Source of the DNA: a bacterium
GTDB lineage: Bacteria > Patescibacteriota > Doudnabacteria > UBA920
Length of the DNA stretch: 64,000 nucleotides
NCBI GenBank assembly: GCA_016699995.1
Contig: CP064996.1
Location: forward strand, 626,963 to 690,962
Reading direction: 5' to 3'
The position numbers were made by a program, and so were the translations under genes. The notes beneath the pieces are model-generated. The model made no database searches. It was not told the origin of the DNA and saw nothing but the letters and a program-made list of their open reading frames with translations. This document shows positions 1 through 64,000 of the stretch, one piece after another. Numbering within the stretch: position 1 is the first letter of the stretch; every line of letters starts with the position of its first letter.

Positions 1-272
1 AGCTCTCGCAAATTTTCTACACCACCAGATTCTTCAAAATCAAACTCTAAAATTTCGGCGCGCGTTTGTGACGACGAATTGAATTCCGAGATCTTTTTGG
101 CGAACTCTACAGCCAAAGACTCCTTGCCTACGCCACGAGGACCCAGGAATAAAAAAGCGTGCGGAATGCTATCAAAGTTTGCCGCATTAACAAAATTATC
201 TAGCAAATGCTTAGCTCCTTTTTGACCAGGGGTTTGCCAGCTGCTTTTGTTATGTTTTTTATCGGTTTTCAC
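1..272 (-). CDS. holB: DNA polymerase III delta-prime-like AAA+ protein, N-terminal part (gene continues beyond window start)
   Basis: Minus-strand translation ...KHLLDNFVNAANFDSIPHAFLFLGPRGVGKESLAVEFAKKI has the HAFLF-GP-G-GK P-loop typical of HolB/delta-prime. Only GTG/TTG starts are available, with a TATAAT 6 nt upstream. Absent from the ORF track because it is truncated. Confidence 0.5.
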   Translation of the reverse strand, partial: MKTDKKHNKSSWQTPGQKGAKHLLDNFVNAANFDSIPHAFLFLGPRGVGKESLAVEFAKKISEFNSSSQTRAEILEFDFEESGGVENLRE

Positions 273-330
273 CTATTTATTATAACACAAAACGTGCCCT
301 AAAACTGAGCTCTTATATGCAAGACTCAGG

Positions 331-885
331 CTAGTTTTGGACCTTAATGGTTCCCTTAGCGGAAGGGTTTATATGGTCATGAAAGCCCCAGGTTCCAACC
401 TTAGCAAATTTGAATTCATATTTACCACCGGCATTGATGCCAGTATCAGCATCGAACTCAGGATATATAGTATGATTCGGATGGTCATCAGAAGCTGGGC
501 GGAACTTGCCATCGCTGTCATTCTTAAAGATCACAATATCCCCTTTTTTGACGGTCAAAGATGCGGGACTAAAACTAGTGCCGTTGTAAATAATTTCATA
601 AACCATTACGTCCGGAGACTGAATATCGTCTTCACCGGTTGGGGTACTGGAACTATTGCTAGTATTAAAGTTAGAGGGCTTGGTAGTTGATGTTGTAGGA
701 TTATCAGTTGGAGAAACTTCACTTTTGGTTATCGTATCCGTGTCTACTGTGGCTTGTGTAGTCGCAGTCGAAGCTGCTTCTTTGTTAGACTGCTCTGCAG
801 TATTATCCACGGGATTAAAGATCAAATAACCAGCAAAGGCTGCCAATATCGCAACCCCGACGATAACGAGTCCCTTATTTTTCAT
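331..885 (-). CDS. membrane-anchored cupredoxin-like domain protein
   Basis: N-terminal TM helix (LVIVGVAILAAFAGYLIF), Thr/Ser-rich linker, then a C-terminal beta-rich domain with His-rich motifs (DDHPNH, WGFHDH) like cupredoxin/EfeO-type copper-binding folds. Confidence 0.55.
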   Translation of the reverse strand: MKNKGLVIVGVAILAAFAGYLIFNPVDNTAEQSNKEAASTATTQATVDTDTITKSEVSPTDNPTTSTTKPSNFNTSNSSSTPTGEDDIQSPDVMVYEIIYNGTSFSPASLTVKKGDIVIFKNDSDGKFRPASDDHPNHTIYPEFDADTGINAGGKYEFKFAKVGTWGFHDHINPSAKGTIKVQN

Positions 886-928
886 ACTATTTATTAGTTA
901 ATTATGGTACTTTAATTATAACATCGCC

Positions 929-2038
929 ATGAACACCAAAAAGTTACAACCGAAAAAGGGCTCTAGTGGTAGCCATACGCTGAATAGAAACTACGACATC
1001 ATTTGTGTTGTCGGCCCGACTGCTTCCGGAAAAAGTGAATTAGCTGTGAGGCTGGCAAAACAATACGACGGCGAAATAATCTCCGCCGATAGCCGCCAGA
1101 TTTACCACGGCATGGACATTGGCTCCGGCAAAGTGGAAGGCAAGTGGGTAAGTAAAGCTAGATACATTGAGAGGAAAGCAGTCGGGAAAAATCTGAAACC
1201 AATAACGGGCGAACAAAGAGAAACTAAAAACAAAGACGATAAAATTTTTGTTTATAAAAATATTCCGCATTACTTGATCGACGAATCTTCCCCATCCGCG
1301 CAATATTCGGCGGCTAAGTTCCAGCGCCGCGCCCGCGCCGCAATTAACGACATAATCAAACGCGGCAAATTGCCCATTGTCTGCGGTGGTACGGGGCATT
1401 GGGTCGAAGCAGCTATTTTCGATACGGATTTTCCCAAGGCCAAACCCGATAAAGCAATCCGAGCGATGCTCAGCCAAATGGCGAAAGAAGAAATGCACGC
1501 CATACTACAAAAAATCGACCACAGGCGCGCGGCGGAGATTGATAAAAATAATCCACATCGCTTGATGCGGGCTTTAGAGATTGTGCTTACTACCGGAAAA
1601 CCAGTTCCTGTTCTAACAAAAAGATCCTATTATAAGAATTTACGTGTATTATGGGTTGGCCTAAATCCAGGCAGCGAGGTGCTAGAAAAAAATATAGCAA
1701 AACGCCTAAAGGCACGGTTGAAAATTGGAATGCTCAAGGAAGTGGCGAATTTACACAAGGCCGTGCCAAAAGAAAAAGACGCACCATCCAATCATACTTT
1801 CAAAAAAAACTCAAAAGGCTTAAGCTGGAAAAAACTCGAGAGCTTTGGGTTGGAATACAAATACTGCGCCCTTTACCTGCAAGACAGAATATCTTTGGAA
1901 GATATGCAAAATAGTATTATTGTCGGCAGCCGGCAATATGCCAAACGACAAATAACTTGGTGGAAGCGCAACCCGGATATTCTCTGGGCTGCTTCGGAAG
2001 CCAAGGCTTTGGCTCTTGCAAAAAAACTCCTTTCCTGA
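929..2038 (+). CDS. miaA: tRNA dimethylallyltransferase (isopentenyltransferase) with an internal ~45 aa insertion
   Basis: IICVVGPTASGKSELAVRLAK P-loop followed by EIISADSRQIYHGMDIGSGK, the MiaA signature. C-terminal helical region. Confidence 0.85.
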   Translation: MNTKKLQPKKGSSGSHTLNRNYDIICVVGPTASGKSELAVRLAKQYDGEIISADSRQIYHGMDIGSGKVEGKWVSKARYIERKAVGKNLKPITGEQRETKNKDDKIFVYKNIPHYLIDESSPSAQYSAAKFQRRARAAINDIIKRGKLPIVCGGTGHWVEAAIFDTDFPKAKPDKAIRAMLSQMAKEEMHAILQKIDHRRAAEIDKNNPHRLMRALEIVLTTGKPVPVLTKRSYYKNLRVLWVGLNPGSEVLEKNIAKRLKARLKIGMLKEVANLHKAVPKEKDAPSNHTFKKNSKGLSWKKLESFGLEYKYCALYLQDRISLEDMQNSIIVGSRQYAKRQITWWKRNPDILWAASEAKALALAKKLLS

Positions 2039-2099
2039 TATCATATTTTTTCGTTGCGCATTTATGCCCAGCGGAAATACAAGTTTAAGGAGAACCCTA

Positions 2100-2515
2100 T
2101 GACCGCAGCAGCTGCACAAAAGGAATTATTAACCAAGCTTGATTCAAGAATTTTGCTTCTAGGAAGCCAGAAAGGCGGCCTTCAAGTAATTGAAATGTCC
2201 GAGGATTCGGGCATGGTCTTTCTCGATCCTTTAGAATTTGATGGCGAAATATGCATCGATCAAGGCGACGGCATAGTTTGTCATTATTCTCTGAAGGTTT
2301 TTGCTGCCCCAAGCAGTATCGCAGACAAGTCTAAAGTAAGTCTCGAAAACCTGCTGCTCTTCCCCCATGCTCTTTATTCCAGTTTGAAACTCTCTATTCG
2401 GGAAGAGATTGGGGCTAGGCTAGAAAGTCTTGAGTATAGCGAATTAGCAGATTACTTCGAAGTAGAAAGTATGGGTATCACCTATACGGTGCAATTCGGT
2501 GCCCTGCAGATCTAA
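2100..2515 (+). CDS. hypothetical protein
   Basis: ORF 2054-2515. An AAGGAG RBS 7 nt upstream of the ATG at 2100 favours that internal start. No recognisable motif. Confidence 0.45.
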
Positions 2516-2556
2516 AAGATAAAGCGACAATACCGTCGCTTTTTTATTTTGATCAA

Positions 2557-3438
2557 CTACCCTTGCATGCGTGCCAGCAGCAACACACCTCCAATGGCCA
2601 TAGCCACACCCAAATATTGATGCTGCCTCAATTTCTCCTTATTAATTAGCACGCCTAACAGGACGGCCAAGATAATATAGCTCTCACTAATAGTAATCGC
2701 GACAGAAATTGGAATATAAACAACCGCAAAAGCAAATGCGATCCAGGCCATGTTATCAAACGTAACCTCCGCTAAAACAGTGAGGGGATATTTCTTGATA
2801 TGCCCCACCATCAAACCGAAGCGGTTGGTAAAAATATAATAAATCACACATGGAATTAAAATTATTAAGCTCGTTGCCCATATAGTCATCAAGGGGCTAG
2901 TCTCCTGACTAGCAAAACCGACTGTAAAATTACCCAGTGCCATAGCTATGGATCCGAAAAACGCTAACCATACCCCCCGTTCGAACTTTTTAATATGGCC
3001 ATGCCAAAGATTCCTTAGTACATGCCTTCCTTCGGTCACTGTTAAAAAAATACCTATGAACACCAACGCGATTATTAAATATGTAAACAGATCTAACCGT
3101 TCATGACCCAACAGAGCGGCTATGATAACCGTGAATGGCAGCTCCAAACTTGCTGTAGGTTCGACTACAGAAAGCTTACCCTTCTTTAAAGCAGTGAATA
3201 AAAAGAACGAAGCGCCAATTAAGACTACGCCGGCAGTAAGTAATATATAAACAGTGCGAGCTTCAAGCAGAGGAAGTTCGTCCCATATGAAAGGCAAAAG
3301 AACTACGGCCGCCACAACATCGATAAAGAACATAGCATCGACAATGCCGGTTTTGCGCGAGGTTCTCTGTATAAAAAAATCACCTAAGCCCCAGCTAACA
3401 AGCGCTACTAAAGCAAAGATGATTCCTAAATATTCCAT
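2557..3438 (-). CDS. EamA/DMT-superfamily transporter (10 TM)
   Basis: 293 aa polytopic membrane protein. N-terminal SWGLGDFFIQR motif and duplicated 5-TM halves typical of EamA family. Confidence 0.7.
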   Translation of the reverse strand: MEYLGIIFALVALVSWGLGDFFIQRTSRKTGIVDAMFFIDVVAAVVLLPFIWDELPLLEARTVYILLTAGVVLIGASFFLFTALKKGKLSVVEPTASLELPFTVIIAALLGHERLDLFTYLIIALVFIGIFLTVTEGRHVLRNLWHGHIKKFERGVWLAFFGSIAMALGNFTVGFASQETSPLMTIWATSLIILIPCVIYYIFTNRFGLMVGHIKKYPLTVLAEVTFDNMAWIAFAFAVVYIPISVAITISESYIILAVLLGVLINKEKLRQHQYLGVAMAIGGVLLLARMQG

Positions 3439-3520
3439 AAATAATTTTGATGTTGATGTTTATAAAAGCTTAAAAAGATTCAACTAACCATACTATTTTA
3501 AAAACCAGTTTCTGAAAAAC

Positions 3521-5074
3521 TTAACTTAATTTCTTCCTAAGCAATTCATTCACCACCTGTGGGTTGGCTTTGCCCTGAGTTTCCTTCATAACCTGACCGA
3601 CCAAAAATCCGAACGATTTTTGCTCGCCAGCTTTAAAATCGGCAACGGCTTTTTCGTTCGCAGCTATAACATTGTCGATAGCAGCTTCGATGGCGCCTTC
3701 GTCGCTTACTTGAACCAGGCCCAGCTCTTCTACTATATGATCCGGCTCGCCGCCCTTTTCGAACATAACCTTAAAGACTTGTTTAGCTGCGCTGCCGCTA
3801 ATTTTACCGTTATCAATGAGCTTTACCAGTTCGGCCATGTTCTCGGCGGAAACCTTAGAATCCATTGGGTTCATATTATTGCTGTTTAACAAAGCAGAAA
3901 ACTCCTGCAGGCACCAATTAGCCGCTCCTTTAACCAGCTTGGCTCGCAATTCTTGATGAGGAATTTCTTTCATGCCGCTGTGCACGCTATCATCTGCAAC
4001 CATCCAGGCGTCGATTTCGCTAACCACGTTCTCAAAATATTCATTAAGTTCTTTCCAAGACAGCAGGTCTTCGATGGCATCATTGGCCAAACTAAACTCC
4101 TGAGCAAAACGCACGCGCTTAGCCGATGGCAATTCCGGAAGATTATTTCGCAGGTCATCTACGAATTCTTTTGTAAAATGCATTGGCGCTAGATCCGGCT
4201 CTGGGAAATAGCGATAGTCATTCGCCTCCTCTTTGCTGCGTTGTTCAACGGTTTCATTTTTCTTTTCATTCCAGCCCATTGTTACCTGCTTTGGCATTTC
4301 GCCAGCTTCCAGTATTTCGATATGGCGGGGTATTTCGTAGTTAATCGCTGCTTCGGCAAATCTAAAGCTGTTGATATTTTTCACTTCAACTTTATACTTG
4401 GGCAAAGTTTCTTCGCCCGGCTTGCGAACAGAAATATTCGGCTCGCAGCGCATAGTTCCCTTTTCCATATCTGCAGCACCAGCGCCAACATAGCGAACAA
4501 TTCTCTGCAACTCCTGTAAAAAAATGCGGGCCTCTTCGGCAGTCTCTACATCTGGTTCGGTTACGATTTCTAATAACGGACAACCAGCACGATTAAGATC
4601 CACCAAGGAATACGGCAAGCCTTCTGGATGGGTGTTTTTACCGGCGTCTTCTTCCAAATGAGCGCGGGTGATGCGAATGCGCTTCGTGTATGCCTCTGGA
4701 TTACCGCCCCACTGGGCTCGACTTGAATCCGCCGGCACACTGATTTCCACCCAGCCATTTTTGGCAATCGGTTCATCGTACTGGGAAATTTGATAACCCT
4801 TTGGAAGATCCGGATAAAAATAATGCTTGCGGTCGAACTTGGAGAATTCTGGAATTTCACAATTCAAAGCCAAGCCTACCATAACACCCAGACGCACTGC
4901 TTCTTTGTTTAATACCGGTAAAGTTCCTGGCTCAGCAGTAACAACTTCGTCTATATTAGTATTTGGCTGTTTCTCATCAGGATTATTCGGTGCGCTCGAA
5001 AACATCTTGCTTTTAGTAGCAAGCTGGACGTGGATCTCTAATCCAATGACTGGTTTATAACCTTTTAGTTCCAT
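3521..5074 (-). CDS. gatB: Asp/Glu-tRNA(Asn/Gln) amidotransferase subunit B
   Basis: N-terminal KPVIGLEIHVQL and C-terminal GatB/YqeY helical domain. Full length 517 aa. Confidence 0.9.
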   Translation of the reverse strand: MELKGYKPVIGLEIHVQLATKSKMFSSAPNNPDEKQPNTNIDEVVTAEPGTLPVLNKEAVRLGVMVGLALNCEIPEFSKFDRKHYFYPDLPKGYQISQYDEPIAKNGWVEISVPADSSRAQWGGNPEAYTKRIRITRAHLEEDAGKNTHPEGLPYSLVDLNRAGCPLLEIVTEPDVETAEEARIFLQELQRIVRYVGAGAADMEKGTMRCEPNISVRKPGEETLPKYKVEVKNINSFRFAEAAINYEIPRHIEILEAGEMPKQVTMGWNEKKNETVEQRSKEEANDYRYFPEPDLAPMHFTKEFVDDLRNNLPELPSAKRVRFAQEFSLANDAIEDLLSWKELNEYFENVVSEIDAWMVADDSVHSGMKEIPHQELRAKLVKGAANWCLQEFSALLNSNNMNPMDSKVSAENMAELVKLIDNGKISGSAAKQVFKVMFEKGGEPDHIVEELGLVQVSDEGAIEAAIDNVIAANEKAVADFKAGEQKSFGFLVGQVMKETQGKANPQVVNELLRKKLS

Positions 5075-5077
5075 AAG

Positions 5078-5500
5078 TTACTTTTGATGAATCAATTTTT
5101 TTATCAATTCGTACGCAAACCTTTTACCTCGATGTTTTTCTCCCCAATAATTCTGCTGAGTATTAATACTCTTTTCCAAATCAAGAAGTGATTTAATCTC
5201 TTCTTCGGTCTCTGCGTGCTTGTCTGTTCTTAGAAAATCAATCGCTGCTCTATGTTTATCTATAACTGGGGCGAAATCAACCTCGAGCCAATCAAGCAAG
5301 GTATTTTTTTCTTCATCAGTTAATTCAACTTTTGCATCTTGAGAGGTTAATGCCCTGAACATATCTGGATACTTATCCTTAATAGCAAGACTTACGCCTG
5401 TCTCAAATACGTCCATATTCTTGAGCATTGTGCCAATATCAGCATTTTGCTTTAACTCAAATTCTGCATTAAGCTGATTGTAATCAATTTCTCTGTGCAT
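5078..5500 (-). CDS. hypothetical protein inserted between gatA and gatB
   Basis: 140 aa acidic protein. 3 nt gaps to gatA upstream and gatB downstream, so it sits inside the operon. No known motif. Confidence 0.55.
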   Translation of the reverse strand: MHREIDYNQLNAEFELKQNADIGTMLKNMDVFETGVSLAIKDKYPDMFRALTSQDAKVELTDEEKNTLLDWLEVDFAPVIDKHRAAIDFLRTDKHAETEEEIKSLLDLEKSINTQQNYWGEKHRGKRFAYELIKKLIHQK

Positions 5501-5503
5501 ATT

Positions 5504-6994
5504 TTAAATTGCTTTCTTAGTGTGCCAATCGGTTGCATCCTGATAGGCAGCTCCGACGTTAAAGACTTTTTGCTCGCCCCATTGCGGGCCGATAATTTGC
5601 AATCCCACCGGCATCTCTTTTTCTCCCCCATCGCTCGGCTTTGCAAAACCGCAGGGAACAGATAGCCCAGGAGTCCCTGCTAAAGAACCAGGGATATTCA
5701 ACTGATCGGCAATATAACCAAACAAGGGGTCGTTAGCTGCTTTGCCTAAAGGCAACGCTACATTCGGAGAACTCGGCGCTACTAACACATCTACCTGCTT
5801 AAATATTTCCTCGAACTCTCTGAGAATCAATCGGCGCACGCGCTGAGCTTTTTTGTAATAAGCATCGTAATAACCAGCAGATAACACATAGGTGCCGATC
5901 ATAATTCGGCGCTTGGCTTCGTCGCCAAAGCCTTCGGCACGGCTCTTCATATACACGTCCAATAAACTGCCTTCTTCTGATGTTGAATGGCCGTAACGGA
6001 TGCCATCATAACGCGCTAAATTAGATGATACTTCACTGGGACAAACAATAGCATAAACCAAAGAACCATATTTCGTGTTCGGCAAGCTCACATCGACAAT
6101 TTCTGCGCCCAATCCGCGCAGAACCTCGATCGCCTCCATCACTCTAGAACGCACATCTTCTTGCATACCCTCTATAAAGTACTCTTTAGGGACGCCAATT
6201 TTCATGCCTTTAATATCGGCATTGAGAAGCTTCGAGTATTCTGGAACTTCCATAGGTCCTGTTGTAGAATCTTTTTCGTCCTGTCCGCTAATAACTTCGG
6301 CAATCATCGCCAAATCGCGTACGCTCTGTGCCATCGCACCCATACTGTCTAATGAACTTGCCATCGCTGCTACCCCATAACGAGACACGCGTCCGTAAGT
6401 CGGCTTCCATCCGCTCACGCCAGTTAAAGATGCTGGTTGGCGAATGCTGCCACCGGTTTCTGTTGCCAAGGCCCAAGGAGCGAGCCCTCCCGCAACTGCA
6501 GCAGCGCTACCGCTGCTAGAGCCGCCTGGCATGCGAGTGGTATCCCAGGGATTGCGAGTCGCTCCGTAGTAAGAAGTTTCACCGCTAGAGCCGTGCGCAA
6601 ACTGATCCATATTGGCTTTGCCGATCATCACAGCTTTCTGTTCTTTCAATTTAGCAATTACAGTGGAGTCATAAGGAGGAATATAGTTATCCAAAATTTT
6701 CGATGCAGCCGTGGTGCGAATGCCTTTGGTTAAAAACAAATCTTTTGCCGCAAACGGAATGCCGCACAAAGGAGGGTTGCCGCCTTCTGCAGCAATATAT
6801 TCATCGGCCTCTTGCGCCTGACGCAAAGCATCTTCTTCGTCTACGGTAATGAACGCATTCAATTTATCCTGATCGCCGACCGGAGACAATTCTTTAATGC
6901 GTGCCAAAAAATATTTCGTCAGTTCCACCGACGAAATCTCTTTGCTATCTAATTTTTGACGCAGCTCATGCAGCTGCAGCTTTTCCCATTCCAT
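5504..6994 (-). CDS. gatA: Glu-tRNA(Gln) amidotransferase subunit A (amidase signature family)
   Basis: Amidase signature GGSSGGSAAAVA. Conserved Ser-cisSer-Lys region. 496 aa. Confidence 0.9.
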   Translation of the reverse strand: MEWEKLQLHELRQKLDSKEISSVELTKYFLARIKELSPVGDQDKLNAFITVDEEDALRQAQEADEYIAAEGGNPPLCGIPFAAKDLFLTKGIRTTAASKILDNYIPPYDSTVIAKLKEQKAVMIGKANMDQFAHGSSGETSYYGATRNPWDTTRMPGGSSSGSAAAVAGGLAPWALATETGGSIRQPASLTGVSGWKPTYGRVSRYGVAAMASSLDSMGAMAQSVRDLAMIAEVISGQDEKDSTTGPMEVPEYSKLLNADIKGMKIGVPKEYFIEGMQEDVRSRVMEAIEVLRGLGAEIVDVSLPNTKYGSLVYAIVCPSEVSSNLARYDGIRYGHSTSEEGSLLDVYMKSRAEGFGDEAKRRIMIGTYVLSAGYYDAYYKKAQRVRRLILREFEEIFKQVDVLVAPSSPNVALPLGKAANDPLFGYIADQLNIPGSLAGTPGLSVPCGFAKPSDGGEKEMPVGLQIIGPQWGEQKVFNVGAAYQDATDWHTKKAI

Positions 6995-7275
6995 TACAAA
7001 ATTGATTTCACTTTATAGTATCTATCTTTGCTCTGTGGAGCGTTTTTTGTTATATCGTCTTGGTATTCGATCATAACGGCTTTATCTGGGCGCACAACAT
7101 TTTCCAAACCAGTTACCGAAGAGACGATTTCCAGCCCTTCTGTATCGACATCTTTAAGCTCGTCTACATAATCCAAAACAGAAGACAGGTCGGTTTGGAA
7201 TTTTTCCACTTCCCCGTCTCGCAGCTCTATACGCGCTAATTGGGCGATTTTTTTGACTTCATCTGTACTTAACAT
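6994..7275 (-). CDS. gatC: Glu-tRNA(Gln) amidotransferase subunit C
   Basis: 93 aa. MLSTDEVKKIAQLARIEL...DVDTEGLE typical GatC. Start overlaps the gatA region, giving the gatCAB order. Confidence 0.85.
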   Translation of the reverse strand: MLSTDEVKKIAQLARIELRDGEVEKFQTDLSSVLDYVDELKDVDTEGLEIVSSVTGLENVVRPDKAVMIEYQDDITKNAPQSKDRYYKVKSIL

Positions 7276-7391
7276 AGCTTAATTATAATGAAATTATTCG
7301 AAAAAGAAAATACTGTATAGAGTGGTTCTAAGTATGGATTTAACCGCGAAAAATTGCTATACTTAGCCCAATCATTAATCTCTATGTATAT

Positions 7392-7940
7392 ATGTGGATT
7401 TTCTTAGGAATTATTGCGATTGCAGTAATCGCTATAATCTTTGTTTACAACTCGCTTATTCGCTCCCGCAATCGCGTGGACGAAGCATGGGCAGATATCG
7501 AAGTTCAGCTTAAGCGCCGCTATGACCTGATCCCTAACCTAGTAAATACCGTTAAAGGTTTTGCTGCGCAGGAATCCGGCGTGCTAGAACGCGTCACCGA
7601 AGCCCGCACCCGCGCGATGGGCGCGCACAACCCGGCCGAACAGGCTCAGGACGAAAACATGCTGTCCTCTACTTTAAAAAGCTTGTTTGCTGTTGCAGAA
7701 AACTATCCTGACCTAAAGAGTAACCAAAATTTTGCTCAATTACAGGCAGACCTTACTGACACAGAAAATAAGATTCAGGCCGCTCGCCGATTTTATAACG
7801 GTAACGTCCGCGACTTTAACACCAAGATCGAAGTCTTTCCTACTAACTTGTTTGCTTCCATGCTTGGCTTTACCAAGCGGGCGTTCTTCGACATCGACGA
7901 CAACGGCCCAGAAAGCCAGAATGTTGAAGTTAAGTTTTAA
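7392..7940 (+). CDS. lemA: LemA family membrane protein
   Basis: N-terminal TM then NSLIRSRNRVDEAWADIEVQLKRRYDLIPNLV, the LemA signature. Classically paired with the downstream HtpX-like protease. Confidence 0.85.
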   Translation: MWIFLGIIAIAVIAIIFVYNSLIRSRNRVDEAWADIEVQLKRRYDLIPNLVNTVKGFAAQESGVLERVTEARTRAMGAHNPAEQAQDENMLSSTLKSLFAVAENYPDLKSNQNFAQLQADLTDTENKIQAARRFYNGNVRDFNTKIEVFPTNLFASMLGFTKRAFFDIDDNGPESQNVEVKF

Positions 7941-7976
7941 ACTTCAATTTTCAAGTAATTAAGGATCAAAAGTCGC

Positions 7977-8876
7977 GTGCTCACTTACACAGAAATTGGT
8001 AAAAATAAGACCTACTCAGTTTTGCTGGTATTTATATTCCTAATCGTCATCATCGGGTTAGGCTGGTTTGCGTCGCAAATGTACAACAACCCGGCCATCC
8101 TAATCGGCGCTGTGATCTTTAGCTCGGTCTCTGCTTTGATTTCTTATTACTACTCAGACAAAATCACTTTAGCTATTTCTGGAGCTCAGCAAATTGATTT
8201 AAAAACCCAGCCGCAGCTCTACCAGCTGGTAGAAAATCTAACCATCACTGCCGGCCTGCCAATGCCGCGCGTGTATATCATAGAAGACACGGCATTAAAC
8301 GCTTTTGCTACCGGACGCAATCCCACCAATGCTGTCATCTGTGTTACGACCGGATTATTGCAGCGACTAGACAAGACCGAACTGGAAGGCGTACTAGCCC
8401 ACGAACTCTCCCACATTGGCAACTACGACATCCGTTTTATGACCTTAGTGGTGGTGTTGGTCGGCGTAATCACATTACTCGCCGACTGGATGCTGCGCCT
8501 TTCCTTATTCGGTGCAGGTGATGACGATAATAACAATAAAAACCCGATCTTCATGCTCATCGGAATCGTCTTAGTGATTGTCTCTCCTATCATCGCTATG
8601 CTTATCCAGCTCGCTGTCTCTCGCAAAAGAGAATTTTTAGCCGACGCATCGGGTGCACTACTTACTCGCTACCCAGAAGGGCTCGCATCCGCGTTAGAAA
8701 AAATCGCCGGCGATAAAGAACCGTTAGAAGCTGCTAATAAAGCTACTGCTCATCTATATATATCAAACCCGCTTAAGGAACACGAAGGCGATTCGCAGAG
8801 CTGGTTCGCTTCCTTATTCAACACTCATCCGCCAATCGAAGAGCGCATCAAGCGTTTGCGCGGGATGGGCAAATAA
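7977..8876 (+). CDS. htpX: M48-family zinc metalloprotease HtpX-like
   Basis: HELSHIGNYD (HExxH) zinc motif and four TM segments. 299 aa. Confidence 0.85.
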   Translation: MLTYTEIGKNKTYSVLLVFIFLIVIIGLGWFASQMYNNPAILIGAVIFSSVSALISYYYSDKITLAISGAQQIDLKTQPQLYQLVENLTITAGLPMPRVYIIEDTALNAFATGRNPTNAVICVTTGLLQRLDKTELEGVLAHELSHIGNYDIRFMTLVVVLVGVITLLADWMLRLSLFGAGDDDNNNKNPIFMLIGIVLVIVSPIIAMLIQLAVSRKREFLADASGALLTRYPEGLASALEKIAGDKEPLEAANKATAHLYISNPLKEHEGDSQSWFASLFNTHPPIEERIKRLRGMGK

Positions 8877-8886
8877 TTTTACAATT

Positions 8887-9156
8887 ATGGGCGAAATGAA
8901 CAACAACCCCGACATCATCCGTTCGCTACTGAACGCAGATGAAGATATGTATCCTAAATTTACCGAAGCCCAAAAGCTCCAGGAATTGGAATATATAAAA
9001 TCGCATATTAGCCACTTGAAAGAAAAGACACTCGACGCCTTAACCGATCCTCAGAGAACCTCCGAAGCGCAAAGATATTTCGATCAAACCGAATTCTGGT
9101 CCTACAAGTTGGATGAATTTTATAAAAGGTATCCGGATTTACAACATTCCACATAA
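8887..9156 (+). CDS. hypothetical small protein
   Basis: 89 aa ORF immediately after htpX. No motif. Confidence 0.4.
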   Translation: MGEMNNNPDIIRSLLNADEDMYPKFTEAQKLQELEYIKSHISHLKEKTLDALTDPQRTSEAQRYFDQTEFWSYKLDEFYKRYPDLQHST

Positions 9157-9288
9157 CCTCACCACAGCAGCACAGACCCCTCGAATATGAGCTTATTCAT
9201 CAAGCCAGATTTGTCGTTACTTAAAATTCCAACACGCAGGTCTTTTATCTTTTAAAAAATTTTCCATTATCAGAAACCAAATCTCAAC

Positions 9289-9318
9289 TTGACAAATTAC
9301 TAACTTTTCTGTATAATG
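9289..9318 (+). promoter_or_regulatory. sigma70-like promoter (TTGACA-N18-TATAAT)
   Basis: TTGACA at 9289-9294 and TATAAT at 9313-9318, about 48 nt upstream of the GGAGGA RBS of the 9366 ORF. Confidence 0.55.
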
Positions 9319-9365
9319 CCTGAAGTTAGTATTTATTGAGTTATTGAGGAAATTTAGGAGGAAAT

Positions 9366-9845
9366 ATGCCAAAACTAAGTCCGCGCCAACTAACCGATAT
9401 TGAGTTTTGCGAGCCCGATCTGATCTTTAGGTTCCAGCCGAGAACGTCTCTGGCTCAAGTAATTTTCGATCAGAGAATGAAAGAGCATATCCATGACTCA
9501 GGTTTTAGAAGTCACTACGAAGAAAGTTACCTTAACGACGATGGAAGAAACTCCATAATCCCAGGCAGAGCGATCTGGCCCTGGCCAACACCCAAGGATA
9601 TGGAGTTTGATGATTTCTTCACCGAAGAAGATTATCAAAGCGCATTTCCTATGAGTTCGGTTCGACCACAGCGCACACAACCCGCTCTCGACTTAACTGT
9701 ATTAGCCGACGAGGCCGAACGATCTACTGAAAATTTCTTCGAACATGAATTCGAAGAACAGCGACAAGCTCGGTTGCTTGAAGAGTTCGAGATCGGCGAT
9801 CGGGCCGAAGCCTACGGAGAACGTCTCCGCAACTACGGAATCTGA
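9366..9845 (+). CDS. hypothetical acidic protein
   Basis: 159 aa. Strong RBS AGGAGGAAATATG. Followed by a rho-independent terminator. Confidence 0.6.
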   Translation: MPKLSPRQLTDIEFCEPDLIFRFQPRTSLAQVIFDQRMKEHIHDSGFRSHYEESYLNDDGRNSIIPGRAIWPWPTPKDMEFDDFFTEEDYQSAFPMSSVRPQRTQPALDLTVLADEAERSTENFFEHEFEEQRQARLLEEFEIGDRAEAYGERLRNYGI

Positions 9846-9865
9846 ACGCCTCCGGTGAAAACGAA

Positions 9866-9896
9866 CCGCGACACAAATTAGTGTCGCGGGTTTTTT
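9866..9896. terminator. bidirectional rho-independent terminator
   Basis: Hairpin CCGCGACAC-aaattag-TGTCGCGG followed by TTTTTT. Lies between the convergent 9366 ORF and recX. Confidence 0.7.
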
Positions 9897-10386
9897 ATTT
9901 AATTAGCTTAGTCGCTATGTCCATCCCAAATCCTCTACTCATCAATTTGCGCATCCATTTCTGCTTGTCCTCATAATCAAGCTTAGCCAGCAGAGTAAAA
10001 TCCTTAAAATCCCTCTGCAAATATCTTTTGGCAATTTCTAATTCATCCTTTACAGACACCAGCTCTTCTAATTTCTCTTCAATTAATTCCTTCGGCAACT
10101 TTTTTTCGTAAAGCTTTTTCTTCATCATAAACCTACCCCAAGTTTTATAATTTTTCATGCTATTAATAAAAACCTCAGCGTAGTTTTCGTCATTTAAATA
10201 TTTATCCTCAAGCAGTGTCTGAATTGCGCGGTTGATAACTTTTGTATCATAACCGCGCTTGCTCATTTTTTCTTGCACTTCGCCGACTGTGCGCATGCTC
10301 AAATTGAGCAAGAATAAGGCATATTGGTAGGCATGATCGTAGTCGGACGGGTCTTTTAATGGCCGAGCTTTTTTAAACATTGTCAT
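9895..10386 (-). CDS. recX: RecX-family regulatory protein
   Basis: 163 aa helical repeat protein with YALFLLNLSMRTVGEVQEKMSKRGYD...INRAIQTLLEDKYLND, a RecX-like three-repeat architecture. Confidence 0.7.
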   Translation of the reverse strand: MTMFKKARPLKDPSDYDHAYQYALFLLNLSMRTVGEVQEKMSKRGYDTKVINRAIQTLLEDKYLNDENYAEVFINSMKNYKTWGRFMMKKKLYEKKLPKELIEEKLEELVSVKDELEIAKRYLQRDFKDFTLLAKLDYEDKQKWMRKLMSRGFGMDIATKLIK

Positions 10387-10455
10387 ATGATTTAACCGGG
10401 TTTTTCCGTGTTACAATTTAGGTAGATATAGCGTTATTATAGTAGCAGACAGTTC

Positions 10456-10484
10456 TTGACATAGCGACATAAACACGATATAAC
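10456..10484 (+). promoter_or_regulatory. sigma70-like promoter TTGACA-N17-TATAAC upstream of clpC
   Basis: TTGACA at 10456-10461, a 17 nt spacer, then TATAAC at 10479-10484, about 80 nt upstream of the clpC start. Confidence 0.5.
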
Positions 10485-10563
10485 TTAATTAGCAGTCTAA
10501 GAGCGAGAGTGATAACAACACTTTTTCTCGACCGCCAACTAGGGCGGAGGCGCTACTATATAT

Positions 10564-13116
10564 ATGAATAATTTTGCTTTTATTTTAGAAAGGCTTTCCA
10601 GCCGTGCCAAAAATGCGCTTATTGCAGCGCAGATGGTATCCGAAGAACTCCACCACGATCACATCGGGACGGAGCATTTATTGTTTGGGGTGGTTGCAGA
10701 AAAGTCCAGCTTTGCCGGGGAGATCTTAACCAAAGCCAAACTTACGCCAGATCTAATCAAATCAGAACTAGAACTTGTTAACCAAAATAACCAAATCACG
10801 GTTTGGAAACCGGTTCTTTCTGCGAATTTAAAAACCGCGATCGAAAAATCGGCTATCATCGCCAGCCAATACGGTTACCAATTTATCGGCACCGAACATT
10901 TCTTGTACGGACTCATTACCACAGAGCACAACCGAGCGCGGGTGATTTTATCTAAGCTTGGAGTTGACATTGGCGAACTTGACCACAACCTAATTACAGT
11001 TTTCGAAAATATTTCTAAATTCCCAGAGATGCCAAATGATGGCATGCCGGGCGGTGCGCAAAACCCAGACGGTCATATGCATCAGTCCCCTGTCGGACCA
11101 GATCCGAAGCGCGGCAACATGCTGGAATATTTTACGACCGACTTAACCAAGAAAGCCGCACAAGGAAATATTGATCCGGTTATTGGACGCAAAAAGGAAA
11201 TTGAACGCTTGGTGAGCATTCTTGGCCGACGTACTAAAAACAACCCGGTCCTCATCGGTGAAGCCGGCGTCGGTAAAACTGCTATTGTTGAGGGTTTGGC
11301 TTTAGCTATCGCCAACCGCGAAGTGCCAGATACTTTATTAGATAAAAAAATCATGGCGTTAGACTTAGCGCTGATTGTTGCCGGTTCGATGTTCCGCGGC
11401 GAATTCGAAAACCGCTTAAAGCAGATTATTGATGAAGTTAAAGCTAATCCAAACGTAATTCTATTTATAGACGAACTCCACACCCTGTCTGGCGCCGGAG
11501 CAACCACCGGCAGTTTAGATGCAGCTAACATCTTTAAGCCGGCCTTGGCACGCGGGGAGCTTCGCACCATTGGTGCGACTACTTTAGCCGAATACAAAAA
11601 GCACATCGAACATGACGCCGCCTTAGAGCGCCGCTTCCAGCCAATCTTGGTCGAAGAACCAAGCAAGGAAGAGGCTTTGGCTATTCTTAAAGGAATCCGC
11701 CCAAATTACGAAAAACACCATAACGTTCATATTACCGACGAAGCGCTGCAAGCAGCCGTAGACTTGTCCGACCGCTACATTCAGGATCATTTCCTGCCAG
11801 ACAAAGCTGTGGACCTAGTAGACGAAACTGCCGCGTTTTTGCGCAGCATTCACAGTAATTCAAAATTGGCCAAAACTAAGCGCAAAGTAGAAACCGAATT
11901 AGAGCAATTAGAAGAAGAGAAAACTAAAGCAGTGCTCTCACAAGACTTTACCACTGCCCTGCACCTGCGCGCACAGGAAGAGCGCCTGTTAGCTCAGAAA
12001 AAGGAACTGGAAACATTGAGCAAGGAAGACACAGGTCCGGTCTATTCCATCTCGGCTGAAGACATTGCCCACACAGTTTCTTTGATGACTAAAATCCCCT
12101 TAAAGAAGCTGGCCCAAAACGAAATCGGCAAGCTTACTAATTTAGAAAAGACTTTAAAGGCCCGTATTGTCGGCCAAGACGAAGCACTCGTCGAAATCGC
12201 CAAGACTATCCGCCGCTCCCGTGCCGGCTTAAACGACCCTAAACGCCCAATTGGCTCTTTCATGTTCCTCGGTCCGACCGGCGTGGGCAAAACCGAAACA
12301 GCCAAGATGATAGCGCAGGAAGTTTTCGAAGATGCCGATGCTCTCATCCGCGTAGATATGTCTGAATTTATGGAACGCCACAACGTTGCGCGCTTAATCG
12401 GCGCTCCGGCCGGCTATGTAGGATACGAAGAAGGCGGCCGCTTAACCGAGGCTGTTCGCCGAAAACCCTATGCAGTAATCTTGTTCGACGAAATCGAAAA
12501 AGCCCATCCCGAAGTGTTCAACGTTTTGCTTCAGATCTTAGAAGACGGCCAGCTAACTGACGCGCAAGGCAAGCGTGTCAACTTCGCCAATACGGTCATC
12601 ATTATGACTTCCAACTTGGGCATGCAGGAACTTAATACCGCCAGCGTCAAGATCGGCTTCGCAGACCGCGACGAACAGGTCACAGAAAAAGCCAAAATGG
12701 AAAAGGAATACGATCGCATCAAGGAAGGCTTGCTCGAAAAGCTTAGGAGAGACCTGCGTCCGGAATTCCTAAACCGCATCGACAAAGTGATTATCTTCCA
12801 CCCTCTCGGTATGGCTGACCTCAAACGCATTACCCAGCTACAGATTAGCGACCTTCAGAAGCGCCTAGATATTCAAAAGATAAGCTTAAAAACAACTCCA
12901 GCTCTGATAAAGTTCATCTCCGAAAAAAGCTTCGATCCGCTCCAAGGGGCACGCTATATTCGAAAAAATGTTCAGGATTTAATTAGCGACCCGCTGGCTG
13001 AACAGATCATTCAGCAAAACCTCAAAGAAGGCGCAACGATTACAGTTGGCGTAGACGGCGAAAAAGTTTCGTTTAAAACCGAAAAAAGCAAACGCGCCGC
13101 TGCTGTACCAGCGTAA
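10564..13116 (+). CDS. clpC: Clp/Hsp100 AAA+ chaperone ClpC/ClpB-type (two AAA modules, Clp_N repeats)
   Basis: Two N-terminal Clp_N repeats (HIGTEHLLFGVV; IGTEHFLYGLI). Walker A GEAGVGKTAIVEGLA and second GPTGVGKTETAK. Short middle coiled coil. 850 aa. Confidence 0.9.
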   Translation: MNNFAFILERLSSRAKNALIAAQMVSEELHHDHIGTEHLLFGVVAEKSSFAGEILTKAKLTPDLIKSELELVNQNNQITVWKPVLSANLKTAIEKSAIIASQYGYQFIGTEHFLYGLITTEHNRARVILSKLGVDIGELDHNLITVFENISKFPEMPNDGMPGGAQNPDGHMHQSPVGPDPKRGNMLEYFTTDLTKKAAQGNIDPVIGRKKEIERLVSILGRRTKNNPVLIGEAGVGKTAIVEGLALAIANREVPDTLLDKKIMALDLALIVAGSMFRGEFENRLKQIIDEVKANPNVILFIDELHTLSGAGATTGSLDAANIFKPALARGELRTIGATTLAEYKKHIEHDAALERRFQPILVEEPSKEEALAILKGIRPNYEKHHNVHITDEALQAAVDLSDRYIQDHFLPDKAVDLVDETAAFLRSIHSNSKLAKTKRKVETELEQLEEEKTKAVLSQDFTTALHLRAQEERLLAQKKELETLSKEDTGPVYSISAEDIAHTVSLMTKIPLKKLAQNEIGKLTNLEKTLKARIVGQDEALVEIAKTIRRSRAGLNDPKRPIGSFMFLGPTGVGKTETAKMIAQEVFEDADALIRVDMSEFMERHNVARLIGAPAGYVGYEEGGRLTEAVRRKPYAVILFDEIEKAHPEVFNVLLQILEDGQLTDAQGKRVNFANTVIIMTSNLGMQELNTASVKIGFADRDEQVTEKAKMEKEYDRIKEGLLEKLRRDLRPEFLNRIDKVIIFHPLGMADLKRITQLQISDLQKRLDIQKISLKTTPALIKFISEKSFDPLQGARYIRKNVQDLISDPLAEQIIQQNLKEGATITVGVDGEKVSFKTEKSKRAAAVPA

Positions 13117-13126
13117 CCTAATAATA

Positions 13127-13151
13127 AAACCCCTCACTTAGAGGGGTTTTT
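13127..13151. terminator. bidirectional rho-independent terminator
   Basis: AAAACCCCTC-actta-GAGGGGTTTTT between convergent clpC and the VOC gene. Confidence 0.7.
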
Positions 13152-13505
13152 ACATGCCTGCTGGTCGAAAAGAAGGTTATTAATAATGACGGTATTACCG
13201 TCTGGATCCACTATGTGCAATCCTCGTTTTTCGAAATCTGAGACCTGTGCACTTTGGGTAAACGAACCTAAGATGAGCCTTTTGATGACCATGCCTAGCT
13301 CCTTTGTGCCAAATTCAAACCTATATCTGCTCTGGTACTGTTCGGATGGGTAGAATTCGATGAGAACATTGTTCATCTTGCAGGAAAAGTGCTGCGGACC
13401 ATCGCCATGCTTTTCTTCTATTAAATCCAAGCCAATCGCCTTGTAAAAATCTCGCATGCGGCTTAGCTGTCTTGTATAAACAACCATGCTTAACAATCTT
13501 GCCAT
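13134..13505 (-). CDS. VOC/glyoxalase-bleomycin resistance family protein
   Basis: The ORF runs to 13526, but a GAAGGAGGGG RBS precedes the second ATG (MARLLSMVVYT...). Small beta-alpha-beta VOC-like fold, about 123 aa. Confidence 0.65.
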   Translation of the reverse strand: MARLLSMVVYTRQLSRMRDFYKAIGLDLIEEKHGDGPQHFSCKMNNVLIEFYPSEQYQSRYRFEFGTKELGMVIKRLILGSFTQSAQVSDFEKRGLHIVDPDGNTVIINNLLFDQQACKNPSK

Positions 13506-13580
13506 ATCCCCTCCTTCGTTTTCCACTTATCTTATCATAGCTTGAATGAATCTTGAACCCAAGCATGCGATGATGAGTAT

Positions 13581-14267
13581 ATGCCCAACTTTTATCCATC
13601 GCTATTGGACATTGCCTTCCCTAAACAGTGTCTCAACTGCCAAACCTGGGGAAAGTACATCTGCAGACTCTGCAGGCAAGGTTTAACATTGATCCAACAA
13701 CAACGTTGCATAGTGTGCCAACAGCCGAGCCAAATGGGATACACTCATGCAGATTGCAAAACAGATCATACCCCCGACAGGTTGATTAGTATTTTTAAAT
13801 ATCAGGACAAGCTGGTTAGCAAGATGCTGAACACCGGGAAAATCGGTTTAATCTCCGACCTGTTTTTCGAGCTGGCATCAATAGGATTCGAAAAAGTTGA
13901 TGTTAGATATCAAAGTTTAGATAAATTCGTACTTTGCCCCATCCCGTTGACCCGGTTTAAAAAACGGTTTCGCGGCTTTAACCAAAGTTATATCATTGCA
14001 CAAATCTTTAGCTGGCGCTTTAACTTGGCTATTGACCCTGTTCTGATCAAATCAAAATCCACCAGACAGCAAAAACAACTCAACCGCCAGCAGCGCCAGG
14101 AAAATTTAACAGAAAGTTTTTCCATCAGCGACCCAAGTTATCTGCCGCGCCAAGTTCTACTAATAGATGATATTACCACGACAGGTTCAACTTTTATCGA
14201 AGCCGCTCGGGAATTAAAGGCAAATGGCGTAAAAACAGTCTGGTGCTTAGCTCTGGCCCAAGATTAA
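13581..14267 (+). CDS. comFC: ComF-family protein (double zinc-ribbon + phosphoribosyltransferase domain)
   Basis: N-terminal CLNCQ...CRLC...CIVCQ zinc ribbons. C-terminal PRTase motif VLLIDDITTTGSTF. Confidence 0.8.
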   Translation: MPNFYPSLLDIAFPKQCLNCQTWGKYICRLCRQGLTLIQQQRCIVCQQPSQMGYTHADCKTDHTPDRLISIFKYQDKLVSKMLNTGKIGLISDLFFELASIGFEKVDVRYQSLDKFVLCPIPLTRFKKRFRGFNQSYIIAQIFSWRFNLAIDPVLIKSKSTRQQKQLNRQQRQENLTESFSISDPSYLPRQVLLIDDITTTGSTFIEAARELKANGVKTVWCLALAQD

Positions 14268-14320
14268 CCAAGACCACATTGACCAACGCTGTATTTTTAG
14301 ATAAGATAGTAAGGATTTAT

Positions 14321-14414
<94 letters not shown>

Positions 14415-14418
14415 GAAA

Positions 14419-14446
14419 ACAATCACAGCAATGTGATTGTTTTTTG
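14419..14446 (+). terminator. rho-independent terminator after tRNA-Ser
   Basis: ACAATCACA-gcaa-TGTGATTGT followed by TTTTTT. Confidence 0.6.
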
Positions 14447-14450
14447 TTAA

Positions 14451-14482
14451 ATAAAAAACACGGAAATATTCCGTGTTATTTG
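14451..14482. terminator. hairpin terminator (serves minus-strand 14476 gene)
   Basis: AACACGGAA-ata-TTCCGTGTT flanked by A/T runs on both strands. Confidence 0.5.
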
Positions 14483-14793
14483 TCTTCAAAGCGATAGTAC
14501 ATTACTGCACGCCGCGGGATCCTGCGGATAATATGACGCGTTTTACCCGGCGCTATCTTTTCTACTTTGCCTCGATCTTCCGCCGTGATATTACAGATGG
14601 TAACAAACATCACCTCTTTCATCTTGTTGGTTACTGAAAATTTAGTTGAATAATTTGCTGCGCGTCCCAAGTTCACGTTGAGTTTGTTGGAAATAGACGC
14701 ACCTGTAGCGTGGGCCAAATCGAAGGTAATCGCGTCCCACTTAAACCCATCTTCTAAATCGTAGCCTTGCCCAAACCCTGCTGGAAAACCCAT
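14476..14793 (-). CDS. hypothetical protein (105 aa), divergent from the Ubl operon
   Basis: GGAGGA RBS 7 nt upstream. No recognisable domain. Confidence 0.6.
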   Translation of the reverse strand: MGFPAGFGQGYDLEDGFKWDAITFDLAHATGASISNKLNVNLGRAANYSTKFSVTNKMKEVMFVTICNITAEDRGKVEKIAPGKTRHIIRRIPRRAVMYYRFEDK

Positions 14794-14845
14794 AATCTTT
14801 CCTCCTGAAAAATCAATTACTAACTAAAGAGTTTACCGCTCTTTA

Positions 14846-14876
14846 ATGGTATCGTCAAGAATGGTATCGTCAAGCC
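14846..14876. repeat. perfect tandem direct repeat AATGGTATCGTCAAG x2 in divergent intergenic region
   Basis: 14846-14860 and 14861-14875 are identical 15-mers, located between the 14476(-) gene and the E2-like gene. Candidate operator. Confidence 0.6.
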
Positions 14877-14964
14877 GGGTGATTGTTTTTGTTGACCAAA
14901 TTATATTTTTATGATTCAATCAAAGGTCAGCATACGCTGAAAAACATCTTCAACAGGAGGAAGT

Positions 14965-16641
14965 ATGGATCTTAACGTTGTAATGACTTCGGCAAGAATA
15001 CCAGCCGTAGTGAGCCAAGCTACTGAAGAAGTAGCCAAAAGGGTTCTATCGAGAGCTATGAAAGCTTCTAATGTTCATACGGTAAATATCATAGACCGGG
15101 ATACACAGCCACTTAAGCCACGCTATCCCGATGGCGGCTTCAACATTTTTCTAGACAGTTACATACTGACGCCTTACTCAATGTCCGGCAAAGTATTGGC
15201 CCCGGATCAGATCTGGAAAACCACCTCCAATATGTATGACAATCATCTCATGTACACCCCTTCGGGTGAAGGCATGCTGATAATTGATTCTACCAGCGAC
15301 ACGGTCGTAGCTGAGTATACGGACTACAACCTATATATCTTACTTGATCCGTATGCCCTATGCTGCATTGCAAACAGAGGATGGTTGTATATCTTTGAGC
15401 AAATTCTCAAGGAAACTCTGCTATATCTTCCAGCCGGACCTCCGCAAATTTGCGAGATCTACGATGGCCGGTTCAGGATCCCTAAGATTGCCGACATTAA
15501 GGATATGGTCGGCGACCTCAGATACCTACGCGATCAGTTAGCCAAACATGTAGGAACAGGGACAGAATTGTACGATCAACTGGCAAAAATTTCCGATACG
15601 GACCCAAGCGAACGGGTACTAAAACAGCTCGCCAGGATCCCGGAAATTAAAACCATGTCCATAAAAAAGCAAAGCATTACAATCGTCACCTATACCATGT
15701 ACGCTGAAGATCGTAGCCGGCATAAAATTCATGAACTTGGCCCTTTCCGGATAACTTTGAACTTCGGCGAAAATGCCAGTGCGGAATTCAGAAATCAAGG
15801 GCACAGATATGGCGGTTACGGACACCCTCACGTTGATAGGGACCGGGAAGGATACTGGTGCATGGGAGAAGGCTCAGCTATCCTTGACTTGCTAAAAACC
15901 TTTGAGTTCGAAGCAGCTATCTTGTTTGCCATCAAGGCAATTGAGTCAGTCAATCCTCGTCCTGACTATCTTAGCATCTTAAGACAGTTTCCCATTGTGG
16001 AAGAAAGGTTAAAATACCCCAAAGCAGAAGCAGAGTTGGACGAACACTCAAAAGAATCCTTTCTAAAAATGTACAGCGACGATAATGACGGCATTCACAA
16101 GCGGATTCTAGGTAAAATTCGTAATTTCCAAAACTCCGCGAAAGGTGCTCAAAGTGAATTATTTCTAAGCGTATTCGGTTCCACTCTCATAAAAGAGCTT
16201 GCCGACCCGAATGGTGCCAGGAACTTAACCGAGAAGCTACAAAGCCAGATTAAGGAGCTTAAAGACTTCCCATGGGTAGATAGAGTCACTATTCGAGACG
16301 ATCTTGTTGGCGTTCGAACTGTCTCGATGGTCATTACAGATACAGACACCCAGGAAAAATTCAGAGTCGGACCATTTGGTATTGCTTATAATTTCTCTGA
16401 TGGCACAGTGAAGGTGCAAAGCGAACGACCGTTCATGGTCAACGGGCAAATCTACCAGGCTCCCCAGATCCCCAATGAAGATGGCGACCTGATACTCAGC
16501 CAGCTCACGATGACTCTCCCAGAACTGATGGGAGAGCTAGAAGTAGCAACCTGTACAGAGCTGTTTGTAAATTACATCGCCACTTTCTCTAGCGTAACCC
16601 TCGGAGTCAAACCCCCGGAAACGCTAAGAGTGATTAAATAG
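14965..16641 (+). CDS. large multi-domain protein with central E2/UBC-like domain (HPH...C active-site loop)
   Basis: RBS AGGAGGAAGTATG. Residues about 240-330: beta-meander (SITIVTYTMY, HKIHELGPFRITLNF), then GHPHVDRDREGYWCMGEGSAILDLL, then helix ending ...AIKAIESVNP. This matches the UBC HPN-x(n)-G-x-I-C-L...PNP topology. The flanking N-terminal (~230 aa) and C-terminal (~220 aa) regions are unassigned. Confidence 0.6.
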   Translation: MDLNVVMTSARIPAVVSQATEEVAKRVLSRAMKASNVHTVNIIDRDTQPLKPRYPDGGFNIFLDSYILTPYSMSGKVLAPDQIWKTTSNMYDNHLMYTPSGEGMLIIDSTSDTVVAEYTDYNLYILLDPYALCCIANRGWLYIFEQILKETLLYLPAGPPQICEIYDGRFRIPKIADIKDMVGDLRYLRDQLAKHVGTGTELYDQLAKISDTDPSERVLKQLARIPEIKTMSIKKQSITIVTYTMYAEDRSRHKIHELGPFRITLNFGENASAEFRNQGHRYGGYGHPHVDRDREGYWCMGEGSAILDLLKTFEFEAAILFAIKAIESVNPRPDYLSILRQFPIVEERLKYPKAEAELDEHSKESFLKMYSDDNDGIHKRILGKIRNFQNSAKGAQSELFLSVFGSTLIKELADPNGARNLTEKLQSQIKELKDFPWVDRVTIRDDLVGVRTVSMVITDTDTQEKFRVGPFGIAYNFSDGTVKVQSERPFMVNGQIYQAPQIPNEDGDLILSQLTMTLPELMGELEVATCTELFVNYIATFSSVTLGVKPPETLRVIK

Positions 16642-16646
16642 AACAA

Positions 16647-16670
16647 CCCCTGTTATTTACAGGGGTTTTT
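16647..16670 (+). terminator. intra-operon rho-independent terminator/attenuator
   Basis: CCCCTG-ttattta-CAGGGG plus TTTTT directly after the E2-like stop. Followed by TTGACA(16673)-N17-TACTAT. Confidence 0.6.
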
Positions 16671-16672
16671 AC

Positions 16673-16701
16673 TTGACAAAAGGCTTCTCCCCCGCTACTA
16701 T
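16673..16701 (+). promoter_or_regulatory. sigma70-like promoter for JAB-E1-Ubl genes
   Basis: TTGACA at 16673-16678, a 17 nt spacer, then TACTAT at 16696-16701. RBS AAGGAGGA at 16713-16720. Confidence 0.45.
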
Positions 16702-16727
16702 AAACAGCTATAAAGGAGGACATATGC

Positions 16728-17759
16728 ATGGGCAAAAAGAATAAGCCAGACAAGAAATCGGAAGATGGTCCTGAGATGGAAACTGCTAATAATGAATCGG
16801 CAAATAAAGCCAAAAACGCAGCCGAGGCGGAGCAAGCAGAGGAAGCGGTAAGCGAAGCTGTCGATGATGGGGAGGTTCTGGAATTACCGGAAGCACCACA
16901 AGCGGAAACCAAAACTGCAGGCCAGCAAAACGAAGAAACAATAATCGAAGTTCTGGAAGCCGAAGTTGTTGTGGAGACCAAGCCTGAACAAGCAGAACCA
17001 GATGAAGAGGAAGAGGAAGGAAAAGAGGAACCTCCTCAATATACCTATCACTGGGATCTTGCCAGGCGACCGGCTCAAGATTTTAAAAAACCTCGTTACT
17101 TTGCAACCAGCGCCGAATTGCTCAGAGTTCCTGCAACGATTCCCGTTATCCACGTCAGCTTATTCGCAGCTATGAAGATGTATCTCATGCTCAGTTATAT
17201 CGAGCAAGAGATTGGCTGGCTGGGAACGGCATACAGGCACAACGAGAAAGATTTTCGAATCGCCGATGTATTTATCTTTCATCAAGATATCAGTGCAGGG
17301 CACTCGGAGCTGTCAAAAACCAGCATGGCTGACTTCATCTGTGAAATGATGGGCACACCAGATGGTGAAGAGATCTTCAATAACACCAAATTTTGGGGAC
17401 ACTCTCATGGCTCCGGCGGCACATTCCCCTCCGGCCAAGACGACACGCAGGCTGAGTCCTTCGCTCAGGGCGGAGAAGATTTCTTTATTCGAGGAATTTT
17501 CAATCGACAAGGGGATATGAACTTCAGCGTCTACGACTGGGAAAAAGGGATAGCCTTTCACAGGATACCTTGGCTCATTCAAGCTGCGCCTGCGGATATG
17601 CCGGCTGATACCTATGACCGACTGAAAGAGTTTATTCTGCAGGAGATGAAAACCAAAGTCGTCCATCGCCGAAAGGTATACAAACACAAGCGCGGACGAA
17701 TATCTAAACGCGGTAAATCATGGATAGAACGGACGTTCGACACATGGCTTGGAGGATAA
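16728..17759 (+). CDS. JAB/MPN (JAMM) metalloprotease with acidic low-complexity N-terminal region
   Basis: Complete JAMM motif: E (IEQEIGW) ... HSHGSGGTFPSGQDD, which is HxH-x7-S-xx-D. The N-terminal ~100 aa is E/A/K-rich. Confidence 0.8.
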   Translation: MGKKNKPDKKSEDGPEMETANNESANKAKNAAEAEQAEEAVSEAVDDGEVLELPEAPQAETKTAGQQNEETIIEVLEAEVVVETKPEQAEPDEEEEEGKEEPPQYTYHWDLARRPAQDFKKPRYFATSAELLRVPATIPVIHVSLFAAMKMYLMLSYIEQEIGWLGTAYRHNEKDFRIADVFIFHQDISAGHSELSKTSMADFICEMMGTPDGEEIFNNTKFWGHSHGSGGTFPSGQDDTQAESFAQGGEDFFIRGIFNRQGDMNFSVYDWEKGIAFHRIPWLIQAAPADMPADTYDRLKEFILQEMKTKVVHRRKVYKHKRGRISKRGKSWIERTFDTWLGG

Positions 17760-17762
17760 AGG

Positions 17763-18461
17763 ATGCTGGATACAATAAGGCACATTGATGTTTTTTCTGC
17801 GGCTCAGTTTGGAGACCTTCGCGTTGACATTATCGGCGCTGGCGCTACCGGCTCCCGGATAGCGTTAGAGCTGGCAAAGCTAGGCCTCTCGAACATTCAC
17901 GTTTGGGATTTTGACAAAATCGAATCCCATAATGTCCCCAACCAAGTCTACGGCAACAATCATATTGGCGAAGTCAAGGTGGAGGCATTAAAGAGGATCA
18001 TCGAAGAGCAAACGGGCACCGTCATCACTTGCCACGAGGCAAGAGTCGACGGCACTCAGGAACTTGGAGATGTGGTATACTTGCTAACTGACACTATGGC
18101 CTCCAGGCAGGAAATCTGGAAGAATGGTCTGAGGTACAAGCCTCGGACTAAACTGATGATAGAAACTCGCATGGGTGCCAATAGCGGTCGAGTCTACTGT
18201 GTTAACCCTTCTTCTCCCAAGGACGTGAAGGGATGGGAAGCAACTTTATATTCTGATGATGTGGCAGTAGTTTCTGCCTGCGGAACTAGCATAACAGTTG
18301 GAGCAACCGCAGCTATGGTTACGGGCTATGCCGTTTGGCAGCTGATCCGTTGGCACAAAGCAGAAACAAGTTTAAAGGAAAACAAGGAACCTGATGACCG
18401 ACCCGAGAATGAATTAATTTTTTCGGTTCAGCCAGCAATGGTTAATACGTCTGACTTTTAG
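17763..18461 (+). CDS. E1-like ubiquitin-activating enzyme (ThiF/MoeB family, minimal)
   Basis: Rossmann IIGAGATGSRIALELAKLG. ThiF motif WDFDKIESHNVPNQ (D-x-D-x-hE-xSNLNRQ). Candidate catalytic Cys in SACGTSITVGATAAM. RBS GGAGGATAAAGGATG. Confidence 0.8.
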   Translation: MLDTIRHIDVFSAAQFGDLRVDIIGAGATGSRIALELAKLGLSNIHVWDFDKIESHNVPNQVYGNNHIGEVKVEALKRIIEEQTGTVITCHEARVDGTQELGDVVYLLTDTMASRQEIWKNGLRYKPRTKLMIETRMGANSGRVYCVNPSSPKDVKGWEATLYSDDVAVVSACGTSITVGATAAMVTGYAVWQLIRWHKAETSLKENKEPDDRPENELIFSVQPAMVNTSDF

Positions 18462-18471
18462 GAGGAAAGAA

Positions 18472-18738
18472 ATGATCGAAGAAAATGACAATGCTAATGG
18501 TCTCACTAAAACAATTACCGTCAAAATGGGATCCTACCCGGGGGGCAAGGTTAAACCCTACACCTTTCCCGAGGGCACCGATTATGGCGAAGCACTTCGT
18601 CAGGCCAACTTGACGCGAGGCAATAACGTTGAGGCTCTCGATATTCGAGTTAACGGCCAGAAGATCAGCAGCCCCGATGCTCTGATCGAAGAAGGAGATC
18701 AAATTCTCGTCTTCGAGAACATCCGAGGCAATAATTAA
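18472..18738 (+). CDS. ubiquitin-like beta-grasp protein (ThiS/MoaD-like), C-terminus ...ENIRGNN
   Basis: 88 aa. RBS AGGAGGAAAGAAATG. KTITVKMG...VNGQKISSPDALIEEGDQILVFENIRG resembles ThiS/MoaD/Ubl sequences ending at a Gly. Two residues (NN) follow the Gly. Confidence 0.55.
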   Translation: MIEENDNANGLTKTITVKMGSYPGGKVKPYTFPEGTDYGEALRQANLTRGNNVEALDIRVNGQKISSPDALIEEGDQILVFENIRGNN

Positions 18739-18765
18739 ATTCAAACGCTCGAAAGAGCACTTACA

Positions 18766-18794
18766 CAAAGCACGGTTTACTGTGCTTTTTTTAT
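18766..18794 (+). terminator. rho-independent terminator of Ubl operon
   Basis: AAAGCACGG-ttta-CTGTGCTTT followed by TTTTTTATTT. Confidence 0.7.
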
Positions 18795-18914
18795 TTGCAG
18801 GTCTTGGAGGCTGGTTATGCTAAAATATAGCTATTAGCTTGCTACATTCAAACAAAATCCGCATAATACTAATCTTCTTCGGACCTGTAACAAAGCCCCT
18901 CTTAGCTCGTCTAT

Positions 18915-19469
18915 ATGAATGAACATACAAACATAAATCCTAATATTATAGTGCTCGCAAAGTCCGGAGCCCAAGAGGCTCTGGCCGATATCTACGAAGC
19001 GTATTACATGCGGGTCTACCGATTTGTGTTCTACCGGGTCAGTCATAAAGAGACGGCCGAAGATATCACGGAAGATGTGTTCATTAAGGCATTTGCGAGC
19101 CTCAAAAACCTTGAAAAAGTAGAAGCTTTCGAAGGATGGCTATTCCAGATTGCCCGCAACATGGTCATCGACTATTACCGAAAAAAGAAGCAGCTCGTTC
19201 CCCTGGACAGTATAGAAAACACCCTAGAATACGATACTAATATAGTTGAGATCATAAACCTACAGATTGAGCAGTCGATACTCATCAAACTGCTAAAAGA
19301 GCTAAACGACGAACAACAATCGGTAATTAAGATGAAGTACTTTGACGAACTCGACAACTCCACCATCGCTACCGTCCTTAATAAAACAGAAGGCGCAATC
19401 CGAGTAATCCAACATCGCGCCATTGCGAAACTTAAAGACATCTTTGACGACACCATCTCCAAACAATAA
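18915..19469 (+). CDS. ECF-type RNA polymerase sigma factor (sigma-70 regions 2 and 4)
   Basis: Region 2 YRFVFYRV...DITEDVFIKAF. Region 4 HTH NSTIATVLNKTEGAIRVIQHRAIAKLK. Confidence 0.85.
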   Translation: MNEHTNINPNIIVLAKSGAQEALADIYEAYYMRVYRFVFYRVSHKETAEDITEDVFIKAFASLKNLEKVEAFEGWLFQIARNMVIDYYRKKKQLVPLDSIENTLEYDTNIVEIINLQIEQSILIKLLKELNDEQQSVIKMKYFDELDNSTIATVLNKTEGAIRVIQHRAIAKLKDIFDDTISKQ

Positions 19470-20629
19470 TGAAGGTAATTAAATACAATTCAGGAAATTC
19501 AGATTCTCTCTCTAATGAGAATGATTTTGATTTCGTCCAGGAATTTACCCAGGAAGAAATGAAGATCGTCGAAATGCTTTCATCTATTCCTAAGTCTAAA
19601 GTCCCAACCCCGACCAAGCAATATCGTTTCGCCCAGCAAAAGCCAAGTCTGGCAAATTCCCTGCTCCAATTCCTGTCCGGCAACAAGCTTGTTACTTTTA
19701 CGGCAGTGTTTGCGTTAATGTTAGTGGGAGCTTATACTGTTGTCCAAAGCGCCGAAGACAGCTTGCCGGGGCAGCGCCTATATTCCATTAAGCGCGCCGG
19801 CGAAGAAGCCCGCATCAATCTGACCTTTAATAAAGAAAAAGCTGCCAATCTTCACTTAGCCTTAGCAGAAAAGCGACTAGAAGAAACCAAGCGGGTCATC
19901 GAGTCCAATGACCCCAAACTGGAAGCTGCCGCTATCACCGCCCTTACCAATCAAACAGAAAAGACATTCGAAGCAGTGTCCCAAATGGCTACAGCTAAGG
20001 CTGTCTCAGAAAACGATACTACTCTCCTAAGCAACCTCGTAGCAATTAATAAGCAGCAAAAGACAGTCTTGGAATCTGCGGGGAAAACCGAGCAAAGCAA
20101 AGAAACTGCAGCAGTAGCGTTATCTGCTACCAAACAGGCCAACAAGGCCATTGCTATGATGATTGCCACTGTGAATGAGCAGATCCTACTGGACTTGCCA
20201 AACAAAATCTCCATAACCGGAGATGTAACCAGCTATGCAAAAAATAAGTTGGTTATAGAGAAAAATTCCTTCATCATCAATGATGCCACTATCTTACTGG
20301 ATGAATCCGGAGATATCGTAGAAAAATATGATAAACTGGAAGGAAAAATTACAGTGATTGGCACTAAAGACAACAATACTCTAATCGCCAAGAAGATTAT
20401 CATTATCGATGGCCTAGCTTCCCTAACCCCAAGCCAGCCTCAAGTTAAGGGTACAGCTACAGTTACACCGAAGCCCGAGACAAAAGCCGCTACTCAGCCA
20501 ACTACTACTCCGACTCCGAAACCAGAAACAAAGCCAGAGCAAGAACCAAGCACCACAGAACCTCAGAAGCCTGCTCAAGCTCAAGCTGGATTCATCTTAG
20601 AGCCAAGCGACAGCCAGTACGCGCCATAA
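19469..20629 (+). CDS. membrane-anchored anti-sigma-like protein (DUF5667-like ectodomain, Pro/Thr-rich tail)
   Basis: Start overlaps the sigma stop (ATGA). Cytoplasmic N-terminus, single TM (LVTFTAVFALMLVGAYTVV). Ectodomain LYSIKRAGEEARINLTF... helical repeats. C-terminal PKPETK repeats. Confidence 0.5.
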   Translation: MKVIKYNSGNSDSLSNENDFDFVQEFTQEEMKIVEMLSSIPKSKVPTPTKQYRFAQQKPSLANSLLQFLSGNKLVTFTAVFALMLVGAYTVVQSAEDSLPGQRLYSIKRAGEEARINLTFNKEKAANLHLALAEKRLEETKRVIESNDPKLEAAAITALTNQTEKTFEAVSQMATAKAVSENDTTLLSNLVAINKQQKTVLESAGKTEQSKETAAVALSATKQANKAIAMMIATVNEQILLDLPNKISITGDVTSYAKNKLVIEKNSFIINDATILLDESGDIVEKYDKLEGKITVIGTKDNNTLIAKKIIIIDGLASLTPSQPQVKGTATVTPKPETKAATQPTTTPTPKPETKPEQEPSTTEPQKPAQAQAGFILEPSDSQYAP

Positions 20630-20726
20630 ATTTTCGATTTATCCTTTCTGGATCGCTGCCCATGAAACTCACGGGCAGAAATCCCGAAGCGATAGTACCT
20701 GACGATACACAAACCATCAAAAAAAC

Positions 20727-20756
20727 GAGCCTATTCTAGAGTCTGGCTCGTTTTTG
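20727..20756 (+). terminator. rho-independent terminator
   Basis: CGAGCC-tattctagagtc-TGGCTCG followed by TTTTT. Confidence 0.6.
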
Positions 20757-20771
20757 ATTTAGCTGGATTAT

Positions 20772-20780
20772 TGGTATAAT
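20772..20780 (+). promoter_or_regulatory. extended -10 element TGgTATAAT upstream of tRNA-Ser(TGA)
   Basis: TGGTATAAT at 20772-20780, 35 nt upstream of the mature tRNA 5' end. Confidence 0.4.
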
Positions 20781-20815
20781 AAACTGGTACGGAGAATACC
20801 AAAATCGAGATATAC

Positions 20816-20903
20816 GGAGAGGTCGCATAGTGGTTTAGTGCAACGGTCTTGAAAACCGTCAGGTCTCAAAGCCTCGAGGGTTCGAATCCCTCCCTCTCCG
20901 CCA
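20816..20903 (+). tRNA. tRNA-Ser (anticodon TGA), type II
   Basis: Acceptor GGAGAGG/CCTCTCC-G-CCA. Anticodon stem ACGGT/ACCGT with loop CTTGAAA. Long variable arm. T-arm GAGGG-TTCGAAT-CCCTC. The 5' 18 nt and 3' 28 nt are identical to tRNA-Ser(GCT) at 14321. Confidence 0.9.
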
Positions 20904-20931
20904 GGGATTTTTACACACTTACAAAAATAAA

Positions 20932-21408
20932 ATGCCCCCAAAACAACCCTTAAACGTTTTTGAATGGGATGCGCCGGAATTTAGGCACTACCCTAAGAAT
21001 CCTGCTTGGTACATTACCTTGCTCATTCTTGTAGCTTTGCTCATCACCTATGAGATTATTGCCAATGACTATTTTGGCGCAATAAGCTTAGCGGTTGTTG
21101 CTGGGTTTGTAATTTTCTTTGGACGCCAAATCCCTAAACAGATACCTATTCGAATCAGCGACCAAGGAATTCATATCAACAATGACCTTATTCCGTACCA
21201 GCGCATCAAGCACTTCTGGGTCGTAGATGACGCGGCGCACAAAACTTTGAATATAGAAACTACCGCTTACTTAAACCATCAACTGACAATCGAACTGGAA
21301 GATATGGATTCCGATGAAGTGCGCGAATTTTTAGCTGATGTACTGCCGGAACACGAAGAACCTCAACCCACCACAATGCAGAAAATCTCCCACCGCATTA
21401 AATTTTAA
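20932..21408 (+). CDS. hypothetical 2-TM membrane protein
   Basis: 158 aa with two hydrophobic helices (YITLLILVALLITYEII; ISLAVVAGFVIFFG). Confidence 0.5.
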   Translation: MPPKQPLNVFEWDAPEFRHYPKNPAWYITLLILVALLITYEIIANDYFGAISLAVVAGFVIFFGRQIPKQIPIRISDQGIHINNDLIPYQRIKHFWVVDDAAHKTLNIETTAYLNHQLTIELEDMDSDEVREFLADVLPEHEEPQPTTMQKISHRIKF

Positions 21409-21431
21409 ACTACAGCCACAGCTTACAGGCT

Positions 21432-23504
21432 ATGTTTACACTCAATACTAAAATCGAACGACTGCCTGGCATCGGACCAAGCTTAAAAAAGACCCTTAAC
21501 CGCTTGGGGCTTTTTTATATCGAAGATCTATTTTTCCACCTCCCTTTCCGTTATATCGACTTCTCTAAAAAGATCCCTATCGGCAAAGCCGAGCAAGGAC
21601 AGATGGTAACACTGGAAGGACAGATCCGTAACATTCAGGCGCGTCGCTCATTCCGCAGCCGCCTACAGTTTACAGAGGCGATTTTAGAAGACAGTACCGG
21701 AGACATCCACCTGATGTGGTTTAATCAGCCGTACTTAGCCAAACAATTTGCAGAAGGCGACCAGATCATAGTAGCTGGAAAGGTGGAATGGTATAACCGG
21801 AATCAATTAACCAACCCGTACTGGGAGAAGATCTCAAACACTGACAATGAAGCTCATGGAAAAATTTTGCCTATCTATCATTTGACCAAGGGAATTACAA
21901 ACCTTAGATTAGCTAAACTTATTAAAATTAGCTGGGATAACACAAAAAAGGAATTTACAGAGCTCTTAAGCGTACCTCTACTGAACAGGTTCGAACTGTC
22001 GTCGCTAAGCGAATCGGTTCAAAATCTCCACTACCCTACCGACCAAAACCAAATCAATGCCGGCCGTTTTAGAATAGCAGTTGACGACTGCTTGCCACAG
22101 CAAGTTGCATCTACCATTAAGCAGCGTGCCCTTAAAGGAACCAGAGCGCCCAAACTGAGCAATGACGTGGAAGCTATAAAAAACGCTGTCAGTAAGTTGC
22201 CATTCGAACTCACCGATAGCCAAAAACGTGCCACTTGGGACATTCTGCAAGATATGTCCAAAGGGTCGCCTATGAACCGATTATTGGAGGGAGACGTAGG
22301 CAGCGGTAAAACAGTAGTGGCCTGGCTGGCTAGTTACATGGCCGCTTTGGACGATTACCAGACTATTATCCTGGCTCCAACAGAGATACTAGCTAGTCAG
22401 CATTTTGATACTTTTATCAATCTAGCGGGTCCGATGAGCAGCCAAATTGGATTGCTCACGAGAAACTTTTGCAAAATCAACTCTGAAGACGTTCCTAGGG
22501 ATGAAATGTTAAAAAGACTTGCCACCAATGAATTAAAAATAGTGATCGGCACACATGCGCTGTTATCAGAGCATATTGATGTAGGAAAACTTGGGTTGAT
22601 CGTAATAGACGAGCAGCATCGTTTTGGCGTTGCCCAAAGAGCTTTTTTGCAAAAGACTCATGGCAACAAATCTGGCGACAACGAAGAAATCCCGCACCTA
22701 TTAAGCATGTCTGCAACACCAATTCCTCGCACGCTGGCACTTTCGCTTTTTGGAAATTTAGATATCTCGCAGCTAAATCAAATGCCAAAAAATCGCCAAA
22801 AAATTACCACCCAGCTATTTTCCGAAAGCAACCGCGCGGTGGCTTATGCTAAAATCCGCAAAGAAATAGAAAGCGGCCGACAAGCATTCATCATTACTCC
22901 CAAGGTAGAAGAATCGGACACGAAAACTAAGTCCGTAAAAGCCGAGTTCGAACGCTTAACAAAGCTTTTTCCAGAATACAAGCTAGGTCTGGTATACGGC
23001 GCTTTAAATGGAGAAGAAAAAGATAAAGTCATGAATAGTTTTGCCAATAAGGAAATCAACATACTGGTAGCCACTACCGTCATCGAGATTGGCATCGATA
23101 TGCCAAATGCAACGGTTATGCTAATTGAGGGTGCAGAAAATTTTGGTTTAGCCCAATTGCATCAGCTTCGCGGACGGGTTGGGCGCGGTAGTCACCCAAG
23201 CTACTGTTATCTCTTTACCACTACAGAGGAACACATGGAAACCAAACGGTTGAAGATATTTGAACAGATCTCGGATGGCTTTGCATTGGCTGAATACGAC
23301 CTAAAAGAAAGAGGGTTCGGGGACTTATTCGGACAGCAACAGTCCGGCTTCAATTTCCGCTTTCCCGAATTTGTAACCATAGCTGCCCTGCAGAAGGCAC
23401 ATGAAATAGCCACAGAGCTACTGGATTCTGATCCAACCCTCGCTGACTATCCTAAACTAAAAGAGTTATCTTCCCCTTATTTGCAAACAATTCATACAGA
23501 ATAA
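21432..23504 (+). CDS. recG: ATP-dependent DNA helicase RecG
   Basis: N-terminal wedge/OB domain. Helicase motifs GDVGSGKT, DEQHRFGV, SATPIPRT, QLHQLRGRVGRG. 690 aa. Confidence 0.9.
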   Translation: MFTLNTKIERLPGIGPSLKKTLNRLGLFYIEDLFFHLPFRYIDFSKKIPIGKAEQGQMVTLEGQIRNIQARRSFRSRLQFTEAILEDSTGDIHLMWFNQPYLAKQFAEGDQIIVAGKVEWYNRNQLTNPYWEKISNTDNEAHGKILPIYHLTKGITNLRLAKLIKISWDNTKKEFTELLSVPLLNRFELSSLSESVQNLHYPTDQNQINAGRFRIAVDDCLPQQVASTIKQRALKGTRAPKLSNDVEAIKNAVSKLPFELTDSQKRATWDILQDMSKGSPMNRLLEGDVGSGKTVVAWLASYMAALDDYQTIILAPTEILASQHFDTFINLAGPMSSQIGLLTRNFCKINSEDVPRDEMLKRLATNELKIVIGTHALLSEHIDVGKLGLIVIDEQHRFGVAQRAFLQKTHGNKSGDNEEIPHLLSMSATPIPRTLALSLFGNLDISQLNQMPKNRQKITTQLFSESNRAVAYAKIRKEIESGRQAFIITPKVEESDTKTKSVKAEFERLTKLFPEYKLGLVYGALNGEEKDKVMNSFANKEINILVATTVIEIGIDMPNATVMLIEGAENFGLAQLHQLRGRVGRGSHPSYCYLFTTTEEHMETKRLKIFEQISDGFALAEYDLKERGFGDLFGQQQSGFNFRFPEFVTIAALQKAHEIATELLDSDPTLADYPKLKELSSPYLQTIHTE

Positions 23505-23592
23505 TTCTGTTGACAGCTCCTGACAGTTTTGGTATAAATATCAGGTGCACCCCCTTGAGCTTGCACAATTTTAGTTAGATAGGAGAGGAAAT

Positions 23593-23832
23593 ATGAAAGG
23601 AAAGAACGGGAACGGAAAACGTAACGGCGCGGCAGAGAGAAAACAATGTTCGGGATGCTTCATACTGATGGCAGAACAGGAAACCGGCATGCAAAAAAAA
23701 TACGGCAAGTATTTCCACGCAGGACCAGTATGTATCAAAAAGTACGACCAGTATGAACAGAATCGAAAGGACAAAGAAGCCTCTCGACCGACCGCAGTGA
23801 ATGCTGCACAACCCCTTGCCTCACCCGCCTAA
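23593..23832 (+). CDS. small basic Cys-containing hypothetical protein
   Basis: 79 aa. RBS AGGAGAGGAAATATG. Cys at CSGC...C. Followed by a terminator at 23848-23878. Confidence 0.4.
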   Translation: MKGKNGNGKRNGAAERKQCSGCFILMAEQETGMQKKYGKYFHAGPVCIKKYDQYEQNRKDKEASRPTAVNAAQPLASPA

Positions 23833-23847
23833 CCCGTTTAAGAACAA

Positions 23848-23878
23848 AGAGCGACCCCCTTGTCGCTCTTTTTATTTC
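23848..23878. terminator. bidirectional rho-independent terminator
   Basis: AGAGCGAC-cccctt-GTCGCTCT plus TTTTATTT, between the small ORF and convergent radA. Confidence 0.65.
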
Positions 23879-23895
23879 GCTTGTGCCATATTAGA

Positions 23896-25194
23896 CTATT
23901 TTAAATTTTTTATAGACTTTAGGCTCTTACTATGGACAACATCGCCGAAGCCCAATTTCTTAGCTTCCTTCTGTCTCTTATCGACTTGCGATACTGTACG
24001 GACTTCTCCCAATAGGCCAATTTCCCCGAAAGCGGTAGTTTCTTTACTCCAAGCTTTGCCATTATACGAGGAAAGGATAGCCATCACCACCGGCAAATCT
24101 GCGGCTCGCTCTGTGACTTTGAAACCGCCAGCCACATTCACATAAACATCCTGATTGCTTAAGTTTATACCCAAGGTTTTTTGCATTATCGCTATCAACA
24201 GCTGCAAGCGATTTACATCGAATCCAGATGCCACCCTGCGGGGATAGCTGGCGTTGGAAGTGTTAGTTAAAGCTTGAATTTCTACCAATAAAACTTTATT
24301 GCCCTCCAGCAAGGTCGCAACGCAACTGCCAGCCAACGCCTGTCCCTTGTGCTCCAAGAACATTGCTGCCGGATTATCCACTTCTACCAAACCGACGTCG
24401 CGCATCTCGAACACACCGACTTCGCCAATGCTACCAAAACGATTCTTGCTACTGCGCAAAATTCTTAAATTACCTAAGCGCTCTCCCTCTAAATACAAAA
24501 CGCAGTCGACCATATGCTCGATTGTCTTAGGGCCGGCCAAAATCCCTTCTTTGGTAACGTGGCCAATAAGAATAATGGTGACCTGCTCAGCCTTAGCTAA
24601 ACGAATTAAAGAGTTGGTAACGTATGAAAGCTGAGCCACGCCACCTGTGACGCCGCCAGCACTGTCGCTATACATCGTCTGTACGGAATCGATAACCACA
24701 ACTTCGGGCTTTGCGGATTGGATAGCTGCAATACTTGATTCTAAATTAGTCTCGGCCAGCACCATTACATCTTGCTTTAGGCCCAAGCGATTATTGCGCA
24801 TTGCAATCTGTTGGCTCGATTCTTCTCCAGAAACATATAACGCTGTGTGTCCACTGCCGGTTAACAGGTTAGCCAGCTGGAGCGCCAATGTAGATTTTCC
24901 TATTCCTGGGTCGCCGCCTAGCAATATCACCGAACCTGTAACGAGGCCGCCGCCTAAAACTACATCTAATTCGTCTATTCCAGTTGAAATGCGAAGAACT
25001 TTACTCTGCTTTACTTCCGATAATAAAATCGGCTTAATTACAGTCGCGGAGCCACTAGCAAAAGCTGTCTTTTTTGAGGACTGAACCATCTGCTCGGTAA
25101 AGGTATTCCATTGGTCGCAAGATGGGCATTTTCCTTGCCAGCGAGGACTGTTATAGCCGCAATTTTCGCATATAAACACTGTTTTTGTTGCCAT
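23896..25194 (-). CDS. radA: DNA repair protein RadA/Sms
   Basis: N-terminal C4 zinc ribbon CENCGY...CPSC. RecA-like Walker A GGDPGIGKST. C-terminal Lon-protease-like domain. The likely start is the MATKT Met; the ORF track's start is 13 codons upstream. Confidence 0.9.
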   Translation of the reverse strand: MATKTVFICENCGYNSPRWQGKCPSCDQWNTFTEQMVQSSKKTAFASGSATVIKPILLSEVKQSKVLRISTGIDELDVVLGGGLVTGSVILLGGDPGIGKSTLALQLANLLTGSGHTALYVSGEESSQQIAMRNNRLGLKQDVMVLAETNLESSIAAIQSAKPEVVVIDSVQTMYSDSAGGVTGGVAQLSYVTNSLIRLAKAEQVTIILIGHVTKEGILAGPKTIEHMVDCVLYLEGERLGNLRILRSSKNRFGSIGEVGVFEMRDVGLVEVDNPAAMFLEHKGQALAGSCVATLLEGNKVLLVEIQALTNTSNASYPRRVASGFDVNRLQLLIAIMQKTLGINLSNQDVYVNVAGGFKVTERAADLPVVMAILSSYNGKAWSKETTAFGEIGLLGEVRTVSQVDKRQKEAKKLGFGDVVHSKSLKSIKNLK

Positions 25195-25365
25195 ATATAA
25201 ATTATACCGCAAAGCCCATAAAGGCTCTATCAATATTGCATAGAGTTTAAATTAGTAAATATACAAACAAAAAGTACTACTTTCTCACTAGTCCTCGGCC
25301 CCCCAGTAATCTCAGGTAAGGCCTGCGGAATCGTTCGAAAGCAGCACTTTTTGTTTTCTTAAAAA

Positions 25366-26499
25366 CTATCTCAAAAATAAGTAATACAGAGAGCCGTCTT
25401 GGTTATTGCGGAAGAACAATACATTGCCGTCAAAACTCAGGAACGGATCCTGCACATCTACGTTCGTTCCGGGAGCAAATTCGGTGCGGCTGCCAGACAT
25501 GTCGATCTTGTAAACCGTATCAGTGGTGATACCCTGATTAGCAGTGCCCGCTGTCGGTACACCAACAACAATTGCCGTGCTGTCTTTGGTCCACACAGCT
25601 TTGGTAGCAGAAGTCGTCACGCCCAAGCTACGGCTTTCGTTAGTGATAACGTCGAAGTAGTAAAGTTCGTAAGTAGAAGAAGAGGAGTTATACCTAGTGA
25701 ACAAAAACTTCTTGCTATCTGGCGACCAGACTACTTCCCGGTTATAACCATCGCGAATTAGAGACTTAAAAGTTTTACCGTCTGGAGTGACAGTGGTAAT
25801 GCCGTTACGGCTCATGTCCGAAGTTTGAGTCCTGTAAAAAGCAATGTGTTGACCATCCGGGGAAACACTGATGACATTGTCCGGTTCGTACAAGTCTGTG
25901 AGCAGCTGATAATTCTTTGTATCGGGATCGGAAACATTTAAAGTTGCTTTGCCGTCATTGCCAACCCATACAAAATAAATCCTGTCGCCATTAGTGTTCC
26001 AGTCTAAGCTGCGAACTTGCAGAGGCAAATCTATATAATTACCGCCATCTGGGCTATAGTAGCTCCACTTTCTGCTGGTGCCGCTTCCAGATTCTGCAAT
26101 ATAACTATTACCGACATTGGGCCACAGAATCTTGGCAATGTCGCCTTTCGCTGGAACGCTAATTTCTGTCTTATCGCTGAGCAATACAGAAGCAGTATCG
26201 ATATTCATGCTGGTGCGGAATAATTGCCCTTGTCGATTAAAATAAGCAATGCCATCGCCCTGGAAAAATAAAGCTGGACCGATTACGGATTCGTCAGTTA
26301 ATTTGGTGGCCTGCTTGTTTGTTGGCGTTTCCTCTATGGGATCTTCCTCAATTTCTGTCGGCTCCTCGACTATAACCGGAGTTTCCTCTACAACTTGTTC
26401 AGGTTCTTCTTTAGATGAACGCTGCCAAATGATAAAGCCCAGTGTTCCGACTATGAGGATAAATATCGCGCCTAAAATGGCAATTGCTCTTTTATTCAC
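25366..26499 (-). CDS. membrane-anchored TolB-like/PD40 beta-propeller protein
   Basis: N-terminal TM, acidic linker, then repeated PD40-type blades (YYSPDGGNYI, SVSPDGQHIAFY, VVWSPDSKKFLFT). Confidence 0.65.
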   Translation of the reverse strand: MNKRAIAILGAIFILIVGTLGFIIWQRSSKEEPEQVVEETPVIVEEPTEIEEDPIEETPTNKQATKLTDESVIGPALFFQGDGIAYFNRQGQLFRTSMNIDTASVLLSDKTEISVPAKGDIAKILWPNVGNSYIAESGSGTSRKWSYYSPDGGNYIDLPLQVRSLDWNTNGDRIYFVWVGNDGKATLNVSDPDTKNYQLLTDLYEPDNVISVSPDGQHIAFYRTQTSDMSRNGITTVTPDGKTFKSLIRDGYNREVVWSPDSKKFLFTRYNSSSSTYELYYFDVITNESRSLGVTTSATKAVWTKDSTAIVVGVPTAGTANQGITTDTVYKIDMSGSRTEFAPGTNVDVQDPFLSFDGNVLFFRNNQDGSLYYLFLR

Positions 26500-26611
26500 A
26501 GTGTTTTTGTTTAATTTTGTTTCAATTTGTTAGGTTTTTTACACCTATTTAGTTGTTCACTTTTGTTCATTATATCATAATATTTGCAAAAGAACAAACC
26601 AGAGAACACCC

Positions 26612-28561
26612 CTATTGAGTTAATCCAGTGCTGGGAATTGCGCTGCCCACATTCTTGCAAGCCTCGACAAAACTGCTACCCAAAGTATCACCACGAAACC
26701 AATCCACTGCCCACGTGATGGGACCACCAGCAATTGTGGCAATCCAGCCGCTGCCGTCTGCACCGCTTGCATGACAGGCGGCCACAAATAGCACAAAAGC
26801 TAGCACAAAAATCATCAGTACAATTACAACGATAATAATGTTAACAGTATGAACCAACCAGCGCTGCCACCAAACTAATTTCACTCTTAAAATGAAGGCC
26901 ACCAAGACGATTATTTCCATTAGGATAAAAGTAAGGCCGAAAGTTGGAACCAGTCCATCGAGGCAGGCCATATAGGCCTTATCCAGAATAGCGGCCAGAC
27001 CAGCCTTGGCCGCCTGCTTAGCAGCTCCTTTTTTATCTCCGCTCAGAGCTTTGCTTGCGATATCCTGTATCTCCTTTGGGTCTATTCCACCCTTAGCTCC
27101 TTTTGCTCCGCCCATCTTACCGCCCGCGCCTGCACCCATCTTACCGCCTGCACCTGCGCCAGCTCCCGCGCCGCCTGCCTTTGCGCCCATACCACCTGCG
27201 ACTCCGCCCATCTTACCGCCCGCGCCTGCACCTGCGCCAGCTCCCGCGCCGCCTCCAGGCGCACCTATGCCACCTTTAGGCATAGAATTACCCCTAGCTC
27301 CGCCCAACTGAGACATCTTAGAATTCATTGCATCCGGCCCCCCTGCCCCACCATAACCTTTCAGTTTTTTAGGATCCTTGCCTAACTTTTCGAAGGCTTT
27401 GCTCTTTTGAGCAGGATCTTTTAATTGATCGGGGTTATCATTTTTCTGAGCGGCGGAGCGCTCGTCCTGCTTTTGCTCCTTTTGCGGGTCTTTGGATTCA
27501 TTATCCTTCTGATCTTTTCGTTCATCATCTTGTCGGTCATCTTTCTTATTGTCTTGCTGCTGGTCTTGAGGTTCTGTATCTACTTCGGCATCATCAGCAG
27601 AATCTTCCTCACTTTGATCTTCTTCATCATCCACATCCTCCGACCCTGCAACAGTCTCCGCAGACTGCTCATTAAGCAGCGCTTGCTGCTGACGGCGCAG
27701 ATCTTCTTCGTACTTCTCATTTGCTTTGCGGCTCTCTGACTTAGCTTGAGTTTCATTTTCCTGGATCATCTGTTCCATCGTTTCATCGTCCACGTCTAAA
27801 ATCGGCTCCTGCTCCATGCGCTGCCGCTCTCTTTCTATTACATCGTCCGGCAAATACATTTCTGGCTTATCTTTACTAGCCTTAAACTGAGCCGGCGATT
27901 TTTGAATACCACCTTGTGGCGGCCAGTACTCTCCGCCTATTTTTTTATTCAGCTGTGCTTCGTCCCATGCCTCTTCTGCCAACTTTTTATGAATATCCTG
28001 ACCCTTGTGATGCAAACTGCCATCTTTGTTGTATACATCCTGCGCACTGTAACCAAAACTTTCGTGGAACCCGCCAGAAGTAGCCATGCCCTCATAATTT
28101 TGCATACCGCTCGGCAAATGAGCCACTGTGAGCTGCACTCTTCCACCTGCGCCTTTCTTTAAAGAATACTCAGCTGCTATTTGGTGCATTAGCTTCCCGA
28201 CGCCCTTATACTCATCGCCATAAGACTTCATTGACTCTACGTACACCTTAGGTTTATATTTTCCAGACGGATCCGAACCATAAGTGAGGCGCTCGTGATT
28301 TTGGTGGAATTTGCCAGTTGTTTGTAAATCCTGAAGCTCAGTCTGACTATAATATTTTAAGAGCTCTTTTCCCACCATTCGGTCTTTGGGATCAAAAACA
28401 CCAACCTCTAACATGTCCCCATACTTACCAGCTCTAACGGTTACGGGAACTTTGCGGTTGGTGCCTTTTTCTATGACAAAACCCTGACCCACTTTAGGGC
28501 CAAAGGAATGAGACTCTGTTAATGAATCCACTTTAGCTCGGTCTTTTGCATCCGACGCCAT
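26612..28561 (-). CDS. modular T4SS-associated protein: N-terminal globular domain, acidic linker, Gly/Ala-rich repeats, C-terminal 3-TM anchor
   Basis: 649 aa. Residues 1-230 are globular with unknown fold. 280-400 are D/E/Q/K-rich. 410-480 carry (GAGAGAGAGGKMGG)n repeats. The C-terminal hydrophobic helices are TFGLTFILMEIIVLVAFIL, NIIIVVIVLMIFVLAFVLFVAA. Confidence 0.65.
   Translation of the reverse strand: MASDAKDRAKVDSLTESHSFGPKVGQGFVIEKGTNRKVPVTVRAGKYGDMLEVGVFDPKDRMVGKELLKYYSQTELQDLQTTGKFHQNHERLTYGSDPSGKYKPKVYVESMKSYGDEYKGVGKLMHQIAAEYSLKKGAGGRVQLTVAHLPSGMQNYEGMATSGGFHESFGYSAQDVYNKDGSLHHKGQDIHKKLAEEAWDEAQLNKKIGGEYWPPQGGIQKSPAQFKASKDKPEMYLPDDVIERERQRMEQEPILDVDDETMEQMIQENETQAKSESRKANEKYEEDLRRQQQALLNEQSAETVAGSEDVDDEEDQSEEDSADDAEVDTEPQDQQQDNKKDDRQDDERKDQKDNESKDPQKEQKQDERSAAQKNDNPDQLKDPAQKSKAFEKLGKDPKKLKGYGGAGGPDAMNSKMSQLGGARGNSMPKGGIGAPGGGAGAGAGAGAGGKMGGVAGGMGAKAGGAGAGAGAGGKMGAGAGGKMGGAKGAKGGIDPKEIQDIASKALSGDKKGAAKQAAKAGLAAILDKAYMACLDGLVPTFGLTFILMEIIVLVAFILRVKLVWWQRWLVHTVNIIIVVIVLMIFVLAFVLFVAACHASGADGSGWIATIAGGPITWAVDWFRGDTLGSSFVEACKNVGSAIPSTGLTQ
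27100..27290. repeat. imperfect tandem DNA repeats (~96 bp unit) encoding Gly/Ala-rich repeats
   Basis: CCATCTTACCGCCCGCGCCTGCACC recurs at about 27112 and 27208. Encodes the GAGAGAGAGGKMGG units on the minus strand. Confidence 0.6.
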
Positions 28562-28565
28562 AGGA

Positions 28566-30407
28566 TTACCTCAAATCTTCTTTGCTTTGCTCTATCTCTA
28601 ACAGCTGCTTCGGATCGGTGGTGATAATCTGGTCTTCGACATAAGAAGCATAAACCTTGATGGCTGCATGCTTAAGACCGGCGAAGAAAATACCCTCGCC
28701 CACATCGCTTTCCAGTAATAAATACTTCTCACCCTCCGTGAGGAAAAATGTTTCAGTGACAATATCGATAGCAGCAGGACTTTGCTTAAGCAGCAACTGA
28801 ATAGATGAGTTCGTAACAATCGGCTTGCCGTAAGTACTGGCCATGAAATCGGCTACATCCTGAGTAATGGTGGTGAGTCCTAGATAATACTTACGGGCTC
28901 GCTTGGCAATACCGAATACGAACCGAGCGGAGTCTTCGTGCTGCATCAAGATCCAGGCTTCGTCCAACACCAAAATACGTTTCTTTAATTCGCTTCGCAC
29001 CACATTCCAAATGTGGCCAAGAATTATATACATAGCAATCGGGCGCAACTGCTCTTCTAGATCGCGGATAGAAAACACCAGCAGCTGATTCTGCAGCACT
29101 ACATTGGTTTGGTTATTTAATAATCCGGCAAAAGTACCTTCGGTGAACTTGCCCAAGCGAAGCGCCAAGCTTTCGCCGCCAACCATGCCTCCCAAAATTT
29201 CTATCAAATCGCTCATGACCGGCATTTCGGCGGTAGCGAAATCAGAATTCTCGGTAATATCTTTTTTAGCATAAGTCTGCCAAATCGCCTTATCCATAAT
29301 GGCTTCTTCGGTCGGATCCAGCTTGCCCAACACCAAGCCCATTAAGCCGATGAGGCTGATAACCGCGCTACGTAAAATATCTGCCTTGTCCTCGTCTTGC
29401 AAACCGATCGGCAAGTCAAATGGATTAATACGAAAATCGGAGTTAAGAGAAATGTTTAAGAAGGTTCCGCCTACAGCTTCGGCTAAATGCTGATACTCAT
29501 TTTCGGGATCGATAACAATAACTTCGATGCCGATCATCAGCGAACGCAAAATTTCTAATTTTACGGAATAAGACTTGCCAGCACCAGACTTAGCGAACAC
29601 AACGGAATTAGCATTTTCCATTGCAAAGCGGTCGAATAAAACCAAACTATTATTGTGGCGGTTAATTCCGTACAGAATACCGTCGTTGCCGGTAAGATCC
29701 GAAGATACAAACGGAAAAGTGCTAGAGAGCGGGCTGGTATTAAGGTTGCTGGTTACATCTAGATCATCCAAGCACAATGGCAAAGTAGAATTATACCCCG
29801 CCTCTACCGCGAGCATGGCGCGTTTGGTCACTACTAATTTCGCACCCAAAGCGCTTTCTAAAACCTTAGAATTCTTGTCTAGCTCTTCGAGTGAGTCGGA
29901 GTACAAAGTAAAGTAAAGGGCAAAGCGGAAGAAGTGTTCTACTCCCTGCTGCAGCTGATCGCGAAGCTCTTCTACGTCGTGGTAAGCGGTCTCCAGCAAT
30001 GGGTTGCGGGCCAAGCCTTTTTCCTGTTCGATCGTAATCTGGGAGCCGATTTCACCCACTTTGCTACGCAGTTTTTTAAGTACCATGCCGGAATCGATCG
30101 GGTAAATGAACATGGATACATCTAGAGCGCTCTCGGAGTTGATAATAAAAGATAGCCAGTTAGAAGACAAGAATCGCGGATATGCCAAAACGAAAAAGCT
30201 GCGCCCAAACTTGCCGTTAAGTTCGAACCAAGAGTTGGTAAACTTTAAGCTGCTGGGAGCTAGTAAATCTTTTAGGGTAGTGACGCCTTCCCGATACTCT
30301 TTCTCTACTTCGGCCAGTTTGCCCTCGGCCGAAATCTTACCTTTAAGGTGTTCGAGCTCTTCCTTCTTCTTTTCTAATTCGGTTTTGTTAAATGAAAATA
30401 AGCTCAT
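28566..30407 (-). CDS. virB4: VirB4/TraC/CagE-family conjugative ATPase, C-terminal ATPase portion
   Basis: Walker A FAKSGAGKS, Walker B ILVLDEAW. Gram-positive/CPR type. The start codon overlaps the upstream ORF's stop (TAATG). Confidence 0.85.
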   Translation of the reverse strand: MSLFSFNKTELEKKKEELEHLKGKISAEGKLAEVEKEYREGVTTLKDLLAPSSLKFTNSWFELNGKFGRSFFVLAYPRFLSSNWLSFIINSESALDVSMFIYPIDSGMVLKKLRSKVGEIGSQITIEQEKGLARNPLLETAYHDVEELRDQLQQGVEHFFRFALYFTLYSDSLEELDKNSKVLESALGAKLVVTKRAMLAVEAGYNSTLPLCLDDLDVTSNLNTSPLSSTFPFVSSDLTGNDGILYGINRHNNSLVLFDRFAMENANSVVFAKSGAGKSYSVKLEILRSLMIGIEVIVIDPENEYQHLAEAVGGTFLNISLNSDFRINPFDLPIGLQDEDKADILRSAVISLIGLMGLVLGKLDPTEEAIMDKAIWQTYAKKDITENSDFATAEMPVMSDLIEILGGMVGGESLALRLGKFTEGTFAGLLNNQTNVVLQNQLLVFSIRDLEEQLRPIAMYIILGHIWNVVRSELKKRILVLDEAWILMQHEDSARFVFGIAKRARKYYLGLTTITQDVADFMASTYGKPIVTNSSIQLLLKQSPAAIDIVTETFFLTEGEKYLLLESDVGEGIFFAGLKHAAIKVYASYVEDQIITTDPKQLLEIEQSKEDLR

Positions 30408-31093
30408 TATTTTTGAATGTTTTTAATATCGGCTTTGCCTAATTGACTGGCATCGATGCTCGGACCGGACGCAAAGTTATAAGAGTTGTACACCAGCTCT
30501 ATGAGCTGGTCGGTGGTGAGCTTTACCACGCGCAGCCCGCTGCTACCTAAAGCCGCCGCGACAGTATTGGTGCGTTCATCCAACTGTTTTTTGTAAGTCT
30601 TTAAGTTAGATTCCCTGTCCGTAATCGCTTTAGTTTTTCCTGTGCCGAAAATCTTGCTAAAAATGCTGATGTTAGTCGGATTAATGCTCGTATCGTAAGG
30701 CACGATGACGTAAAAGTTCTTGCTCATGACGTTGGCTGTTTCTACCAAGCGGTCGATAAACTCTATATATTCCTGAGTCTGCATGCGCAGCAACTCGTTG
30801 TTTTGCTTTTCCATCATCACGCGCAGCTTTTCTGTATATTCCGCGATATCCATTTTGCGGGATTGGATCAAAATCTGAACATGAAATTCTAAAGAGTTTA
30901 AAAATCTTTGATAGCTATAAATAAGCGCGTTCTGCTCTTCTTCACTTTTTAAATCGAAGTTGGTGCTAGACACCGCCAATACAGTACGCAATGTGCCGTT
31001 ATCCATCACGATTAAATCGTCACGGATTTCTGCGAGACGTAAAAATTGCTGTGTCGGATTGCCTATTTGTTGTTTTTGTTTGTTTAACGCCAT
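30407..31093 (-). CDS. VirB4 N-terminal domain-like protein (split VirB4, translationally coupled)
   Basis: 228 aa with LIVMDNGTLRTVLAVSSTNFDLKSEEEQNALIYSYQRFLNSLEFHVQILIQS pattern like the VirB4/CagE N-terminal domain. 228 + 613 aa is roughly full VirB4 length. Confidence 0.5.
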   Translation of the reverse strand: MALNKQKQQIGNPTQQFLRLAEIRDDLIVMDNGTLRTVLAVSSTNFDLKSEEEQNALIYSYQRFLNSLEFHVQILIQSRKMDIAEYTEKLRVMMEKQNNELLRMQTQEYIEFIDRLVETANVMSKNFYVIVPYDTSINPTNISIFSKIFGTGKTKAITDRESNLKTYKKQLDERTNTVAAALGSSGLRVVKLTTDQLIELVYNSYNFASGPSIDASQLGKADIKNIQK

Positions 31094-31551
31094 TATTTAG
31101 CCTGATTTTGTTTGTTTTGATTGATTCTTTCGATCAGTTTGGTTTCTTCGCTCTGCTCCTTATTAAGCAAATAGTTGAGCTCCTTAATCTTTAGAGCAGT
31201 TTCCTTTAGGTCCTTTGGAGCGACTTTTTCTTCTGTTGGGATCGGCAGTGTCTGTTCGGCTTCTTCGTGGCCTGTCTTGTGGTAAACATACTGCTTGGGC
31301 CCGAACAAGAATTTAATAAAATTACCGAAGCTAGCATAAAGCGGCCGGCCGTTTAATTTGCCAAAAGTTAACGCCAGAGCTGGAACGCCAGATCCGAGAC
31401 CCGCTACCACAGTAGCTGGAACATTTTTTGTGATAGTGAAGATAACAAAGGTGAATACGCCTGCGCCAAAAATGATCGCAAACTGCTTAAAAGTTAAGCC
31501 TGCGATAATCTTATCTTCTACATCGGTAAATTGTGGGACTGGGAATTGCAT
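31093..31551 (-). CDS. VirB3/PrgI/TcpE-like small membrane protein of Gram-positive-type T4SS
   Basis: 152 aa. N-terminal FTDVEDKIIAGLTFKQFAIIFGAG motif and 2 TM, as in PrgI/TcpE proteins found just upstream of VirB4. Stop overlaps the next start. Confidence 0.5.
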   Translation of the reverse strand: MQFPVPQFTDVEDKIIAGLTFKQFAIIFGAGVFTFVIFTITKNVPATVVAGLGSGVPALALTFGKLNGRPLYASFGNFIKFLFGPKQYVYHKTGHEEAEQTLPIPTEEKVAPKDLKETALKIKELNYLLNKEQSEETKLIERINQNKQNQAK

Positions 31552-31565
31552 GTTAATTATATCAC

Positions 31566-32609
31566 TTATACACGGTTGACCTTAAGCGAAAGCAGAATGT
31601 CGCTAACGAATTCAAATTCCTCTTGAGATAAAGCCAAATTTTGGGTACGACCAGAGAGCATGCTCTTACCGTAATTCAAATAGTCCTTATATAGAGGGCT
31701 GTTTTCGAAACTGGTGAGGACTTGGAAGTATCCCTGTGTGGAAGCAAGATTTGTAATGGCTTCATGAAAGGTTTTACGATTCTGAACATGCAAAACCGAG
31801 CTGGTTATAGCGGCGACGTCCTCTGGAGACTTTAATTCTATATTCTGCGTAGGAGTATAGTTGTAAGCAGCCTGGCTTACAGGTTGAGCTTGGGGAATTG
31901 GCTTTGGCTCTACAGGAGGCATAGGAACAGACTCTTTCGCAGGTGCGGGTCTTTGGGGCACAGAAGCAGGCTGAGGCCTTGGAGGAGGAGCTGTCTGCAC
32001 TGGCCGCGGCGCTGGCCGAGGCGCTAATTGTTGAGATGATGAGGCAGGCGAATATTGTGCGGGATTCGGTTCGGCTTGCACTTGATCCGGCCTCATTATC
32101 AAATGAGGGCGAGGATTAATTGGCGGCATAGCGGCGGTAGAACTCGGCCTTGGAGTCTGCGGCATCGATTGTGGCTGTTCCGAAATCGGGGTAGGTCTAG
32201 AAGCACCTGGCTTAGGAACATTGACTTTGCTCGGTAAATTGCTTATATGAGACAGGGAGGACGCATTGATATGAGGCAACGGCTTAGAAGGTTTTGGTAC
32301 AGGCTGAGGCGCAGGTTGTTGTCGTGCCGGTTGCGGTCTTGGAGGAGGAGCTGTCTGCACCGGTTGCGGCGCGGGAACAGGCTGTGGTCGCGGTGCCGGC
32401 CGTTGAAATACTGGAGCAGGCTGAGGTACAGGATTTGGAGCAGGCTTCGGTTCTGGCTTTGGTCCCATTAGAATTTCTTCCAATTCGGCTACCTGCTTAT
32501 CATTCATAAGCTCTATTAGCGCCATCCACTCTGTTTTTTCCTGGTCGGTTAAAACATTGGAGGTGCGTACCAGGTTATGTATTTGTTTTAATTTTTGATC
32601 GCTAAGCAT
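31566..32609 (-). CDS. proline-rich protein with internal duplicated PRPQP repeats
   Basis: 347 aa. N-terminal helical segment, then about 200 aa P/Q/A-rich with the duplicated block RPAPRP(Q/V)...QTAPPPRPQPA. Conserved C-terminal ~90 aa. Confidence 0.6.
   Translation of the reverse strand: MLSDQKLKQIHNLVRTSNVLTDQEKTEWMALIELMNDKQVAELEEILMGPKPEPKPAPNPVPQPAPVFQRPAPRPQPVPAPQPVQTAPPPRPQPARQQPAPQPVPKPSKPLPHINASSLSHISNLPSKVNVPKPGASRPTPISEQPQSMPQTPRPSSTAAMPPINPRPHLIMRPDQVQAEPNPAQYSPASSSQQLAPRPAPRPVQTAPPPRPQPASVPQRPAPAKESVPMPPVEPKPIPQAQPVSQAAYNYTPTQNIELKSPEDVAAITSSVLHVQNRKTFHEAITNLASTQGYFQVLTSFENSPLYKDYLNYGKSMLSGRTQNLALSQEEFEFVSDILLSLKVNRV
31976..32363. repeat. direct DNA repeat (~28 bp core GG(C/T)CTTGGAGGAGGAGCTGTCTGCAC) 360 bp apart
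   Basis: 31976-32003 and 32336-32363 are near-identical. They underlie the protein-level duplication in the Pro-rich ORF. Confidence 0.6.
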
Positions 32610-33571
32610 ATATTTATGAATTTTTCTTTTTGCGCTTTTTTTAAGTCGTCCAATTTAACCTGAATTTTGAGAAGCTCAACCTGGCGATGCTGGCGGGCCT
32701 TAGCTTCTGCATCAATATCTATATTTGTGGGGGTGTCGTAAACCAAACCTTTTTTATCCTGGCCGCCGAGCTTAAGCTTATCTTTGGTTCCAATTTTATA
32801 CAAAGGCGGTGCGTCGGGCTGAGAAGGAATAATTGGTACAGGTTTTCGTTTTTGTATAGGCTGTGGCTTAGGAACAACCGGCGGCTCTACTACTGGAATA
32901 ATTGTTTGCTGAGCAGCGTACTGTTCGGCACCTTCCGCCAAGGCATTATCCATTTCTTCTAAGTAAGCTTCGAATTCTGCCATTTCATCTTCAGGAATCT
33001 CTTCCGGTAACTCTTCCCAAAACTTCGCATACTGAGCCATGCGGTCATAGATTCGGAAAATATTCTTTAGAATTTCGCGTCGGGCGATAGTAAGTGTTTG
33101 AGGGTTTGGAGAACGGTTTATATAGCGAATCTCTTCTAACACATCGTGACGAATAGTGACGGCATCCGCTAAATCCTTAATCCAGTTGGAAATGGTGGGC
33201 GGTACATTTTTCTCCTTCACTACTATTGGCTTATCCCCCAGCAACTCCTGATGCTGTTCAATAATGCTCTTTAATCCTGTTATAAGCTCTACCTGATCTG
33301 GAACAGAATCGATTAGCTCTATATAATCGGATAATTTTTCTTCCAGGTTAAAATCCGGGATCTCGTAGGCAGTTAAAATGGATTCTTTAACCAAATTCAT
33401 TAGTCTCTGCGGGCTTAAACTGCTCATGGTTAAATAGCTCAGCTTGAGATAAGCTTTTTTATCCAGCCTCATCTCATTATCCCGATTTGAGGCAATCAAA
33501 AGCTCGCGGGCAAGAATATTGTCCTGGTATTGGATTGCATAATCGATTTTTGATTGCAGAGCAGTGTTCAT
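32588..33571 (-). CDS. hypothetical T4SS-cluster protein
   Basis: 327 aa, helical and acidic, with a Pro-rich segment (PVVPKPQPIQKRKPVPIIPSQPDAPP). No motif. Confidence 0.55.
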   Translation of the reverse strand: MNTALQSKIDYAIQYQDNILARELLIASNRDNEMRLDKKAYLKLSYLTMSSLSPQRLMNLVKESILTAYEIPDFNLEEKLSDYIELIDSVPDQVELITGLKSIIEQHQELLGDKPIVVKEKNVPPTISNWIKDLADAVTIRHDVLEEIRYINRSPNPQTLTIARREILKNIFRIYDRMAQYAKFWEELPEEIPEDEMAEFEAYLEEMDNALAEGAEQYAAQQTIIPVVEPPVVPKPQPIQKRKPVPIIPSQPDAPPLYKIGTKDKLKLGGQDKKGLVYDTPTNIDIDAEAKARQHRQVELLKIQVKLDDLKKAQKEKFINICLAIKN

Positions 33572-33583
33572 TTCAATTTATTT

Positions 33584-36500
33584 TTATACTAAGTCGGGAG
33601 GATTAAAATCCGGCGGTAAAGGGTTTGCGCCAGTAGTTGTATTGTTCGTTCCGGGGTTTGTTGTCCGACCACCTGTGCCGGTTCCACCACCAGGAGGTGT
33701 GCCAGGATTAGCCGGTGGCACATACGGTCTAGCCATCGTCGGACCGCCTCCTGCTATAGGCCCGCCTCCGCCTCCCGGTGCGCCAGGAGCGCCAGGGGCT
33801 CCGGGAGTTCCAGCTGGGCCAGCTGGGCCTGCTGGGCCAGCTCCGCCCGCTGGACCTGTTCCACCCCTGCCTCCACGTCCACCGGTTCCGCCAGTCGCAC
33901 CAGCTGCACCCGTGGCGCCTGTTGCGCCAGGGGCTCCAGCAGCGCCGCGTGGACCTGCTACAAATTTCCTGCCTGCGACATCCTCTAATGCGGCTCTAAT
34001 CTCCTTGCCCATATTTTTGCCCATTGCCTTAAAATCATCCTCAGTGATCACATCCAAAATCTGACCAGCTCTCTCCTTAGACATATCGCGTTTTACCTGT
34101 TTGGCCTTCTCTGTAGTATTCAATGCAGACAACCATTTAACCAACCCTGGGGTGGCTTCTTCTCTATTAGTTGTAGGATTGAAATGCTTAATATCGCCTT
34201 CTTTAACATCTTTGATTCCCAGCTTTGCAAACCGTTTTTCTACGTCCACCATTTGCGCCTGGTAAGACTTGATGATGCCGCCGCCACTAGGCATGTTCTT
34301 TACGGCATATCCCAAAGGAATAGCGCCGTTTTTAGCTGCGGTATTGGAAATCTCTCTAAATACGTTGGTCTGGTTGCGTTCGGAAGTCTTAAACTTATCT
34401 TTCACCATTTTCTCCAAGCCGACAATATTGTACTGGTAGGGATCCCCATTATCATCCTTCATGTTCTTCATAAGCTTGTCGGCCATTCCTGTTTCGGCAA
34501 TCTGCTTAACATATGCTCGCGCTTGTACAAAATTATTCTTCTTTAAAGCATCTAAGAAACCGGCTTCCAGCTGATCATAATCTAAATCCAAATCGGCAAT
34601 TTCCTTCTTTTGCTTCATAACCTCCATAGCTTCTTCCTTCTCCAAAGCCTTAGAATATGGGCGCTGGTATTTTTCTGCTTCTGTATTTAGTCGGGTAACT
34701 TCTTTTAGCAAAGCCTCCTTTACGCCATCGTTCATAGGGCCGTTGTAGCCCAGCTCTCGGCGCTTCGCTTGATCATTATCAATTACAGAAGTAGCATCGG
34801 CAATTTTCCTCTGCAGTTCATCCGTTATTTTTGTGGTGTCCACTACTGGTTCGATAGGATCACCTGGTGCCATTAATCCCTGCTGAACAAGCCCGCCTGG
34901 ATCGGTGACTATGCCGGTAGCCGGGTCTACGACTTCCGGATGATCAACCTTCATGTCCAAATTAACCTGCAAGTCTGCCAGGCTCACTTCGGTCGCTCCG
35001 GTAGCAACTGCATTGTTTACTGCATCTTCCAGAACATCGCGGCGAGCCTTAACTTGAGCTTCCTGATACTTAAGATCGCGGTTGCCAGGATCCTTCAAAA
35101 CAGCCTGTTCTGCCTTTTCGGAATCTTCATTCAATTTCGCAAGCTCGTCCTGAGCCTGAGCCAAAGTCAAACGGCCGGCTGATAGATCATTATATTTCTG
35201 CTGATCAGCGTCACGCTGGTCTGCTACGCCCCTAATTTCATCGTCATTCTTGATTTCCGTAGCAATGCGCTGATTGCGTTTTGCTTCTTCGAGCATAGGC
35301 GCACCAGGATCTTTTCCGCGCAGCTTGCGCCATGCCCACTGGGCACCCATGATTTTGTTTTCACCAAACGGCTGCAAGAAATTACTAACTTTCTTAAAGT
35401 CATCTGCAAACCGGCCGTTCATCTGTTCCTTTGGAATGTCGAAGTAACCTTTCTTAGCCGCCTTTAAGAACTCTTTCGGCCTTGCTACTGCGCGAATGGC
35501 TTTTTGCAAGCCAGGCTTCTTGTCTATGCCAAACAGCTTAGAGTTAGCCAAACTGTCTGCGCCGGTATCCTTAGCCCATTTGCCGCCCCAAACGGCTGCT
35601 TTGCCGGCGCCGCCGGCCACGGCCAATGGAGCGGTTTTGGTAACGAAGTCAAAGCCCTTCTTGGCAAACTTAACAATCTGCTGGGCCCCAACCGTACCGC
35701 TGCTTTGGGCAAACTTCATACCAAGGAACAGGAAAAACAGCACGACGAAATGCGAAATAACTGTAATTACATACTCAGCCAGCTCTCCGGAAATCCCTCC
35801 TAGCAAGAAGGTGCGATCGCGTCCCGCTACCACTGTATCGCCATTCTTGGAAGCAAAAGTTGTAGCCATTAGAGCGGCAATATTTAGGAAGAATGCCAAT
35901 ATGGGAACCGTAAAGGCATGCTTGATAAACATATCCCACCATTGATCCCAGTACTTTTTTGTATCCGGTAAAATTCTGGCAACGTAGGCTATTGGCGACA
36001 CCATATACAAAATCCACAGCACAACCAGCCTGATGATAATGAAGGCGATCAGTGCGACGAAGGCAAAAAATGCAGCTATTGCCAACACAAGTAGTATAAT
36101 AGGCTTGGTAAGATCACTAGCACTGGCATCAACCGAGAAGTTGCTGCTATCCGTAACTCCTGCACCGCTGCTTTGACCCCTAAAAAACTTGATAGGATCA
36201 ACCATCAATTTTTGACCGAGCGCTTCTATGACCTTGCTTTCTGCTGGCAGGAACTGAGCCTGCACAGTGTCGGCGATACCAACTACTCCTTGCGCAATGA
36301 CCAAGCTAAAATTGACCAGCAATGCCATCAGCACGAGCCACAAAATAAAGCCCCGGGTTTTGCCAGAATCATCGACTTGAAACAGAACACGCAGACCCAT
36401 CCATAACAACGCGACTATGAACCCGATGTTTGCTAGGTTGCGCATAATGACCCAGCCCGGGTAAATGAAGTTTACGAACTCATCTTTATGAGCGTAAATA

Positions 36501-38188
36501 TTTAGCAATGCGTTCAAGACCGGCACAAGAATGAACGCGAAGATCCAATAAATTACACCAGTAATTAACAGAACAATGTAAGAAATGACCCTGCGGATAA
36601 AGTTGAATAGATCGCTTCCGTTAGATTTTTCAGGATCTTCGTTGGAACTGGTGGTTTGGGTCACTGTGTCCGCAAAGCCAAATTTTGCATAATTGTCATC
36701 ATCGCATTTTGCTTTTTCTTCGTCAGTAGTTTTTTCCGCCTTACAAGCAGCCTTAATATCGTCTATTTTTTCGTAAACTTCTACAGTAAATTTTTCTAAT
36801 CCACCAGATCCAGCAATTAAAATAACACCATTGCTAACCAACAAGTTAAAAATCGAGATAGGGATACTGCCCTTTGTGCCGCCTATGGCAGGCAAAGCAA
36901 CGAATTCCGCAGAGCCATAAGGCTTACCAGCCTCGGGGGTTTTTGTTGTATCTACCTTGCTTAGCCATGCCTTAGATTTCAATAACGGGCTGTAATCGTA
37001 CCCTCCCGTCGGAGGGATGTACTCCGCCTGAGAAGGATCCCCCAAATCACCAGTGCTGTGCTTTGAGCTAAAAATTAATCCACTACAATCAGTACCAGTA
37101 AAAGTCGGTAGACAAGCGATCTTGCTCTTCCCCTTAACAGACGAAGCATACCCAAAATATATAACACTGCCGATGTACTTAGGAGTAAAATCTACCCCCG
37201 TCCAGCTATCGTCTTTTTGAGGCAGGGTAAAATACTGGAGTTTACCTAGCGGAGTACCACCCCATTCCACATGGACTTTATCCAGACCGCCAGTACCGGC
37301 AAATCTCATATCCCCGTCTGTTTTTAGAACGCGATATTTTTTTCTTAGGCCATACCCGTCTTTATTGGCCTTTATGGCAATAGATATCTTTTGATAATCA
37401 ACAGTTTGGGTATTATCGGTGTCACCATCCCCGCTGCCTTCCACATTTGGCAAGTCTCGAGCTGGGGGGCTATTATCCGTTTTATCCTTATTATGCTGAA
37501 TAGTCTGATTTGCCAACCAAGTTCCGGACCTGTTTGAACCGCCATACATATAAGCGTACAAGTAATATTCAGACCGGTACGACCCGCGTATGCTTCTAAC
37601 GCTCTGTTCCAATTTTTCGACAGTAACACCATTCTTGCGGCAATGAAACCCGTACGAATTATTCGCTTCGTCATAATACATCTTGGCCGTACAGAACAGT
37701 TCGTAATTTGTAGGGCGAACTGTGGGTATATAAGAAGTCAAACCTAACGCTGCAACATACGCATAAACCTCAAAAGTATAACTATTTTCCTTATTTTGCT
37801 CCTTACATTTATCTGCCAATTCCTTAGTAATCGGAACCTTCATATAAATATCGAATGGTTCCTTAGTACCTACAGTGTCTTTGCTCAGCAACATCTGGTA
37901 GCCGCTGCTGATGACGCCTGCTGTGTCAAAAATACGGCCAATAGAAACATTGGTACAGTCTACTGCCGCTTGAGCTTCCGGTATAGATGTTAGTGATTCA
38001 AAAACAGCTCTACCGTCTGAATTAGGTGAAATAAGACTGAGAAAAGGCAAAAACAAAGAAGCGATCAGAATCCCCAGGACAGTTTTCTGGAAGATTCCAA
38101 TGCCTCTTTTACTATTCCTGCTGCCGGCTTTATTCCGCAGTTTTTGAGTCAAAAATTGAATGAATTTTGGTATTGATTTCTGTATCAC
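33584..38188 (-). CDS. giant VirB6/TrbL-like polytopic membrane protein with large ectodomain and collagen-like Gly-X-Y C-terminal tail
   Basis: 1534 aa. N-terminal signal/TM. A ~520 aa extracellular region. A ~300 aa block of at least 6 TM helices (VirB6-like: LLITGVIYWIFAFILVPVL..., LVLMALLVNFSLVIAQGVVG...). A long coiled-coil cytoplasmic region. The C-terminal ~110 aa are GPRGAAGAPGATGATGAAGATGGTGGRGG...GTPGAPGAPGAPGGGG. Confidence 0.7.
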   Translation of the reverse strand: MIQKSIPKFIQFLTQKLRNKAGSRNSKRGIGIFQKTVLGILIASLFLPFLSLISPNSDGRAVFESLTSIPEAQAAVDCTNVSIGRIFDTAGVISSGYQMLLSKDTVGTKEPFDIYMKVPITKELADKCKEQNKENSYTFEVYAYVAALGLTSYIPTVRPTNYELFCTAKMYYDEANNSYGFHCRKNGVTVEKLEQSVRSIRGSYRSEYYLYAYMYGGSNRSGTWLANQTIQHNKDKTDNSPPARDLPNVEGSGDGDTDNTQTVDYQKISIAIKANKDGYGLRKKYRVLKTDGDMRFAGTGGLDKVHVEWGGTPLGKLQYFTLPQKDDSWTGVDFTPKYIGSVIYFGYASSVKGKSKIACLPTFTGTDCSGLIFSSKHSTGDLGDPSQAEYIPPTGGYDYSPLLKSKAWLSKVDTTKTPEAGKPYGSAEFVALPAIGGTKGSIPISIFNLLVSNGVILIAGSGGLEKFTVEVYEKIDDIKAACKAEKTTDEEKAKCDDDNYAKFGFADTVTQTTSSNEDPEKSNGSDLFNFIRRVISYIVLLITGVIYWIFAFILVPVLNALLNIYAHKDEFVNFIYPGWVIMRNLANIGFIVALLWMGLRVLFQVDDSGKTRGFILWLVLMALLVNFSLVIAQGVVGIADTVQAQFLPAESKVIEALGQKLMVDPIKFFRGQSSGAGVTDSSNFSVDASASDLTKPIILLVLAIAAFFAFVALIAFIIIRLVVLWILYMVSPIAYVARILPDTKKYWDQWWDMFIKHAFTVPILAFFLNIAALMATTFASKNGDTVVAGRDRTFLLGGISGELAEYVITVISHFVVLFFLFLGMKFAQSSGTVGAQQIVKFAKKGFDFVTKTAPLAVAGGAGKAAVWGGKWAKDTGADSLANSKLFGIDKKPGLQKAIRAVARPKEFLKAAKKGYFDIPKEQMNGRFADDFKKVSNFLQPFGENKIMGAQWAWRKLRGKDPGAPMLEEAKRNQRIATEIKNDDEIRGVADQRDADQQKYNDLSAGRLTLAQAQDELAKLNEDSEKAEQAVLKDPGNRDLKYQEAQVKARRDVLEDAVNNAVATGATEVSLADLQVNLDMKVDHPEVVDPATGIVTDPGGLVQQGLMAPGDPIEPVVDTTKITDELQRKIADATSVIDNDQAKRRELGYNGPMNDGVKEALLKEVTRLNTEAEKYQRPYSKALEKEEAMEVMKQKKEIADLDLDYDQLEAGFLDALKKNNFVQARAYVKQIAETGMADKLMKNMKDDNGDPYQYNIVGLEKMVKDKFKTSERNQTNVFREISNTAAKNGAIPLGYAVKNMPSGGGIIKSYQAQMVDVEKRFAKLGIKDVKEGDIKHFNPTTNREEATPGLVKWLSALNTTEKAKQVKRDMSKERAGQILDVITEDDFKAMGKNMGKEIRAALEDVAGRKFVAGPRGAAGAPGATGATGAAGATGGTGGRGGRGGTGPAGGAGPAGPAGPAGTPGAPGAPGAPGGGGGPIAGGGPTMARPYVPPANPGTPPGGGTGTGGRTTNPGTNNTTTGANPLPPDFNPPDLV

Positions 38189-38304
38189 AAGGGCTAAAAT
38201 AACCTCTTAAACTTAAAATAATTATACCACAGATAACCCTAAAAACCCAAGAAATTTTTCGCACCAAAAAACCACCCTTCCTGGGTGGTTTTTAATTATG
38301 ACTT

Positions 38305-39951
38305 TTATGGCATTTCGCCGCGGGGAGCGAAGTTAGAACGTCTCGGGGAGAACTCAGAAGTTTGCACCCCCTGGACGTTGCCGCCGCCAGAACCCCCGGA
38401 GCTTGGTGTGCCCGGCGGAACGATAGGAGGAGTAAATCCTGGTACGCCGCCCTGAGGCAACTGGGAAACCAAATCCCCGATCGTCCCATTAAGCGCTGTC
38501 ATGCCGGCTTCCTTAAAGATTTTACCGCTGCTCTTACCGCCAGTGATTAAGTTGGTAAGGAAGTTGCTGGCCACATCAGACAAGAAGCTCGCGTAGAATG
38601 GCAAGTTGTCGCTCTTCAGCTGAGAGCCCTGATCCAAATGCTGCTTAACAAAATTAGTTAGCTGATCGCTTACAAAAGTTGCAGGAGAGTCTATTACCGG
38701 ACAAATGTCTGAAACAGGATCAGGGTCTTCTGCAGGCAACTGTTTAAGCTTGGCGTCGAGTTCGTTAAACTTAGCTTTCGCTTTGTCCAATTCTGCCTGA
38801 GTTGTTTTCTTGGCGGCCAATGCCTGCTCCAATTTAACTACTATATCTGCCGCAGCCACTACTTCTGCAGATAACTTTTCCCACTTTTGATCGATAGAAG
38901 CCTGGCGGCCCACTAAATCTTTACAATCACGCGGCGGAGCAAAGCCATTGCTCTGCTGAACTTCCTTAGTGGCAGTTTCCATACCAGCAGCTTTTACCTT
39001 TTGAGCATTATCTTGGCTGACTTGAAGCTGAAAAGCCGGGCTGGCATTTTCGGCTCCATATGCCGCCAAGCAACGCAGAGAGTTTGCATCGTTAACATTA
39101 AGTTGCGGAGTGCTGCCGCACATCGCTCCCAGATAGTCTTGGGCTTTGGTTGTAGCAAATGCCTGGGCTACCTTAGCCTTGTTAGGCAATTTTTCACTCT
39201 GAATTAGAGAGCGAAGCATCATCTGGGTACGGGCGTCGCCCTTATAATTCTCGTTAATATACTTCATCGAGTAAATTTGCACTCCCACAGCATCGGCATA
39301 AGCCAAGTAATCATCAATCTTATACTTCTGAACCATGCCGTTAACCAGCTTTGTGGTTAAGTTTTTGTTGAGGTTGAGCACCAGCTTAACCATGAAGGCT
39401 TTAAGCACGTCTTTAATGCTAGCGCTTTGGCGAGCCTTTAGATCTTCGATTACCACGCGCAATGCCTCACTGGTCTTGCTAAATTTATCCTGCTCTCTTT
39501 GCAATTCCTGGCCCATAGTCACGGTTACTGTGGGAGCAGCCCGCAAAGCGGTTACATAAATATCAATACATTCCTTGGCTGCGGTGGCCTTAACTATTTT
39601 CGCAGTCAATTGAGTAGACTCACCGATGCCTCCACCGATTACGCTCAGAAAGGAGCTGGAAGCAACATCTGTAAAGCTTTCTACTGCATCGGAGTTATCT
39701 GCAGCTGCGATGACGGTCGTACAAGTGGAGCTCAATGTTCCACGGATGGAATTAATCGCGGCCGAAGCATTGCCTGGCAAGCCAATTAAATTATTTGTCG
39801 TGATCACTCCTGTCGTCAAAGGAGACAACGGCAATTCCGAAGTAGGAACAGCCAGCTGCGCCTGAGCCTGCGCGCTAAACGAAAAAATCGCTCCGCCTAG
39901 GGAAGCTAGTGTGATGCTAAAGATTAAAAAAGAAATTAGGGCGCGCTTCAT
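38305..39951 (-). CDS. secreted T4SS-cluster protein (signal peptide)
   Basis: 548 aa. N-terminal signal peptide (LIFSITLASLGGAIFSFSAQAQA). Helical and coiled-coil rich. C-terminal Gly/Pro-rich tail. Confidence 0.65.
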   Translation of the reverse strand: MKRALISFLIFSITLASLGGAIFSFSAQAQAQLAVPTSELPLSPLTTGVITTNNLIGLPGNASAAINSIRGTLSSTCTTVIAAADNSDAVESFTDVASSSFLSVIGGGIGESTQLTAKIVKATAAKECIDIYVTALRAAPTVTVTMGQELQREQDKFSKTSEALRVVIEDLKARQSASIKDVLKAFMVKLVLNLNKNLTTKLVNGMVQKYKIDDYLAYADAVGVQIYSMKYINENYKGDARTQMMLRSLIQSEKLPNKAKVAQAFATTKAQDYLGAMCGSTPQLNVNDANSLRCLAAYGAENASPAFQLQVSQDNAQKVKAAGMETATKEVQQSNGFAPPRDCKDLVGRQASIDQKWEKLSAEVVAAADIVVKLEQALAAKKTTQAELDKAKAKFNELDAKLKQLPAEDPDPVSDICPVIDSPATFVSDQLTNFVKQHLDQGSQLKSDNLPFYASFLSDVASNFLTNLITGGKSSGKIFKEAGMTALNGTIGDLVSQLPQGGVPGFTPPIVPPGTPSSGGSGGGNVQGVQTSEFSPRRSNFAPRGEMP

Positions 39952-40691
39952 TAGAATTTAATTTTGTGTTTATTTTCAATCTGAGTTCTCAAAGACGCCA
40001 GGCGGTCGGTTAGGCTGAACATGGCGCTGCTGTACTGAGCAATGTTTTCATCGCCTGTCATGAAAGCCAAACCGAGCTTGCCGATTGTTTGATAATACAA
40101 GGTATTGTATCGGTGATAATCTACCAATTCGGTAGGAACAGGAATGCCGTTTAACGATTCGATGATGCCCTTCACCTGGTCCTGAGTTTTTTGTAAAAGA
40201 TTTTTATCGGAGCTGTTTAAATTTGCAAATAGTTCTGGGGTATTGTAGTAACTTTCGATCTGCAGCATTTTGTTTGCGTAAGCTTCTACTGTCTGTTGGT
40301 TTGTCGGAATCATCTCTTTGATCGGAATCAAACTCAACTGCTCATTGCTGTACAATTGTTCGACGCTTGGAATTTCATCCAAGCCGATTGCTTCTCCTAA
40401 TACTTGTCCATTAGCCTGGCCGCGGTCCAATAGTGCAAATTGGTTTTCCAAATGATTGATGTACTCTTCTGTTTCTGCATCCAATCCATTTAATGCGTAG
40501 ACTTCGCTGCGAACGTCTTCGTACGTCAGCATAGGTTCTTGAGTCTCCTCTGCCTGAGTAAACACTGCCGATAATTTTATATCCATTCTAGGAACAATTA
40601 AAACAGCAAAAACTAAAACCGCCGCGCCTAGCAAGTAAGCGTGGTTGCGAGTGAAGCCTAAGCTTTCTAAATTTGTGTTTTTGTTTTGCAT
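39951..40691 (-). CDS. membrane-anchored hypothetical protein
   Basis: 246 aa. Single N-terminal TM (AYLLGAAVLVFAVLIV). Stop overlaps the downstream start. Confidence 0.6.
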   Translation of the reverse strand: MQNKNTNLESLGFTRNHAYLLGAAVLVFAVLIVPRMDIKLSAVFTQAEETQEPMLTYEDVRSEVYALNGLDAETEEYINHLENQFALLDRGQANGQVLGEAIGLDEIPSVEQLYSNEQLSLIPIKEMIPTNQQTVEAYANKMLQIESYYNTPELFANLNSSDKNLLQKTQDQVKGIIESLNGIPVPTELVDYHRYNTLYYQTIGKLGLAFMTGDENIAQYSSAMFSLTDRLASLRTQIENKHKIKF

Positions 40692-40731
40692 TCTTGTTTC
40701 TGTAAATTGAGTTGGTAATAACGACTACGCG

Positions 40732-41097
40732 CTACGCAGATGTTCCTACCTGCGCGATTGGATAAATTAAATACGGAACCGCACACGGTACCGGGGCAGG
40801 CAGATACGTACCGAGTATAAATGTTCCCGGCTTTACCAAATTATAAAATGGGTACAACTGCGAACCATGAGCCATCGTTAAAGCTATCGGAGCACCATTA
40901 AATGAAGCGACAATCGTATGGGCAACTGGGCATAGCGGAGTCGGCGGAACAAATGCTGCTACCACTCCTCCTACCGGAATACCGGAAGGAAGTATAGCCG
41001 CTTGGGTGCTTGGTACTTGTCCAGGCAAAACAAAAAAAATCCCAGTTAATAAAAGAACGGATAATATTTTCTCAATAAATTCGTGTTGCATATTCAA
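40732..41097 (-). CDS. small secreted hydrophobic protein (possible pilin-like subunit)
   Basis: 121 aa. Signal-anchor (ILSVLLLTGIFFVLPG) then Pro/Gly/Ala-rich mature region. First gene of the minus-strand T4SS-like block. Confidence 0.45.
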   Translation of the reverse strand: MNMQHEFIEKILSVLLLTGIFFVLPGQVPSTQAAILPSGIPVGGVVAAFVPPTPLCPVAHTIVASFNGAPIALTMAHGSQLYPFYNLVKPGTFILGTYLPAPVPCAVPYLIYPIAQVGTSA

Positions 41098-41184
41098 TTT
41101 TATTTTTATTTTTGTTTCGTTTGAGCATTTTGCCGTGGCAAAACTTTCAATCTATAATATTATTATAGCAGAAATTAACAAATT

Positions 41185-41742
41185 TTGCAAGTGACGAAAT
41201 CAAAAAATATTTTTATTCTCTTGACACTCTCTTCCCTGCTTTTAAGCGCCGGTTGCATACGGCAAAACCCCCAAAATTCTACCCCGCAATTGAGAGAAAA
41301 AAATGATTACAATTCTGAAAATTTAACTGCAGAATCAAGCGAGTACGAAAAAGAAATGGACAAACTTTACAGCACACCTGTTCAAATTGGAAACAATAAA
41401 CTACTTGTGCAAATCGCCGACACAGACAGTTTAAGGCAAAAAGGATTGTCTGGAACGAAACGGCTTACACACAACCAAGGCATGCTGTTTGATTTTACAA
41501 ACACAGCAAACCGACGTCCAAGTTTTTGGATGAAGGATATGAATTTCTCTATCGACATTATTTGGATAAAGGATAATAAAATAATCGGGATAGAAAAATC
41601 TGTACCGGCACCAGAAATCAACACTCCGGACTACGAACTAAAGACCTACTCCCCTCCCGGCAGCATCACTCATGTTCTAGAAGTAAATGCGGGATGGAGC
41701 GATCAAAATGGAATTAGTGTCGGCGACAAAATAGAATTGTAG
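41185..41742 (+). CDS. DUF192 (COG1430) family lipoprotein
   Basis: Lipobox LLLSAGC. Core GLSGTKRL...GMLFDF...FWMKDMNFSIDIIWI...ITHVLEVNAGW typical of DUF192. Confidence 0.7.
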   Translation: MQVTKSKNIFILLTLSSLLLSAGCIRQNPQNSTPQLREKNDYNSENLTAESSEYEKEMDKLYSTPVQIGNNKLLVQIADTDSLRQKGLSGTKRLTHNQGMLFDFTNTANRRPSFWMKDMNFSIDIIWIKDNKIIGIEKSVPAPEINTPDYELKTYSPPGSITHVLEVNAGWSDQNGISVGDKIEL

Positions 41743-41837
41743 CGCGTTCAGCTCGTAAAACCTTTGAGCTTTAAAAAAACTCCTCGCATGGCGGGGAGCT
41801 TTTAAATTATGCAATAAAATTTTAAGTTGAGCAGATC

Positions 41838-42716
41838 TCAAATTTGTTCGGAAAGTTTGATCCACTGTTCGATGCTCAATTGCTGCGGCCGGAGTTTTGG
41901 ATCCAAATTTACTTTCTTTAAAACTGCTGCCACTTGTTCTTTACCCAGACCCAGATTGGAAACTAAAGTATTATGAATTTGTTTCCGCTTCCCTGTAAAG
42001 CAAGCGCGCAGAAGTTTAAACAGTTTTTGCTCGTCTGCAACATCATACTTTGGCTGCTCATGCAGCTTGATGGTTATAACGGCACTATCAACTTTTGGAG
42101 CCGGGTAAAATTTTTCCGCGCGCACGATCTCTGCTAGTTCAGCTGTTGCATAGAGTTGGACAGAGATAGCCAGCAAGTTAAGATTGCCTTCTTTAGCAGT
42201 AATGTTCTGGGCGACTTCTTTTTGCATCAACAGAGTCATGCTGACCGGCTTGCGCTGCTGCTTTAAGAAATACTGTACTATCTTTCCGGTCACATAGTAT
42301 GGAATATTAGCGACGACTTTATAAGAACTCTGCTTGCCAACCCCAGCCTGCGCCAAAGCTTCGTCTATATTCTCCTCAAGCACGTCGCCCAAGACATAAC
42401 TAAAATTTTTATTCTTATTGCGAAGCGAGTTTAGCACGTTGACGAACTGCGGATCCTTTTCTATGGCTAACACTTGGCCGGCGCGGTCGATAAGAAATTT
42501 GGTAAGGTTGCCAATGCCGGGTCCGACTTCTACGATCACATCAGCATTGCTTACATCTGCGCTATCCAGCATATCCTGCAAAACGATTTCATCCATCAAA
42601 AAATGCTGCCCGTAAGTTTTGTTAGGGCTAAGTCCATAATCCATTAGTAATTGCTTGAGTGTTTCTGGTGTCATATATTTATTCATCGAAGGGCTCGTAA
42701 GAATAATCATCTTCAT
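41838..42716 (-). CDS. rsmA: 16S rRNA (adenine1518/1519-N6)-dimethyltransferase RsmA/KsgA
   Basis: GQHFLMDE...IVEVGPGIGNLT SAM-binding motifs. 292 aa. Confidence 0.85.
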   Translation of the reverse strand: MKMIILTSPSMNKYMTPETLKQLLMDYGLSPNKTYGQHFLMDEIVLQDMLDSADVSNADVIVEVGPGIGNLTKFLIDRAGQVLAIEKDPQFVNVLNSLRNKNKNFSYVLGDVLEENIDEALAQAGVGKQSSYKVVANIPYYVTGKIVQYFLKQQRKPVSMTLLMQKEVAQNITAKEGNLNLLAISVQLYATAELAEIVRAEKFYPAPKVDSAVITIKLHEQPKYDVADEQKLFKLLRACFTGKRKQIHNTLVSNLGLGKEQVAAVLKKVNLDPKLRPQQLSIEQWIKLSEQI

Positions 42717-44856
42717 CGCCGTTTAAAGCAGCAAGATTGCCTTTGGCTTTGATAACGTTCTGAGGCAGGGCCCGTAAAATACGGGACGGCGAATTATTCT
42801 GAAAACTGCCGTACATCTGCCTGCTTTGAGCATACACTAAAAACAGTCGCTTGCGGGCGCGCGTCAGACCCACGTAGGCCAAGCGTATTTCTTCGGCTAA
42901 TTCGGACGGGTCCAGCAGGCTGTTGGAATGAGGCAGCACCCCTTCCTCCAAACCCACAAAAAAGACCGTGTCAAATTCCAGCCCTTTGGCGGCGTGCAGG
43001 GTCATTAATGTCACCAGATTTCTGGTATCGCTGGTTTTGTCCAAATCTGTAATTAACGCGACTTCCTCCAAGAATTCCTGCAAGCCTTCCTGCCATGGCA
43101 GATGATCAAACTTGGAAGTTACGTTGAACAATTCCTTGATATTCTCTATGCGGGTCTCGCCCTGATCGGTCCCGTCTCTATAATAATCCTCTATCCCGGT
43201 TAGTTTAACCACTACTTTTAACAACTCGCTTAGCGTGGTCTCCACTGGCACGATCTGCGCCTTATGCAGCACTCCGTAGAAAGTTTGAAGGCTCTCGCGC
43301 TGGCGCTGCGGCAGATTTATACCAAGCATCCGTGTCATGGCTTCGTTAATTGTAGTTACCCCTGTCTGGGTTAAGACGAACTCGCGAATCGCGTCCATAG
43401 CCTTGTCGCCAATGCCGCGAGGGGGCAAGTTAACTACGCGGCGCAAAGAAGTGAATTCAAAAGGGTTTACCAGCAGCCGCAAATAAGCCAGGACATCTTT
43501 GATTTCTTTACGTTCGTAGTATTTAACGCCACCCACTATTTGATAGGGAATCCCAGCCTCAATAAAGACTTCTTCTATTTCACGAGACTGGGCGTGCGTT
43601 CGGTACAGCACGGCAATCTCGTCTAAGCCATCGTGCTCCTTTGACAGCTGCGGCACGAGGCCAAAACCGCGGCTACTATTTCCAAACCCGCCGGTCTTAT
43701 AATTCTGTCTTTGCTTAGCTAAAAATTTATCCAAGATTGAATAGGTTTGTGTTATCGGTTCGTCGGCGTACCCTGCTTCTGGCTCCTCTTCATATTCCAG
43801 CTCGCCTCCCCCCGATTCGGCCTCATCGGCCCTGCTAGCTAGTTTAACAATATTCTTTGCCACATAAATTGCCTCTGCCCGACCGTCAAAAACCTCCTCG
43901 ATGATTACTTTGTCTCCTTCATCATTGTCGGTCCATAAAGTTTTCGGCTTTTGCTCGGAATTTAGTTCTATAACTTTTTGTGCTGCTGCCAGAATATTTT
44001 TAGTGGAGCGGTAATTCTGTTCCAGCTTAATCACCTGCGCTGCAGGGAAATCTTTTTCAAAGTTTAAGATATTAGCAATGTTGCTGCCGCGGAAACCATA
44101 AATGCTTTGAGCATCGTCTCCTACCACAAACAGATTCCCTTTGTTGGCTAGCAAGTGCAAAAACATGTATTGAGCCTGGTTAGTATCCTGATATTCGTCC
44201 ACTAAAACATATGGCCAGAGAGTTTGAAACTTGCGCAAAATTTCTGGGAAAGTCTCGAATAAAATAATCGGCAGCATTAGCAGGTCGTCAAAATCCACAG
44301 AATTTTGCTTGTATAAAAAGTCCTGATAGCGAGCGTAGACCTGTGACACAAGTTCGTGCATATGGCCTTCCAGGCCCACTGCCATATTGGCTGGAGTTTG
44401 CAAAAGGTTCTTGGCTCCAGAAATGTACGCCCTAAATAAAGTCGGAGCATACTGTTTCGGGATATTTAGATCCTTTAAGATGTCTTTGATGATTTTTACT
44501 TGATCATCACCATCCAGAATCGCAAAGCCAGAATTATATCCCAGCTTGGCAATATACTTGCGCAAAATTCGTACACCGATGGAATGAAATGTCCCAATTG
44601 CCGGCTGCGAAGTAAGTTTTGCGCTCGACTCCTTGAGCAAAACATTGACCCGGCTCTGCATCTCCTTAGCAGCTTTGTTAGTAAAAGTCACAGCTAAGAT
44701 CTGGTCTGGCTTAAAAAGGTCCTGTTCTATAATGTAAGCGATACGGTAAGTGAGGACCCTGGTTTTGCCGCTGCCGGCACCTGCCAAAACCAAAACCGGC
44801 CCAAGGGGGGCGGTCACGGCGGCTAGCTGTTTGTCGTTTAATATAGAAAGATTCAT
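42679..44856 (-). CDS. pcrA: UvrD/PcrA-family ATP-dependent DNA helicase
   Basis: LNDKQLAAV...VLAGAGSGKTRVLTYRIAYII and helicase motifs through VGLTRARKRL. 725 aa. Confidence 0.9.
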   Translation of the reverse strand: MNLSILNDKQLAAVTAPLGPVLVLAGAGSGKTRVLTYRIAYIIEQDLFKPDQILAVTFTNKAAKEMQSRVNVLLKESSAKLTSQPAIGTFHSIGVRILRKYIAKLGYNSGFAILDGDDQVKIIKDILKDLNIPKQYAPTLFRAYISGAKNLLQTPANMAVGLEGHMHELVSQVYARYQDFLYKQNSVDFDDLLMLPIILFETFPEILRKFQTLWPYVLVDEYQDTNQAQYMFLHLLANKGNLFVVGDDAQSIYGFRGSNIANILNFEKDFPAAQVIKLEQNYRSTKNILAAAQKVIELNSEQKPKTLWTDNDEGDKVIIEEVFDGRAEAIYVAKNIVKLASRADEAESGGGELEYEEEPEAGYADEPITQTYSILDKFLAKQRQNYKTGGFGNSSRGFGLVPQLSKEHDGLDEIAVLYRTHAQSREIEEVFIEAGIPYQIVGGVKYYERKEIKDVLAYLRLLVNPFEFTSLRRVVNLPPRGIGDKAMDAIREFVLTQTGVTTINEAMTRMLGINLPQRQRESLQTFYGVLHKAQIVPVETTLSELLKVVVKLTGIEDYYRDGTDQGETRIENIKELFNVTSKFDHLPWQEGLQEFLEEVALITDLDKTSDTRNLVTLMTLHAAKGLEFDTVFFVGLEEGVLPHSNSLLDPSELAEEIRLAYVGLTRARKRLFLVYAQSRQMYGSFQNNSPSRILRALPQNVIKAKGNLAALNGDEDDYSYEPFDE

Positions 44857-45359
44857 GCGCCTAAAAATTATACCATTTTTAGGTTGAACTTATGTCCACC
44901 TAAATTTGACCTGCCTTAAGCCAAATTCCCTCATATTTATGCGCTAATTGTATAAAAAAGAGCTTAAGTTCGGGGTAAATTCTGAGTAATCCCCAGGCTT
45001 GCTTGAAATACCGATATGACCCTGTTAAACTTGGATAGTAATTGCTCAACTTGTTAAGTTTTGTTAGCAATTTTTGCTTTAAATAAGCCAATTTAGACTA
45101 AAAATTATTCATATATTTCGGTGGCACCGGGGGTGATAATGTCCGTTATGGAAGGAATCAGTGCTGATCGAAAATATGTATTGTTAGGCAAGCTATACCC
45201 GCTTCACATTTAACTCAATATATCCTGAAACAAGTTAAGAGATACTGGCTCATTGGTCAGTATGTCTTTAACAAGATCTGGCACTCACTCAAAGCCCAGT
45301 ACCCTCGTTTATCCAAGCTATACACTAATCACTTCCCTTCTGTTCAAATCGGACAAAAG

Positions 45360-46451
45360 ATGAACGGATGGGATTATTCCATCAACTTCTCCAGTGAAAT
45401 TCTAGTCGGAGCAGTTGTTTTTGTTGTAGCGATTATCAACCTAATCGTCTTCAATCCATTACAGTCTGAATATGATCACAATGACAACAGCTTATTAGCT
45501 CAGTTATTGCGCTACCATCCAAACCTCAACGAACAATTAGCCGACAAGCAAAATACTATCAGCACTAAAGTAGCCAGTGAAGGCGTATTCTCCCAAGCTA
45601 GCGCCAGCAACAACAGCCTGTTAGGTACGACCGAAGGCGCAGAAATTTTGGCCGAAGAATTTCAAATTGAAGATAGCGGCATTACCAAGCCAAACCCGGA
45701 CAGTATTAAAAGCTTAGCAGCGCGCCAGGTCCAAATTTATAAAACCAAGCCTTTTGATACAGTTTACACCGTTGCTGCTCAATTCGGCCTAACGCCTAAG
45801 ACTATCCGCGAAACCAACAGCTTGCCTAGCAATGCTTTGCTGGCCGATTGGGACTTAATCATCCCTCCTGTAGACGGTGTTGTGATTCAAGTTACCAACC
45901 CAAATCTTACCCTATCTGACGCAGCCCACTACTATTCTGCCGATATTAAGCAGATCGTTGCGCGAAACGGCTTGGAAGACGATGAAGACATGGTGGAACT
46001 AGGCGGCTATTTGGTTATCCCTGGCGGCAGCCTGCCAAAGCCAAAGGTAGCTACTCCGGCTCCGTCTACTACTAATAACAAAAAGTTTACCCCTTCTGTA
46101 CCTCGCTCTGTAACTATAAAAGGTAATCACCGCTTTGCACCAGGATACTGCACAGACTACGTAGCCCGCAATGTGGCCGGCATTACCTGGGGCGGCAACG
46201 CCAACCAATGGATCACCAACGCTAAGGCTCAAGGCGTTAAGGTTGACCGCAATCCGGTAGCAGGCGCAGTACTGGTTACCAGCGAAAACCGACGCTATGG
46301 CCACGTAGCCAAAATTGATAGCGTAAGCGGCGACAAGGTTACCATCTCTGAGTGGAACTATGCCGGCTTGTACAAAAAGACTGTTCGCACTTTGGACATT
46401 AGTGACCCGATCATCAAAGGCGTCATCCATCCAAATCAGAAGTCTAATTAA
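45360..46451 (+). CDS. membrane-anchored peptidoglycan hydrolase: LysM-like repeats + C-terminal CHAP domain
   Basis: N-terminal TM. Two LysM-like modules (YKTKPFDTVYTVAAQFGLTPKTIRETNSL; SDAAHYYSADIKQIVARNGL). CHAP domain with Cys (GYCTDYVARN) and His (YGHVAKIDSV). Confidence 0.75.
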   Translation: MNGWDYSINFSSEILVGAVVFVVAIINLIVFNPLQSEYDHNDNSLLAQLLRYHPNLNEQLADKQNTISTKVASEGVFSQASASNNSLLGTTEGAEILAEEFQIEDSGITKPNPDSIKSLAARQVQIYKTKPFDTVYTVAAQFGLTPKTIRETNSLPSNALLADWDLIIPPVDGVVIQVTNPNLTLSDAAHYYSADIKQIVARNGLEDDEDMVELGGYLVIPGGSLPKPKVATPAPSTTNNKKFTPSVPRSVTIKGNHRFAPGYCTDYVARNVAGITWGGNANQWITNAKAQGVKVDRNPVAGAVLVTSENRRYGHVAKIDSVSGDKVTISEWNYAGLYKKTVRTLDISDPIIKGVIHPNQKSN

Positions 46452-46464
46452 AAGATAAATACTA

Positions 46465-46490
46465 AAACCGCCCTGCTGGGCGGTTTTTTA
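46465..46490. terminator. bidirectional rho-independent terminator
   Basis: AAACCGCCC-tgct-GGGCGGTTT plus TTTTAA between convergent genes. Confidence 0.7.
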
Positions 46491-46522
46491 ATTGCAAAAT
46501 ATTATCATTTACCGAATAATAT

Positions 46523-47254
46523 TTATTTACTGAATGACGGAGGCGGCTCGGTTCGGGAGTTTCGCACCGGAGCTTTATTCTGAAGCAAGATATCGGGATC
46601 GGCCACATAGATGATGCCGATAAAGAATCCCGCAATAAATAATACAATAACAGCAGTAAGCCAGATATTAGCCCGGGCTTTGGCCACCATGGCAAATTTC
46701 GATCCCATTTCACTGCGCACAAAATTTAATTCTCGGTCCACTGCACGGGGCGAAGCATTCTTACGGAGAGTATCGTAGTAGCCCTTATCATGCTTTGGAG
46801 TCGGCGGTGCCAGCAAACGGACCAGGTCGCTGCGCGACACTATGCCAAGCAGCTTATTAGCATGATCTACCACAGGAATAGGACTCTGATTATAATTTAC
46901 AAAAATTTCGGCAAGCTCATCAACCTCAATTTCGGGATGAAGAAAATAGGTATTTCTGCTCATTACATCCTGAGCGCTGATTTTGGTAAGCTGCTGCGCT
47001 GCGTAAGGCAATTCTTTGGCCTGCCCGCTTAAGAACTTGGTATCCTGCAAAACCCTCATGAATCCCGGCAGGTAAAACTTAGAATCACTGGAAAATAATT
47101 CTTTCTCTGTGATCATGCCTAGCACTGTCCCCTGCTCATTAACCACCGGAACGCCATGAAAACCATGACTATGCATTAACTCAGCAACTTCACTGAGCGG
47201 CATAGCAGGAGGGATCGTCATTACTGACTTAGTCATTAAATCACTGACTAACAT
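46523..47254 (-). CDS. CBS-pair domain protein with C-terminal TM anchor
   Basis: Two CBS motifs (LMTKSVMTIPP...GFHGVPVV; VMSRNTYFLHP...IPVVD) and a C-terminal TM IWLTAVIVLFIAGFFIGIIYV. Paralog of 49848-50558. Confidence 0.7.
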   Translation of the reverse strand: MLVSDLMTKSVMTIPPAMPLSEVAELMHSHGFHGVPVVNEQGTVLGMITEKELFSSDSKFYLPGFMRVLQDTKFLSGQAKELPYAAQQLTKISAQDVMSRNTYFLHPEIEVDELAEIFVNYNQSPIPVVDHANKLLGIVSRSDLVRLLAPPTPKHDKGYYDTLRKNASPRAVDRELNFVRSEMGSKFAMVAKARANIWLTAVIVLFIAGFFIGIIYVADPDILLQNKAPVRNSRTEPPPSFSK

Positions 47255-47272
47255 ATGATTTAAATTATTATG

Positions 47273-49090
47273 TTATTTTTTAACGCGGCCGTTACTGGAT
47301 CCACCCGGAAGATTGCTGGTTCCAAGATCGCCCAGCTGGAGACTCTGGCCTTCGCCAGTAAAGTCGTCAGTTGCAGAAAAAGTAATATTTTTAAACAATG
47401 TAATCGCTTGTCCTGCCTGAGAGCTGGACGGAGTTGTCTTTACTGTAAACTCTAGCTTCCGCTGAGGCCTTCCATCGCCGCTATGAGCCAACAATTGGCC
47501 GACATTCCAGGTAAGCTTGCCTGTGGTGGCATCATATTTGACCAAATTCTTTTCTGACTGAGTAATTGAGCTTGTATCCAAAGACACGCCCACTTGAACT
47601 GATCCGGTTAACACCCCATCTCGGAAATCATTGGAACTATTATCAAGGAACAGAGAAACTTTAAAGCTGCTTTCTTTGCCCACAGTCGGCGGCAAGCTGC
47701 CGCCGGCATGATCTACGCTTCCAGTAAGCTTGGCCGGACTAGAGATTTTTATGCTCAAATCTGTCCCAGGAATAAAGGTGCTGTTCTGATTAGATTTTAT
47801 CCGCGGCTTAATTACTACTGTTAAGCTCTCATCGCCAGAATCCGTGGCAGGATCTTTAATCTTAAAACTAAATTTAACTGTACCCGAATCATTAGGATTA
47901 AGGCTCGACAAAGCTGAAAGAGAAGAGCCGTTCCAGGTTACTGTCTGGTCTTGAACATACCCGGATTCGGTTTTGATGCTGCCTGGCGCAATAGCATCCG
48001 ATTCTATCTGCGCTACCACCTGCGCTCCCGTATTCACAACTTGGGTATTGTTTTGGAATCTAACCTCTACGCTCACCGTATCGCCCGGGTCAACAATGCC
48101 GCCCGCTGCCGTGCTGCCTGTGGTTCTGGCTTCTACCGAGAGAGGCTTAGTTGCTATAGAAGTCGCAAAGCTGGTGCTGGCCTGAGTGAAGTAATTGCTA
48201 TTATCATCCAGTACCAATAGTTCGGCGCGAAAATCGAACGATTGTCCAGACCTAGCGGTTTTAAACGAACCCTGAAAACTAATCTTTCCATTACCATTCG
48301 CCTTGAGCGTGCCAAGATTCCAAATATTATTGCTCAAGGAAGGTTCGGGACTGGCCGATCCGTAAGTGAATCCATTCGGGTATGTGATTTGGATGCGGGC
48401 ATTGTCTATATCTTTGCTCGAACTATTGCGGTAGAACAAATCATACTTTACAACTTCGCTATTATTAGTTTCCTCAGGGCCCGACAAATCCAAAACCACA
48501 TCCGCAGCCACCAATTTGGTAGTATGAGATGCCTCTAAAGTAAATGGTGAATTAAAATTATCAAAGCGGTAACGTAAACGCGCCACCAGCTTCTTTTCAT
48601 CGTTCACATTTCCTTGCGCAGTGGTCTTAATTATCAACGCTGCATTTTGGCCAGTACCTAAATCCGGCACGGCAAAACTGGATCCGGAAAGATTCTCTGC
48701 CTTAGGGGTACTTGTGCTATAAGTAACTCCTTCGTCATACACCAGCTCGAGATTCATATCCACCAGCTTTGAAGGATCCTGATTCAAAATTTTTACTTTA
48801 TAAATGAGTTCGCCGCCGGCTTGGGTTGTCTCTGGCGCGTCAATGGTCATCTCTACTTTAGCTTTTTGAGTGCGCTCTTCCTGTCTGGGCCAAAATGCGA
48901 ACGCAGCCAAAGCCCCGATAATAAGTACGCCAACAATAATAGCAGCTACATACCATTTGTTGGCTGCTAAAAAGGCTCTAAAACGAGAAAAGCCGCTCTC
49001 ACCCACAGGCGGAGTCGGTTCGGGCGGAGTCAGATCGAATTGATTAGGACTATCCGGACCTTTTACTTGTTGAGGAGTGAAGTCTTCCAT
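47273..49090 (-). CDS. single-pass membrane protein with large beta-rich extracellular repeat region
   Basis: 605 aa. Pro-rich cytoplasmic N-terminus, TM (YVAAIIVGVLIIGALAAFAFW), then a Ser/Thr/Asn-rich beta-sandwich-like ectodomain (DUF11/CARDB-like by composition only). Confidence 0.55.
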   Translation of the reverse strand: MEDFTPQQVKGPDSPNQFDLTPPEPTPPVGESGFSRFRAFLAANKWYVAAIIVGVLIIGALAAFAFWPRQEERTQKAKVEMTIDAPETTQAGGELIYKVKILNQDPSKLVDMNLELVYDEGVTYSTSTPKAENLSGSSFAVPDLGTGQNAALIIKTTAQGNVNDEKKLVARLRYRFDNFNSPFTLEASHTTKLVAADVVLDLSGPEETNNSEVVKYDLFYRNSSSKDIDNARIQITYPNGFTYGSASPEPSLSNNIWNLGTLKANGNGKISFQGSFKTARSGQSFDFRAELLVLDDNSNYFTQASTSFATSIATKPLSVEARTTGSTAAGGIVDPGDTVSVEVRFQNNTQVVNTGAQVVAQIESDAIAPGSIKTESGYVQDQTVTWNGSSLSALSSLNPNDSGTVKFSFKIKDPATDSGDESLTVVIKPRIKSNQNSTFIPGTDLSIKISSPAKLTGSVDHAGGSLPPTVGKESSFKVSLFLDNSSNDFRDGVLTGSVQVGVSLDTSSITQSEKNLVKYDATTGKLTWNVGQLLAHSGDGRPQRKLEFTVKTTPSSSQAGQAITLFKNITFSATDDFTGEGQSLQLGDLGTSNLPGGSSNGRVKK

Positions 49091-49098
49091 TTACTTAA

Positions 49099-49845
49099 TT
49101 ATATCACGAGAAAATAGCTAGGGGCCCGTAATTCGCGCTCAAGCTGAAAACTGGCAAATTTTGTAAGCAGCATCAACAGTTCTTTAACATCTGATTCTCT
49201 TGCATCTAGCACATCGGCAGCCCCCCTATTTTCATGTATTACAGATTCTGGACTAAGCAAATCCTTCAACATGTTATAAGCTGAACGAGAAATGCTTTGC
49301 CCTGCGCCGGACGAGTAGTCCAAGCTAAAGCTGCCATCACTATAACTAAAATATATCTGCTTAAAATCCGGGACAGGGCGTTGCTCCAAAAGCCTAGGAG
49401 CAAACCCAAGAGCGATCAAACTGTGCAGGTAAAATTCCGACACAACCTGCGGGCTTTGTTGAGGATGATCGTTGAGCTGCCGAAGACTATGGTTATAGAT
49501 CCTATATAAATCAGAGTTAGGCTGGCCATCTGCCAACGAACGCAGAACAAGCTCCTGCATGGCCAAAACAGCATGCATAGCCAGCGAGCTTTGCATGACC
49601 TCTGCATATTTTTCAATTAATACTACGTTGATGACTTTAGCCAAGCCGCCGTTGCCAGCCAATGTAATTTTAACCAGGTTATAAGGCTGCAGGTTGCCGC
49701 TCAGCTTGCTGGTCATTTTTTTGGCCGATTTTACCATAGCCCTCACCTTGCCTTCGTCCTCTGTTAAAAAAGTGAGGAGCAAATCTGCCTCACTTAGGTC
49801 CTGGCTCTTGATTATGAATCCGCTAAGGACTCTTTCGGTGGACAT
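49099..49845 (-). CDS. recO: DNA repair protein RecO-like
   Basis: 248 aa. N-terminal OB-fold pattern (LSGFIIKSQDLSEADLLLTFLTEDEGKVRAMVKSAKK) and a helical C-terminus. Short for RecO, but the pattern and the recG/recX/radA content support the call. Confidence 0.6.
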   Translation of the reverse strand: MSTERVLSGFIIKSQDLSEADLLLTFLTEDEGKVRAMVKSAKKMTSKLSGNLQPYNLVKITLAGNGGLAKVINVVLIEKYAEVMQSSLAMHAVLAMQELVLRSLADGQPNSDLYRIYNHSLRQLNDHPQQSPQVVSEFYLHSLIALGFAPRLLEQRPVPDFKQIYFSYSDGSFSLDYSSGAGQSISRSAYNMLKDLLSPESVIHENRGAADVLDARESDVKELLMLLTKFASFQLERELRAPSYFLVI

Positions 49846-49847
49846 AG

Positions 49848-50558
49848 TTACCTTCTCTGATTAGCTGGTGCATAATTTGGACCGCTGTTGTTCTTAAAAA
49901 TATTAGGATCGGCTACGTAAATAATTCCAACAATAAAACCGGTGATAAACAACACCACCGCAGCTGTAACCCAAATATTGGCACGCGCCTTGGCCACATA
50001 AGCAAAAGTCGAGGTAAATTCGCTGTGAGCAAAGTTAACTTCGGAATCGATCATGCGCAACTTGGGCGGCTGTTCCTTATTCGGTATATAAGAGCTTTGC
50101 AACATGGTTGGAGAAAAAAATTTAATCAGGTCGCTGCGGGAAATAACTCCTAATAATTTATTAGTACTGTCTGTAACAGGAACCGGATTAACGCGCTGTT
50201 CGGCAAACATGTGGGATACTTCTTCGATTGTGCTGTCCGGACGGGCATAAGGGATGTTTTGGTTCATAATCTCCTTGGCTTTGGCATTCACAATCTGATC
50301 CACCACATGAGGAAGGTTTTTGCCGCCACCCTGAACATACTCCATATTAGAAAGCATATGGATGTAAGTGGGCAAATACAGATGGGAGTCGGCGGTGATG
50401 AAATCACGTTCAGAAATAGTTCCTAAAACCCTGCCTTCTTCGTTCACAACCGGCACGCCTGTAAAGTGGTGGGAGTGCAAAATCTCTGCTACTTCGCTTA
50501 CTAAGGTCTCTGGACCGACGGTGATGACTTTTGAGGTCATTAAATCTTTGGCTAACAT
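49848..50558 (-). CDS. CBS-pair domain protein with C-terminal TM anchor (paralog)
   Basis: Same architecture as 46523-47254. C-termini are nearly identical (FAYVAKARANIWVTAAVVLFITGFIVGIIYVADP vs FAMVAKARANIWLTAVIVLFIAGFFIGIIYVADP). Confidence 0.7.
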   Translation of the reverse strand: MLAKDLMTSKVITVGPETLVSEVAEILHSHHFTGVPVVNEEGRVLGTISERDFITADSHLYLPTYIHMLSNMEYVQGGGKNLPHVVDQIVNAKAKEIMNQNIPYARPDSTIEEVSHMFAEQRVNPVPVTDSTNKLLGVISRSDLIKFFSPTMLQSSYIPNKEQPPKLRMIDSEVNFAHSEFTSTFAYVAKARANIWVTAAVVLFITGFIVGIIYVADPNIFKNNSGPNYAPANQRR

Positions 50559-50631
50559 AGTTTTATTATATCAGAAAAGCCACCGAAAACGGTGGCTTTA
50601 AAGGATTTTTTATGAATTTATCGGGGAGTAA

Positions 50632-50935
<304 letters not shown>

Positions 50936-50981
50936 GGTTAAAAAGGGACTGTTCATTTTTATTAATTATACTAATAATAAA

Positions 50982-51239
50982 TTATTTGCCGCAGAGCCAA
51001 AGGCAAGGCTGGCTGTCTGCGGAGGCAGAGGTGGCGGTAGGACGCTTATCGGTGTCTATTAGGAAATTTTGAATAATCTCCTTTGCCTCAGCTTCACTCT
51101 TAGCCTGAGCAATGGCATTAGAAAAAGCAGCCATTTTTTTGTCTAATTGACGCTCCAGATAAGTAGTCCAACCCAGCAAAATGGCACTGGTGACTAAAAC
51201 CATAACTAAGGCATATTTTAAACCTTGTACTGCGTTCAT
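50982..51239 (-). CDS. small hypothetical membrane protein (3' end may be corrupted by adjacent artefact)
   Basis: 85 aa with one TM (LKYALVMVLVTSAILLGW). Stop lies 47 nt from the G/C block. Confidence 0.35.
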   Translation of the reverse strand: MNAVQGLKYALVMVLVTSAILLGWTTYLERQLDKKMAAFSNAIAQAKSEAEAKEIIQNFLIDTDKRPTATSASADSQPCLWLCGK

Positions 51240-51254
51240 GAGATGATTAGATAA

Positions 51255-51416
51255 TTATTCAGAAACCTTAACTGTTGCATTCACCGTGGCTACGTCACTA
51301 AACAAAGGATGCTTTGCTTGGGTATCGTATAGGCCTATCAAAAGCCCTCCTGCTATCAATCCCGCTACAAAAGCAAATATCGTTTGTCTATAAATAAAAG
51401 ATACTGGTTGATTCAT
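51255..51416 (-). CDS. possible small TM protein (53 aa)
   Basis: Own translation: MNQPVSFIYRQTIFAFVAGLIAGGLLIGLYDTQAKHPLFSDVATVNATVKVSE. Below the ORF-track cutoff. One hydrophobic helix. Confidence 0.25.
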   Translation of the reverse strand: MNQPVSFIYRQTIFAFVAGLIAGGLLIGLYDTQAKHPLFSDVATVNATVKVSE

Positions 51417-51498
51417 TATAAATGTTTAATCAGCTGTATCTTAATTATAACCTGTTTTTGCTGCCGATTTAGTAACTTTTCATCTGGAATGTGGATAA

Positions 51499-52860
51499 CT
51501 AAACTCCCACTAGACCAAGCCAGATTCCGACGCCGTTTACGCTGGTCTGGACTTCATAGTCAACTTCCACTTCGAGGCTGGTTTTAACCTGGTTGATAAA
51601 GGTCTTTTTGCGGTCCACAATGATGGTCAATACGTTGGCCAAATTTTCATCGGCGGTTGTGTAATACAAATCAACTAGCTGCCCCACCTGAAAACCGCTT
51701 TTCTTGCGCAAATCCTGAATGGCACGCTCTAATTCTCGCGCTAAGCCTTCATTCTTTAATTCCGGCGTAATTTCCAAGTTCAAACCAACGCTCAATTTTC
51801 CTTCAGATTTAACTGCCCAGTTGCTGCGCTCAACAACTTCGGCGCTGGTGACCTTTTTTACATTCAGCTCCTCCGCCAAAATAGCTTCGAGGGACGAGTC
51901 CAAAGCCTGACCTTCTTCGCCAAAACTATACTGCAATTCTCCCAGTGGTTGACGGACCTTTAGATTCTGCTCCTTGCGCAAGGACAAGCCGAGCTCAACC
52001 AGGCTGCGCATCGCTTCCATTTCTTCCAGAACGCTCTCCCTGTAATCGCGCACCTCGCTCCACTTGGCCAAGTGCACAGATTTTTCTCCTGTTAGATCCC
52101 TATAAATTTGTTCGGAAATGTACGGCATGATCGGGGCAAGCATTTTAGAGATTTCCACTAGAGTAAAGCCAAGCACAGACAAAGCTGCCTTGGAGTCTTC
52201 ATTACCGGCCTTCATGCGATCGCGGCTGCGTCGAACGAACCAAGTAGAAAGCTCTGTTACCAAGTCGCTCAAAGCGCGCCCCGTCTTGGTAGTGTTATAG
52301 CGGTCCATTTGTTCGGTAACTTCTTTGTGCGCGGCGGCCAACTTAGTGAGCATCCACACATCCATGCTGTGAGTTACATTTGGAATTTCTGTACTGACTT
52401 TGTCCTGGCTGTACATGCGGAAAAATTTAAAGGTATTCCACAAAATTAAACTCAGCTTGCGGTTTACTTCCGAAACCCCCGTCTCGGAGAAGCTTAAATC
52501 CTCTCCGGCAACCACCGGGCTGTTAACTAGATAGAACCGAATCGGATCCATGCCATAGCGTTCAATCAGTTCGTACGGATCCGGGAAGTTGTTCTTGGAT
52601 TTGCTCATCTTGCTACCGTCTTCAGCCAGAATCGTACCGGTAGTTACCACATTCTTAAATGGAGCTTTATCGAACAATATCGTACTCATCACATGCATCA
52701 CATAAAACCACGCGCGCGTCTGAGGAATGTATTCTGCCACAAAGTCAGCCGGCATGCGCTGTTCAAACAATGCCTGGTTCTCGAAGGGAGCGTGAAGCTC
52801 CGCAAAGGGCATGCTGGCAGATTCCACCCAGCAATCCACCACTTCCGGAATGCGTGTCAT
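51499..52860 (-). CDS. ileS: isoleucyl-tRNA synthetase, C-terminal fragment (KMSKS + anticodon-binding); frameshifted relative to N-terminal fragment
   Basis: RIPEVVDCWVESASMPF (like E-x-DV-DvWFdSG) and KMSKSKNN. The frame opens only after a TGA at about 52905. Confidence 0.75.
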   Translation of the reverse strand: MTRIPEVVDCWVESASMPFAELHAPFENQALFEQRMPADFVAEYIPQTRAWFYVMHVMSTILFDKAPFKNVVTTGTILAEDGSKMSKSKNNFPDPYELIERYGMDPIRFYLVNSPVVAGEDLSFSETGVSEVNRKLSLILWNTFKFFRMYSQDKVSTEIPNVTHSMDVWMLTKLAAAHKEVTEQMDRYNTTKTGRALSDLVTELSTWFVRRSRDRMKAGNEDSKAALSVLGFTLVEISKMLAPIMPYISEQIYRDLTGEKSVHLAKWSEVRDYRESVLEEMEAMRSLVELGLSLRKEQNLKVRQPLGELQYSFGEEGQALDSSLEAILAEELNVKKVTSAEVVERSNWAVKSEGKLSVGLNLEITPELKNEGLARELERAIQDLRKKSGFQVGQLVDLYYTTADENLANVLTIIVDRKKTFINQVKTSLEVEVDYEVQTSVNGVGIWLGLVGV

Positions 52861-54499
52861 TGTCGCTGCGCCCCACAGGGCTAGGTGCCGCTGATTCGCA
52901 CTTAGCGCACTTCAGCTTTACTTTATCGATATAGGGCTTATGCAGATCCAAAGCATTCAAATCATTCGGGTCATAATTTGGATAAACTTCATCGAAGTTA
53001 ACTGACCGCTCCTGCAATTCGGCGATTGAGCCAACACAAACTACGTTATCGCAGCTTTCTGAATCGCATTTCCAAAACGGCAGCGCGGTAGCCCAATAGC
53101 GATTGCGCGAAATATTCCAGTCCGGCGCATTGGTAATGCCTTGGGCAAAGCGGCCTTCTTTTAAGTGCTCCGGATACCAGCTCACATTCTGGTTCAGCTC
53201 AAGCAAGCGCGGCTTCACCTTCTGGATATTAATGAACCATGCAGACAATGCGGAATAATACAAAGGAGTGCCGCATCTCCAGCAGTGCGGATAGCTGTGG
53301 GTAAAGTTGAGCAGTTTGTAAACCAAGCCTTTTTCGCCAAGCTCTGCCAGTACAATCTTATCTGCATCTTTAAAGAATTTGCCCTGCAAAGACATTGGGG
53401 CAGTGTCTAAAAATTCACCCTTATTGTCGAGCATTTGCTGGCGGGGCAAGTTGCGGTTCTTGGCAGCTACGTAATCTACTTCTCCGTACATCGCTGCATT
53501 ATGAACGATGCCCGTACCGTCTTCTACGGTCACATAGTCTTCAATGTAAATCTTCCAGGCGGTGTTGTCCGGATTCTGAATGACGTTGGCGTACAACGGT
53601 TCATAAGACAACCCTTCCAGCGAACGGCTGGACACTTCCATCTTTACTTCGTACTCGCCTTCTAAAATTTCCAAACGGTCTTTAGCTAAAATGTAATTTT
53701 GGTTGTTTTGTTCTACCACTACGTAAGTTATGTCGGGACCGATATTCAGCGCCGTGTTGCCGGGCAATGTCCAAGGAGTTGTCGTCCAAGCCAAAGCGAA
53801 AGTATTGTCGTTGGTTAAGAAGTCGACGATGCGCTGGCCGGGGGTCAGTTTGAACTTAACAAACACTGATGTTTCGGTAACATCCTGGTAGCTGTTATCC
53901 ATCGCAACTTCAAAGTTAGACAGCGGGGTTTCGCAGCGGCTGCAGTACAAAAGCACTTTATTGTCTTCGTAGATCAAGCCTTTATCCCAGGTTTGTTTAA
54001 GAGCCCACCACACGCTTTCCATAAAAGTGGTGTCCATGGTCTTATAGGAATTTTCAAAATCCACCCAGCGCGCCATGCGCTCTACCATCTGGCCCCAGTC
54101 GGCAACGTAAGTGAGTACGTTTTCGCGGCAGGCGGCATTAAACTTATCTACGCCGATTTCTTCGATCTGCTTTTTGCCGGAAATCTGCAGCTTTTTCTCA
54201 ACGATATTTTCGATCGGCAAACCATGGCAATCCCAACCCCACACGCGACGCACATATTTGCCTTTCATAGTTTGGTAGCGTCCGAACACATCTTTTACCG
54301 TGGAGCCCAAAATGTGGCCATAGTGAGGTTGGCCAGTTGCAAATGGCGGACCATCATAAAAAATAAACGGTTCACCGTCTTTAGTCTGTTCTAGCGACTG
54401 CTCGAACATGCTTTGCTCTTTCCAGTATTTTAAAACTTCCAGCTCCTGCTGGTTAAAATCCAAAGCGGTTCCTTTATGTTGTTCTGTATTTTCGTTCAT
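52763..54499 (-). CDS. ileS: isoleucyl-tRNA synthetase, N-terminal fragment (HIGH catalytic + CP1 editing); eukaryote-like type 2 signature
   Basis: FYDGPPFATGQPHYGHILGSTVKD (HIGH) and WGWDCHGLPIE. Ends ...KLKCAKCES, then out-of-frame residues. Overlaps the C-terminal fragment by 98 nt in another frame. Confidence 0.75.
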   Translation of the reverse strand: MNENTEQHKGTALDFNQQELEVLKYWKEQSMFEQSLEQTKDGEPFIFYDGPPFATGQPHYGHILGSTVKDVFGRYQTMKGKYVRRVWGWDCHGLPIENIVEKKLQISGKKQIEEIGVDKFNAACRENVLTYVADWGQMVERMARWVDFENSYKTMDTTFMESVWWALKQTWDKGLIYEDNKVLLYCSRCETPLSNFEVAMDNSYQDVTETSVFVKFKLTPGQRIVDFLTNDNTFALAWTTTPWTLPGNTALNIGPDITYVVVEQNNQNYILAKDRLEILEGEYEVKMEVSSRSLEGLSYEPLYANVIQNPDNTAWKIYIEDYVTVEDGTGIVHNAAMYGEVDYVAAKNRNLPRQQMLDNKGEFLDTAPMSLQGKFFKDADKIVLAELGEKGLVYKLLNFTHSYPHCWRCGTPLYYSALSAWFINIQKVKPRLLELNQNVSWYPEHLKEGRFAQGITNAPDWNISRNRYWATALPFWKCDSESCDNVVCVGSIAELQERSVNFDEVYPNYDPNDLNALDLHKPYIDKVKLKCAKCESAAPSPVGRSDNDTHSGSGGLLGGICQHALCGASRSLREPGIV

Positions 54500-54504
54500 A
54501 ATTT

Positions 54505-55860
54505 TTACATTTGTTCCGGCGCCTGAATACCAAGCAAGCCTAGTCCGTTTTTTAATACTTGAGCGGTTGCCATTATTAAGTGCAGTCTGAAGCTCTGAAT
54601 ATTCTTATCTTCTTCCTTCAAGATTGGAGAAGCTTCATAAAAGGTATTGAAGTCTTGAGAGAGCTCGAAGAGATAGTTGCACAATAAGTTAGGAGTATAA
54701 TTTTGCGCTGTCATTTCGACTACTTCTGGGAACTGATTAAGTTTGCGCAAAACCGCAGAATCTTCTACAGATATATTTTTAATTTCAAACTCCTGGGAAT
54801 CTCTAATGCCTGCTTTGCGCAAAATCCCATTAATGCGCGCATGGGTGTATTGCAAATAAGGTCCAGTATTGCCTTCAAAACTGAGGGCTTTATCCCAAGT
54901 GAATACGATATCGCTCTTATAATTATGGGAAAGATCAAAATACTTTATTGCCCCTTGCATAACTACCTTGGCTGCAGATGCCTTATCTTCCAGTCCTGGA
55001 TTCTTCTCTTCGATAATTGCCAAGGCTTGCTCCTGAGCTTTTTGAATAAGTTCGTTAGCGCCGATGATGGTTCCCTTGCGGGTACTCATCGCGCCTTCCG
55101 GCAAGCTGAGGAAACCGTAGGCAATATGAATAGCTTCGCTCGGGCTTTCTATAACCCCCAATAGTTCGAGGATTTTAAAAGTCTGGTTGAGCGTATGGCT
55201 CTGGCGGTTATCAACTACGTAAATTTGCTTCTCAAAGCCTTGCTGCTTTCTATATATATAAGTAGCCAAATCGCGCAGCAAATAAGTAGTGCCGCTGTCC
55301 GATTTTACGAGCACAGCCACACCCAATTTATGATCCTCTAAATCGACAATCTGAGCGCCTTGGGATTCTTGCAATAACCCTGCGGTCTTTAAGCGGTCTA
55401 AGACATCCTGCATTTTGTCGGCAAAAAAGCTCTCCGGCCAGTCATTGTCGCTTTTACGCACGCCCAGGTCATCATAAATAATGCTGTATTCTTGCCAACT
55501 CCAGTCGCGGAATTGCTGCCAGATCTTTTTAACCTCTTCATCACCCTGCTCTAACTTTACAAACTCCTGCTTGCCTTCTTCGCGCAATTCCGGATTAGCT
55601 TCAATTTCGGAATTAATTTTTACGTATAGTTTATTAAGTTCGGTAATCGGGTCTTTTTCAATTACAGACAGGTCTCCCCACTTCTTGTAAGCTAGAAGCA
55701 ACAAACCGAATTGAGTCCCCCAATCACCTAAGTGCGTATCGGATTCCACGTTAAAGCCGGTAAACTTTAGAAGCTTAAACAGCGAGTCGCCGATAATCGC
55801 CGTTCGCAAATGTCCTAAGTGAAGAGGCTTAGCCATATTCGGCTGAAAATATTCCACCAA
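54505..55860 (-). CDS. argS: arginyl-tRNA synthetase, catalytic + anticodon-binding portion (frame continues upstream to ~56016 without ATG)
   Basis: PNMAKPLHLGHLRTAIIGDSL (HIGH) and GDWGTQFG. The ORF-track start is a TTG. The same frame upstream encodes FSKIENAGGFINFTLSEEYL, which is the ArgRS N-domain/catalytic junction. Confidence 0.75.
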   Translation of the reverse strand: MVEYFQPNMAKPLHLGHLRTAIIGDSLFKLLKFTGFNVESDTHLGDWGTQFGLLLLAYKKWGDLSVIEKDPITELNKLYVKINSEIEANPELREEGKQEFVKLEQGDEEVKKIWQQFRDWSWQEYSIIYDDLGVRKSDNDWPESFFADKMQDVLDRLKTAGLLQESQGAQIVDLEDHKLGVAVLVKSDSGTTYLLRDLATYIYRKQQGFEKQIYVVDNRQSHTLNQTFKILELLGVIESPSEAIHIAYGFLSLPEGAMSTRKGTIIGANELIQKAQEQALAIIEEKNPGLEDKASAAKVVMQGAIKYFDLSHNYKSDIVFTWDKALSFEGNTGPYLQYTHARINGILRKAGIRDSQEFEIKNISVEDSAVLRKLNQFPEVVEMTAQNYTPNLLCNYLFELSQDFNTFYEASPILKEEDKNIQSFRLHLIMATAQVLKNGLGLLGIQAPEQM

Positions 55861-55982
55861 AACCTTTTGGTTGGCGCCAATTTCCGATTTTCCAAAATCA
55901 TCTTTGGTTTGCAGAATGGTTTTTAAGTTTGCAGTTAAGTATTCTTCGCTGAGAGTGAAGTTTATAAATCCCCCAGCATTCT

Positions 55983-56240
55983 CTATCTTAGAAAAGTCTG
56001 TGCGCGGTCCAGGTCTTTAGCCTTGGCTGCGATCGCGGCTGCAAATTCAGCCGGGTTCGACGCAGGGGCGACATTAAATTTCTTATACAGCACCATAGCC
56101 GCGTTGGTAGCGTAGTCTCCAAAGCCGGCTTTTGGAGTAGAGACATCAAATAATGTAGAGGAACCCAAAACCTCCCCAGATTCCTGAGGGCTAATTTGCT
56201 GAATTGCTTCGGAAATCAATTGGGAAATATACGCTTTCAT
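55983..56240 (-). CDS. argS: arginyl-tRNA synthetase N-terminal (Arg_tRNA_synt_N) domain fragment, separated from body by a frameshift
   Basis: KAGFGDYATNAAMVLYKKFNVAPASNPAEFAAAIAAKAK matches the ArgRS N-terminal additional domain. Terminates ...DRAQTFLR* where the +1 frame continues into the catalytic ORF. Confidence 0.7.
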   Translation of the reverse strand: MKAYISQLISEAIQQISPQESGEVLGSSTLFDVSTPKAGFGDYATNAAMVLYKKFNVAPASNPAEFAAAIAAKAKDLDRAQTFLR

Positions 56241-56331
56241 AGGGTTTATTATACTGGATATAGCCGCTTTTTTAAAGCGAAATTTTAACTGATTCCTCTG
56301 TATTTTTCGGTTTTCTTGCTAAAATTAAGCT

Positions 56332-56769
56332 ATGAAATCCTTAGCAGTCAACAAACGGGCTCGTTTCGACTACGACATCAAAGACACCTTTGATGCCGGT
56401 TTAGTATTGGAAGGACGAGAAGTTAAGTCTGCTAAAACAGGCAATGTTTCTCTTACGGGCAGCTATTTAAAAGTTAATGCCAAAGGAGCTACTTTAGTCG
56501 GCGCTCATATCGGTGCTTATAAATACGCACCTGTAGAAGACTATGACCCCACGCAAGAGCGCCAAGTATTACTGAACAAAAAAGAACTCAACCAGTTACT
56601 TGGAAAAGATAAAGGCAGTATTATTGTTCCTTTAGAAATTTATATCGGACCACGCAATTTAATTAAACTCAAAATCGGCGTTGGGTTTGGACGCAAGAAA
56701 CAAGATAAAAGAGAATATATTAAAACTCGTGATGCTAAGCGCGAAGCCAACAGCAACACTGATCGTTAG
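56332..56769 (+). CDS. smpB: SsrA-binding protein SmpB
   Basis: NKRARFDYDIKDTFDAGLVLEGREVKS...LLNKKELNQL. 145 aa with a basic C-terminal tail. Confidence 0.9.
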   Translation: MKSLAVNKRARFDYDIKDTFDAGLVLEGREVKSAKTGNVSLTGSYLKVNAKGATLVGAHIGAYKYAPVEDYDPTQERQVLLNKKELNQLLGKDKGSIIVPLEIYIGPRNLIKLKIGVGFGRKKQDKREYIKTRDAKREANSNTDR

Positions 56770-56860
56770 CTTAAAATATTAAAAACAGCTCAGGAAACTC
56801 CGCTTTGGTCTTTTAAAAAATTTTAACAGGATTTGAACCATCCTGTTTTATAATGAAAAT

Positions 56861-57430
56861 ATGAAACTCAAGTTCAATCGAGACATTATTTATATAACCA
56901 TTATCGTAGCGTTAGTGGCGGGGCTGGCTCAGCTCTATTTTTCCTTAAACTTCCAGCCGGCGTGGGAAGATCATAGAGCCCGAGAAGTTAAGGTTTACTA
57001 CAGCAAAGAAGTTGCCGCTAATGAACTTCTCATCGACCAAATCCTGAACGCCAAAAAGTACGTACACTTCAGCATCTACACATTTACCATGCCCGACATC
57101 AAAGACGCTCTCATCGCCGCAAAGTACCGGGGCCTGGAAGTGAAAGGAATTATCGACAAGGAACAGACTGATAAAATCGATGCGCAGAAAGCCATCGTCA
57201 AAGAGCTGCGGGCTGCAGGAATTCCTATTGGTTTTCAGGATCACAGCGCAATCATGCACTTGAAAGTTCTAGTAACAGACCAGTCGTATGTTTCTGGTTC
57301 ATATAACTGGACAGCCAGTGCGACGGACAAGAACGACGAAGTTATAGAAGTGAGCCGCGACCCAGAGCTGCGCATCCAATACCAAAAATTGTTAAATAAA
57401 ATGTTTGCGCTTTATCCCCCGCAGCTGTAA
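56861..57430 (+). CDS. membrane-anchored phospholipase D/Nuc-family (HKD) domain protein
   Basis: N-terminal TM. Single HKD motif HLKVLVTDQSYVSGSYNWT (H-x-K-x4-D-x6-GS-x-N), as in Nuc-type endonucleases. Confidence 0.7.
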   Translation: MKLKFNRDIIYITIIVALVAGLAQLYFSLNFQPAWEDHRAREVKVYYSKEVAANELLIDQILNAKKYVHFSIYTFTMPDIKDALIAAKYRGLEVKGIIDKEQTDKIDAQKAIVKELRAAGIPIGFQDHSAIMHLKVLVTDQSYVSGSYNWTASATDKNDEVIEVSRDPELRIQYQKLLNKMFALYPPQL

Positions 57431-57478
57431 CGCTTAGTATACGCAATCCGTTATACTAAATGTGATATAATTTTTTAT

Positions 57479-57748
57479 ATGGAATCTTTAACTCTCACCG
57501 ACTTATTCTTCTGGTTAACGGGCCTGGCAGTAATATTAATTACTGCTTTGTTAACTGTGGCGCTGGTATACTTGATCTCTTTCCTGCGCACTATTAGGCT
57601 AGTTGCCAGACAAGCACAGCGTGCTACTCAGCTTGTCTCCGAGGACTTAGTCGAGCTGAAAAAAAATATCAAAGACCAAGGTTTTAGCATAAAGTCATTA
57701 ATTAAATTTCTGTTTGGTTTAAAGACCAAGCAAAATAAAAGGAAGTAA
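57479..57748 (+). CDS. small membrane protein
   Basis: 89 aa. One TM (FFWLTGLAVILITALLTVALVYLISF) and a charged C-terminus. Confidence 0.45.
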   Translation: MESLTLTDLFFWLTGLAVILITALLTVALVYLISFLRTIRLVARQAQRATQLVSEDLVELKKNIKDQGFSIKSLIKFLFGLKTKQNKRK

Positions 57749-57750
57749 TT

Positions 57751-58188
57751 ATGAAAAAGTCACAAAAGAAGGCAGTCGCTGTCGGGGCAGGTTTAGCCGC
57801 TGTGGCCGCAGCAGCCGCAGGGGTATATTTTTTAACCGGTAAGAATGCTAAGAACCGCAAAAAGCTAGCGAAGTGGGCCGGCGATATGCAAAATGATGTA
57901 GTTCGCGAGCTCAACAAAGCGGGCAAACATACCAAGGCTAGCTACCACAAAGTAGTTGATACGGTTGCTAAGAATTACAAAGGCATCAAAAATGTAAGCA
58001 CTGCCGAACTGGCAGAAGCAGCAGCAGAATTAAAAGGCCATTGGGAATCCATTAGCAAGGAAGTTGGTAATGCGGCTAAAGTAGTAAAAAAAGCCCTCCC
58101 AGCCAAGAAAGCAGTCAAGGCCGTAAAGGCAACAGTCAAAAAAGCAGCCAAAAAGGCTACAAAAAAGACCACTAAAAAAGCCAAATAA
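57751..58188 (+). CDS. Lys/Ala-rich small protein (YtxH-like/histone-H1-like tail)
   Basis: RBS AAAGGAAGTAATTATG. N-terminal hydrophobic segment. C-terminal KKA repeats. Terminator follows. Confidence 0.5.
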   Translation: MKKSQKKAVAVGAGLAAVAAAAAGVYFLTGKNAKNRKKLAKWAGDMQNDVVRELNKAGKHTKASYHKVVDTVAKNYKGIKNVSTAELAEAAAELKGHWESISKEVGNAAKVVKKALPAKKAVKAVKATVKKAAKKATKKTTKKAK

Positions 58189-58216
58189 CAGCTTAAAACC
58201 TCACCAAACCCCGCCT

Positions 58217-58240
58217 AAGCGGGGTTTTTGAATTTCTTGA
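58217..58240 (+). terminator. rho-independent terminator
   Basis: AAACCCCGC-ctaa-GCGGGGTTT plus TTG. Confidence 0.65.
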
Positions 58241-58300
58241 CCATAACTGATATATTTGGTATAGTAATCAGATTCAACACCAAGGAGGACATGCAATGTC

Positions 58301-59563
58301 ATGAAAAAAGAAGTCAATATAATTGACGCTGCCATCATAGATATTGCCTGCAAAAATCCCGACATATCGGAAATCGATGGAGTCAGATTCTGGAATATTC
58401 CTGAACCTGAACAATTGATACTCGAGCAATTGGGAAATAGCAGCGATATCCAGCAAATCCGAGAACGGATAAAGAAGCTTAAGACAGGGAGGTTGATCCT
58501 GACAAAATCAACTGGCAACGGAAAAAAGTATAAGCGGTTAAGCATAAACGAACAGTTCTTTGTTCGTATTAACGGCTATGCTCCGGCAGTCCAGGCGAGC
58601 AAACCTGAAGTAAAGGTGGACTCGCCGTCAGAACTCCCGGCATCGGTTCCAACCGTTCCCGTACAGCCATCGGTCCTTGTTCCCCGTCCTAACATTCGAG
58701 GTAAGAGCAAACTTATCTACGTGGCCGTAGATTTTGAGAATATCCTCTACTCCGAACGTCAGTACGAGACAAGGGTTTCTTTTTACCGCCTTAAAGAATA
58801 CATTCGAACTTTCGGAGCCATTCGGCAAGCGCAGATCTTTTTTCCGCTCCACTATTTGGACCGCAACAAAAGCCGCGAGGTTACATACCTCACAAGCACG
58901 CGCGGCGGCGGTTGGCAAGTAGTTATCTGCGGACAGTCCACTAAAGACAAGGATCAGGTCGATTTCCATATCGCCCAAAGCGTTAGGGATCAATGTTACC
59001 ATGACCCGGATCTGGACATCTGGATAATTTCCCAAGATTCGGACTTCGTGTCTTTGGTGGAACAGTCTAAAGATCGCGGCTTGAATAATATCAAGCTTTT
59101 GGATCCATTCACTATTCCGTTCTTGCTCGGGGGAGAACCGCGGGGCACCTCCCAAAAAATGAGCCGCGCTTTTTCTATGGTCAGCAACGAGATTGACCGT
59201 ATTGGAGAAATCCCCCATGACAACGAAAGTGCCGCAGCAAAACTCATCCGCTACTCGGCAGGGTTCGTACTGCTCAACTCTAACTCCGACAACTATCCTC
59301 ATTTGGATTCTTTGTACAACGACCTTAAATTGTTCTTAGAGAAGAATTGTCCGGGCGAATTCAACTCCGACCCAGGCATCTATAAGACGATAATAAAGGT
59401 GTTTAAGGACAAGGGTATAGTTGCCCGAGTTGGCAAGGCAGATGATGGCAAAATCATTGTTAACCCGAGCCATCCTCAACTTACCAAGCTGGCACCGCCT
59501 CATTTTGTCGGCGCACTGTCAGCGATAAGCGGCAACGGCCACCACGAAGTTGCCGTGGCATAA
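58301..59563 (+). CDS. NYN (PIN-like nuclease) domain protein with N-terminal and C-terminal extensions
   Basis: The central region LIYVAVDFENILYS...WQVVICGQSTKDKDQVDFHIAQSV...DIWIISQDSDFVSLVE matches the NYN/LabA-like acidic-residue pattern (D...N...D...SxDxDF). Confidence 0.55.
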   Translation: MKKEVNIIDAAIIDIACKNPDISEIDGVRFWNIPEPEQLILEQLGNSSDIQQIRERIKKLKTGRLILTKSTGNGKKYKRLSINEQFFVRINGYAPAVQASKPEVKVDSPSELPASVPTVPVQPSVLVPRPNIRGKSKLIYVAVDFENILYSERQYETRVSFYRLKEYIRTFGAIRQAQIFFPLHYLDRNKSREVTYLTSTRGGGWQVVICGQSTKDKDQVDFHIAQSVRDQCYHDPDLDIWIISQDSDFVSLVEQSKDRGLNNIKLLDPFTIPFLLGGEPRGTSQKMSRAFSMVSNEIDRIGEIPHDNESAAAKLIRYSAGFVLLNSNSDNYPHLDSLYNDLKLFLEKNCPGEFNSDPGIYKTIIKVFKDKGIVARVGKADDGKIIVNPSHPQLTKLAPPHFVGALSAISGNGHHEVAVA

Positions 59564-59570
59564 AGATTTA

Positions 59571-59598
59571 AACCTCAGTTTTCACTGAGGTTTTTTTA
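59571..59598. terminator. bidirectional rho-independent terminator
   Basis: AACCTCAGT-tttca-CTGAGGTTT plus TTTTTAA. Confidence 0.65.
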
Positions 59599-60309
59599 AT
59601 CTTCCGGGTACATTATGTCTACGAACTCAGCTGCTTTCGCATGGTAATTATGGTACAACCGCATATTCTCCGAATGCTTTAACCCGTTAAGCATCATGCC
59701 TATTCGTTCGTTTTGCATATACTTATCTTCTGTCGGAAACTCTTTATAAAACTGTTTGATATGTTCGATAGTAATCCGTTCTTTCAGCTGTTGCGGCATT
59801 AGCAATCGGCCAGTGGTCATATACCCAAGGATCTGAAAGAGCATTTCGTCCTGATGAACTGTGTGCCACACCTGCTCGACCGAAGTGCGGTCGGCGTTAT
59901 AATCCGGCAGAATACTTAACTGAGCATCGGGGTTTAAAGATTTAAAAACATTATAAAGCTTGCCGCCAATTTCTATTTGCTTAACTACCTCGGCGTTAAC
60001 GCGCGCATTCATATTGGCTGCGTGGCGAGTTTCATTGTAATCCTTTAAAATGCTTTCTGCTTGGTCCAAAGAATCTGCAAAGTCTAGGCGCTGCAACGTC
60101 CAAGGTAGTAAATCTTTCTCATTCTCCTGCCGCTCCGTTTGCTGTTCGGCCCTAACAGCTCCCTTCTGGGAGTAAGGAATTACAGTTTTACCCTCGCTGC
60201 TTCTAAAGACCGGTTCGGGCATTTGAAAACCGCTATCCTTCTTTAAAAATTCATTTTGATCGGGATGAGATCCGCCTTCGCTTAACATAATTACAATATT
60301 TAATTGCAT
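59596..60309 (-). CDS. hypothetical protein
   Basis: 237 aa. No motif recognised. Confidence 0.5.
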   Translation of the reverse strand: MQLNIVIMLSEGGSHPDQNEFLKKDSGFQMPEPVFRSSEGKTVIPYSQKGAVRAEQQTERQENEKDLLPWTLQRLDFADSLDQAESILKDYNETRHAANMNARVNAEVVKQIEIGGKLYNVFKSLNPDAQLSILPDYNADRTSVEQVWHTVHQDEMLFQILGYMTTGRLLMPQQLKERITIEHIKQFYKEFPTEDKYMQNERIGMMLNGLKHSENMRLYHNYHAKAAEFVDIMYPED

Positions 60310-60360
60310 TTTAAGAATACCATAATTGCTCGGGCAAATAAAAAAGACTCGAGTGAGTCT

Positions 60361-60642
60361 TTAGTTATTTTTGGCGGGAATAAAATCCGCGGAATCAAAG
60401 CGGCCGTTGATAATACGGCCATCTAGAGCTCTCTCGACTACGTATTGGCCATGCGCATCTTTAATAAAGATGCGAGGCGAATGAGGGGTGCACGGATGGG
60501 CCGGCTTGATTTGATCGACAAAGAATTGCTGTTCCTCCATAAAAGGAGGGTATTCCCTGCTGCGAGATTCTCTCGGACGCAAGATTACAGGATCACCAAT
60601 GGAAAGGTGAGATGTCCCAAGTTCAACTTCCAGTTTCTGCAT
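60361..60642 (-). CDS. hypothetical protein
   Basis: 93 aa. No motif recognised. Confidence 0.4.
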   Translation of the reverse strand: MQKLEVELGTSHLSIGDPVILRPRESRSREYPPFMEEQQFFVDQIKPAHPCTPHSPRIFIKDAHGQYVVERALDGRIINGRFDSADFIPAKNN

Positions 60643-60690
60643 GACTAACCTCCTAGGGTGTTTTTCCTATTATATAGCAATGTTTTGATC

Positions 60691-60719
60691 TTGACAAATC
60701 GGCTATTTTACCGTAAAAT
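60691..60719 (+). promoter_or_regulatory. sigma70-like promoter TTGACA-N17-TAAAAT driving tmRNA
   Basis: TTGACA at 60691-60696, a 17 nt spacer, then TAAAAT at 60714-60719, 9 nt upstream of the tmRNA 5' GGGG. Confidence 0.6.
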
Positions 60720-60728
60720 ACTGTGGCT

Positions 60729-61116
60729 GGGGATGCCGGATTTCGACAGGACTTCGACATCGCTCTATATGCAAGACGAGCCAGCTTGCAAGCTCGTAAA
60801 TCTTACAAGCAACCATAAGTGTAAACTCATGGAACAAGGTCGTTACCGCATTTAAAAATGCGCAACTTGCACCTGCGTTCGCTTAACATTTAGGCAAACG
60901 CCTGGTCCTCTGCCCCGCTCTGGGCAGAGATCCGCCAGATTATTTTGAGCTATAGTGTTGTTGTCCGATATATGCAATAACACCGAAATTTTATATATCG
61001 ACCATTAGCTTAGTTGTTCGTTGTAAGGCTAGTGGTAACTTAAACGAACTAATCTTGTGAACAATGGAACGGTGAAAAAGACTTGGACGCGGGTTTAACT
61101 CCCGCCATCTCCACCA
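60729..61116 (+). ncRNA. ssrA: transfer-messenger RNA (tmRNA, ssrA)
   Basis: 5' GGGGATGCCGGATTTCGACAGG (E. coli has GGGGCUGAUUCUGGAUUCGACGGG). 3' GGACGCGGGTTTAACTCCCGCCATCTCCACCA (E. coli has GGACGCGGGUUCAACUCCCGCCAGCUCCACCA). Acceptor stem has the G3:U wobble. smpB lies 4 kb upstream. Candidate tag ORF GCA TTT AAA AAT GCG CAA CTT GCA CCT GCG TTC GCT TAA (AFKNAQLAPAFA*) at 60848-60896. Confidence 0.85.
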
Positions 61117-61240
61117 ACCTAAAAACCCTCTTGTTGATGAGGTGTTTTTTGTTTATATTTGACACGATGTCAATAAACGATATATTATCAGGCATAAGCT
61201 CCGGCTTAGTTTTTAGATACTACAAATCTTAGGAGTGAGT

Positions 61241-61687
61241 ATGAAACAACTTAATTTACAAGGGCCTATCTTTTTAGTTAGGCACGCCGCTTACGCTAAC
61301 GGCCCCAATCCGGGCTTATCGGAGTGTGGCAAAGAACAGTCTTTAAGGCTTGCTAAAAAGATAAAGAGGAGTATTAACGAAGCGGGTTGCGAGATCACGA
61401 TCTGGTCCTCCTCCGCAAACCGCGCAGTAGAAACAGCCCAGATTATCAGGCAGGAAATGCAACTTGCCGAAATGATCGTGGAAGAAAAATTGTGGAGCGA
61501 TAATTCTCACCGTGAGGATTTCGAATGGCTTAAGCAAAAACTTGAAGGCCACAAAGGCGGTGTTTTGATTATCGTGTCCCATTTTGAATACGTCAGGCTA
61601 TTTCCCGCTGAGATCGGCTTCAAATGTAATAGTGCTGGCTATGCCGAGGGAGTTAAAATCGAAAATGGCAATTGCGTTGATTTCTAG
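61241..61687 (+). CDS. histidine phosphatase superfamily (PGAM/SixA-like) protein
   Basis: RHG-type motif IFLVRHAAYA. Downstream catalytic His in IIVSHFEY. RBS AGGAG 5 nt upstream of the ATG at 61241; the ORF track's GTG at 61235 is less likely. Confidence 0.7.
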   Translation: MKQLNLQGPIFLVRHAAYANGPNPGLSECGKEQSLRLAKKIKRSINEAGCEITIWSSSANRAVETAQIIRQEMQLAEMIVEEKLWSDNSHREDFEWLKQKLEGHKGGVLIIVSHFEYVRLFPAEIGFKCNSAGYAEGVKIENGNCVDF

Positions 61688-61711
61688 AATATCAAGTACA
61701 GTATTTAGACA

Positions 61712-61742
61712 ATCCCCAGAGACCACATCAGGGGATTTTTTA
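61712..61742 (+). terminator. rho-independent terminator
   Basis: ATCCCC-agagaccacatca-GGGGAT plus TTTTTTATT. Confidence 0.6.
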
Positions 61743-61849
61743 TTCCCCAAATTTATCATCCCATACATCTACATGATCTCTTCATACGGGTGTTTAAGGT
61801 TTTTTGAGATGGTGTCCGCCAGTAAACTAGCCACCAGCTAAACGCTGGT

Positions 61850-62420
61850 GGCTTTTATCTTTGCCTGCCGTAGCAGGCATCTAACACTTAGAAGAGCTTT
61901 GGCAGTTCTATCTGATGATGTTCTTGGTTCTGAACATAACGCTTAACTATTGCTTCATCAATGCCTACAGTGGATACAAAGTAGCCTCTGGCCCAAAGAG
62001 CTCCTTTAGGAAACCGCTTAGTCTTCTTCTTGAGCCAGGCACTTGATTTAGACTTAAGAACTGCCAAAGCATAGGCAACAGAATACTTGGGTGGTATTCC
62101 AATGTAGAGATGAATATGATCATCGCCAATGTGCCAAGCAGACATTTCCCAGCTTTTCCACTTGCAGATGGCCAGAAATATTCTTTTGAGTTCAGCTTTG
62201 GTATACTTGTCTTGCAATGCCTTGTTTCGATACCTTGGAGTCCAAACCACATGGTAGAAACAACGGTAAGTGCTATGTTCAAGTTGGTACAATCTTCGAC
62301 TTGAAACCATTTTTAAAATCACCTCCTTTCTTGCTTGAGGTGATTTTATTGTAGCGTGCTTTTGCCGAGAGCTACGCTTTCAAACGCACACCCCAGCTAA
62401 AGCTGGGGGTTTAGATGGGT
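61850..62420 (-). mobile_element. IS200/IS605-family insertion sequence (tnpA only), boundaries approximate
   Basis: Y1 HUH transposase ORF flanked by subterminal palindromes: TGCCTGC-cgtag-CAGGCA (61862-61880), AAAATCACCTC...GAGGTGATTTT (62315-62348) and ACCCCAGCT-aa-AGCTGGGGT (62389-62410). Confidence 0.6.
61888..62310 (-). CDS. tnpA: IS200/IS605 family transposase TnpA (HUH Y1)
   Basis: HUH motif DHIHLYIGIPP and catalytic Tyr region LWARGYFVSTVG. N-terminus YRCFYHVVWTPRYR. ATG at 62310 with an AGGAGG upstream is preferred over the GTG at 62322. Confidence 0.85.
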   Translation of the reverse strand: MVSSRRLYQLEHSTYRCFYHVVWTPRYRNKALQDKYTKAELKRIFLAICKWKSWEMSAWHIGDDHIHLYIGIPPKYSVAYALAVLKSKSSAWLKKKTKRFPKGALWARGYFVSTVGIDEAIVKRYVQNQEHHQIELPKLF

Positions 62421-62431
62421 AAAGAAAAACA

Positions 62432-62455
62432 CCCTTGCGGGTGTTTTAATATTGT
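62432..62455 (-). terminator. rho-independent terminator of the 62468 gene
   Basis: Minus-strand ACACCCGCAAGGGTGT plus TTTTC. Confidence 0.55.
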
Positions 62456-62467
62456 ATAAATTAGGGA

Positions 62468-64000
62468 CTAGAAATTTAATACTCCTGCCAATCTTTCTGC
62501 TAGAACTTGGATCTGGGAATATGCTTTGTCGAAGGTATTGGCTAGGACTGCATGAGCTGGATTGTACCCCCAAGAGGTTAGAATCTGCATAGAAGGAATA
62601 CCAACTAATGCTCCGACAGAGATAATCTGCAAGGTGCCAGAATTGTTGATCAAAGTACCGGCAAGATGTGCTTGTTCTGAAGTGGAGAGGTTTGGGGCAG
62701 TTTCCATAAAAGAAACATCTCCATAAATAGCATTTCCAAACGAGAAGCCCAAAGCTTTAAATACAGCGCTAGAAGTAAATCCAGCCTTCTTGCCACCCGT
62801 AATAAGGTAACAGGTACCTTTGTCCGAACCTCTGTCCGAGCAAGCAATCGATCCGTCCCGAACGGGGATAAAGCTACCAATTTCTAAAGCTAAATCGGCG
62901 TTATTAGCTGGAACGACATTCGTCCATGTATTAAACCCATAAGATAAATAAGCTCCGGCAGAAGTATACGGCCTGCGCTTGCCATCGCGTGTGAGCGTGT
63001 AAATCGTTCCGTCTGAAGTAATGATGTTAGTCCCAAGCGCATGAGGCTGTTCGACGGGTGCAGGATGACTGCCGTCTCCTGTCCAATTTCCACTCGCTGC
63101 CGCGGCCACCTCACCAAACAAGCCAAAAACTGAAAATGAATCGGTTTCGCACGTCACGGTATTGGCATTTGTATCTACCGTGCAAGGAGCCAACGATGTC
63201 CATACCCCGCCACTGTAATGCCAGATTTCCAAAGAAGACTCATCAATACCATTTAGGTCATCTTCATCGTAGGTAACAGTAATTTCGATAGGCTCGTCAA
63301 AGCCGGGGGCAACTCCAGTGTTAACATCGTAAATATTCTTTAGATCGAACACCAAGTTGCTTGCGGTCTTACCTGTTGGAATTCCTGTGCCATTAAGACC
63401 GTCTGCTGGATCAATTAATTTAATTTGGTAGAACAGGTTATCTGCCGTTGCTCCTGCAGGAATATTCAACAGAATAGTGTTTCCGCCATTTGTTAACTGA
63501 GCAGTACCTCCTGTAGATGCATCTATGGCAGTGGTTTCATCTGCTAGGATTTCGGCCGAACCAACACAACCATCTGTTGTAAATGTTGCGTTAGGGCTGG
63601 TAGTCGAAACAGATGAAGAATCTACAGAGACCACACTATAATGGTACGTGGTACATGCTATTAATGACGAAATAGTTTTTGAATGAGACAACACTCTGGG
63701 AGAAGTGTCGGTAACAGGAGCAGTAACAGTATGGGTTGAGGTTAATCCGTAAGTCATTCCTGTAGAAGCCAGTTTGTTAGTAGTCCAGGTAATTACTGCG
63801 CTTGTTGTAGATGGCGTTGCAACGACCGAACTAATAATTGGCCCTGTTGTATCAATAACCAAGGCTTTATTAGCAGCCAGATTAGTGGCTGGAGTAAAGT
63901 TCACCATTGGGTTTCCGTCCAGATCCGCGATGGTGCCAGAAATTGACCTAACTGTTAAATCCGAACTTAAATCACCGGCTTGCACAGTGTAATCACAAGT
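62468..64000 (-). CDS. large Thr/Ser-rich surface protein, C-terminal part (5' end beyond window)
   Basis: Frame stays open to the window edge; the apparent start is only a GTG. Fibronectin-III/Ig-like repeat composition (TTGPIISSVVATPSTTSAVITWTT...). Confidence 0.55.
   Translation of the reverse strand, partial: TCDYTVQAGDLSSDLTVRSISGTIADLDGNPMVNFTPATNLAANKALVIDTTGPIISSVVATPSTTSAVITWTTNKLASTGMTYGLTSTHTVTAPVTDTSPRVLSHSKTISSLIACTTYHYSVVSVDSSSVSTTSPNATFTTDGCVGSAEILADETTAIDASTGGTAQLTNGGNTILLNIPAGATADNLFYQIKLIDPADGLNGTGIPTGKTASNLVFDLKNIYDVNTGVAPGFDEPIEITVTYDEDDLNGIDESSLEIWHYSGGVWTSLAPCTVDTNANTVTCETDSFSVFGLFGEVAAAASGNWTGDGSHPAPVEQPHALGTNIITSDGTIYTLTRDGKRRPYTSAGAYLSYGFNTWTNVVPANNADLALEIGSFIPVRDGSIACSDRGSDKGTCYLITGGKKAGFTSSAVFKALGFSFGNAIYGDVSFMETAPNLSTSEQAHLAGTLINNSGTLQIISVGALVGIPSMQILTSWGYNPAHAVLANTFDKAYSQIQVLAERLAGVLNF

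Follow-up and report, generated by a model that had tools for sequence, protein, structure and literature searches.

A chromosomal type IV secretion locus of Patescibacteria with a split VirB4 motor and a giant VirB6 in a Doudnabacteria-like genome

Eleven tightly packed ORFs, all on the minus strand, occupy positions 25366-41097 of the window, the 64-kb stretch of a 943-kb contig analyzed here (GenBank proteins QQS22676/QQS22678, locus tags IPM19_035xx). The features below lie on this strand unless stated otherwise. The co-oriented arrangement and the overlapping stop and start codons of the original prediction are confirmed: 1-nt overlaps join g2/g3, g7/g8 and g8/g9 (the g8 stop with the g9 start), g5 and g6 overlap by 22 nt, and the remaining intergenic gaps measure 4-116 nt. 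All eleven ORFs are intact, and they are real genes rather than chance ORFs, because homologues of ten of them are kept in the same order in related loci, g1 and g10 being the least conserved. The GC content of the cluster equals that of its flanks, where housekeeping genes are found (RadA, RecG, KsgA, UvrD). An IS200-like transposase is encoded 20 kb from the cluster.

A promoter-like site (41162..41190; TTGCAA-17 nt-TATAAT, TG upstream) lies ~65 nt upstream of g1. It is a candidate operon promoter by its position alone, the regional count of such sites in the consensus scan not exceeding the shuffled expectation. At the other end, the gene of the RadA/Sms recombination protein (23896..25233; Pfam zinc ribbon, RecA/KaiC-like ATPase and ChlI/Lon-like C-terminal domains) is the twelfth co-oriented gene, 132 nt downstream of g11. 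The consensus scan found no terminator-like site in this gap, and RadA is possibly co-transcribed with the cluster. A hairpin at 23846..23871 (10-bp stem, T-run flanks, no strand assigned), located between the convergent RecG and RadA genes, is a candidate bidirectional terminator closing the unit; its position is apt, but such sites are not more frequent than expected by chance.

g9 (28566..30407; 613 aa) is a VirB4 ATPase, as predicted. It scores 345.7 bits against the NCBIfam model conju_CD1110 (cut-off 325; 5e-103), covering model positions 157-728, and matches P-loop_TraG, AAA_10 and DUF87 in Pfam, and the VirB4 C-terminal domain 4ag5 (1e-42) and TrwK (3e-6) in PDB. Walker A (AKSGAGKS) and Walker B (ILVLDEAW) motifs reside at residues 272-279 (29571-29594) and 478-485 (28953-28976), respectively. 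Membership in FtsK/HerA was considered and rejected on the conju_CD1110 score and the 4ag5 match. The TrsD-like product of g8 (30407..31093; 228 aa), overlooked in the original prediction, matches positions 98-237 of the NCBIfam model VirB4_plasma (4e-9), TrsD (7e-7) and positions 8-120 of the CD1110 VirB4 (2e-5), and aligns by BLASTP with residues 1-145 of a 797-aa Clostridium VirB4 (E 7e-7). Jointly, g8 and g9 span this full-length protein (residues 1-145 and 198-757). g8 is thus the detached N-terminal domain of VirB4, the motor being split into g8 and the g9 body; a separate ORF of ~228 aa is present in 76 of 80 loci. g7 (31093..31551; 152 aa) features two hydrophobic helices, scores above the Pfam gathering score for PrgI (40.2 bits vs. 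27; 5.1e-10), and is the PrgI/VirB3-type membrane protein that had been expected. Homologues occur in 72 of 80 loci, where they immediately precede TrsD and VirB4.

g4 (33584-38188) encodes a polytopic protein of 1534 aa, made up of three parts. The N-terminal part (36632..38188) comprises a basic head (residues 1-35; 9 K+R, 0 D+E), read as cytoplasmic, a membrane anchor (residues 36-54) and an ectodomain of ~465 aa (residues 55-519) hosting all eight Cys of the protein; it evolves fast, and is detectable by BLAST in only ~5 of 59 homologues. The hydrophobic helices of the core (35579..36631; residues ~520-870) are the sole part conserved across all homologues. The predicted kinship with VirB6 holds. 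The core matches Pfam TrbL at 8e-5, with 20.6-22.9 bits for the protein of the window, below the gathering score of 25.9; 32 of 44 family members match, the best at 3e-10. It also matches the NCBIfam conjugal transfer protein MMCAP2_0566 (3e-6), and relatives in a large protein database carry precomputed PF04610/PF19590 assignments. TrwI is the sole PDB match of the family profile (E 8e-4), and TrwI/VirB6 chains are the top six Foldseek matches of the AF2 model of the core (pLDDT 75, pTM 0.68). An hhalign comparison with one Clostridium CD1112 VirB6 was not significant. The core is a VirB6 by three independent routes: TrbL family profile, TrwI sequence profile and TrwI predicted fold.

The C-terminal extension of g4 (33584..35578; residues 871-1534) is charged, helical and Cys-free, and is detectable by BLAST in ~12 of 59 homologues. 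The stretch just past the last hydrophobic helix carries 13 K+R vs. 4 D+E, a charge which suggests that the extension is cytoplasmic; the topologies of g4 and g10 are drawn from hydropathy and charge only. A run of 22 consecutive G-X-Y triplets (residues 1412-1477; 33758-33955) is unique to this genome, runs in relatives reaching 12 triplets in locus L008 and at most 4 elsewhere, and the extension has weak low-complexity matches to models of Scl collagen-like adhesins. Giant VirB6 proteins are the rule in Patescibacteria T4SS: relatives of g4 measure 535-1432 aa, the S. epibionticum versions 998 and 1088 aa, and the size of g4 is not exceptional.

Upstream of g4 lie the three genes predicted to encode secreted proteins, an assignment borne out by signal-peptide-like N-termini in g1 and g3 and an N-terminal membrane anchor in g2. 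g1 (40732..41097) measures 121 aa from the first TTG, whereas the gene caller gives 119 aa, as on Logan contig L081. It is rich in Pro (13%), has two Cys and no Pfam or NCBIfam match, and is lineage-specific, homologues being found in only 2 of 80 loci. g1 is not VirB2-like. g2 (39951..40691; 246 aa) is a bitopic protein with an anchor at residues 20-38, by hydropathy, and an extracytoplasmic part; it matches nothing in Pfam, NCBIfam or PDB, and is a variable accessory component, found in nine loci and always immediately upstream of g3. g3 (38305..39951; 548 aa) is an all-alpha protein of a narrow orphan family, in which six Cys and a C-terminal PRG...R motif are conserved; its Gly/Pro tail is disordered.

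Two soluble proteins are encoded between VirB6 and PrgI. g5 (32588..33571; 327 aa; exact match QQS22676.1) lacks signal peptide and TM segments, and belongs to an orphan family without Pfam or PDB match, kept at this position in 32 loci. g6 (31566..32609; 347 aa) is the Pro-rich protein foreseen (19% Pro), with N- and C-terminal domains around a Pro-rich linker of ~200 aa. Homologues are found in 47 loci, with conservation peaking at residues 1-50 and 250-347, and no Pfam match was obtained. The original prediction that most components have no assignable function holds for g1, g2, g3, g5, g6 and g10.

g10 (26612..28561; 649 aa), the predicted Gly/Ala-rich protein (13% Gly, 10.5% Ala), has no signal peptide and no Pfam, NCBIfam or PDB match. 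Hydropathy and composition divide it, in this order, into an N-terminal domain of ~250 aa, a disordered stretch of acidic/basic character, a tract rich in Gly/Ala and two C-terminal TM helices, after which a short tail with Cys ends the protein. The g10 slot is always occupied in relatives, by proteins of 137-1207 aa; 45 of these join one family by BLAST, sharing C-terminal TMs and a Cys..YDWW.G..Cys tail, and 6 of 66 feature an SLT domain. In Clostridium pCDC3875 the corresponding position is that of the SLT (VirB1-like) gene. A hypervariable membrane protein thus fills the VirB1 position, an observation added by this analysis. g11 (25366..26499; 377 aa) has a membrane anchor (residues 6-24), an acidic/Pro linker and a TolB-type beta-propeller. 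The propeller was correctly predicted: g11 matches Pfam PD40 (1.8e-8), as do 41 of 51 family members, and the family profile finds the TolB propeller domain as best match (2hqs_A, 3.9e-24). The likeness is confined to this domain, and orthology with TolB was rejected (39.9 bits vs. a cut-off of 343). In 45 of 46 close and 9 of 13 distant loci, a propeller of this type is encoded on the VirB4 strand, no more than 4.5 kb downstream of that gene; this conserved partnership with VirB4 is another observation added by the analysis.

Pfam scans of essentially all ORFs of at least 110 aa in the 64-kb window of the 943-kb contig revealed no relaxase, VirD4-type coupling protein or VirB11, in agreement with the original prediction; nor is an integrase encoded in the window. 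With coupling protein, relaxase and VirB11 missing from these 64 kb, the locus probably does not represent plasmid or ICE conjugation. VirD4 homologues are far from virB4 in many genomes (2025 survey, PMC12102498), and a coupling protein, relaxase or pilin array may lie elsewhere in the 943-kb genome. Within the cluster itself, neither a VirB8/NTF2-like nor a VirB1-like gene could be recognised. VirB2-like pilins, found near virB4 in 1,135 assemblies, are essential in S. epibionticum; no such gene was found in the cluster or the rest of the window.

VirB4 is 58-93% identical to its counterparts in 80 Patescibacteria loci, the nearest independently labelled relatives being Candidatus Doudnabacteria and not Saccharibacteria, and at most 35% identical to any VirB4 among 72,556 plasmids, where the best matches are CD1110-type genes of Firmicutes and Actinobacteria. 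Gene order is conserved across the Patescibacteria loci (class-wide, UvrD-KsgA...VirB6...VirB4-slot-propeller-RadA|RecG), and Firmicutes conjugation modules of the CD1110 type are collinear with it; C. botulinum pCDC3875 shares the order VirB6-PrgI-x-VirB4-x-(SLT), with VirD4 in addition. Within the neighbourhood, VirB4 shows the highest conservation (median identity 76%, vs. 53% for RadA and 43% for RecG), exceeding KsgA and UvrD as well, and its identity co-varies with that of RadA (Spearman 0.57) and RecG (0.51). In the nearest relative identities fall from 93% for VirB4 and 85% for RadA to ~61-64% for g3, 45-51% for g4, 40% for g5 and 28% for g10. Extracellular parts evolve far faster than VirB4, a further observation contributed here.

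The locus is most probably (about 70%) a vertically inherited, chromosomal Patescibacteria T4SS derived from monoderm MPF-FATA conjugation machinery, serving transport at the host interface rather than conjugation. The system is already known across the ultra-small Patescibacteria (Wang et al. 2023, Quiñonero-Coronel et al. 2025) and not a new kind of machine; the original proposal of a minimal VirB4/VirB6 system, as opposed to a full conjugative element, agrees with the system as published (PMC10633639, PMC12102498). Of 3,035 Patescibacteria genomes, 2,417 were reported to have the T4SS, whose virB4 lies close to TrsD, PrgI and VirB6 and is neighboured by ksgA, recG and radA (Quiñonero-Coronel et al. 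2025, PMC12102498). S. epibionticum cannot grow epibiotically without the homologous cluster SEML1_0006-0019, which is also devoid of coupling protein and relaxase (Wang et al. 2023, PMC10633639). The functional part of this reading draws on analogy and on Tn-seq in another class.

In the single cell membrane, VirB3/VirB6 would serve as the docking site of VirB4 hexamers, and the VirB6 core may oligomerise into a channel or stalk base, as TrwI in R388, with the disulfide-rich, fast-evolving ectodomain fused to its outer end and the long charged extension at the end that probably faces the cytoplasm. The variable proteins g1-g3, secreted or bitopic, the g11 propeller and g10 may build or service the part crossing the wall zone and touching the host cell; the Cys of g3 and of the g4 ectodomain, and the low identity of g3, g4, g5 and g10 relative to VirB4, are consistent with a surface role. 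g5 and g6 would be soluble accessory factors, presumably cytoplasmic. The assembly would drive ATP-dependent transport of macromolecules across the epibiont-host interface, either exporting proteins into or onto the host, or taking up host material. The locus illustrates this known system well.

The recombination genes at the locus raise the alternative of a ComB/Ced-like T4SS importing DNA, or other nucleic acid, from the host or the environment and passing it to the adjacent recombination proteins, for nucleotide supply or recombination. RadA, co-oriented and with no terminator-like site before it, directly follows the propeller in 43 of 55 loci; RecG, ComFC, RecX, UvrD and RecO are all encoded in the window, and comF, recG and radA are near virB4 in class ABY1 too (2025 survey, PMC12102498). 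Yet the RadA/RecG linkage is class-specific, more distant loci having the T4SS beside KsgA/UvrD without RadA, and S. epibionticum near dnaA, dnaN and recF; the linkage may therefore be inherited synteny. Coupling protein and relaxase are absent from import systems as well, and g9 weakly matches the archaeal importer CedB (4.5e-13), but at 48.7 bits vs. 345.7 for conjugative VirB4, and none of the cluster's components was recognised as DNA-binding. The T4SS has been put forward in a perspective paper as a candidate route of nucleotide acquisition (PMC11665869), but competence in S. epibionticum is ComEC-dependent and dispensable, the T4SS essential. DNA import is unlikely. Quite unlikely, too, is a role in attachment only, with the system forming a pilus or other adhesive structure on the surface that keeps the cell bound to its host but moves no cargo. 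The g4 ectodomain and g1-g3 are large, fast-evolving and disulfide-rich, S. epibionticum cannot do without its pilin arrays, and T4SS pili have been proposed to form the tubular structures at a Patescibacteria-host interface (bioRxiv 10.64898/2026.06.21.733656). However, no VirB2-like pilin gene was found in cluster or window, conservation is strongest in the ATPase and membrane translocon and not in the surface parts, and Saccharibacteria already attach by type IV pili and dedicated adhesins.

It is highly improbable that the cluster belongs, as the mating-pair-formation module, to an active or decaying integrated conjugative element instead of representing a cellular organelle. VirB4, PrgI and VirB6 are indeed homologous and collinear with Firmicutes conjugation modules, and the IS200-like transposase is 20 kb off, but integrase, relaxase and coupling protein were not found in the 64 kb, the eleven ORFs are all intact, and GC content does not depart from that of the flanks. 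The cluster is surrounded by housekeeping genes whose order is kept across the whole class, and VirB4, better conserved than RadA, RecG, KsgA and UvrD, diverges together with RadA and RecG. In line with this, the published phylogeny places the Patescibacteria systems in a single clade, with rare transfer between classes (PMC12102498).

The original prediction had placed eleven minus-strand genes between positions 25366 and 41097, and the ORF check returned exactly this set, with the same outer limits. The genes are numbered here g1 to g11 in the order of transcription. They are as tightly packed as had been claimed: g2/g3, g7/g8 and g8/g9 overlap by 1 nt (in the last case the stop of g8 with the start of g9), g5/g6 by 22 nt, and the other gaps measure 4-116 nt. 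Signal-peptide or secreted products and low-complexity products had also been announced. In the translations the N-termini of g1 and g3 are signal-peptide-like, that of g2 is an anchor by hydropathy, g6 contains 19% proline and g10 has a Gly/Ala-rich tract. Hydropathy places two C-terminal hydrophobic helices in g10 and an N-terminal anchor in g11. The GC content of the cluster (0.44-0.49) is the same as in the rest of the window. A consensus scan found a promoter-like site upstream of g1, a hairpin between the RadA and RecG genes, and no terminator-like site in the gap separating g11 from the RadA gene (23896-25233, minus strand) directly downstream. Since promoter and terminator sites are not more numerous than in shuffled sequence, the operon limits are suggestions only. 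The Rfam scan of the window detected two tRNAs and a tmRNA only, and no regulatory RNA near the cluster.

The predicted VirB4 ATPase, g9 (613 aa), scores 345.7 bits against the NCBIfam model NF045971 ("VirB4-like conjugal transfer ATPase, CD1110 family"), above the cut-off of 325. Pfam matches are P-loop_TraG, AAA_10 and DUF87; PDB matches include the C-terminal domain of Thermoanaerobacter VirB4 (4ag5; 1e-42) and TrwK of R388 (3e-6). Both the Walker A (AKSGAGKS, residues 272-279) and the Walker B motif (ILVLDEAW, residues 478-485) are intact. It groups with VirB4, and not with FtsK/HerA. An exact-sequence search with g9 retrieved no record. The NF045971 match spans model positions 157-728 only. 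The part of the model absent from g9, before position 157, is encoded by g8 (228 aa), which matches the TrsD family and the N-termini of VirB4 models in NCBIfam, and is for this reason regarded as a TrsD-like, detached N-domain of VirB4. Against a 797-aa Clostridium VirB4, g8 aligns to residues 1-145, g9 to residues 198-757. From these alignments VirB4 is here split between g8 (N-domain) and g9 (ATPase body). The arrangement is stable, a separate ORF of about 228 aa for g8 being found in 76 of 80 related loci. The PrgI/VirB3-like protein that had been proposed is g7, with 40.2 bits against Pfam PrgI (gathering score 27).

The 80 related loci were retrieved by scanning a genome set in which each prokaryotic species has a single representative. 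Their VirB4 proteins, all from Patescibacteria, are 58-93% identical to g9. Independently labelled loci with at least 71% VirB4 identity are from Candidatus Doudnabacteria, those at about 60% from Paceibacterota, Sungbacteria, Azambacteria and Portnoybacteria. In 72,556 plasmids VirB4 identity does not exceed 35%; the best plasmid matches, from Firmicutes and Actinobacteria, are annotated as CD1110 family. By sequence identity, g9 belongs with the VirB4 proteins of Patescibacteria, a clade within MPF-FATA. The window accordingly represents a Doudnabacteria-like genome of the Patescibacteria and not Saccharibacteria proper. At the Doudnabacteria level the order is UvrD, KsgA, 0-3 secreted or bitopic proteins, VirB6, g5, g6, PrgI, TrsD, VirB4, a variable membrane protein, a propeller, RadA and a convergent RecG; distant loci retain KsgA/UvrD, VirB6, PrgI, TrsD and VirB4. 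RadA directly follows the propeller in 43 of 55 related loci.

Of all genes in the neighbourhood VirB4 is conserved best: where it is 70-80% identical, median identities are 53% for RadA and 43% for RecG. As VirB4 diverges so do its neighbours, with correlations (rho) of 0.57 for RadA, 0.51 for RecG, 0.91 for PrgI and 0.83 for the propeller. In the nearest relative VirB4 is 93% and RadA 85% identical, g3 about 61-64%, g4 45-51%, g6 45-56%, g5 40% and g10 28%. The cluster is chromosomal, flanked by housekeeping genes. The conservation of VirB4, the co-divergence and these flanks argue for vertical inheritance under strong constraint, and not for an integrated mobile element. As judged from the comparison, the cluster is vertically inherited and strongly constrained, its predicted extracytoplasmic parts evolving fast.

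The polytopic 1534-aa protein g4 had been called VirB6-like. As a whole it gives weak matches with Pfam TrbL/VirB6 (4e-4) and with a Mycoplasma conjugal-transfer family (3e-6), both on the hydrophobic region. The TrbL scores, 20.6-22.9 bits, are under the gathering score of 25.9, and relatives reach 3e-10. When the hydrophobic region was aligned from 44 homologues, TrbL matched 32 of them (best 3e-10), and the single sequence match of the resulting profile in the PDB was TrwI, the VirB6 of R388 (8e-4). An AlphaFold2 model of residues 490-900 (pLDDT 75, pTM 0.68) was compared with the PDB by Foldseek. Ranks 1-6 are all TrwI chains (probability 0.97-1.00, best E 2.2e-3), with target-normalised TM-scores of 0.46-0.56 and sequence identities of 12-15%. 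Relatives in a large protein database carry precomputed PF04610/PF19590 assignments, one being named "type IV secretion system protein". An hhalign comparison of the VirB6 core family with the Clostridium CD1112 VirB6 was not significant, in agreement with the published finding that VirB6 of Patescibacteria matches the MPF-T profile better than PrgH. The g4 core is thus TrbL/TrwI-like by family profile and by predicted fold. The T4SS assignment could have failed on either the ATPase or the giant protein; since g9 groups with VirB4 and the g4 core matches VirB6, both points are answered in its favour.

Residues 520-870, approximately, are the sole part of g4 detectable in all homologues, the N-terminal ectodomain being detectable in about 5 of 59 and the C-terminal extension in about 12 of 59. 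Homologues range from 535 to 1432 aa, so that a large VirB6 is the norm; g4 is the longest found in this analysis. Part of its extra length is a run of 22 G-X-Y triplets in the tail, shared by no relative. A conserved collagen-like fibre is rejected, the tail being unique to this genome and for that reason outside the design of the system. A collagen-like adhesin of the LPXTG-anchored Scl1/Scl2 type is likewise discarded (27.3 and 23.7 bits vs. cut-offs of 400 and 325), and the C-terminus, ...PPDFNPPDLV, lacks the LPXTG motif. All eight cysteines fall within the ectodomain. The 35 residues ahead of the first anchor include 9 K+R and zero acidic residues, and 13 K+R vs. 4 D+E are counted in the stretch that follows the last hydrophobic helix. 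Cysteine positions and charge distribution together suggest that the N-terminus lies inside, followed by an anchor, a disulfide-bonded ectodomain outside, the VirB6 core and a cytoplasmic C-terminal extension.

The position between VirB4 and the propeller is always occupied by one protein of 137-1207 aa (at least 250 aa in all but one locus), devoid of a signal peptide and, in Doudnabacteria-level loci, with hydrophobic helices towards the C-terminus. Aligned g10 relatives share a Cys..YDWW.G..Cys tail, and their N-terminal part is hypervariable. SLT lytic-transglycosylase domains are found in 6 of 66 proteins at this position, among them those of the related loci L017 (9501-11279), L021 (13432-15240) and L032 (11917-14895), which links the position to that of VirB1 in the conjugation modules of Firmicutes. 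No hydrolase domain was found in g10 itself by Pfam or NCBIfam. A GNAT-like N-terminal domain, noticed by eye from motif likeness, was supported neither by Pfam and NCBIfam nor by the PDB. A gene for a CHAP plus LysM cell-wall hydrolase resides 4 kb upstream of the cluster on the opposite strand (45360-46451, plus strand). It is a possible stand-in for the missing VirB1; a homologue was not seen in the related loci, the flanks of which mostly end before that distance. No conserved, variable gene just downstream of virB4 is described in a 2025 survey of Patescibacteria T4SS (PMC12102498), and neither the propeller nor the Doudnabacteria arrangement is mentioned there.

Of the TolB-like label in the original prediction, only the propeller domain is borne out. 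The g11 product is a PD40-repeat protein (PD40 is found in 41 of 51 family members), and the family profile matches the TolB propeller domain (2hqs_A, 3.9e-24). Against the TolB equivalog TIGR02800 it reaches 39.9 bits, far from the cut-off of 343, which rules out a TolB orthologue; the propeller part alone matches. As the PDB matches cover chain residues 170-310 only, approximately, no TolB N-terminal domain is detected. A membrane anchor takes the place of the signal peptide, and the window showed no gene for a Tol-Pal partner. In 45 of 46 close loci the propeller gene shares the strand of VirB4 and follows it at a distance of no more than 4.5 kb; 9 of 13 distant loci keep it too.

Among the genes preceding VirB6, g1 was considered as a VirB2 pilin and rejected, having no Pfam match and a Pro-rich mature part instead of a two-helix hairpin. 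The size and topology of g2 fit a bitopic VirB8-like protein of NTF2 fold; there is no sequence match in Pfam, NCBIfam or the PDB. The g3 protein is identical to QQS22678.1 (IPM19_03540), and its family is narrow, with 181 representatives among 1.84 billion proteins. The suggestion that secreted proteins of the cluster might be VirB5 or pilin-like was followed by structure prediction, which gave an all-alpha g3 that matches no particular fold and does not resemble VirB5. The family features six conserved cysteines and, in the alignment of its members, a nearly invariant C-terminal F.PRG....R following a disordered Gly/Pro tail (window 38305-38450), a motif that could serve for sorting or anchoring. 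Some close relatives, such as L005 (2331-2790) and L053 (1987-2419), lack a g3 family gene, and among close relatives VirB6 is preceded by anything from 0 to 3 genes for secreted or bitopic proteins (the corresponding stretch of the window is 38305-41097). This stretch behaves, on these grounds, like a variable cassette. The g5 and g6 products, which are not paralogues, are soluble orphans conserved between VirB6 and PrgI. The g5 family matches nothing in Pfam or the PDB; g5 is identical to QQS22676.1 (IPM19_03530), and a search of a large protein database retrieved four matches only.

From its sequence the locus is a Patescibacteria T4SS, a system already known. The comparison with Saccharibacteria proposed in the original prediction shows the same core order in the chromosomal SEML1_0006-0019 cluster of Candidatus Southlakia epibionticum ML1, described by Wang et al. 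in 2023: VirB6-like, PrgI, TrsD-like and VirB4 genes, followed by genes for envelope proteins (PMC10633639). The S. epibionticum cluster also has no coupling protein or relaxase, and is essential for growth on the host (PMC10633639), essentiality having been shown for that species only. The VirB4 proteins are of 612 aa in S. epibionticum and 613 aa here. S. epibionticum has two giant VirB6-like proteins (998 and 1088 aa), the window a single VirB6. Six VirB2-like pilin genes on the opposite strand and an NTF2-like (VirB8-type) gene have no counterpart here. Lysozyme, peptidase and Cys-protease genes lie downstream of VirB4 in S. epibionticum, whereas the hypervariable membrane protein and the TolB-like propeller hold that place in the window, which differs further by the two orphan genes g5 and g6 between VirB6 and PrgI. 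The locus is peculiar in its g5/g6 pair, in having a propeller and a hypervariable membrane protein after VirB4, and in a cluster with neither a pilin nor an NTF2-like gene.

In the survey of Quiñonero-Coronel et al. VirB4 was found in 2,417 of 3,035 Patescibacteria genomes, described as monoderm, and most of these proteins form one clade nested in MPF-FATA, with TrsD, PrgI and VirB6 nearby; relaxases are rare, coupling proteins are usually not close by, and ksgA, recG, radA and comF are neighbours of virB4 (PMC12102498). The window shares the MPF-FATA-related VirB4, the adjoining TrsD, PrgI/VirB3 and VirB6, and the chromosomal site, with ksgA, recG, radA and comF in the vicinity and no relaxase (PMC12102498). 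It features no VirB2 homologue near virB4, unlike 1,135 of the 1,948 pilin-bearing assemblies surveyed (PMC12102498).

CD1110/CTn2 modules of Firmicutes provide the best non-Patescibacteria VirB4 matches, at 31-35% identity. In one of them, the C. botulinum plasmid pCDC3875 (MPF-FATA), genes are collinear with the window (VirB6, PrgI, x, VirB4, x, SLT). Yet pCDC3875 has a VirD4 (CD1115) and is typed for a MOBP relaxase, neither a coupling protein nor a relaxase being present in the window; VirB4 is an unsplit protein of 797 aa on the plasmid and VirB6 measures 260 aa, against a split VirB4 and a VirB6 of 1534 aa here. The likeness to the R388 Trw system (PDB 7o3v, 7o41) is confined to TrwI, similar to the g4 core by profile and fold, and TrwK, similar to g9. 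The R388 system is conjugative and diderm, and includes an outer-membrane core complex, VirB2 and VirB5 pilus parts, VirB11 and VirD4. Extended VirB6 proteins of Rickettsiales Rvh and of MPF-FA (700-900 aa) combine, as g4, a hydrophobic core with large hydrophilic domains (PMC12857230). In g4 the additions are both the N-terminal anchored ectodomain and a C-terminal extension of about 660 aa.

The role of Patescibacteria T4SS has been called "completely unknown" (PMC11665869), and a 2025 review, in which extended VirB6 proteins are discussed, regards them as newcomers of unknown function (PMC12857230). No relaxase, VirD4/TcpA-type coupling protein or VirB11 emerged from Pfam scans of essentially all window ORFs of at least 110 aa, as the original prediction had stated. 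The gene set of the window is that of a VirB4/VirB3/VirB6 translocon deprived of DNA-processing and coupling functions. It would form an ATP-driven conduit at the site of host-cell contact, moving proteins out or host material in, with VirB6 as the base of the channel and the variable surface proteins mediating contact with the host. These functional statements draw on homology and on experiments in another class.

The same genes might be read as an integrated conjugative element. This is rejected, synteny and context, GC composition and sequence conservation all contradicting it. An organelle serving attachment only has no pilin gene in its favour: none of the cluster proteins matches PF18895 or PF04956, and no small window ORF combines a signal peptide with two TM helices, PrgI, a DUF5673 protein and the Pro-rich g1 excepted. 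A further rival has class-specific synteny as its sole argument: a DNA importer of ComB/Ced type that is coupled to RadA and RecG. In its fullest form, this proposal makes of the VirB6-PrgI-TrsD-VirB4-variable protein-propeller-RadA unit an import device, which would draw host nucleic acid through the contact zone and pass it straight on to RadA and RecG, to be recombined or to supply nucleotides, the propeller and the hypervariable protein being so far unrecognised core subunits that replace VirB8, VirB1 and the coupling protein. With synteny alone in its favour it is improbable, and the contact-site conduit for proteins or host material is the reading preferred here.

Much of bacterial diversity belongs to the Patescibacteria, whose way of life is attachment to other microbes. 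The T4SS is nearly universal among them, and is essential in the one species tested. The locus adds no new principle; it is a clean and complete example from a closed genome of a little-studied class. Comparison across the 80 loci distinguishes three layers. TrsD, VirB4, PrgI and the VirB6 core form an invariant motor and translocon; the anchored TolB-like propeller is a conserved, previously undescribed partner; the VirB6 ectodomain, g1-g3 and the variable protein after VirB4 are surface parts that diversify rapidly. From this partition come concrete candidates for determinants of host specificity and for structural subunits that are still missing, which could guide work in cultivable Saccharibacteria and cryo-ET of environmental lineages.

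Genes for RecX, ComFC, RecG, RadA, UvrD/PcrA and RecO crowd round the T4SS (9895-10386, 13581-14267, 21432-25233, 42679-44856 and 49099-49845). The sole mobile-element gene seen in the window is an IS200-like Y1 transposase (61888-62322, minus strand; Pfam Y1_Tnp, 2.6e-30). Two large surface proteins are predicted on the minus strand, one of 605 aa with DUF11 repeats (47273-49090), the other of 505 aa, Thr/Ser-rich, with a weak fibronectin-type match (purple acid phosphatase N-terminal; 62468-63985). They may be adhesins like those found essential in Saccharibacteria.

At 14965-18461 three genes are co-oriented on the plus strand. The first product, of 558 aa, has no match; the second, of 343 aa, is acidic in its N-terminal half and shows, by eye, a HSHGSGG...SGQD motif like that of JAB/MPN proteins; the third is a ThiF/E1 protein of 232 aa (Pfam ThiF, 9e-19; PADLOC Cap2-type E1-E2, 2e-14). 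The trio may be a ubiquitin-like conjugation or defence module. Long tracts of poly-C and poly-G alternate over about 260 bp at 50630-50890. They give rise to spurious Pro/Gly ORFs (50566-50956), and look like an assembly or sequencing artefact, not biology. Isoleucyl-tRNA synthetase (51499-54499, minus strand) is found as two ORFs in different frames (52763-54499 and 51499-52860) overlapping by 98 nt, with no long homopolymer visible at the junction; it reflects either an assembly frameshift error or a genuinely split or broken essential gene. SmpB (56332-56769) and a standard one-piece tmRNA (60729-61116; tag peptide VNSWNKVVTAFKNAQLAPAFA) are both encoded on the plus strand, about 4 kb apart.

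Follow-up and report, generated by a model that had tools for sequence, protein, structure and literature searches.

The gene located on the complement strand at positions 26612..28561 of the window (the whole stretch of 64,000 nucleotides that was analysed) codes for a protein that is, on good evidence, a chimera serving as an accessory membrane component of a T4SS; in it, a predicted GNAT-fold head and a 50-residue helix are connected by a disordered linker to a membrane anchor module. Based upon its translation and an accession match, the open reading frame is complete and specifies a protein of 649 aa, which is NCBI QQS22671.1, a hypothetical protein; P0002 is identical to it, and the exact sequence was found on one contig only. 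In the preliminary description of this DNA the protein was portrayed as a mosaic of four compositionally distinct modules, and both parts of this portrayal are borne out. The four modules are evident from composition: residues 1–255 are mixed, residues 256–400 contain 33% D+E with a net charge of −24, residues 400–500 consist of 41% G and 20% A and include GGKMG three times, and the C-terminus is hydrophobic. The AF2 model of the full-length protein agrees with this division, the head and a helix at 259–309 being predicted confidently and residues 314–375 and 395–492 having pLDDT values below 50. The mosaic nature is seen in the comparison of two lineages, whose heads are 58% identical and whose tails can barely be aligned. 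An assembly chimera was considered and rejected, since P0003, a syntenic orthologue from an independent assembly, has the same architecture and operon position, and P0004 also has the same architecture; because this head-linker-TM arrangement recurs in independent assemblies, the fusion is not an assembly artefact.

As proposed earlier, the gene is part of a T4SS-like operon, and this system is well supported as a chromosomal, MPF-FATA-like T4SS of a Patescibacterium (a Doudnabacteria-like MAG). The ATG of the gene lies 4 nt past the stop codon of a VirB4-like ATPase (28566..30407, complement strand; NCBIfam conju_CD1110, E = 5e-103; Pfam P-loop_TraG and AAA_10), and a GAGG Shine-Dalgarno sequence, read directly from the DNA, is present within the final VirB4 codons, 7 nt 5' of this ATG (28569..28572, complement strand). 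The gene is translationally coupled to VirB4. The other T4SS-related neighbours, all on the complement strand, are a TrsD/TraC-like protein (30407..31093), which corresponds to the N-terminal domain of VirB4 as a protein of its own and whose orthologue in locus L084 matches PF26593 TraC-like, a PrgI/VirB3-like protein (31093..31551; Pfam PrgI, E = 5e-10) and a TrbL/VirB6-like polytopic protein of 1534 aa with a collagen-like C-terminal tail (33584..38188). The gene was also thought to be the last of its block, and this is not strictly the case: a gene for a PD40 beta-propeller protein of 377 aa with an N-terminal TM (25366..26499, complement strand) is located 113 nt 3' of it on the same strand, and this conserved downstream partner is syntenic in L084, L096 and most of the tabulated loci. 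The view that there is no counterpart among the textbook VirB components holds for the protein as a whole. Its identification as a VirB6 protein was considered and dropped, since it has two hydrophobic segments and no match to TrbL, and the TrbL/VirB6-like protein noted above is encoded by a separate gene. No paralogue of the head or of the tail was found elsewhere in the window.

The head (residues 1–255; 27797..28561, complement strand) was earlier reported to have no recognizable motif. However, a GNAT motif A consisting of E117-Y-K-G-V-G122 is present in it, and both AF2 and Foldseek point to a GNAT fold. The AF2 model of the head has a pLDDT of 91.1 and a pTM of 0.88, and when it was compared with the PDB by means of Foldseek, the top 30 matches were all to GNAT or GNAT-like proteins, with probabilities of 0.87–1.0 and E values down to 1.6e-4; the TM-scores to solved GNATs are low (0.25–0.44). 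At the sequence level, 22 of the 88 members of the head family match Pfam GNAT models (Acetyltransf_1/10/7; best E = 1.4e-7), and the family profile aligns at motifs A/B with the N-acetyltransferase PDB 3fb3 (E = 1.9e-4). No Pfam or NCBIfam model passed for the protein itself, and Pfam, NCBIfam and PDB sequence searches with the whole protein returned nothing or low-complexity noise. The assignment of the head as a divergent GNAT-fold domain, which draws upon the predicted structure, is well supported.

The features that the head shares with the GNAT superfamily (Pfam clan Acetyltrans; Acetyltransf_1, _7, _10) are the fold as matched by Foldseek, the x-x-G-x-G motif A loop between beta4 and alpha3, the GRVxL strand beta5, the F-H-x-x-x-G-F/Y segment of alpha4, and a C-terminal MYLP strand (235–238) that is placed like beta7 of GNATs. 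It differs from the superfamily in possessing four N-terminal strands, in lacking the usual alpha1-alpha2, and in its size, the domain comprising about 255 residues plus the 50-residue helix. Foldseek also revealed a likeness in fold to the regulatory domain of ICL2 from M. tuberculosis, which is GNAT-like and binds acetyl-CoA (PDB 6ee1/6edz). The conserved positions of the head include the x-x-G-x-G pyrophosphate loop, E131, G140, R141, F165 and G170. Of these, G122 of the loop, E131 and G140 are family-invariant, G122 over 30 aligned members, and the first position of the motif A loop, for which the GNAT consensus is Q/R-x-x-G-x-G/A, is occupied by Q in P0001 and P0003. In canonical GNATs, a Tyr serving as the general acid is often found at the site equivalent to the Tyr in the FHY motif of a distant group of this family. 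The Patescibacteria subgroup to which our protein belongs has FHE, with Glu in place of this Tyr.

The family defined by this head is rare. Word-indexed homologue searches were nearly blind to it, yielding one match for the head, none for the tail and four for the head profile, and it was revealed by an exhaustive HMMER search, which identified 88 clusters (50% identity) among 1.84 billion representatives. A narrower head alignment, when used as the query, led to 3 metagenome loci, and nothing informative emerged when the relatives' post-VirB4 proteins and the head homologues were compared with NCBIfam. Every family-invariant residue is retained in the heads of P0003 and P0004, each of which is 58% identical to that of our protein. 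The free-standing homologues of the head are soluble, carry a Zn-ribbon or TPR, lack a TM and are found in housekeeping contexts away from VirB4 with no common small neighbour gene. The association with the T4SS that was suggested initially does not extend to the head by itself, which has a common (GNAT) fold and these free-standing homologues, but it does hold for the fused form, which in the contexts examined has so far been found solely directly after VirB4.

Extending out of the head is a long alpha-helix (residues 259–309; 27635..27787, complement strand) with a pLDDT of about 97, and an equivalent helix-forming stretch follows a PILL motif in the homologues. The head and the anchor are bridged by a non-conserved linker of about 180 residues, which is acidic at first and then Gly/Ala/Lys-rich. 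Its first part is an acidic, Q/K-rich spacer (residues 310–400; 27362..27634, complement strand), predicted to be intrinsically disordered from its composition and from pLDDT values below 50 over 314–375; its second part, which contains the three GGKMG units (residues 401–493; 27083..27361, complement strand), is likewise disordered according to composition and AF2. The acidic character is not conserved, P0003 having a basic K/S-rich linker instead, and in L005 and L020 similar G/A/K-rich linkers are present ahead of the anchor. The DNA encoding the Gly/Ala units (27085..27275) contains imperfect direct repeats, which were detected by TRF and by a repeat search. These were previously described as tandem repeats of about 96 bp, but no clean 96-bp tandem is present: TRF reports a period of 24 with 5.1 copies and 66% matches, and the repeat search found copies of 52–53 nt that are 83–85% identical at offsets of 72, 78 and 96 nt. 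The possibility of recent, slippage-prone perfect repeats was dropped, as the copies are merely 66–85% identical.

The C-terminal part of the protein (residues 496–649; 26615..27076, complement strand) corresponds to a membrane module of about 150 aa, which an iterative HMM detected in 55 of the 76 post-VirB4 genes of relatives. With a leave-out HMM our protein reached 56.8 bits (E = 1e-16), the top score among 1000 shuffles being 9.9 bits, and its residues C596 and C635 align with a Cys pair of which both members are present in all 47 sequences scored. The signature of this module in the clade comprises a hydrophobic block, a basic WQK/WQR loop, a TM of about 25–30 residues that ends in Cys, and a second Cys 9–41 residues further on. 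Our protein fits this signature, its module consisting in order of juxtamembrane helices, hydrophobic block 1 (541–560), a basic W-rich loop (RVKLVWWQRWLVH), TM2 (572–596) and a tail bracketed by C596 and C635. In the relatives this module usually carries an SLT, SLT_3/lysozyme-like or LAS-peptidase domain, always on its C-terminal side, and the tail thus represents the anchor of the VirB1-like hydrolase of this clade. The protein studied here ends 14 residues past the second conserved Cys, and no SLT, CHAP, M23 or LAS match was obtained for it with Pfam or NCBIfam. Hence, as judged from sequence comparisons, its tail is well supported as the conserved post-VirB4 membrane module of the clade, from which the hydrolase domain is absent in this case. 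The tail was originally described as having three TMs; only two segments, at about 541–560 and 572–596, exceed the Kyte-Doolittle threshold and are robust, and a third TM helix at about 604–622 was rejected in view of its weak hydrophobicity, low AF2 confidence and inconsistency among the homologues.

With two TMs, the N- and C-termini are expected on the same side of the membrane, and a C-terminus that is outside would, in a strict two-TM hairpin, imply that the 530 residues of the N-terminal part are likewise outside. This prediction fits a reading, raised in part in the preliminary description, of the protein as a surface-displayed stalk or adhesin, in which the head and linker would be extracellular, the Gly/Ala/Lys region would span the wall, the acidic region would form a stalk, the head would act as a non-catalytic GNAT-like binding domain and a TM hairpin would anchor the whole beside the T4SS. 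The order of head, stalk, wall-spanner and anchor resembles that of Gram-positive surface proteins; the hypervariability of the gene, and the long N-terminal regions rich in Ser/Gly/Gln in relatives of about 1000 aa, also accord with it. However, the N-terminus (MASDAKDRAKVD...) is hydrophilic and lacks a signal peptide, no hydrophobic segment occurs ahead of residue 533, and N-terminal export would have to cope with about 530 residues, a folded domain among them. Additionally, no acyl-CoA is available outside the cell for GNAT chemistry, the Zn-ribbon/TPR paralogues are proteins of a cytoplasmic type, hydrophobic block 1 has K/R-rich flanks on both sides, and no LPXTG or other wall-sorting motif is present in the protein; we regard this reading as highly doubtful. 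The lack of a signal peptide, the CoA-dependent chemistry of GNATs, the soluble Zn-ribbon/TPR paralogues, and the lack of a head-specific immunity-like neighbour argue for a cytoplasmic head rather than a classical secreted adhesin. Among the 47 sequences, K+R residues average 2.4 before the last TM versus 1.1 after it, and in several SLT-bearing relatives the last TM alone is strongly hydrophobic. AF2 draws residues 541–598 as one continuous helix, from a tail alignment that is just about four sequences deep.

The interpretation that we tentatively prefer, with a confidence somewhat short of even, is that the protein, tethered to the membrane and docked at the T4SS, faces the cytoplasm and works as an acyl-CoA-dependent transferase or sensor. 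In such a protein the last TM (572–596) would span the membrane from inside to outside, the disulfide-bracketed C596...C635 tail would be outside, where the relatives carry wall hydrolases, and hydrophobic block 1 may be a membrane-embedded or re-entrant element, and the head and linker would be kept in the cytoplasm, the site of acyl-CoA. Docking at the VirB4/PrgI/VirB6 complex would be the task of the anchor, the linker would be a flexible tether and nothing more, and the tethered GNAT head would bind acyl-CoA. If it then transfers the acyl group, its local target could be, for example, a T4SS component, cargo or a wall precursor; alternatively, the head could be an acyl-CoA-sensing regulatory module, comparable to the GNAT-like domain of ICL2.

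The gene studied here is the least conserved of the block, in which the VirB4 proteins of relatives are up to 93% identical. Its tail and that of P0003 show only 27% identity over 77 aa, though their heads are 58% identical, and the P0003 tail shares 61% identity with that of the head-less L016; one other genome encodes the head and the tail in two distinct genes at a distance of about 10 kb. Shuffling of modules in this hypervariable slot is thus the probable origin of the gene. Such extreme variability beside a 93%-identical VirB4 is the pattern expected of host-exposed proteins, and it favours the readings that compete with a tethered transferase or sensor. According to one of these, an effector role as already suggested in the preliminary description, which we consider unlikely, the GNAT head would be a tethered or released T4SS effector or toxin working in the cytoplasm of the host bacterium, where acetyl-CoA is supplied. 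The variability of the gene within an otherwise conserved operon and the shuffling of modules between lineages are consistent with this, as are the PT-TG pre-toxin domain protein that occupies the post-VirB4 slot in L024, the location of P0005 (head+TPR) directly after a VirD4-like coupling ATPase, and the N-terminal hydrophobic hairpins of distant members of the head family, which in our own reading recall membrane-inserted effectors. The T4SSs of Patescibacteria also lack relaxases, and a repurposing of them for interaction with the host has been proposed (PMC12102498). Against an effector role, no head-specific immunity-like neighbour is present, the PD40 gene being there with or without the head, the free-standing homologues have housekeeping surroundings and no partner genes, translocated substrates do not usually carry a membrane anchor at the C-terminus, and no known T4SS signal was identified in the protein.

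In this effector reading, the slot would be a polymorphic cargo locus in which a common membrane module docks a lysozyme, a LAS peptidase, a GNAT or a PT-TG toxin to the T4SS, and the long disordered linker would permit threading of the head through the channel or its cleavage. That the slot is in fact such a locus, with a constant docking module and an interchangeable SLT lysozyme, LAS peptidase, PT-TG-linked toxin or GNAT, and with the GNAT head on its tether of about 230 residues being threaded or released via the T4SS and then modifying a target of the host bacterium by acylation, seems to us rather improbable; if true, the T4SS of the epibiont would thereby gain its first candidate family of effectors.

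The head may also be dispensable. The membrane module alone might matter, as a T4SS assembly factor, and the head would then be a drifting passenger or pseudo-enzyme heading to decay. A demonstrable case of decay is provided by a sister lineage (L020/P0026), which retains just residues 3–78 of the head, and the closest relatives, with VirB4 proteins 86–93% identical, have no head at all; the linker is conserved neither in sequence nor in charge, and the Glu that replaces Tyr in the FHE motif points in the same direction. However, the 58% identity of the P0003 and P0004 heads, with all invariants kept and a very confident fold, argues for purifying selection, and the open reading frame is uninterrupted over 1.95 kb, which makes such a remnant quite improbable in our view. 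Elsewhere in the window, a separate LysM-CHAP enzyme is encoded at 45360..46451, and under this remnant reading it would possibly have replaced the lost hydrolase.

The T4SS of Patescibacteria, the action and cargo of which are not known, is essential for epibiotic growth (PMC12102498). No other part of the operon is as plastic as the slot after virB4. At its core is a conserved membrane module that had not been described before and that has an invariant Cys pair; in a few lineages this module is fused to a GNAT-like family, rare and so far without annotation, in place of a wall hydrolase. The two families defined here, the head and the anchor, are missed by current domain libraries, and they provide a concrete and testable handle on T4SS regulation or on delivered cargo.

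Among known systems, the protein has a conceptual likeness to the VirB6 paralogues of Rickettsiales and to TraG of the F plasmid. In extended components of this kind, a T4SS membrane subunit is combined with large, fast-evolving and partly disordered extra domains (PMC7648143). Our protein differs from these extended VirB6 components in having 2 hydrophobic segments and not 5 or more, and in the presence of a separate TrbL/VirB6-like gene in its operon. With polymorphic toxins and T4SS killing effectors (Xanthomonas X-Tfe, PT-TG pre-toxin architectures) it shares the combination of a constant docking or delivery module with variable enzymatic modules and recombination between modules; the differences are that no immunity gene was found at this locus, that variable domains flank the constant module at either end, and that delivery is hypothetical here. 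A further comparison is with the VirB1-type hydrolases of monoderm MPF-FATA T4SSs (PrgK of pCF10, TraG of pIP501 and CwlT of ICEBs1) and with the Saccharibacteria genes, as the gene is found in the same slot after virB4, is translationally coupled and codes for a membrane-anchored protein, the anchor of which is homologous to the module carrying SLT/SLT_3 or LAS-peptidase domains in related Patescibacteria. The difference lies in the lack of a hydrolase domain, in place of which there is an N-terminal GNAT-like domain. PrgK, TraG and CwlT have a single N-terminal TM, unlike the C-terminal module of our protein. In Saccharibacteria, lysozyme and peptidase genes directly follow virB4 and are essential there, and the location of hydrolase domains C-terminal to the post-VirB4 module fits this gene order (PMC12102498). 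In relation to these systems, the gene described here occupies a known slot in an unusual variant form and does not constitute a new kind of system.

The 649-codon ORF at 26612..28561 (minus strand) begins 4 nt past the stop codon of the gene for a VirB4-like ATPase (613 aa; 28566..30407, minus; NCBIfam conju_CD1110, E 5e-103), and its GAGG Shine-Dalgarno sequence lies within the last VirB4 codons, so the pair is co-transcribed, with probable translational coupling. The exact protein is found at NCBI as QQS22671.1 ("hypothetical protein IPM19_03505 [bacterium]"; 943-kb contig), and searches of Pfam, NCBIfam and the PDB by sequence gave no match to it. Its composition is mixed over residues 1–255, acidic over residues 256–400 (48 D/E versus 24 K/R), rich in Gly, Ala, Lys and Met between 400 and 500 (41% G, 20% A, with GGKMG occurring three times) and hydrophobic at the C-terminus. 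In the full-length AF2 model, residues 4–255 and a helix at 259–309 are confident, and the pLDDT is 30–50 over 314–375 and 395–492. Composition and model agree in bearing out the four compositionally unlike modules of the preliminary description, other parts of which need revision. Where a clean tandem DNA repeat of about 96 bp had been described, TRF gives a period of 24 with 66% matches and the longest copies are 52–53 nt with 83–85% identity, and the repeat is imperfect, not a clean 96-bp array prone to slippage. Of three TMs proposed for the tail, strongly hydrophobic segments account for only two (about 541–560 and 572–596); the third was rejected, being weak in this protein, of low AF2 confidence and inconsistent in hydrophobicity among homologues. 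The gene is also not strictly the last of its block, as had been stated, because downstream of it, in the same orientation, lies a gene for a PD40 beta-propeller membrane protein whose synteny extends to relatives.

Upstream of VirB4, a TrsD/TraC-like VirB4 N-domain protein (228 aa; 30407..31093, minus) matches VirB4 models over their N-terminal part, and one base of its gene is shared with that of the 613-aa ATPase; VirB4 is effectively split into two genes. The block also encodes, upstream of the gene under study, a PrgI/VirB3-like protein, two unassigned proteins, one of them proline-rich, a TrbL/VirB6-like protein of 1534 aa (33584..38188, minus) with a weak Pfam TrbL match (E 4e-4, residues 596–785), and further secreted proteins. 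The proline-rich protein (347 aa; 31566..32609, minus) contains APRPAPRPVQTAPPPRPQPA-like segments in duplicate, matches no family and diverges fast (45% identity in the closest relative); the C-terminal tail of the 1534-aa protein is a collagen-like Gly-X-Y stretch (NCBIfam Scl1/SclA-like, E 2.7e-6). The block, which is flanked by the housekeeping genes for RadA and a UvrD-like helicase, is a chromosomal, relaxase-less, MPF-FATA-like T4SS of the type reported for Patescibacteria (PMC12102498). A tmRNA gene (60729..61116, plus) and two tRNA genes (14321..14411 and 20816..20900, both plus) in the window are consistent with an ordinary chromosomal region. Related loci numbered 80, with VirB4 identities of 58–93%, and the MAGs they come from bear the labels Doudnabacteria, Saccharibacteria or Patescibacteria. 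Among loci L004–L083, the MAGs with near-identical VirB4 (86–93%) are titled variously 'Candidatus Saccharibacteria', 'Candidatus Doudnabacteria' or 'Patescibacteria group'; taxonomic labels of MAGs in this clade are unreliable.

In a word-indexed search, 5.8 billion proteins yielded a single relative of the head (residues 1–255), and HMMER run exhaustively against 1.84 billion representatives detected 88 head-family proteins, 12 of them at E<=1e-30. The family is real but rare. Pfam GNAT models are matched by 22 of these 88 proteins, and the family profile aligns with the solved N-acetyltransferase 3fb3 over motifs A/B. The AF2 model of the head, based upon a 75-sequence alignment, has a pLDDT of 91 and a pTM of 0.88, and its top 30 Foldseek matches in the PDB are all GNAT or GNAT-like domains, the best being the acetyl-CoA-binding regulatory domain of M. 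tuberculosis ICL2, followed by nourseothricin acetyltransferase, NatD, NAT10 and RimI. As its TM-scores against solved GNATs are low (0.25–0.44), the head is predicted to be a divergent GNAT-fold domain. The ICL2 domain, which heads these structural matches, has been described in structural work on ICL2 as a non-catalytic acetyl-CoA sensor. Conserved family-wide are an x-x-G-x-G loop (E117-YKGVG122), E131, G140-R141, F165, G170 and a C-terminal MYLP strand; given this loop, the modelled fold and the Pfam matches within the family, the head can no longer be said to lack a recognisable motif.

Other family members stand alone with a Zn-ribbon or carry C-terminal TPRs, and members of a distant branch are either short or bear hydrophobic hairpins at the N-terminus. 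In the distant P0017, P0019 and P0024 the GNAT-like domain follows N-terminal paired hydrophobic segments, the first two sharing a GKGLISPIT...MF motif, and P0018 and P0040 have two tandem copies of the domain. Soluble Patescibacteria homologues occur in ordinary chromosomal contexts, one of them sharing its contig with a head-less tail gene about 10 kb away. The gene for a free-standing homologue of 391 aa (L098/L099:7881-10075) shares 1 nt with the start of a FemAB-family gene, after which comes a Mur ligase; these neighbours hint at a link between the family and peptidoglycan-precursor chemistry. P0005, a head with TPRs (L087:5386-9377), lies directly after an 842-aa VirD4/TraG-like coupling ATPase (DUF8128), next to the SecY/ribosomal operon.

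Most of the related loci have a TM-bearing gene directly 3' of VirB4, and tblastn detected no counterpart of the head or linker, even in loci with 93%-identical VirB4. An iterative HMM seeded with the tail converged on a module of about 150 residues, which P0003, P0004 and P0026 contain, as do 55 of the 76 post-VirB4 genes examined. When the HMM was built without our protein and those sharing its head, our protein scored 56.8 bits (E 1e-16), against 9.9 bits for the best of 1000 shuffles. The module begins with a hydrophobic block, which some lineages have as a full two-TM hairpin plus an extra TM; a basic W-Q-K/R loop follows, then a 25–30-residue TM ending in Cys and a second Cys 9–41 residues on, the Cys pair being kept in all 47 sequences scored. 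In distant loci (VirB4 about 74–80% identical) SLT or SLT_3 lysozyme-like domains lie C-terminal to the module, and in L026/L028 a LAS-type DD-peptidase-like domain follows it (PDB 1lbu, E 2e-3); given these domains, the module is the membrane anchor of the clade's VirB1 analogue. The L026/L028 genes (e.g. L028:11837-13093) have the two-TM module closest to ours, and their LAS-type DD-peptidase/hedgehog-like domain has an HxH motif, with Pfam silent at E<=0.05. Our protein terminates 14 residues beyond the second Cys and has no hydrolase domain. A LysM and CHAP cell-wall hydrolase (45360..46451, plus), 17 kb away and about 4 kb past the far end of the block, could be a stand-in for it. At another locus the post-VirB4 gene (L024:12004-13185) encodes no membrane module; it has a PT-TG (pre-toxin TG) domain (E 1.2e-9), which marks polymorphic toxins.

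Between the window and the closest locus, L005, identity is 93% for VirB4, 86% for the TrsD-like protein, 72% for PrgI and 67% for PD40, but only 28%, over 24% of its length, for the protein after VirB4. P0003, a head-bearing orthologue at the same operon position (VirB4 85% identical), has a head 58% identical to ours, whereas its tail is 27% identical to ours over 77 residues and 61% identical to that of the head-less gene at L016; its linker is basic and ours acidic. The post-VirB4 protein P0026 (L020:9501-11279) keeps only head residues 3–78 (41% identity), after which come a GGSKMGG-containing Gly-rich linker, TMs and an SLT domain at the C-terminus; it looks like a decayed head on a hydrolase-bearing version. 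As the discordance within P0003 and this truncated head show, recombination, loss and decay have affected heads, linkers, anchors and hydrolase domains independently of one another at this slot; hydrolase-less fusions of head and anchor form only three protein clusters (our protein, P0003 and P0004). Such shuffling, the hypervariability of the gene, the PT-TG protein in the same slot and the VirD4-adjacent P0005 would suit a delivered or tethered effector, but the gene is without an immunity-like partner and free head paralogues lie in housekeeping contexts. On this reading the slot would hold polymorphic cargo. The decay in L020 and the head-less close relatives could also indicate that the head is a remnant or passenger, although the P0003 and P0004 heads are 58% conserved with ours and keep all the invariant residues.

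The wall hydrolases and the conserved Cys pair on the C-terminal side of the anchor argue that the C-terminus is extracytoplasmic, and the mean K+R count, which falls from 2.4 over the 15 residues preceding the last TM to 1.1 beyond it, indicates that the loop ahead of this TM is probably cytoplasmic. Combined with a strict two-TM hairpin, this would place the N-terminal 530 residues outside. A surface stalk or adhesin would have this TM parity and a similarly stalk-like module order, but it requires that a large folded N-terminal region be exported, and no signal peptide was found in the protein. This lack, the CoA-dependent fold, the cytoplasmic-type paralogues and the features of the first hydrophobic block (541–560), which is basic on both flanks and weak in several SLT-bearing relatives, argue against an exported N-terminus, and we therefore favour an N-in/C-out arrangement. 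In the N-in/C-out arrangement only the last TM would truly cross the membrane, the first block being membrane-embedded or re-entrant, and the protein would be a T4SS-docked, membrane-tethered GNAT module that acylates a local target or senses acyl-CoA, with the linker serving as a tether only. The anatomy of the protein is secure, but its topology and activity are not.

Neither the shared anchor module with its Cys pair nor the GNAT-like head family is described in the literature searched or the domain libraries scanned. The type of T4SS and the rule that a hydrolase follows virB4 are already known: in Saccharibacteria, lysozyme and peptidase genes lie immediately 3' of virB4 and are essential (PMC12102498), and the identity of the anchor found here matches this published arrangement.

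Follow-up and report, generated by a model that had tools for sequence, protein, structure and literature searches.

A collagen-like Gly-X-Y tract at the C-terminal end of an extended VirB6-like protein of Patescibacteria

The C-terminal end of an extended VirB6/TrbL-like protein encoded in a Patescibacteria type IV secretion cluster was found to contain 22 uninterrupted Gly-X-Y triplets, and this tract was unique to the protein among the about 290 homologues examined. The tract opens a glycine/proline-rich C-terminal tail of 123 residues (residues 1412-1534; 369 bp). The tail is read, at about an even chance, as a lineage-specific disordered or polyproline-II tether arising from 9-bp in-frame expansion and not as a core part of secretion. 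All positions are those of the window, that is, the whole 64-kb stretch of DNA that was analysed.

Results

Gly-X-Y tract and terminal segment

The collagen-like tract (66 aa, residues 1412-1477; 33758..33955, minus strand) was found to contain the triplets GPR, GAA, GAP, GAT, GAT, GAA, GAT, GGT, GGR, GGR and GGT, followed by the triplets GPA, GGA, GPA, GPA, GPA, GTP, GAP, GAP, GAP, GGG and GGP. Glycine was present at every third residue over all 22 triplets, at least about 20 being the length looked for; when the 123-residue tail was shuffled 200,000 times, no in-register glycine run was longer than 14. The tract was the only run of at least six triplets in the six frames of the window. The X positions were occupied by A (9), G (7), P (5) and T (1), and the Y positions by A (7), P (6), T (5), R (3) and G (1), giving Ala 16, Pro 11 (25%), Gly 8 (18%), Thr 6 and Arg 3 (all at Y) over the 44 X/Y positions. 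Asp, Glu and Lys were absent from these positions, and the tract is without charge pairs since it contains no acidic and only three basic residues.

In a phmmer search against the PDB, the tract was found to align in register with collagen alpha-2(I) and alpha-1(I) chains (summed E 2e-20; best single stretch i-E 0.004). The collagen-like character assigned in the preliminary description was borne out by this alignment and by the perfect Gly-X-Y periodicity. No match to Pfam Collagen (PF01391) was found in the 135-aa tail and the 705-aa C-terminal part (hmmscan, E<=10) or in the full protein (E<=0.01), a result to which the HMMER bias filters may contribute. The 570 aa flanking the tract contained no Pfam domain (hmmscan) and no recognisable trimerisation module.

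The tract was followed by the presence of an aperiodic G/P/T/N-rich terminal segment (57 residues, 1478-1534; 33587..33757, minus strand; pLDDT 35-42). The last 11 residues, LPPDFNPPDLV (33587..33619, minus strand), were the sole hydrophobic/acidic patch in the tail and may be a candidate docking motif. A near-continuous repeat had been described over the last ~110 residues, which is correct for the 66 strictly periodic residues and overstated for the final 57, where period-3 glycine was absent. The whole tail was modelled by AlphaFold at pLDDT 34-42 without secondary structure, the domain immediately before it being at about 90, and the helical domain was found to stop about 6 residues before the tract in the AlphaFold monomer.

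Coding frame and 9-bp arrays

Two 9-bp tandem arrays were found inside the tract by TRF (33780..33853, no strand assigned), namely GCGCCAGGA x3.1 at 33780-33807, encoding (GAP)3, and CCAGCTGGG x4.9 at 33810-33853, encoding (GPA)4. The 9-mer consensus of the tract was GGCGCACCT, to which the units matched at 3-8 of 9 positions, and synonymous codons were found to be mixed through the tract. The earlier wording of a repeat-driven sequence is in keeping with the two short arrays and is qualified by the mixed codons. Gly-X-Y periodicity would arise automatically from the expansion of 9-bp GGN-GCN/CCN-NCN units. A 3- or 6-bp indel would break the register, yet the register was perfect, so that some selection for period-3 glycine is possible.

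The GC3 of the tract was 0.38 against 0.46 for the gene, both being AT-biased, and the tract overall was 76% GC. The coding frame is that of the minus strand, since third codon positions there are AT-biased like those of the rest of the gene, and the tract is native and translated in the annotated frame since its GC3 is near the gene value. A P/A/G-rich antisense ORF of 166 aa (33564..34064, plus strand) was found to mirror the GGN/GCN/CCN codons of the minus strand, and it was rightly called spurious in the preliminary description, the minus-strand GC3 fitting the gene. A frameshift origin of the extension was rejected, as no homopolymer was present to cause one and the third codon positions fit the annotated frame.

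Host protein

The tail belongs to a protein of 1534 aa with a GTG start (33584..38188 including the stop codon, minus strand; ORF list and homology), which was identical to NCBI IPM19_03535, annotated as hypothetical and encoded on a 943-kb contig. An N-terminal ectodomain with 8 Cys (residues 56-522; 36623..38023, minus strand) was found after a signal-anchor/signal peptide, followed by the presence of the hydrophobic VirB6/TrbL core, assigned by Pfam, AlphaFold and Foldseek (residues 523-829; 35702..36622, minus strand), and of an all-alpha C-terminal domain, Cys-free and K/R-rich near the membrane (residues 830-1411; 33956..35701, minus strand). The tract therefore lies where it had been placed earlier, at the extreme C-terminus of the giant protein and past the hydrophobic block. 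The core was found to contain seven long helices, most of them hydrophobic, as in the VirB6/TrbL fold, and residues 694-739 formed a single 46-residue helix in the AlphaFold model.

The C-terminal domain was modelled at pLDDT ~86-96 over most of residues ~960-1405 and with low confidence over ~860-960, and its later part was conserved among closer homologues. A long coiled coil had been proposed before the tail; the model contained in its place a multi-helix all-alpha domain of ~580 residues with helices of at most 40 residues. The Cys of the ectodomain had a median of 4 across the family and were even in number in 82% of the members, and the C-terminal region contained a mean of 0.09 Cys per about 546 aa. 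As a marker of location the Cys content was set aside as ambiguous, since the exclusion of Cys suits helical K/E-rich, exported and translocated domains alike.

The protein is a VirB6-family protein, the extended subunit of a type IV secretion cluster of Patescibacteria (Saccharibacteria-type). Its Pfam TrbL (PF04610) score was 20.6 bits, under the gathering score of 25.9, which was passed by homologues linked to it at E<1e-100, namely P0004 (27.0), P0016 (26.8) and P0025 (30.9). A TrbL match at E<=0.001 was found in 15 of 40 homologues, with a best E of 6.8e-9. The top five Foldseek matches in the PDB were TrwI/VirB6 chains of the R388 stalk, at probability 0.99-1.00 and target-normalised TM 0.45-0.56 with weak E-values (0.05-0.5). 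The sequence profile search of the PDB did not reach TrwI/VirB6 and returned only weak coiled-coil-type matches (E 0.3-0.9).

Gene cluster

The VirB6-like gene was found to be encoded with a PrgI/VirB3-like gene (31093..31551, minus strand; PF12666, E 5e-10) and a VirB4-like ATPase gene (28566..30407, minus strand; TraG P-loop E 9e-24, AAA_10, DUF87), all on the same strand. The synteny with PrgI and VirB4 was kept in locus L001 and in both P0039 loci. The next gene begins 12 nt past the stop codon of the VirB6-like gene, and the two downstream genes (31566..33571, minus strand) encode proteins of 327 aa and 347 aa without signal peptides, both with long Pro-rich low-complexity tracts; their counterparts in L001 were of low complexity too. 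The wider neighbours were chromosomal housekeeping genes, and no phage context was found.

Distribution among homologues

The homologue set of about 290 sequences consisted of the 150 best HMMER representatives, 72 GTDB ORFs and 72 JGI ORFs. A collagen-like run was found in 0 of the 150 best representatives (exhaustive HMMER, 13,164 matches at E<=1e-3), in 0 of the 72 complete ORFs of GTDB genomes and in 0 of the 72 ORFs of JGI metagenomes. With about 290 relatives lacking it, the tail looks like a one-off flexible extension rather than a functional part that the family conserves. The 41%-identical homologue P0002 was found to terminate, with ALKERAEKGSKL at its end, exactly at the tract start, and most homologues in a 42-sequence alignment terminated at residues 1402-1414 of the query. 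Other C-terminal ends were variable, with P/T/S/Q/K-rich low-complexity tails in P0025, P0036, P0037, P0040, P0041, P0052 and P0147, a (GGGT)n end in L017 and a short Gly-rich end in L090/L091.

The GTDB species genomes contained 268 relatives of the protein, and among the best 80 of these 268 nearly all were titled Candidatus Saccharibacteria, Doudnabacteria or Patescibacteria group. When GTDB genomes and JGI metagenomes were scanned with single proteins, no close relative was found, and the ten clusters looked up, including that of the query, were all singletons. When the full protein was used as query in a word-indexed protein search, only the protein itself and a single homologue were recovered. 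The same search with residues 1150-1411 returned nothing, not even the query, and its index was judged too insensitive.

Positional orthologue P0039

P0039 was found on two independent contigs, from JGI metagenomes 3300071358 and 3300071325, with a gene order matching that of the window (UvrD, KsgA, DUF192, ..., VirB6-like, ..., PrgI, TraC-like, VirB4). After the same hydrophobic block as in the query, it contained a GGTPPPGG-type linker of about 110 aa and then a J-domain that carries the HPD motif (PF00226, 36.7 bits; gathering score 27.8). P0039 thus resembles the query in its cluster order, hydrophobic block and ~110-aa Gly/Pro-rich low-complexity C-terminal stretch, whereas its Gly/Pro/Ser-rich linker is without period-3 glycine and ends in a folded J-domain, the query ending in the short LPPDFNPPDLV patch. 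The C-terminal region of P0039 aligned with the query to about residue 930 only (phmmer best stretch), so that the analogy is positional and not residue by residue. No compartment-specific domain other than this J-domain was found by Pfam in 69 C-terminal regions and 40 full-length homologues.

Discussion

Origin and role of the tail

In-frame expansion and divergence of 9-bp (three-codon) GGN-GCN/CCN-NCN units most likely built the tail, which prolongs the extended VirB6 subunit past its folded all-alpha C-terminal domain. A cytoplasmic position is probable for the tail, which would act there as a flexible spacer or tether, at most about 19 nm long when extended, and its terminal LPPDFNPPDLV patch may be presented to a partner. 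Such a tether would parallel P0039, whose Gly/Pro-rich linker at the same position holds the DnaJ J-domain.

The tail could also be a functionless, nearly neutral low-complexity expansion by 9-bp slippage, losable and with no partner or structural role, which is considered unlikely. The single-member protein cluster, the absence of the tract from about 290 homologues, the unrelated low-complexity tails on other family members and the 9-bp arrays agree with such an origin, but the glycine register was perfect over 22 units despite diverged third positions and synonymous codons, and 369 bp of dead weight in a cluster of essential type would be unexpected, Patescibacteria genomes being strongly reduced. 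An assembly or frame artefact of the long-read MAG, in which the true gene would stop near residue 1411 like its homologues, is hardly credible. Local errors were present on the contig, where a class-I tRNA synthetase was broken into two ORFs that overlap and where poly-C and poly-G alternated over a 240-nt block, the alternative frames through the tract were largely open and an out-of-frame TAG was present at residues 1409-1410. However, no homopolymer of at least 5 nt was found between 33584 and 34013, the tract is complex sequence with mixed codons, and its third-position composition fits the annotated frame. The 369 nt are moreover additional DNA, located past the conserved end and ahead of the next gene, which points to the insertion of something, whatever the frame. 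A genuine cytoplasmic collagen triple helix, in which three C-termini would form a rigid rod of ~19 nm beneath the channel, is very unlikely. The 22 uninterrupted triplets match the Pfam collagen repeat in length (20 triplets), and are joined in favour of the helix by the three Arg at Y positions, by Pro at 25% of X/Y and by the in-register alignment with collagen chains; the folded helical domain ~6 residues before the tract could nucleate the helix, and recombinant bacterial collagens fold in the E. coli cytoplasm without hydroxyproline. These points are set against the presence of Gly at 8 and Ala at 16 of the 44 X/Y positions, Gly at X or Y being reportedly among the most destabilising residues on the Persikov host-guest scale. 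A recognisable trimerisation domain, charge pairs and a Pfam Collagen match were all absent, the tract was not conserved, and the VirB6 oligomer is pentameric in the known structure.

The tail is probably cytoplasmic, on the basis of the K/R-rich flank after the last helix and of the P0039 J-domain. Over the 60 aa that follow the last hydrophobic helix, a median of 10 K+R against 4 D+E was found in 150 homologues, and the 60-aa flank in alignment A1 contained 7.4 against 3.0. The cytoplasmic side named in the preliminary description is the more likely one by these positive-inside counts and the J-domain, and is opposed by the helix parity of the AlphaFold model and by the R388 structure. Were the C-terminal domain extracellular, as in an R388-type stalk or F TraG, the tract would be a surface collagen-like stalk or adhesin for host contact, which is quite unlikely. 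With residues 694-739 modelled as one helix, six hydrophobic helices follow the ectodomain in the AlphaFold model, and this even number would place the C-terminus outside. The fold of the query matches TrwI/VirB6, and in the pentameric R388 VirB6 structure two helices only span the membrane and the rest is a periplasmic stalk; this structure and the F-plasmid TraG allow an outside location of the C-terminus. An exported or translocated domain would likewise be in keeping with the near Cys-free C-terminal region, and the bacterial collagen-like proteins known so far are found at the surface (PMC8968730). Against an outside tail stand the family-wide K/R-rich segment after the last hydrophobic helix, the paired Cys in the ectodomain with none in the C-terminal domain, the mismatch of a trimeric helix to a pentameric VirB6, and the J-domain at the same end of P0039, which requires cytoplasmic DnaK. 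The C-terminus of A. tumefaciens VirB6 is reportedly cytoplasmic by reporter fusions, which also counts against it.

A real triple helix on the VirB6 subunit, either a cytoplasmic rod under the machine or, if exported, a host-contact stalk, has a slim chance. Such a helix would bring a collagen-type structural element into type IV secretion for the first time and, in the cytoplasmic case, would be a rare natural intracellular triple helix. Nothing was found to indicate a collagen triple helix or a family-wide function for the tract, which was missing from every homologue examined; in the preliminary description, homologues without the tail had been counted as neutral.

The tail alone, confined to one lineage and probably unstructured, adds little, and the comparison of C-terminal ends to which it led tells more. 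The C-terminal end of the giant VirB6 tolerates variable Gly/Pro-rich linkers, and the linker of one orthologue bears a J-domain, which together point to a cytoplasmic recruiting role at this end. The same comparison offers a way to test the topology of VirB6, which is disputed. In Ca. Southlakia epibionticum, the only Patescibacterium in which this was tested, epibiotic growth required the type IV secretion genes (PMC12857230, PMC12102498).

Comparison with known systems

Full-text literature searches aimed at VirB6 gave no report of a Gly-X-Y collagen-like tract on such a protein, and searches for collagen-like repeats, either cytoplasmic in bacteria or from the candidate phyla radiation, gave nothing relevant. 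The known bacterial collagen-like proteins include Scl1/Scl2 of Streptococcus pyogenes, BclA of Bacillus anthracis and Bucl8 of Burkholderia (PMC8968730). The tract resembles them in its uninterrupted Gly-X-Y with Pro, Thr and Ala at X/Y and no hydroxyproline expected. However, they are secreted and surface-anchored with an adjacent trimerisation domain, whereas the tract is found at the end of a polytopic membrane protein, probably on the cytoplasmic side. Their stability comes from many charged/polar residues, high Pro or glycosylated Thr, whereas the tract was found to contain Gly at 18% of X/Y, no acidic residues and no Pfam Collagen match. Phage tail-fibre collagen segments are short Gly-X-Y runs made and resized by in-frame repeat slippage, as is probable for the tract, but they are extracellular, have a built-in trimeric organisation and lie next to trimeric fibre domains, and the present gene is without phage context.

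The VirB6 of MPF-FA systems contains 700-900 aa with 'additional unstructured domains', and other extended types are RvhB6 of Rickettsiales and TraG of F (PMC12857230); VirB6 homologues of Patescibacteria have been described by Quinonero-Coronel et al. 2025 (PMC12102498). The present protein resembles the extended VirB6 proteins in its hydrophobic multi-helix VirB6/TrbL core with large hydrophilic domains, in its adjacent PrgI/VirB3 and VirB4 genes and in its TrwI/VirB6 fold, unstructured segments being a known feature of that group. As in the extended-VirB6 systems, its gene is chromosomal and the genome very small. The family to which it belongs is larger (1000-1550 aa) than the known extended VirB6 proteins, and differs from them in a Cys-paired N-terminal ectodomain of ~470 aa and an all-alpha C-terminal domain of ~580 aa.

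Identity of the giant protein

The gene at 33584-38188 (minus strand) was found to encode a VirB6-like protein of 1534 residues, identical to the NCBI entry 'hypothetical protein IPM19_03535 [bacterium]' (943-kb contig). The protein scored 20.6 bits against Pfam TrbL/VirB6, below the gathering score of 25.9, and the homologues P0004 (27.0), P0016 (26.8) and P0025 (30.9 bits) scored above it; TrbL was matched by 15 of 40 homologues (best E 6.8e-9). The same cluster was found to contain PrgI/VirB3 (31093-31551) and a VirB4-type ATPase (28566-30407), both Pfam matches on the minus strand, and was flanked by the housekeeping genes UvrD, KsgA, RadA and RecG. Its gene order was found again in the related locus L001 and in two loci of the positional orthologue P0039 from JGI metagenomes. 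With residues 500-1411 as query, an exhaustive HMMER search gave 13,164 representatives (E<=1e-3). Of the best 150, most were giants of 1000-1550 aa and some were shorter fragments. The 268 relatives in GTDB species genomes were nearly all Candidatus Saccharibacteria, Doudnabacteria or 'Patescibacteria group' MAGs. The protein is the VirB6 of the type IV secretion system known from Patescibacteria.

The AlphaFold2 model (residues 500-1534, 41 homologues, mean pLDDT 74) contained seven long helices at residues 523-829, followed by a poorly resolved linker, an all-alpha domain from ~960 to ~1405 (pLDDT mostly 86-96) and residues 1412-1534 without any structure (pLDDT 34-42). The long coiled coil described earlier before the tail was not borne out, the model showing a helix bundle with helices of at most 40 residues. 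The top Foldseek matches in the PDB were TrwI/VirB6 chains of the R388 stalk (probability 0.99-1.00, target-normalised TM 0.45-0.56, E 0.05-0.5). The C-terminal domain was found to have no confident structural or sequence relative by Foldseek against the PDB or by profile search of PDB sequences.

The Gly-X-Y tract

The tail (residues 1412-1534) was found to contain 22 uninterrupted Gly-X-Y triplets at residues 1412-1477 (33758-33955, minus strand), namely GPR GAA GAP GAT GAT GAA GAT GGT GGR GGR GGT followed by GPA GGA GPA GPA GPA GTP GAP GAP GAP GGG GGP. When the 123-residue tail was shuffled 200,000 times, in-register Gly runs reached 14 at most, and no other run of at least six such triplets was present in any frame of the window. 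The tract reported in the preliminary description was thereby confirmed, whereas its extent of about 110 residues was overstated, because the collagen-like part covers 66 residues and the final 57 (PIAGGGPTMARPYVPPANPGTPPGGGTGTGGRTTNPGTNNTTTGANPLPPDFNPPDLV) are G/P/T/N-rich and aperiodic. The GC content of the tract was 76% and its GC3 0.38 against 0.46 for the rest of the gene, third positions being AT-biased in both, and synonymous codons were mixed; the tract is therefore native coding sequence in the annotated minus-strand frame. The antisense ORF 33564-34064 is spurious, as had been stated, and mirrors the tract codons. Only two tandem arrays were detected by TRF in the tract, both short with a 9-bp unit, encoding (GAP)3 and (GPA)4.

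Distribution of the tail

By sequence comparison, the tail is not a feature of the VirB6 family. The homologue P0002 (41% identity) stops at …ALKERAEKGSKL, precisely where the protein runs on into GPRGAAG, and most homologues in the 42-sequence alignment terminate at residues 1402-1414. No collagen-like run was present in the best 150 of the 13,164 representatives or in 72 complete ORFs each of GTDB genomes and JGI metagenomes. Unrelated low-complexity material was found to recur at or near the C-terminal end of homologues, such as P/T/S/Q/K-rich tails, a (GGGT)n piece in L017 and, in L090/L091, a short terminus rich in Gly. The closest relative showed 54% identity, none nearer was found in the single-protein scans of GTDB genomes and JGI metagenomes, and the 90% cluster had a single member.

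Other proteins of the cluster and window

The two genes downstream of the VirB6-like gene (31566-33571, minus strand) encode proteins of 327 and 347 aa without signal peptides and with long Pro-rich tracts of the PQPxP type, and their L001 counterparts were also of low complexity. The cluster thus seems to have conserved disordered Pro-rich segments, and the cytoplasmic side of the machine seems rich in disorder.

The 649-aa protein just downstream of VirB4 (26612-28561, minus strand; no Pfam match) contained a long acidic/Lys-rich tract, C-terminal hydrophobic segments and a (GAGAGAGGKMGG)-type Gly/Ala-rich repeat of 24-bp period (TRF 27111-27232). The 368-aa L001 protein at this position contained a charged low-complexity region followed by TM segments, but not the repeat. 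The 548-aa protein directly upstream of the VirB6-like gene (38305-39951, minus strand; no Pfam match) contained a signal peptide and a G/P/S-rich terminal tail (GGVPGFTPPIVPPGTPSSGGSGGGN...); a 655-aa gene without a Pfam match on record occupies the corresponding position in the P0039 locus.

The window also contained a tmRNA gene (60729-61116, plus strand; Rfam 123.9 bits; tag peptide VNSWNKVVTAFKNAQLAPAFA) and two tRNA-Ser genes (14321-14414 and 20816-20903). An intergenic block of ~240 nt (50630-50870) consisted of alternating C and G homopolymer runs of ~7 to 31 nt, giving spurious poly-Pro/poly-Gly ORFs in every frame; it probably arose during assembly or polishing of a long-read MAG as an artefact, though it may be a G-quadruplex/i-motif element. 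A class-I tRNA synthetase (IleRS-like; 51499-54499, minus strand) was split into two overlapping ORFs, 52763-54499 matching tRNA-synt_1 profile positions 2-267 and 51499-52860 matching positions 293-412 with the anticodon-binding domain. This split implies a frameshift near 52763-52860, which may be a sequencing error or may truly disrupt an essential gene.

Location of the tail

The cytoplasmic location given in the preliminary description is probable, with evidence on both sides. The 60 residues past the last hydrophobic helix contained a median of 10 K+R against 4 D+E in 150 homologues, and 7.4 against 3.0 in the homologue alignment. An N-in/ectodomain-out/C-in arrangement would place ~15 K+R in inside loops against ~6 outside (our own sum of the alignment's loop counts), if residues 694-739 form a hairpin, assumed around the invariant Arg720. 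In P0039, found on two independent contigs (JGI samples 3300071358 and 3300071325) with the synteny of the window, the same hydrophobic block was followed, without a later hydrophobic segment, by a Gly/Pro/Ser linker of ~110 aa (GGTPPPGG type) and then, at the C-terminus, by a DnaJ J-domain that carries the HPD motif (36.7 bits; gathering score 27.8). J-domains work on DnaK, which is cytoplasmic in bacteria. Against the cytoplasm, AlphaFold gave residues 694-739 as one 46-residue helix, so that six hydrophobic helices follow the ectodomain and the C-terminus is predicted to lie outside. In F TraG, the C-terminal domain is periplasmic. In the R388 structure, VirB6 spans the membrane with alpha-1 and alpha-2 alone, and its remaining five helices make up a pentameric stalk in the periplasm. 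Cysteine content does not decide between the two sides: the N-terminal ectodomain (~470 aa; 36623-38023, minus strand) contained a family median of 4 Cys, even-numbered in 82% of members, and the ~546 aa that follow the hydrophobic block were nearly Cys-free (mean 0.09 across 118 members).

Proposed origin and role of the tail

The tail is most likely a lineage-specific extension, disordered or of PPII type, produced by in-frame expansion of 9-bp units where the C-terminus tolerates additions. Its probable place is the cytoplasm, where it would serve as a spacer or tether, the 66 tract residues spanning ~19 nm when fully extended (0.286 nm per residue), and may present the terminal LPPDFNPPDLV patch as the P0039 linker presents its J-domain. 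Among four alternatives, most weight falls on an expansion of the same tail that has no function, followed by an extracellular collagen-like stalk.

A cytoplasmic collagen triple helix comes third. As regards a triple helix on either side of the membrane, the tract is collagen-like by sequence definition, was aligned in register by phmmer with the alpha-2(I) and alpha-1(I) chains of collagen, and kept its register over 22 units while synonymous sites diverged; however, Pfam Collagen was unreported for the tail even at E<=10, the 44 X/Y positions contained 8 Gly and 16 Ala and no acidic residue was present in the tract, no trimerisation module was detectable, the tract is not conserved, and the only VirB6 assembly of known structure is a pentamer. 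A 9-bp unit starting with a Gly codon would also yield the period without triple-helix selection. Least weight was given to an assembly artefact, which the split synthetase and the poly-C/poly-G block on the same contig favour, but the tract was free of homopolymers and has a codon bias in keeping with the annotated frame.

Comparison with known systems

The preliminary description thus stood in its observation and in part in its interpretation. The tail alone is of modest interest, and the linker-plus-module architecture recurring at the VirB6 C-terminal end is the more useful lead. Its foremost case is the J-domain fusion of P0039, which, judged from the HPD-bearing domain on two contigs, suggests that DnaK (Hsp70) is recruited to the base of a type IV secretion system in Patescibacteria. 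That system and its VirB6 have been described (PMC12102498, PMC12857230), and the present protein is a new, single-lineage variant of the already known extended VirB6 of Patescibacteria.
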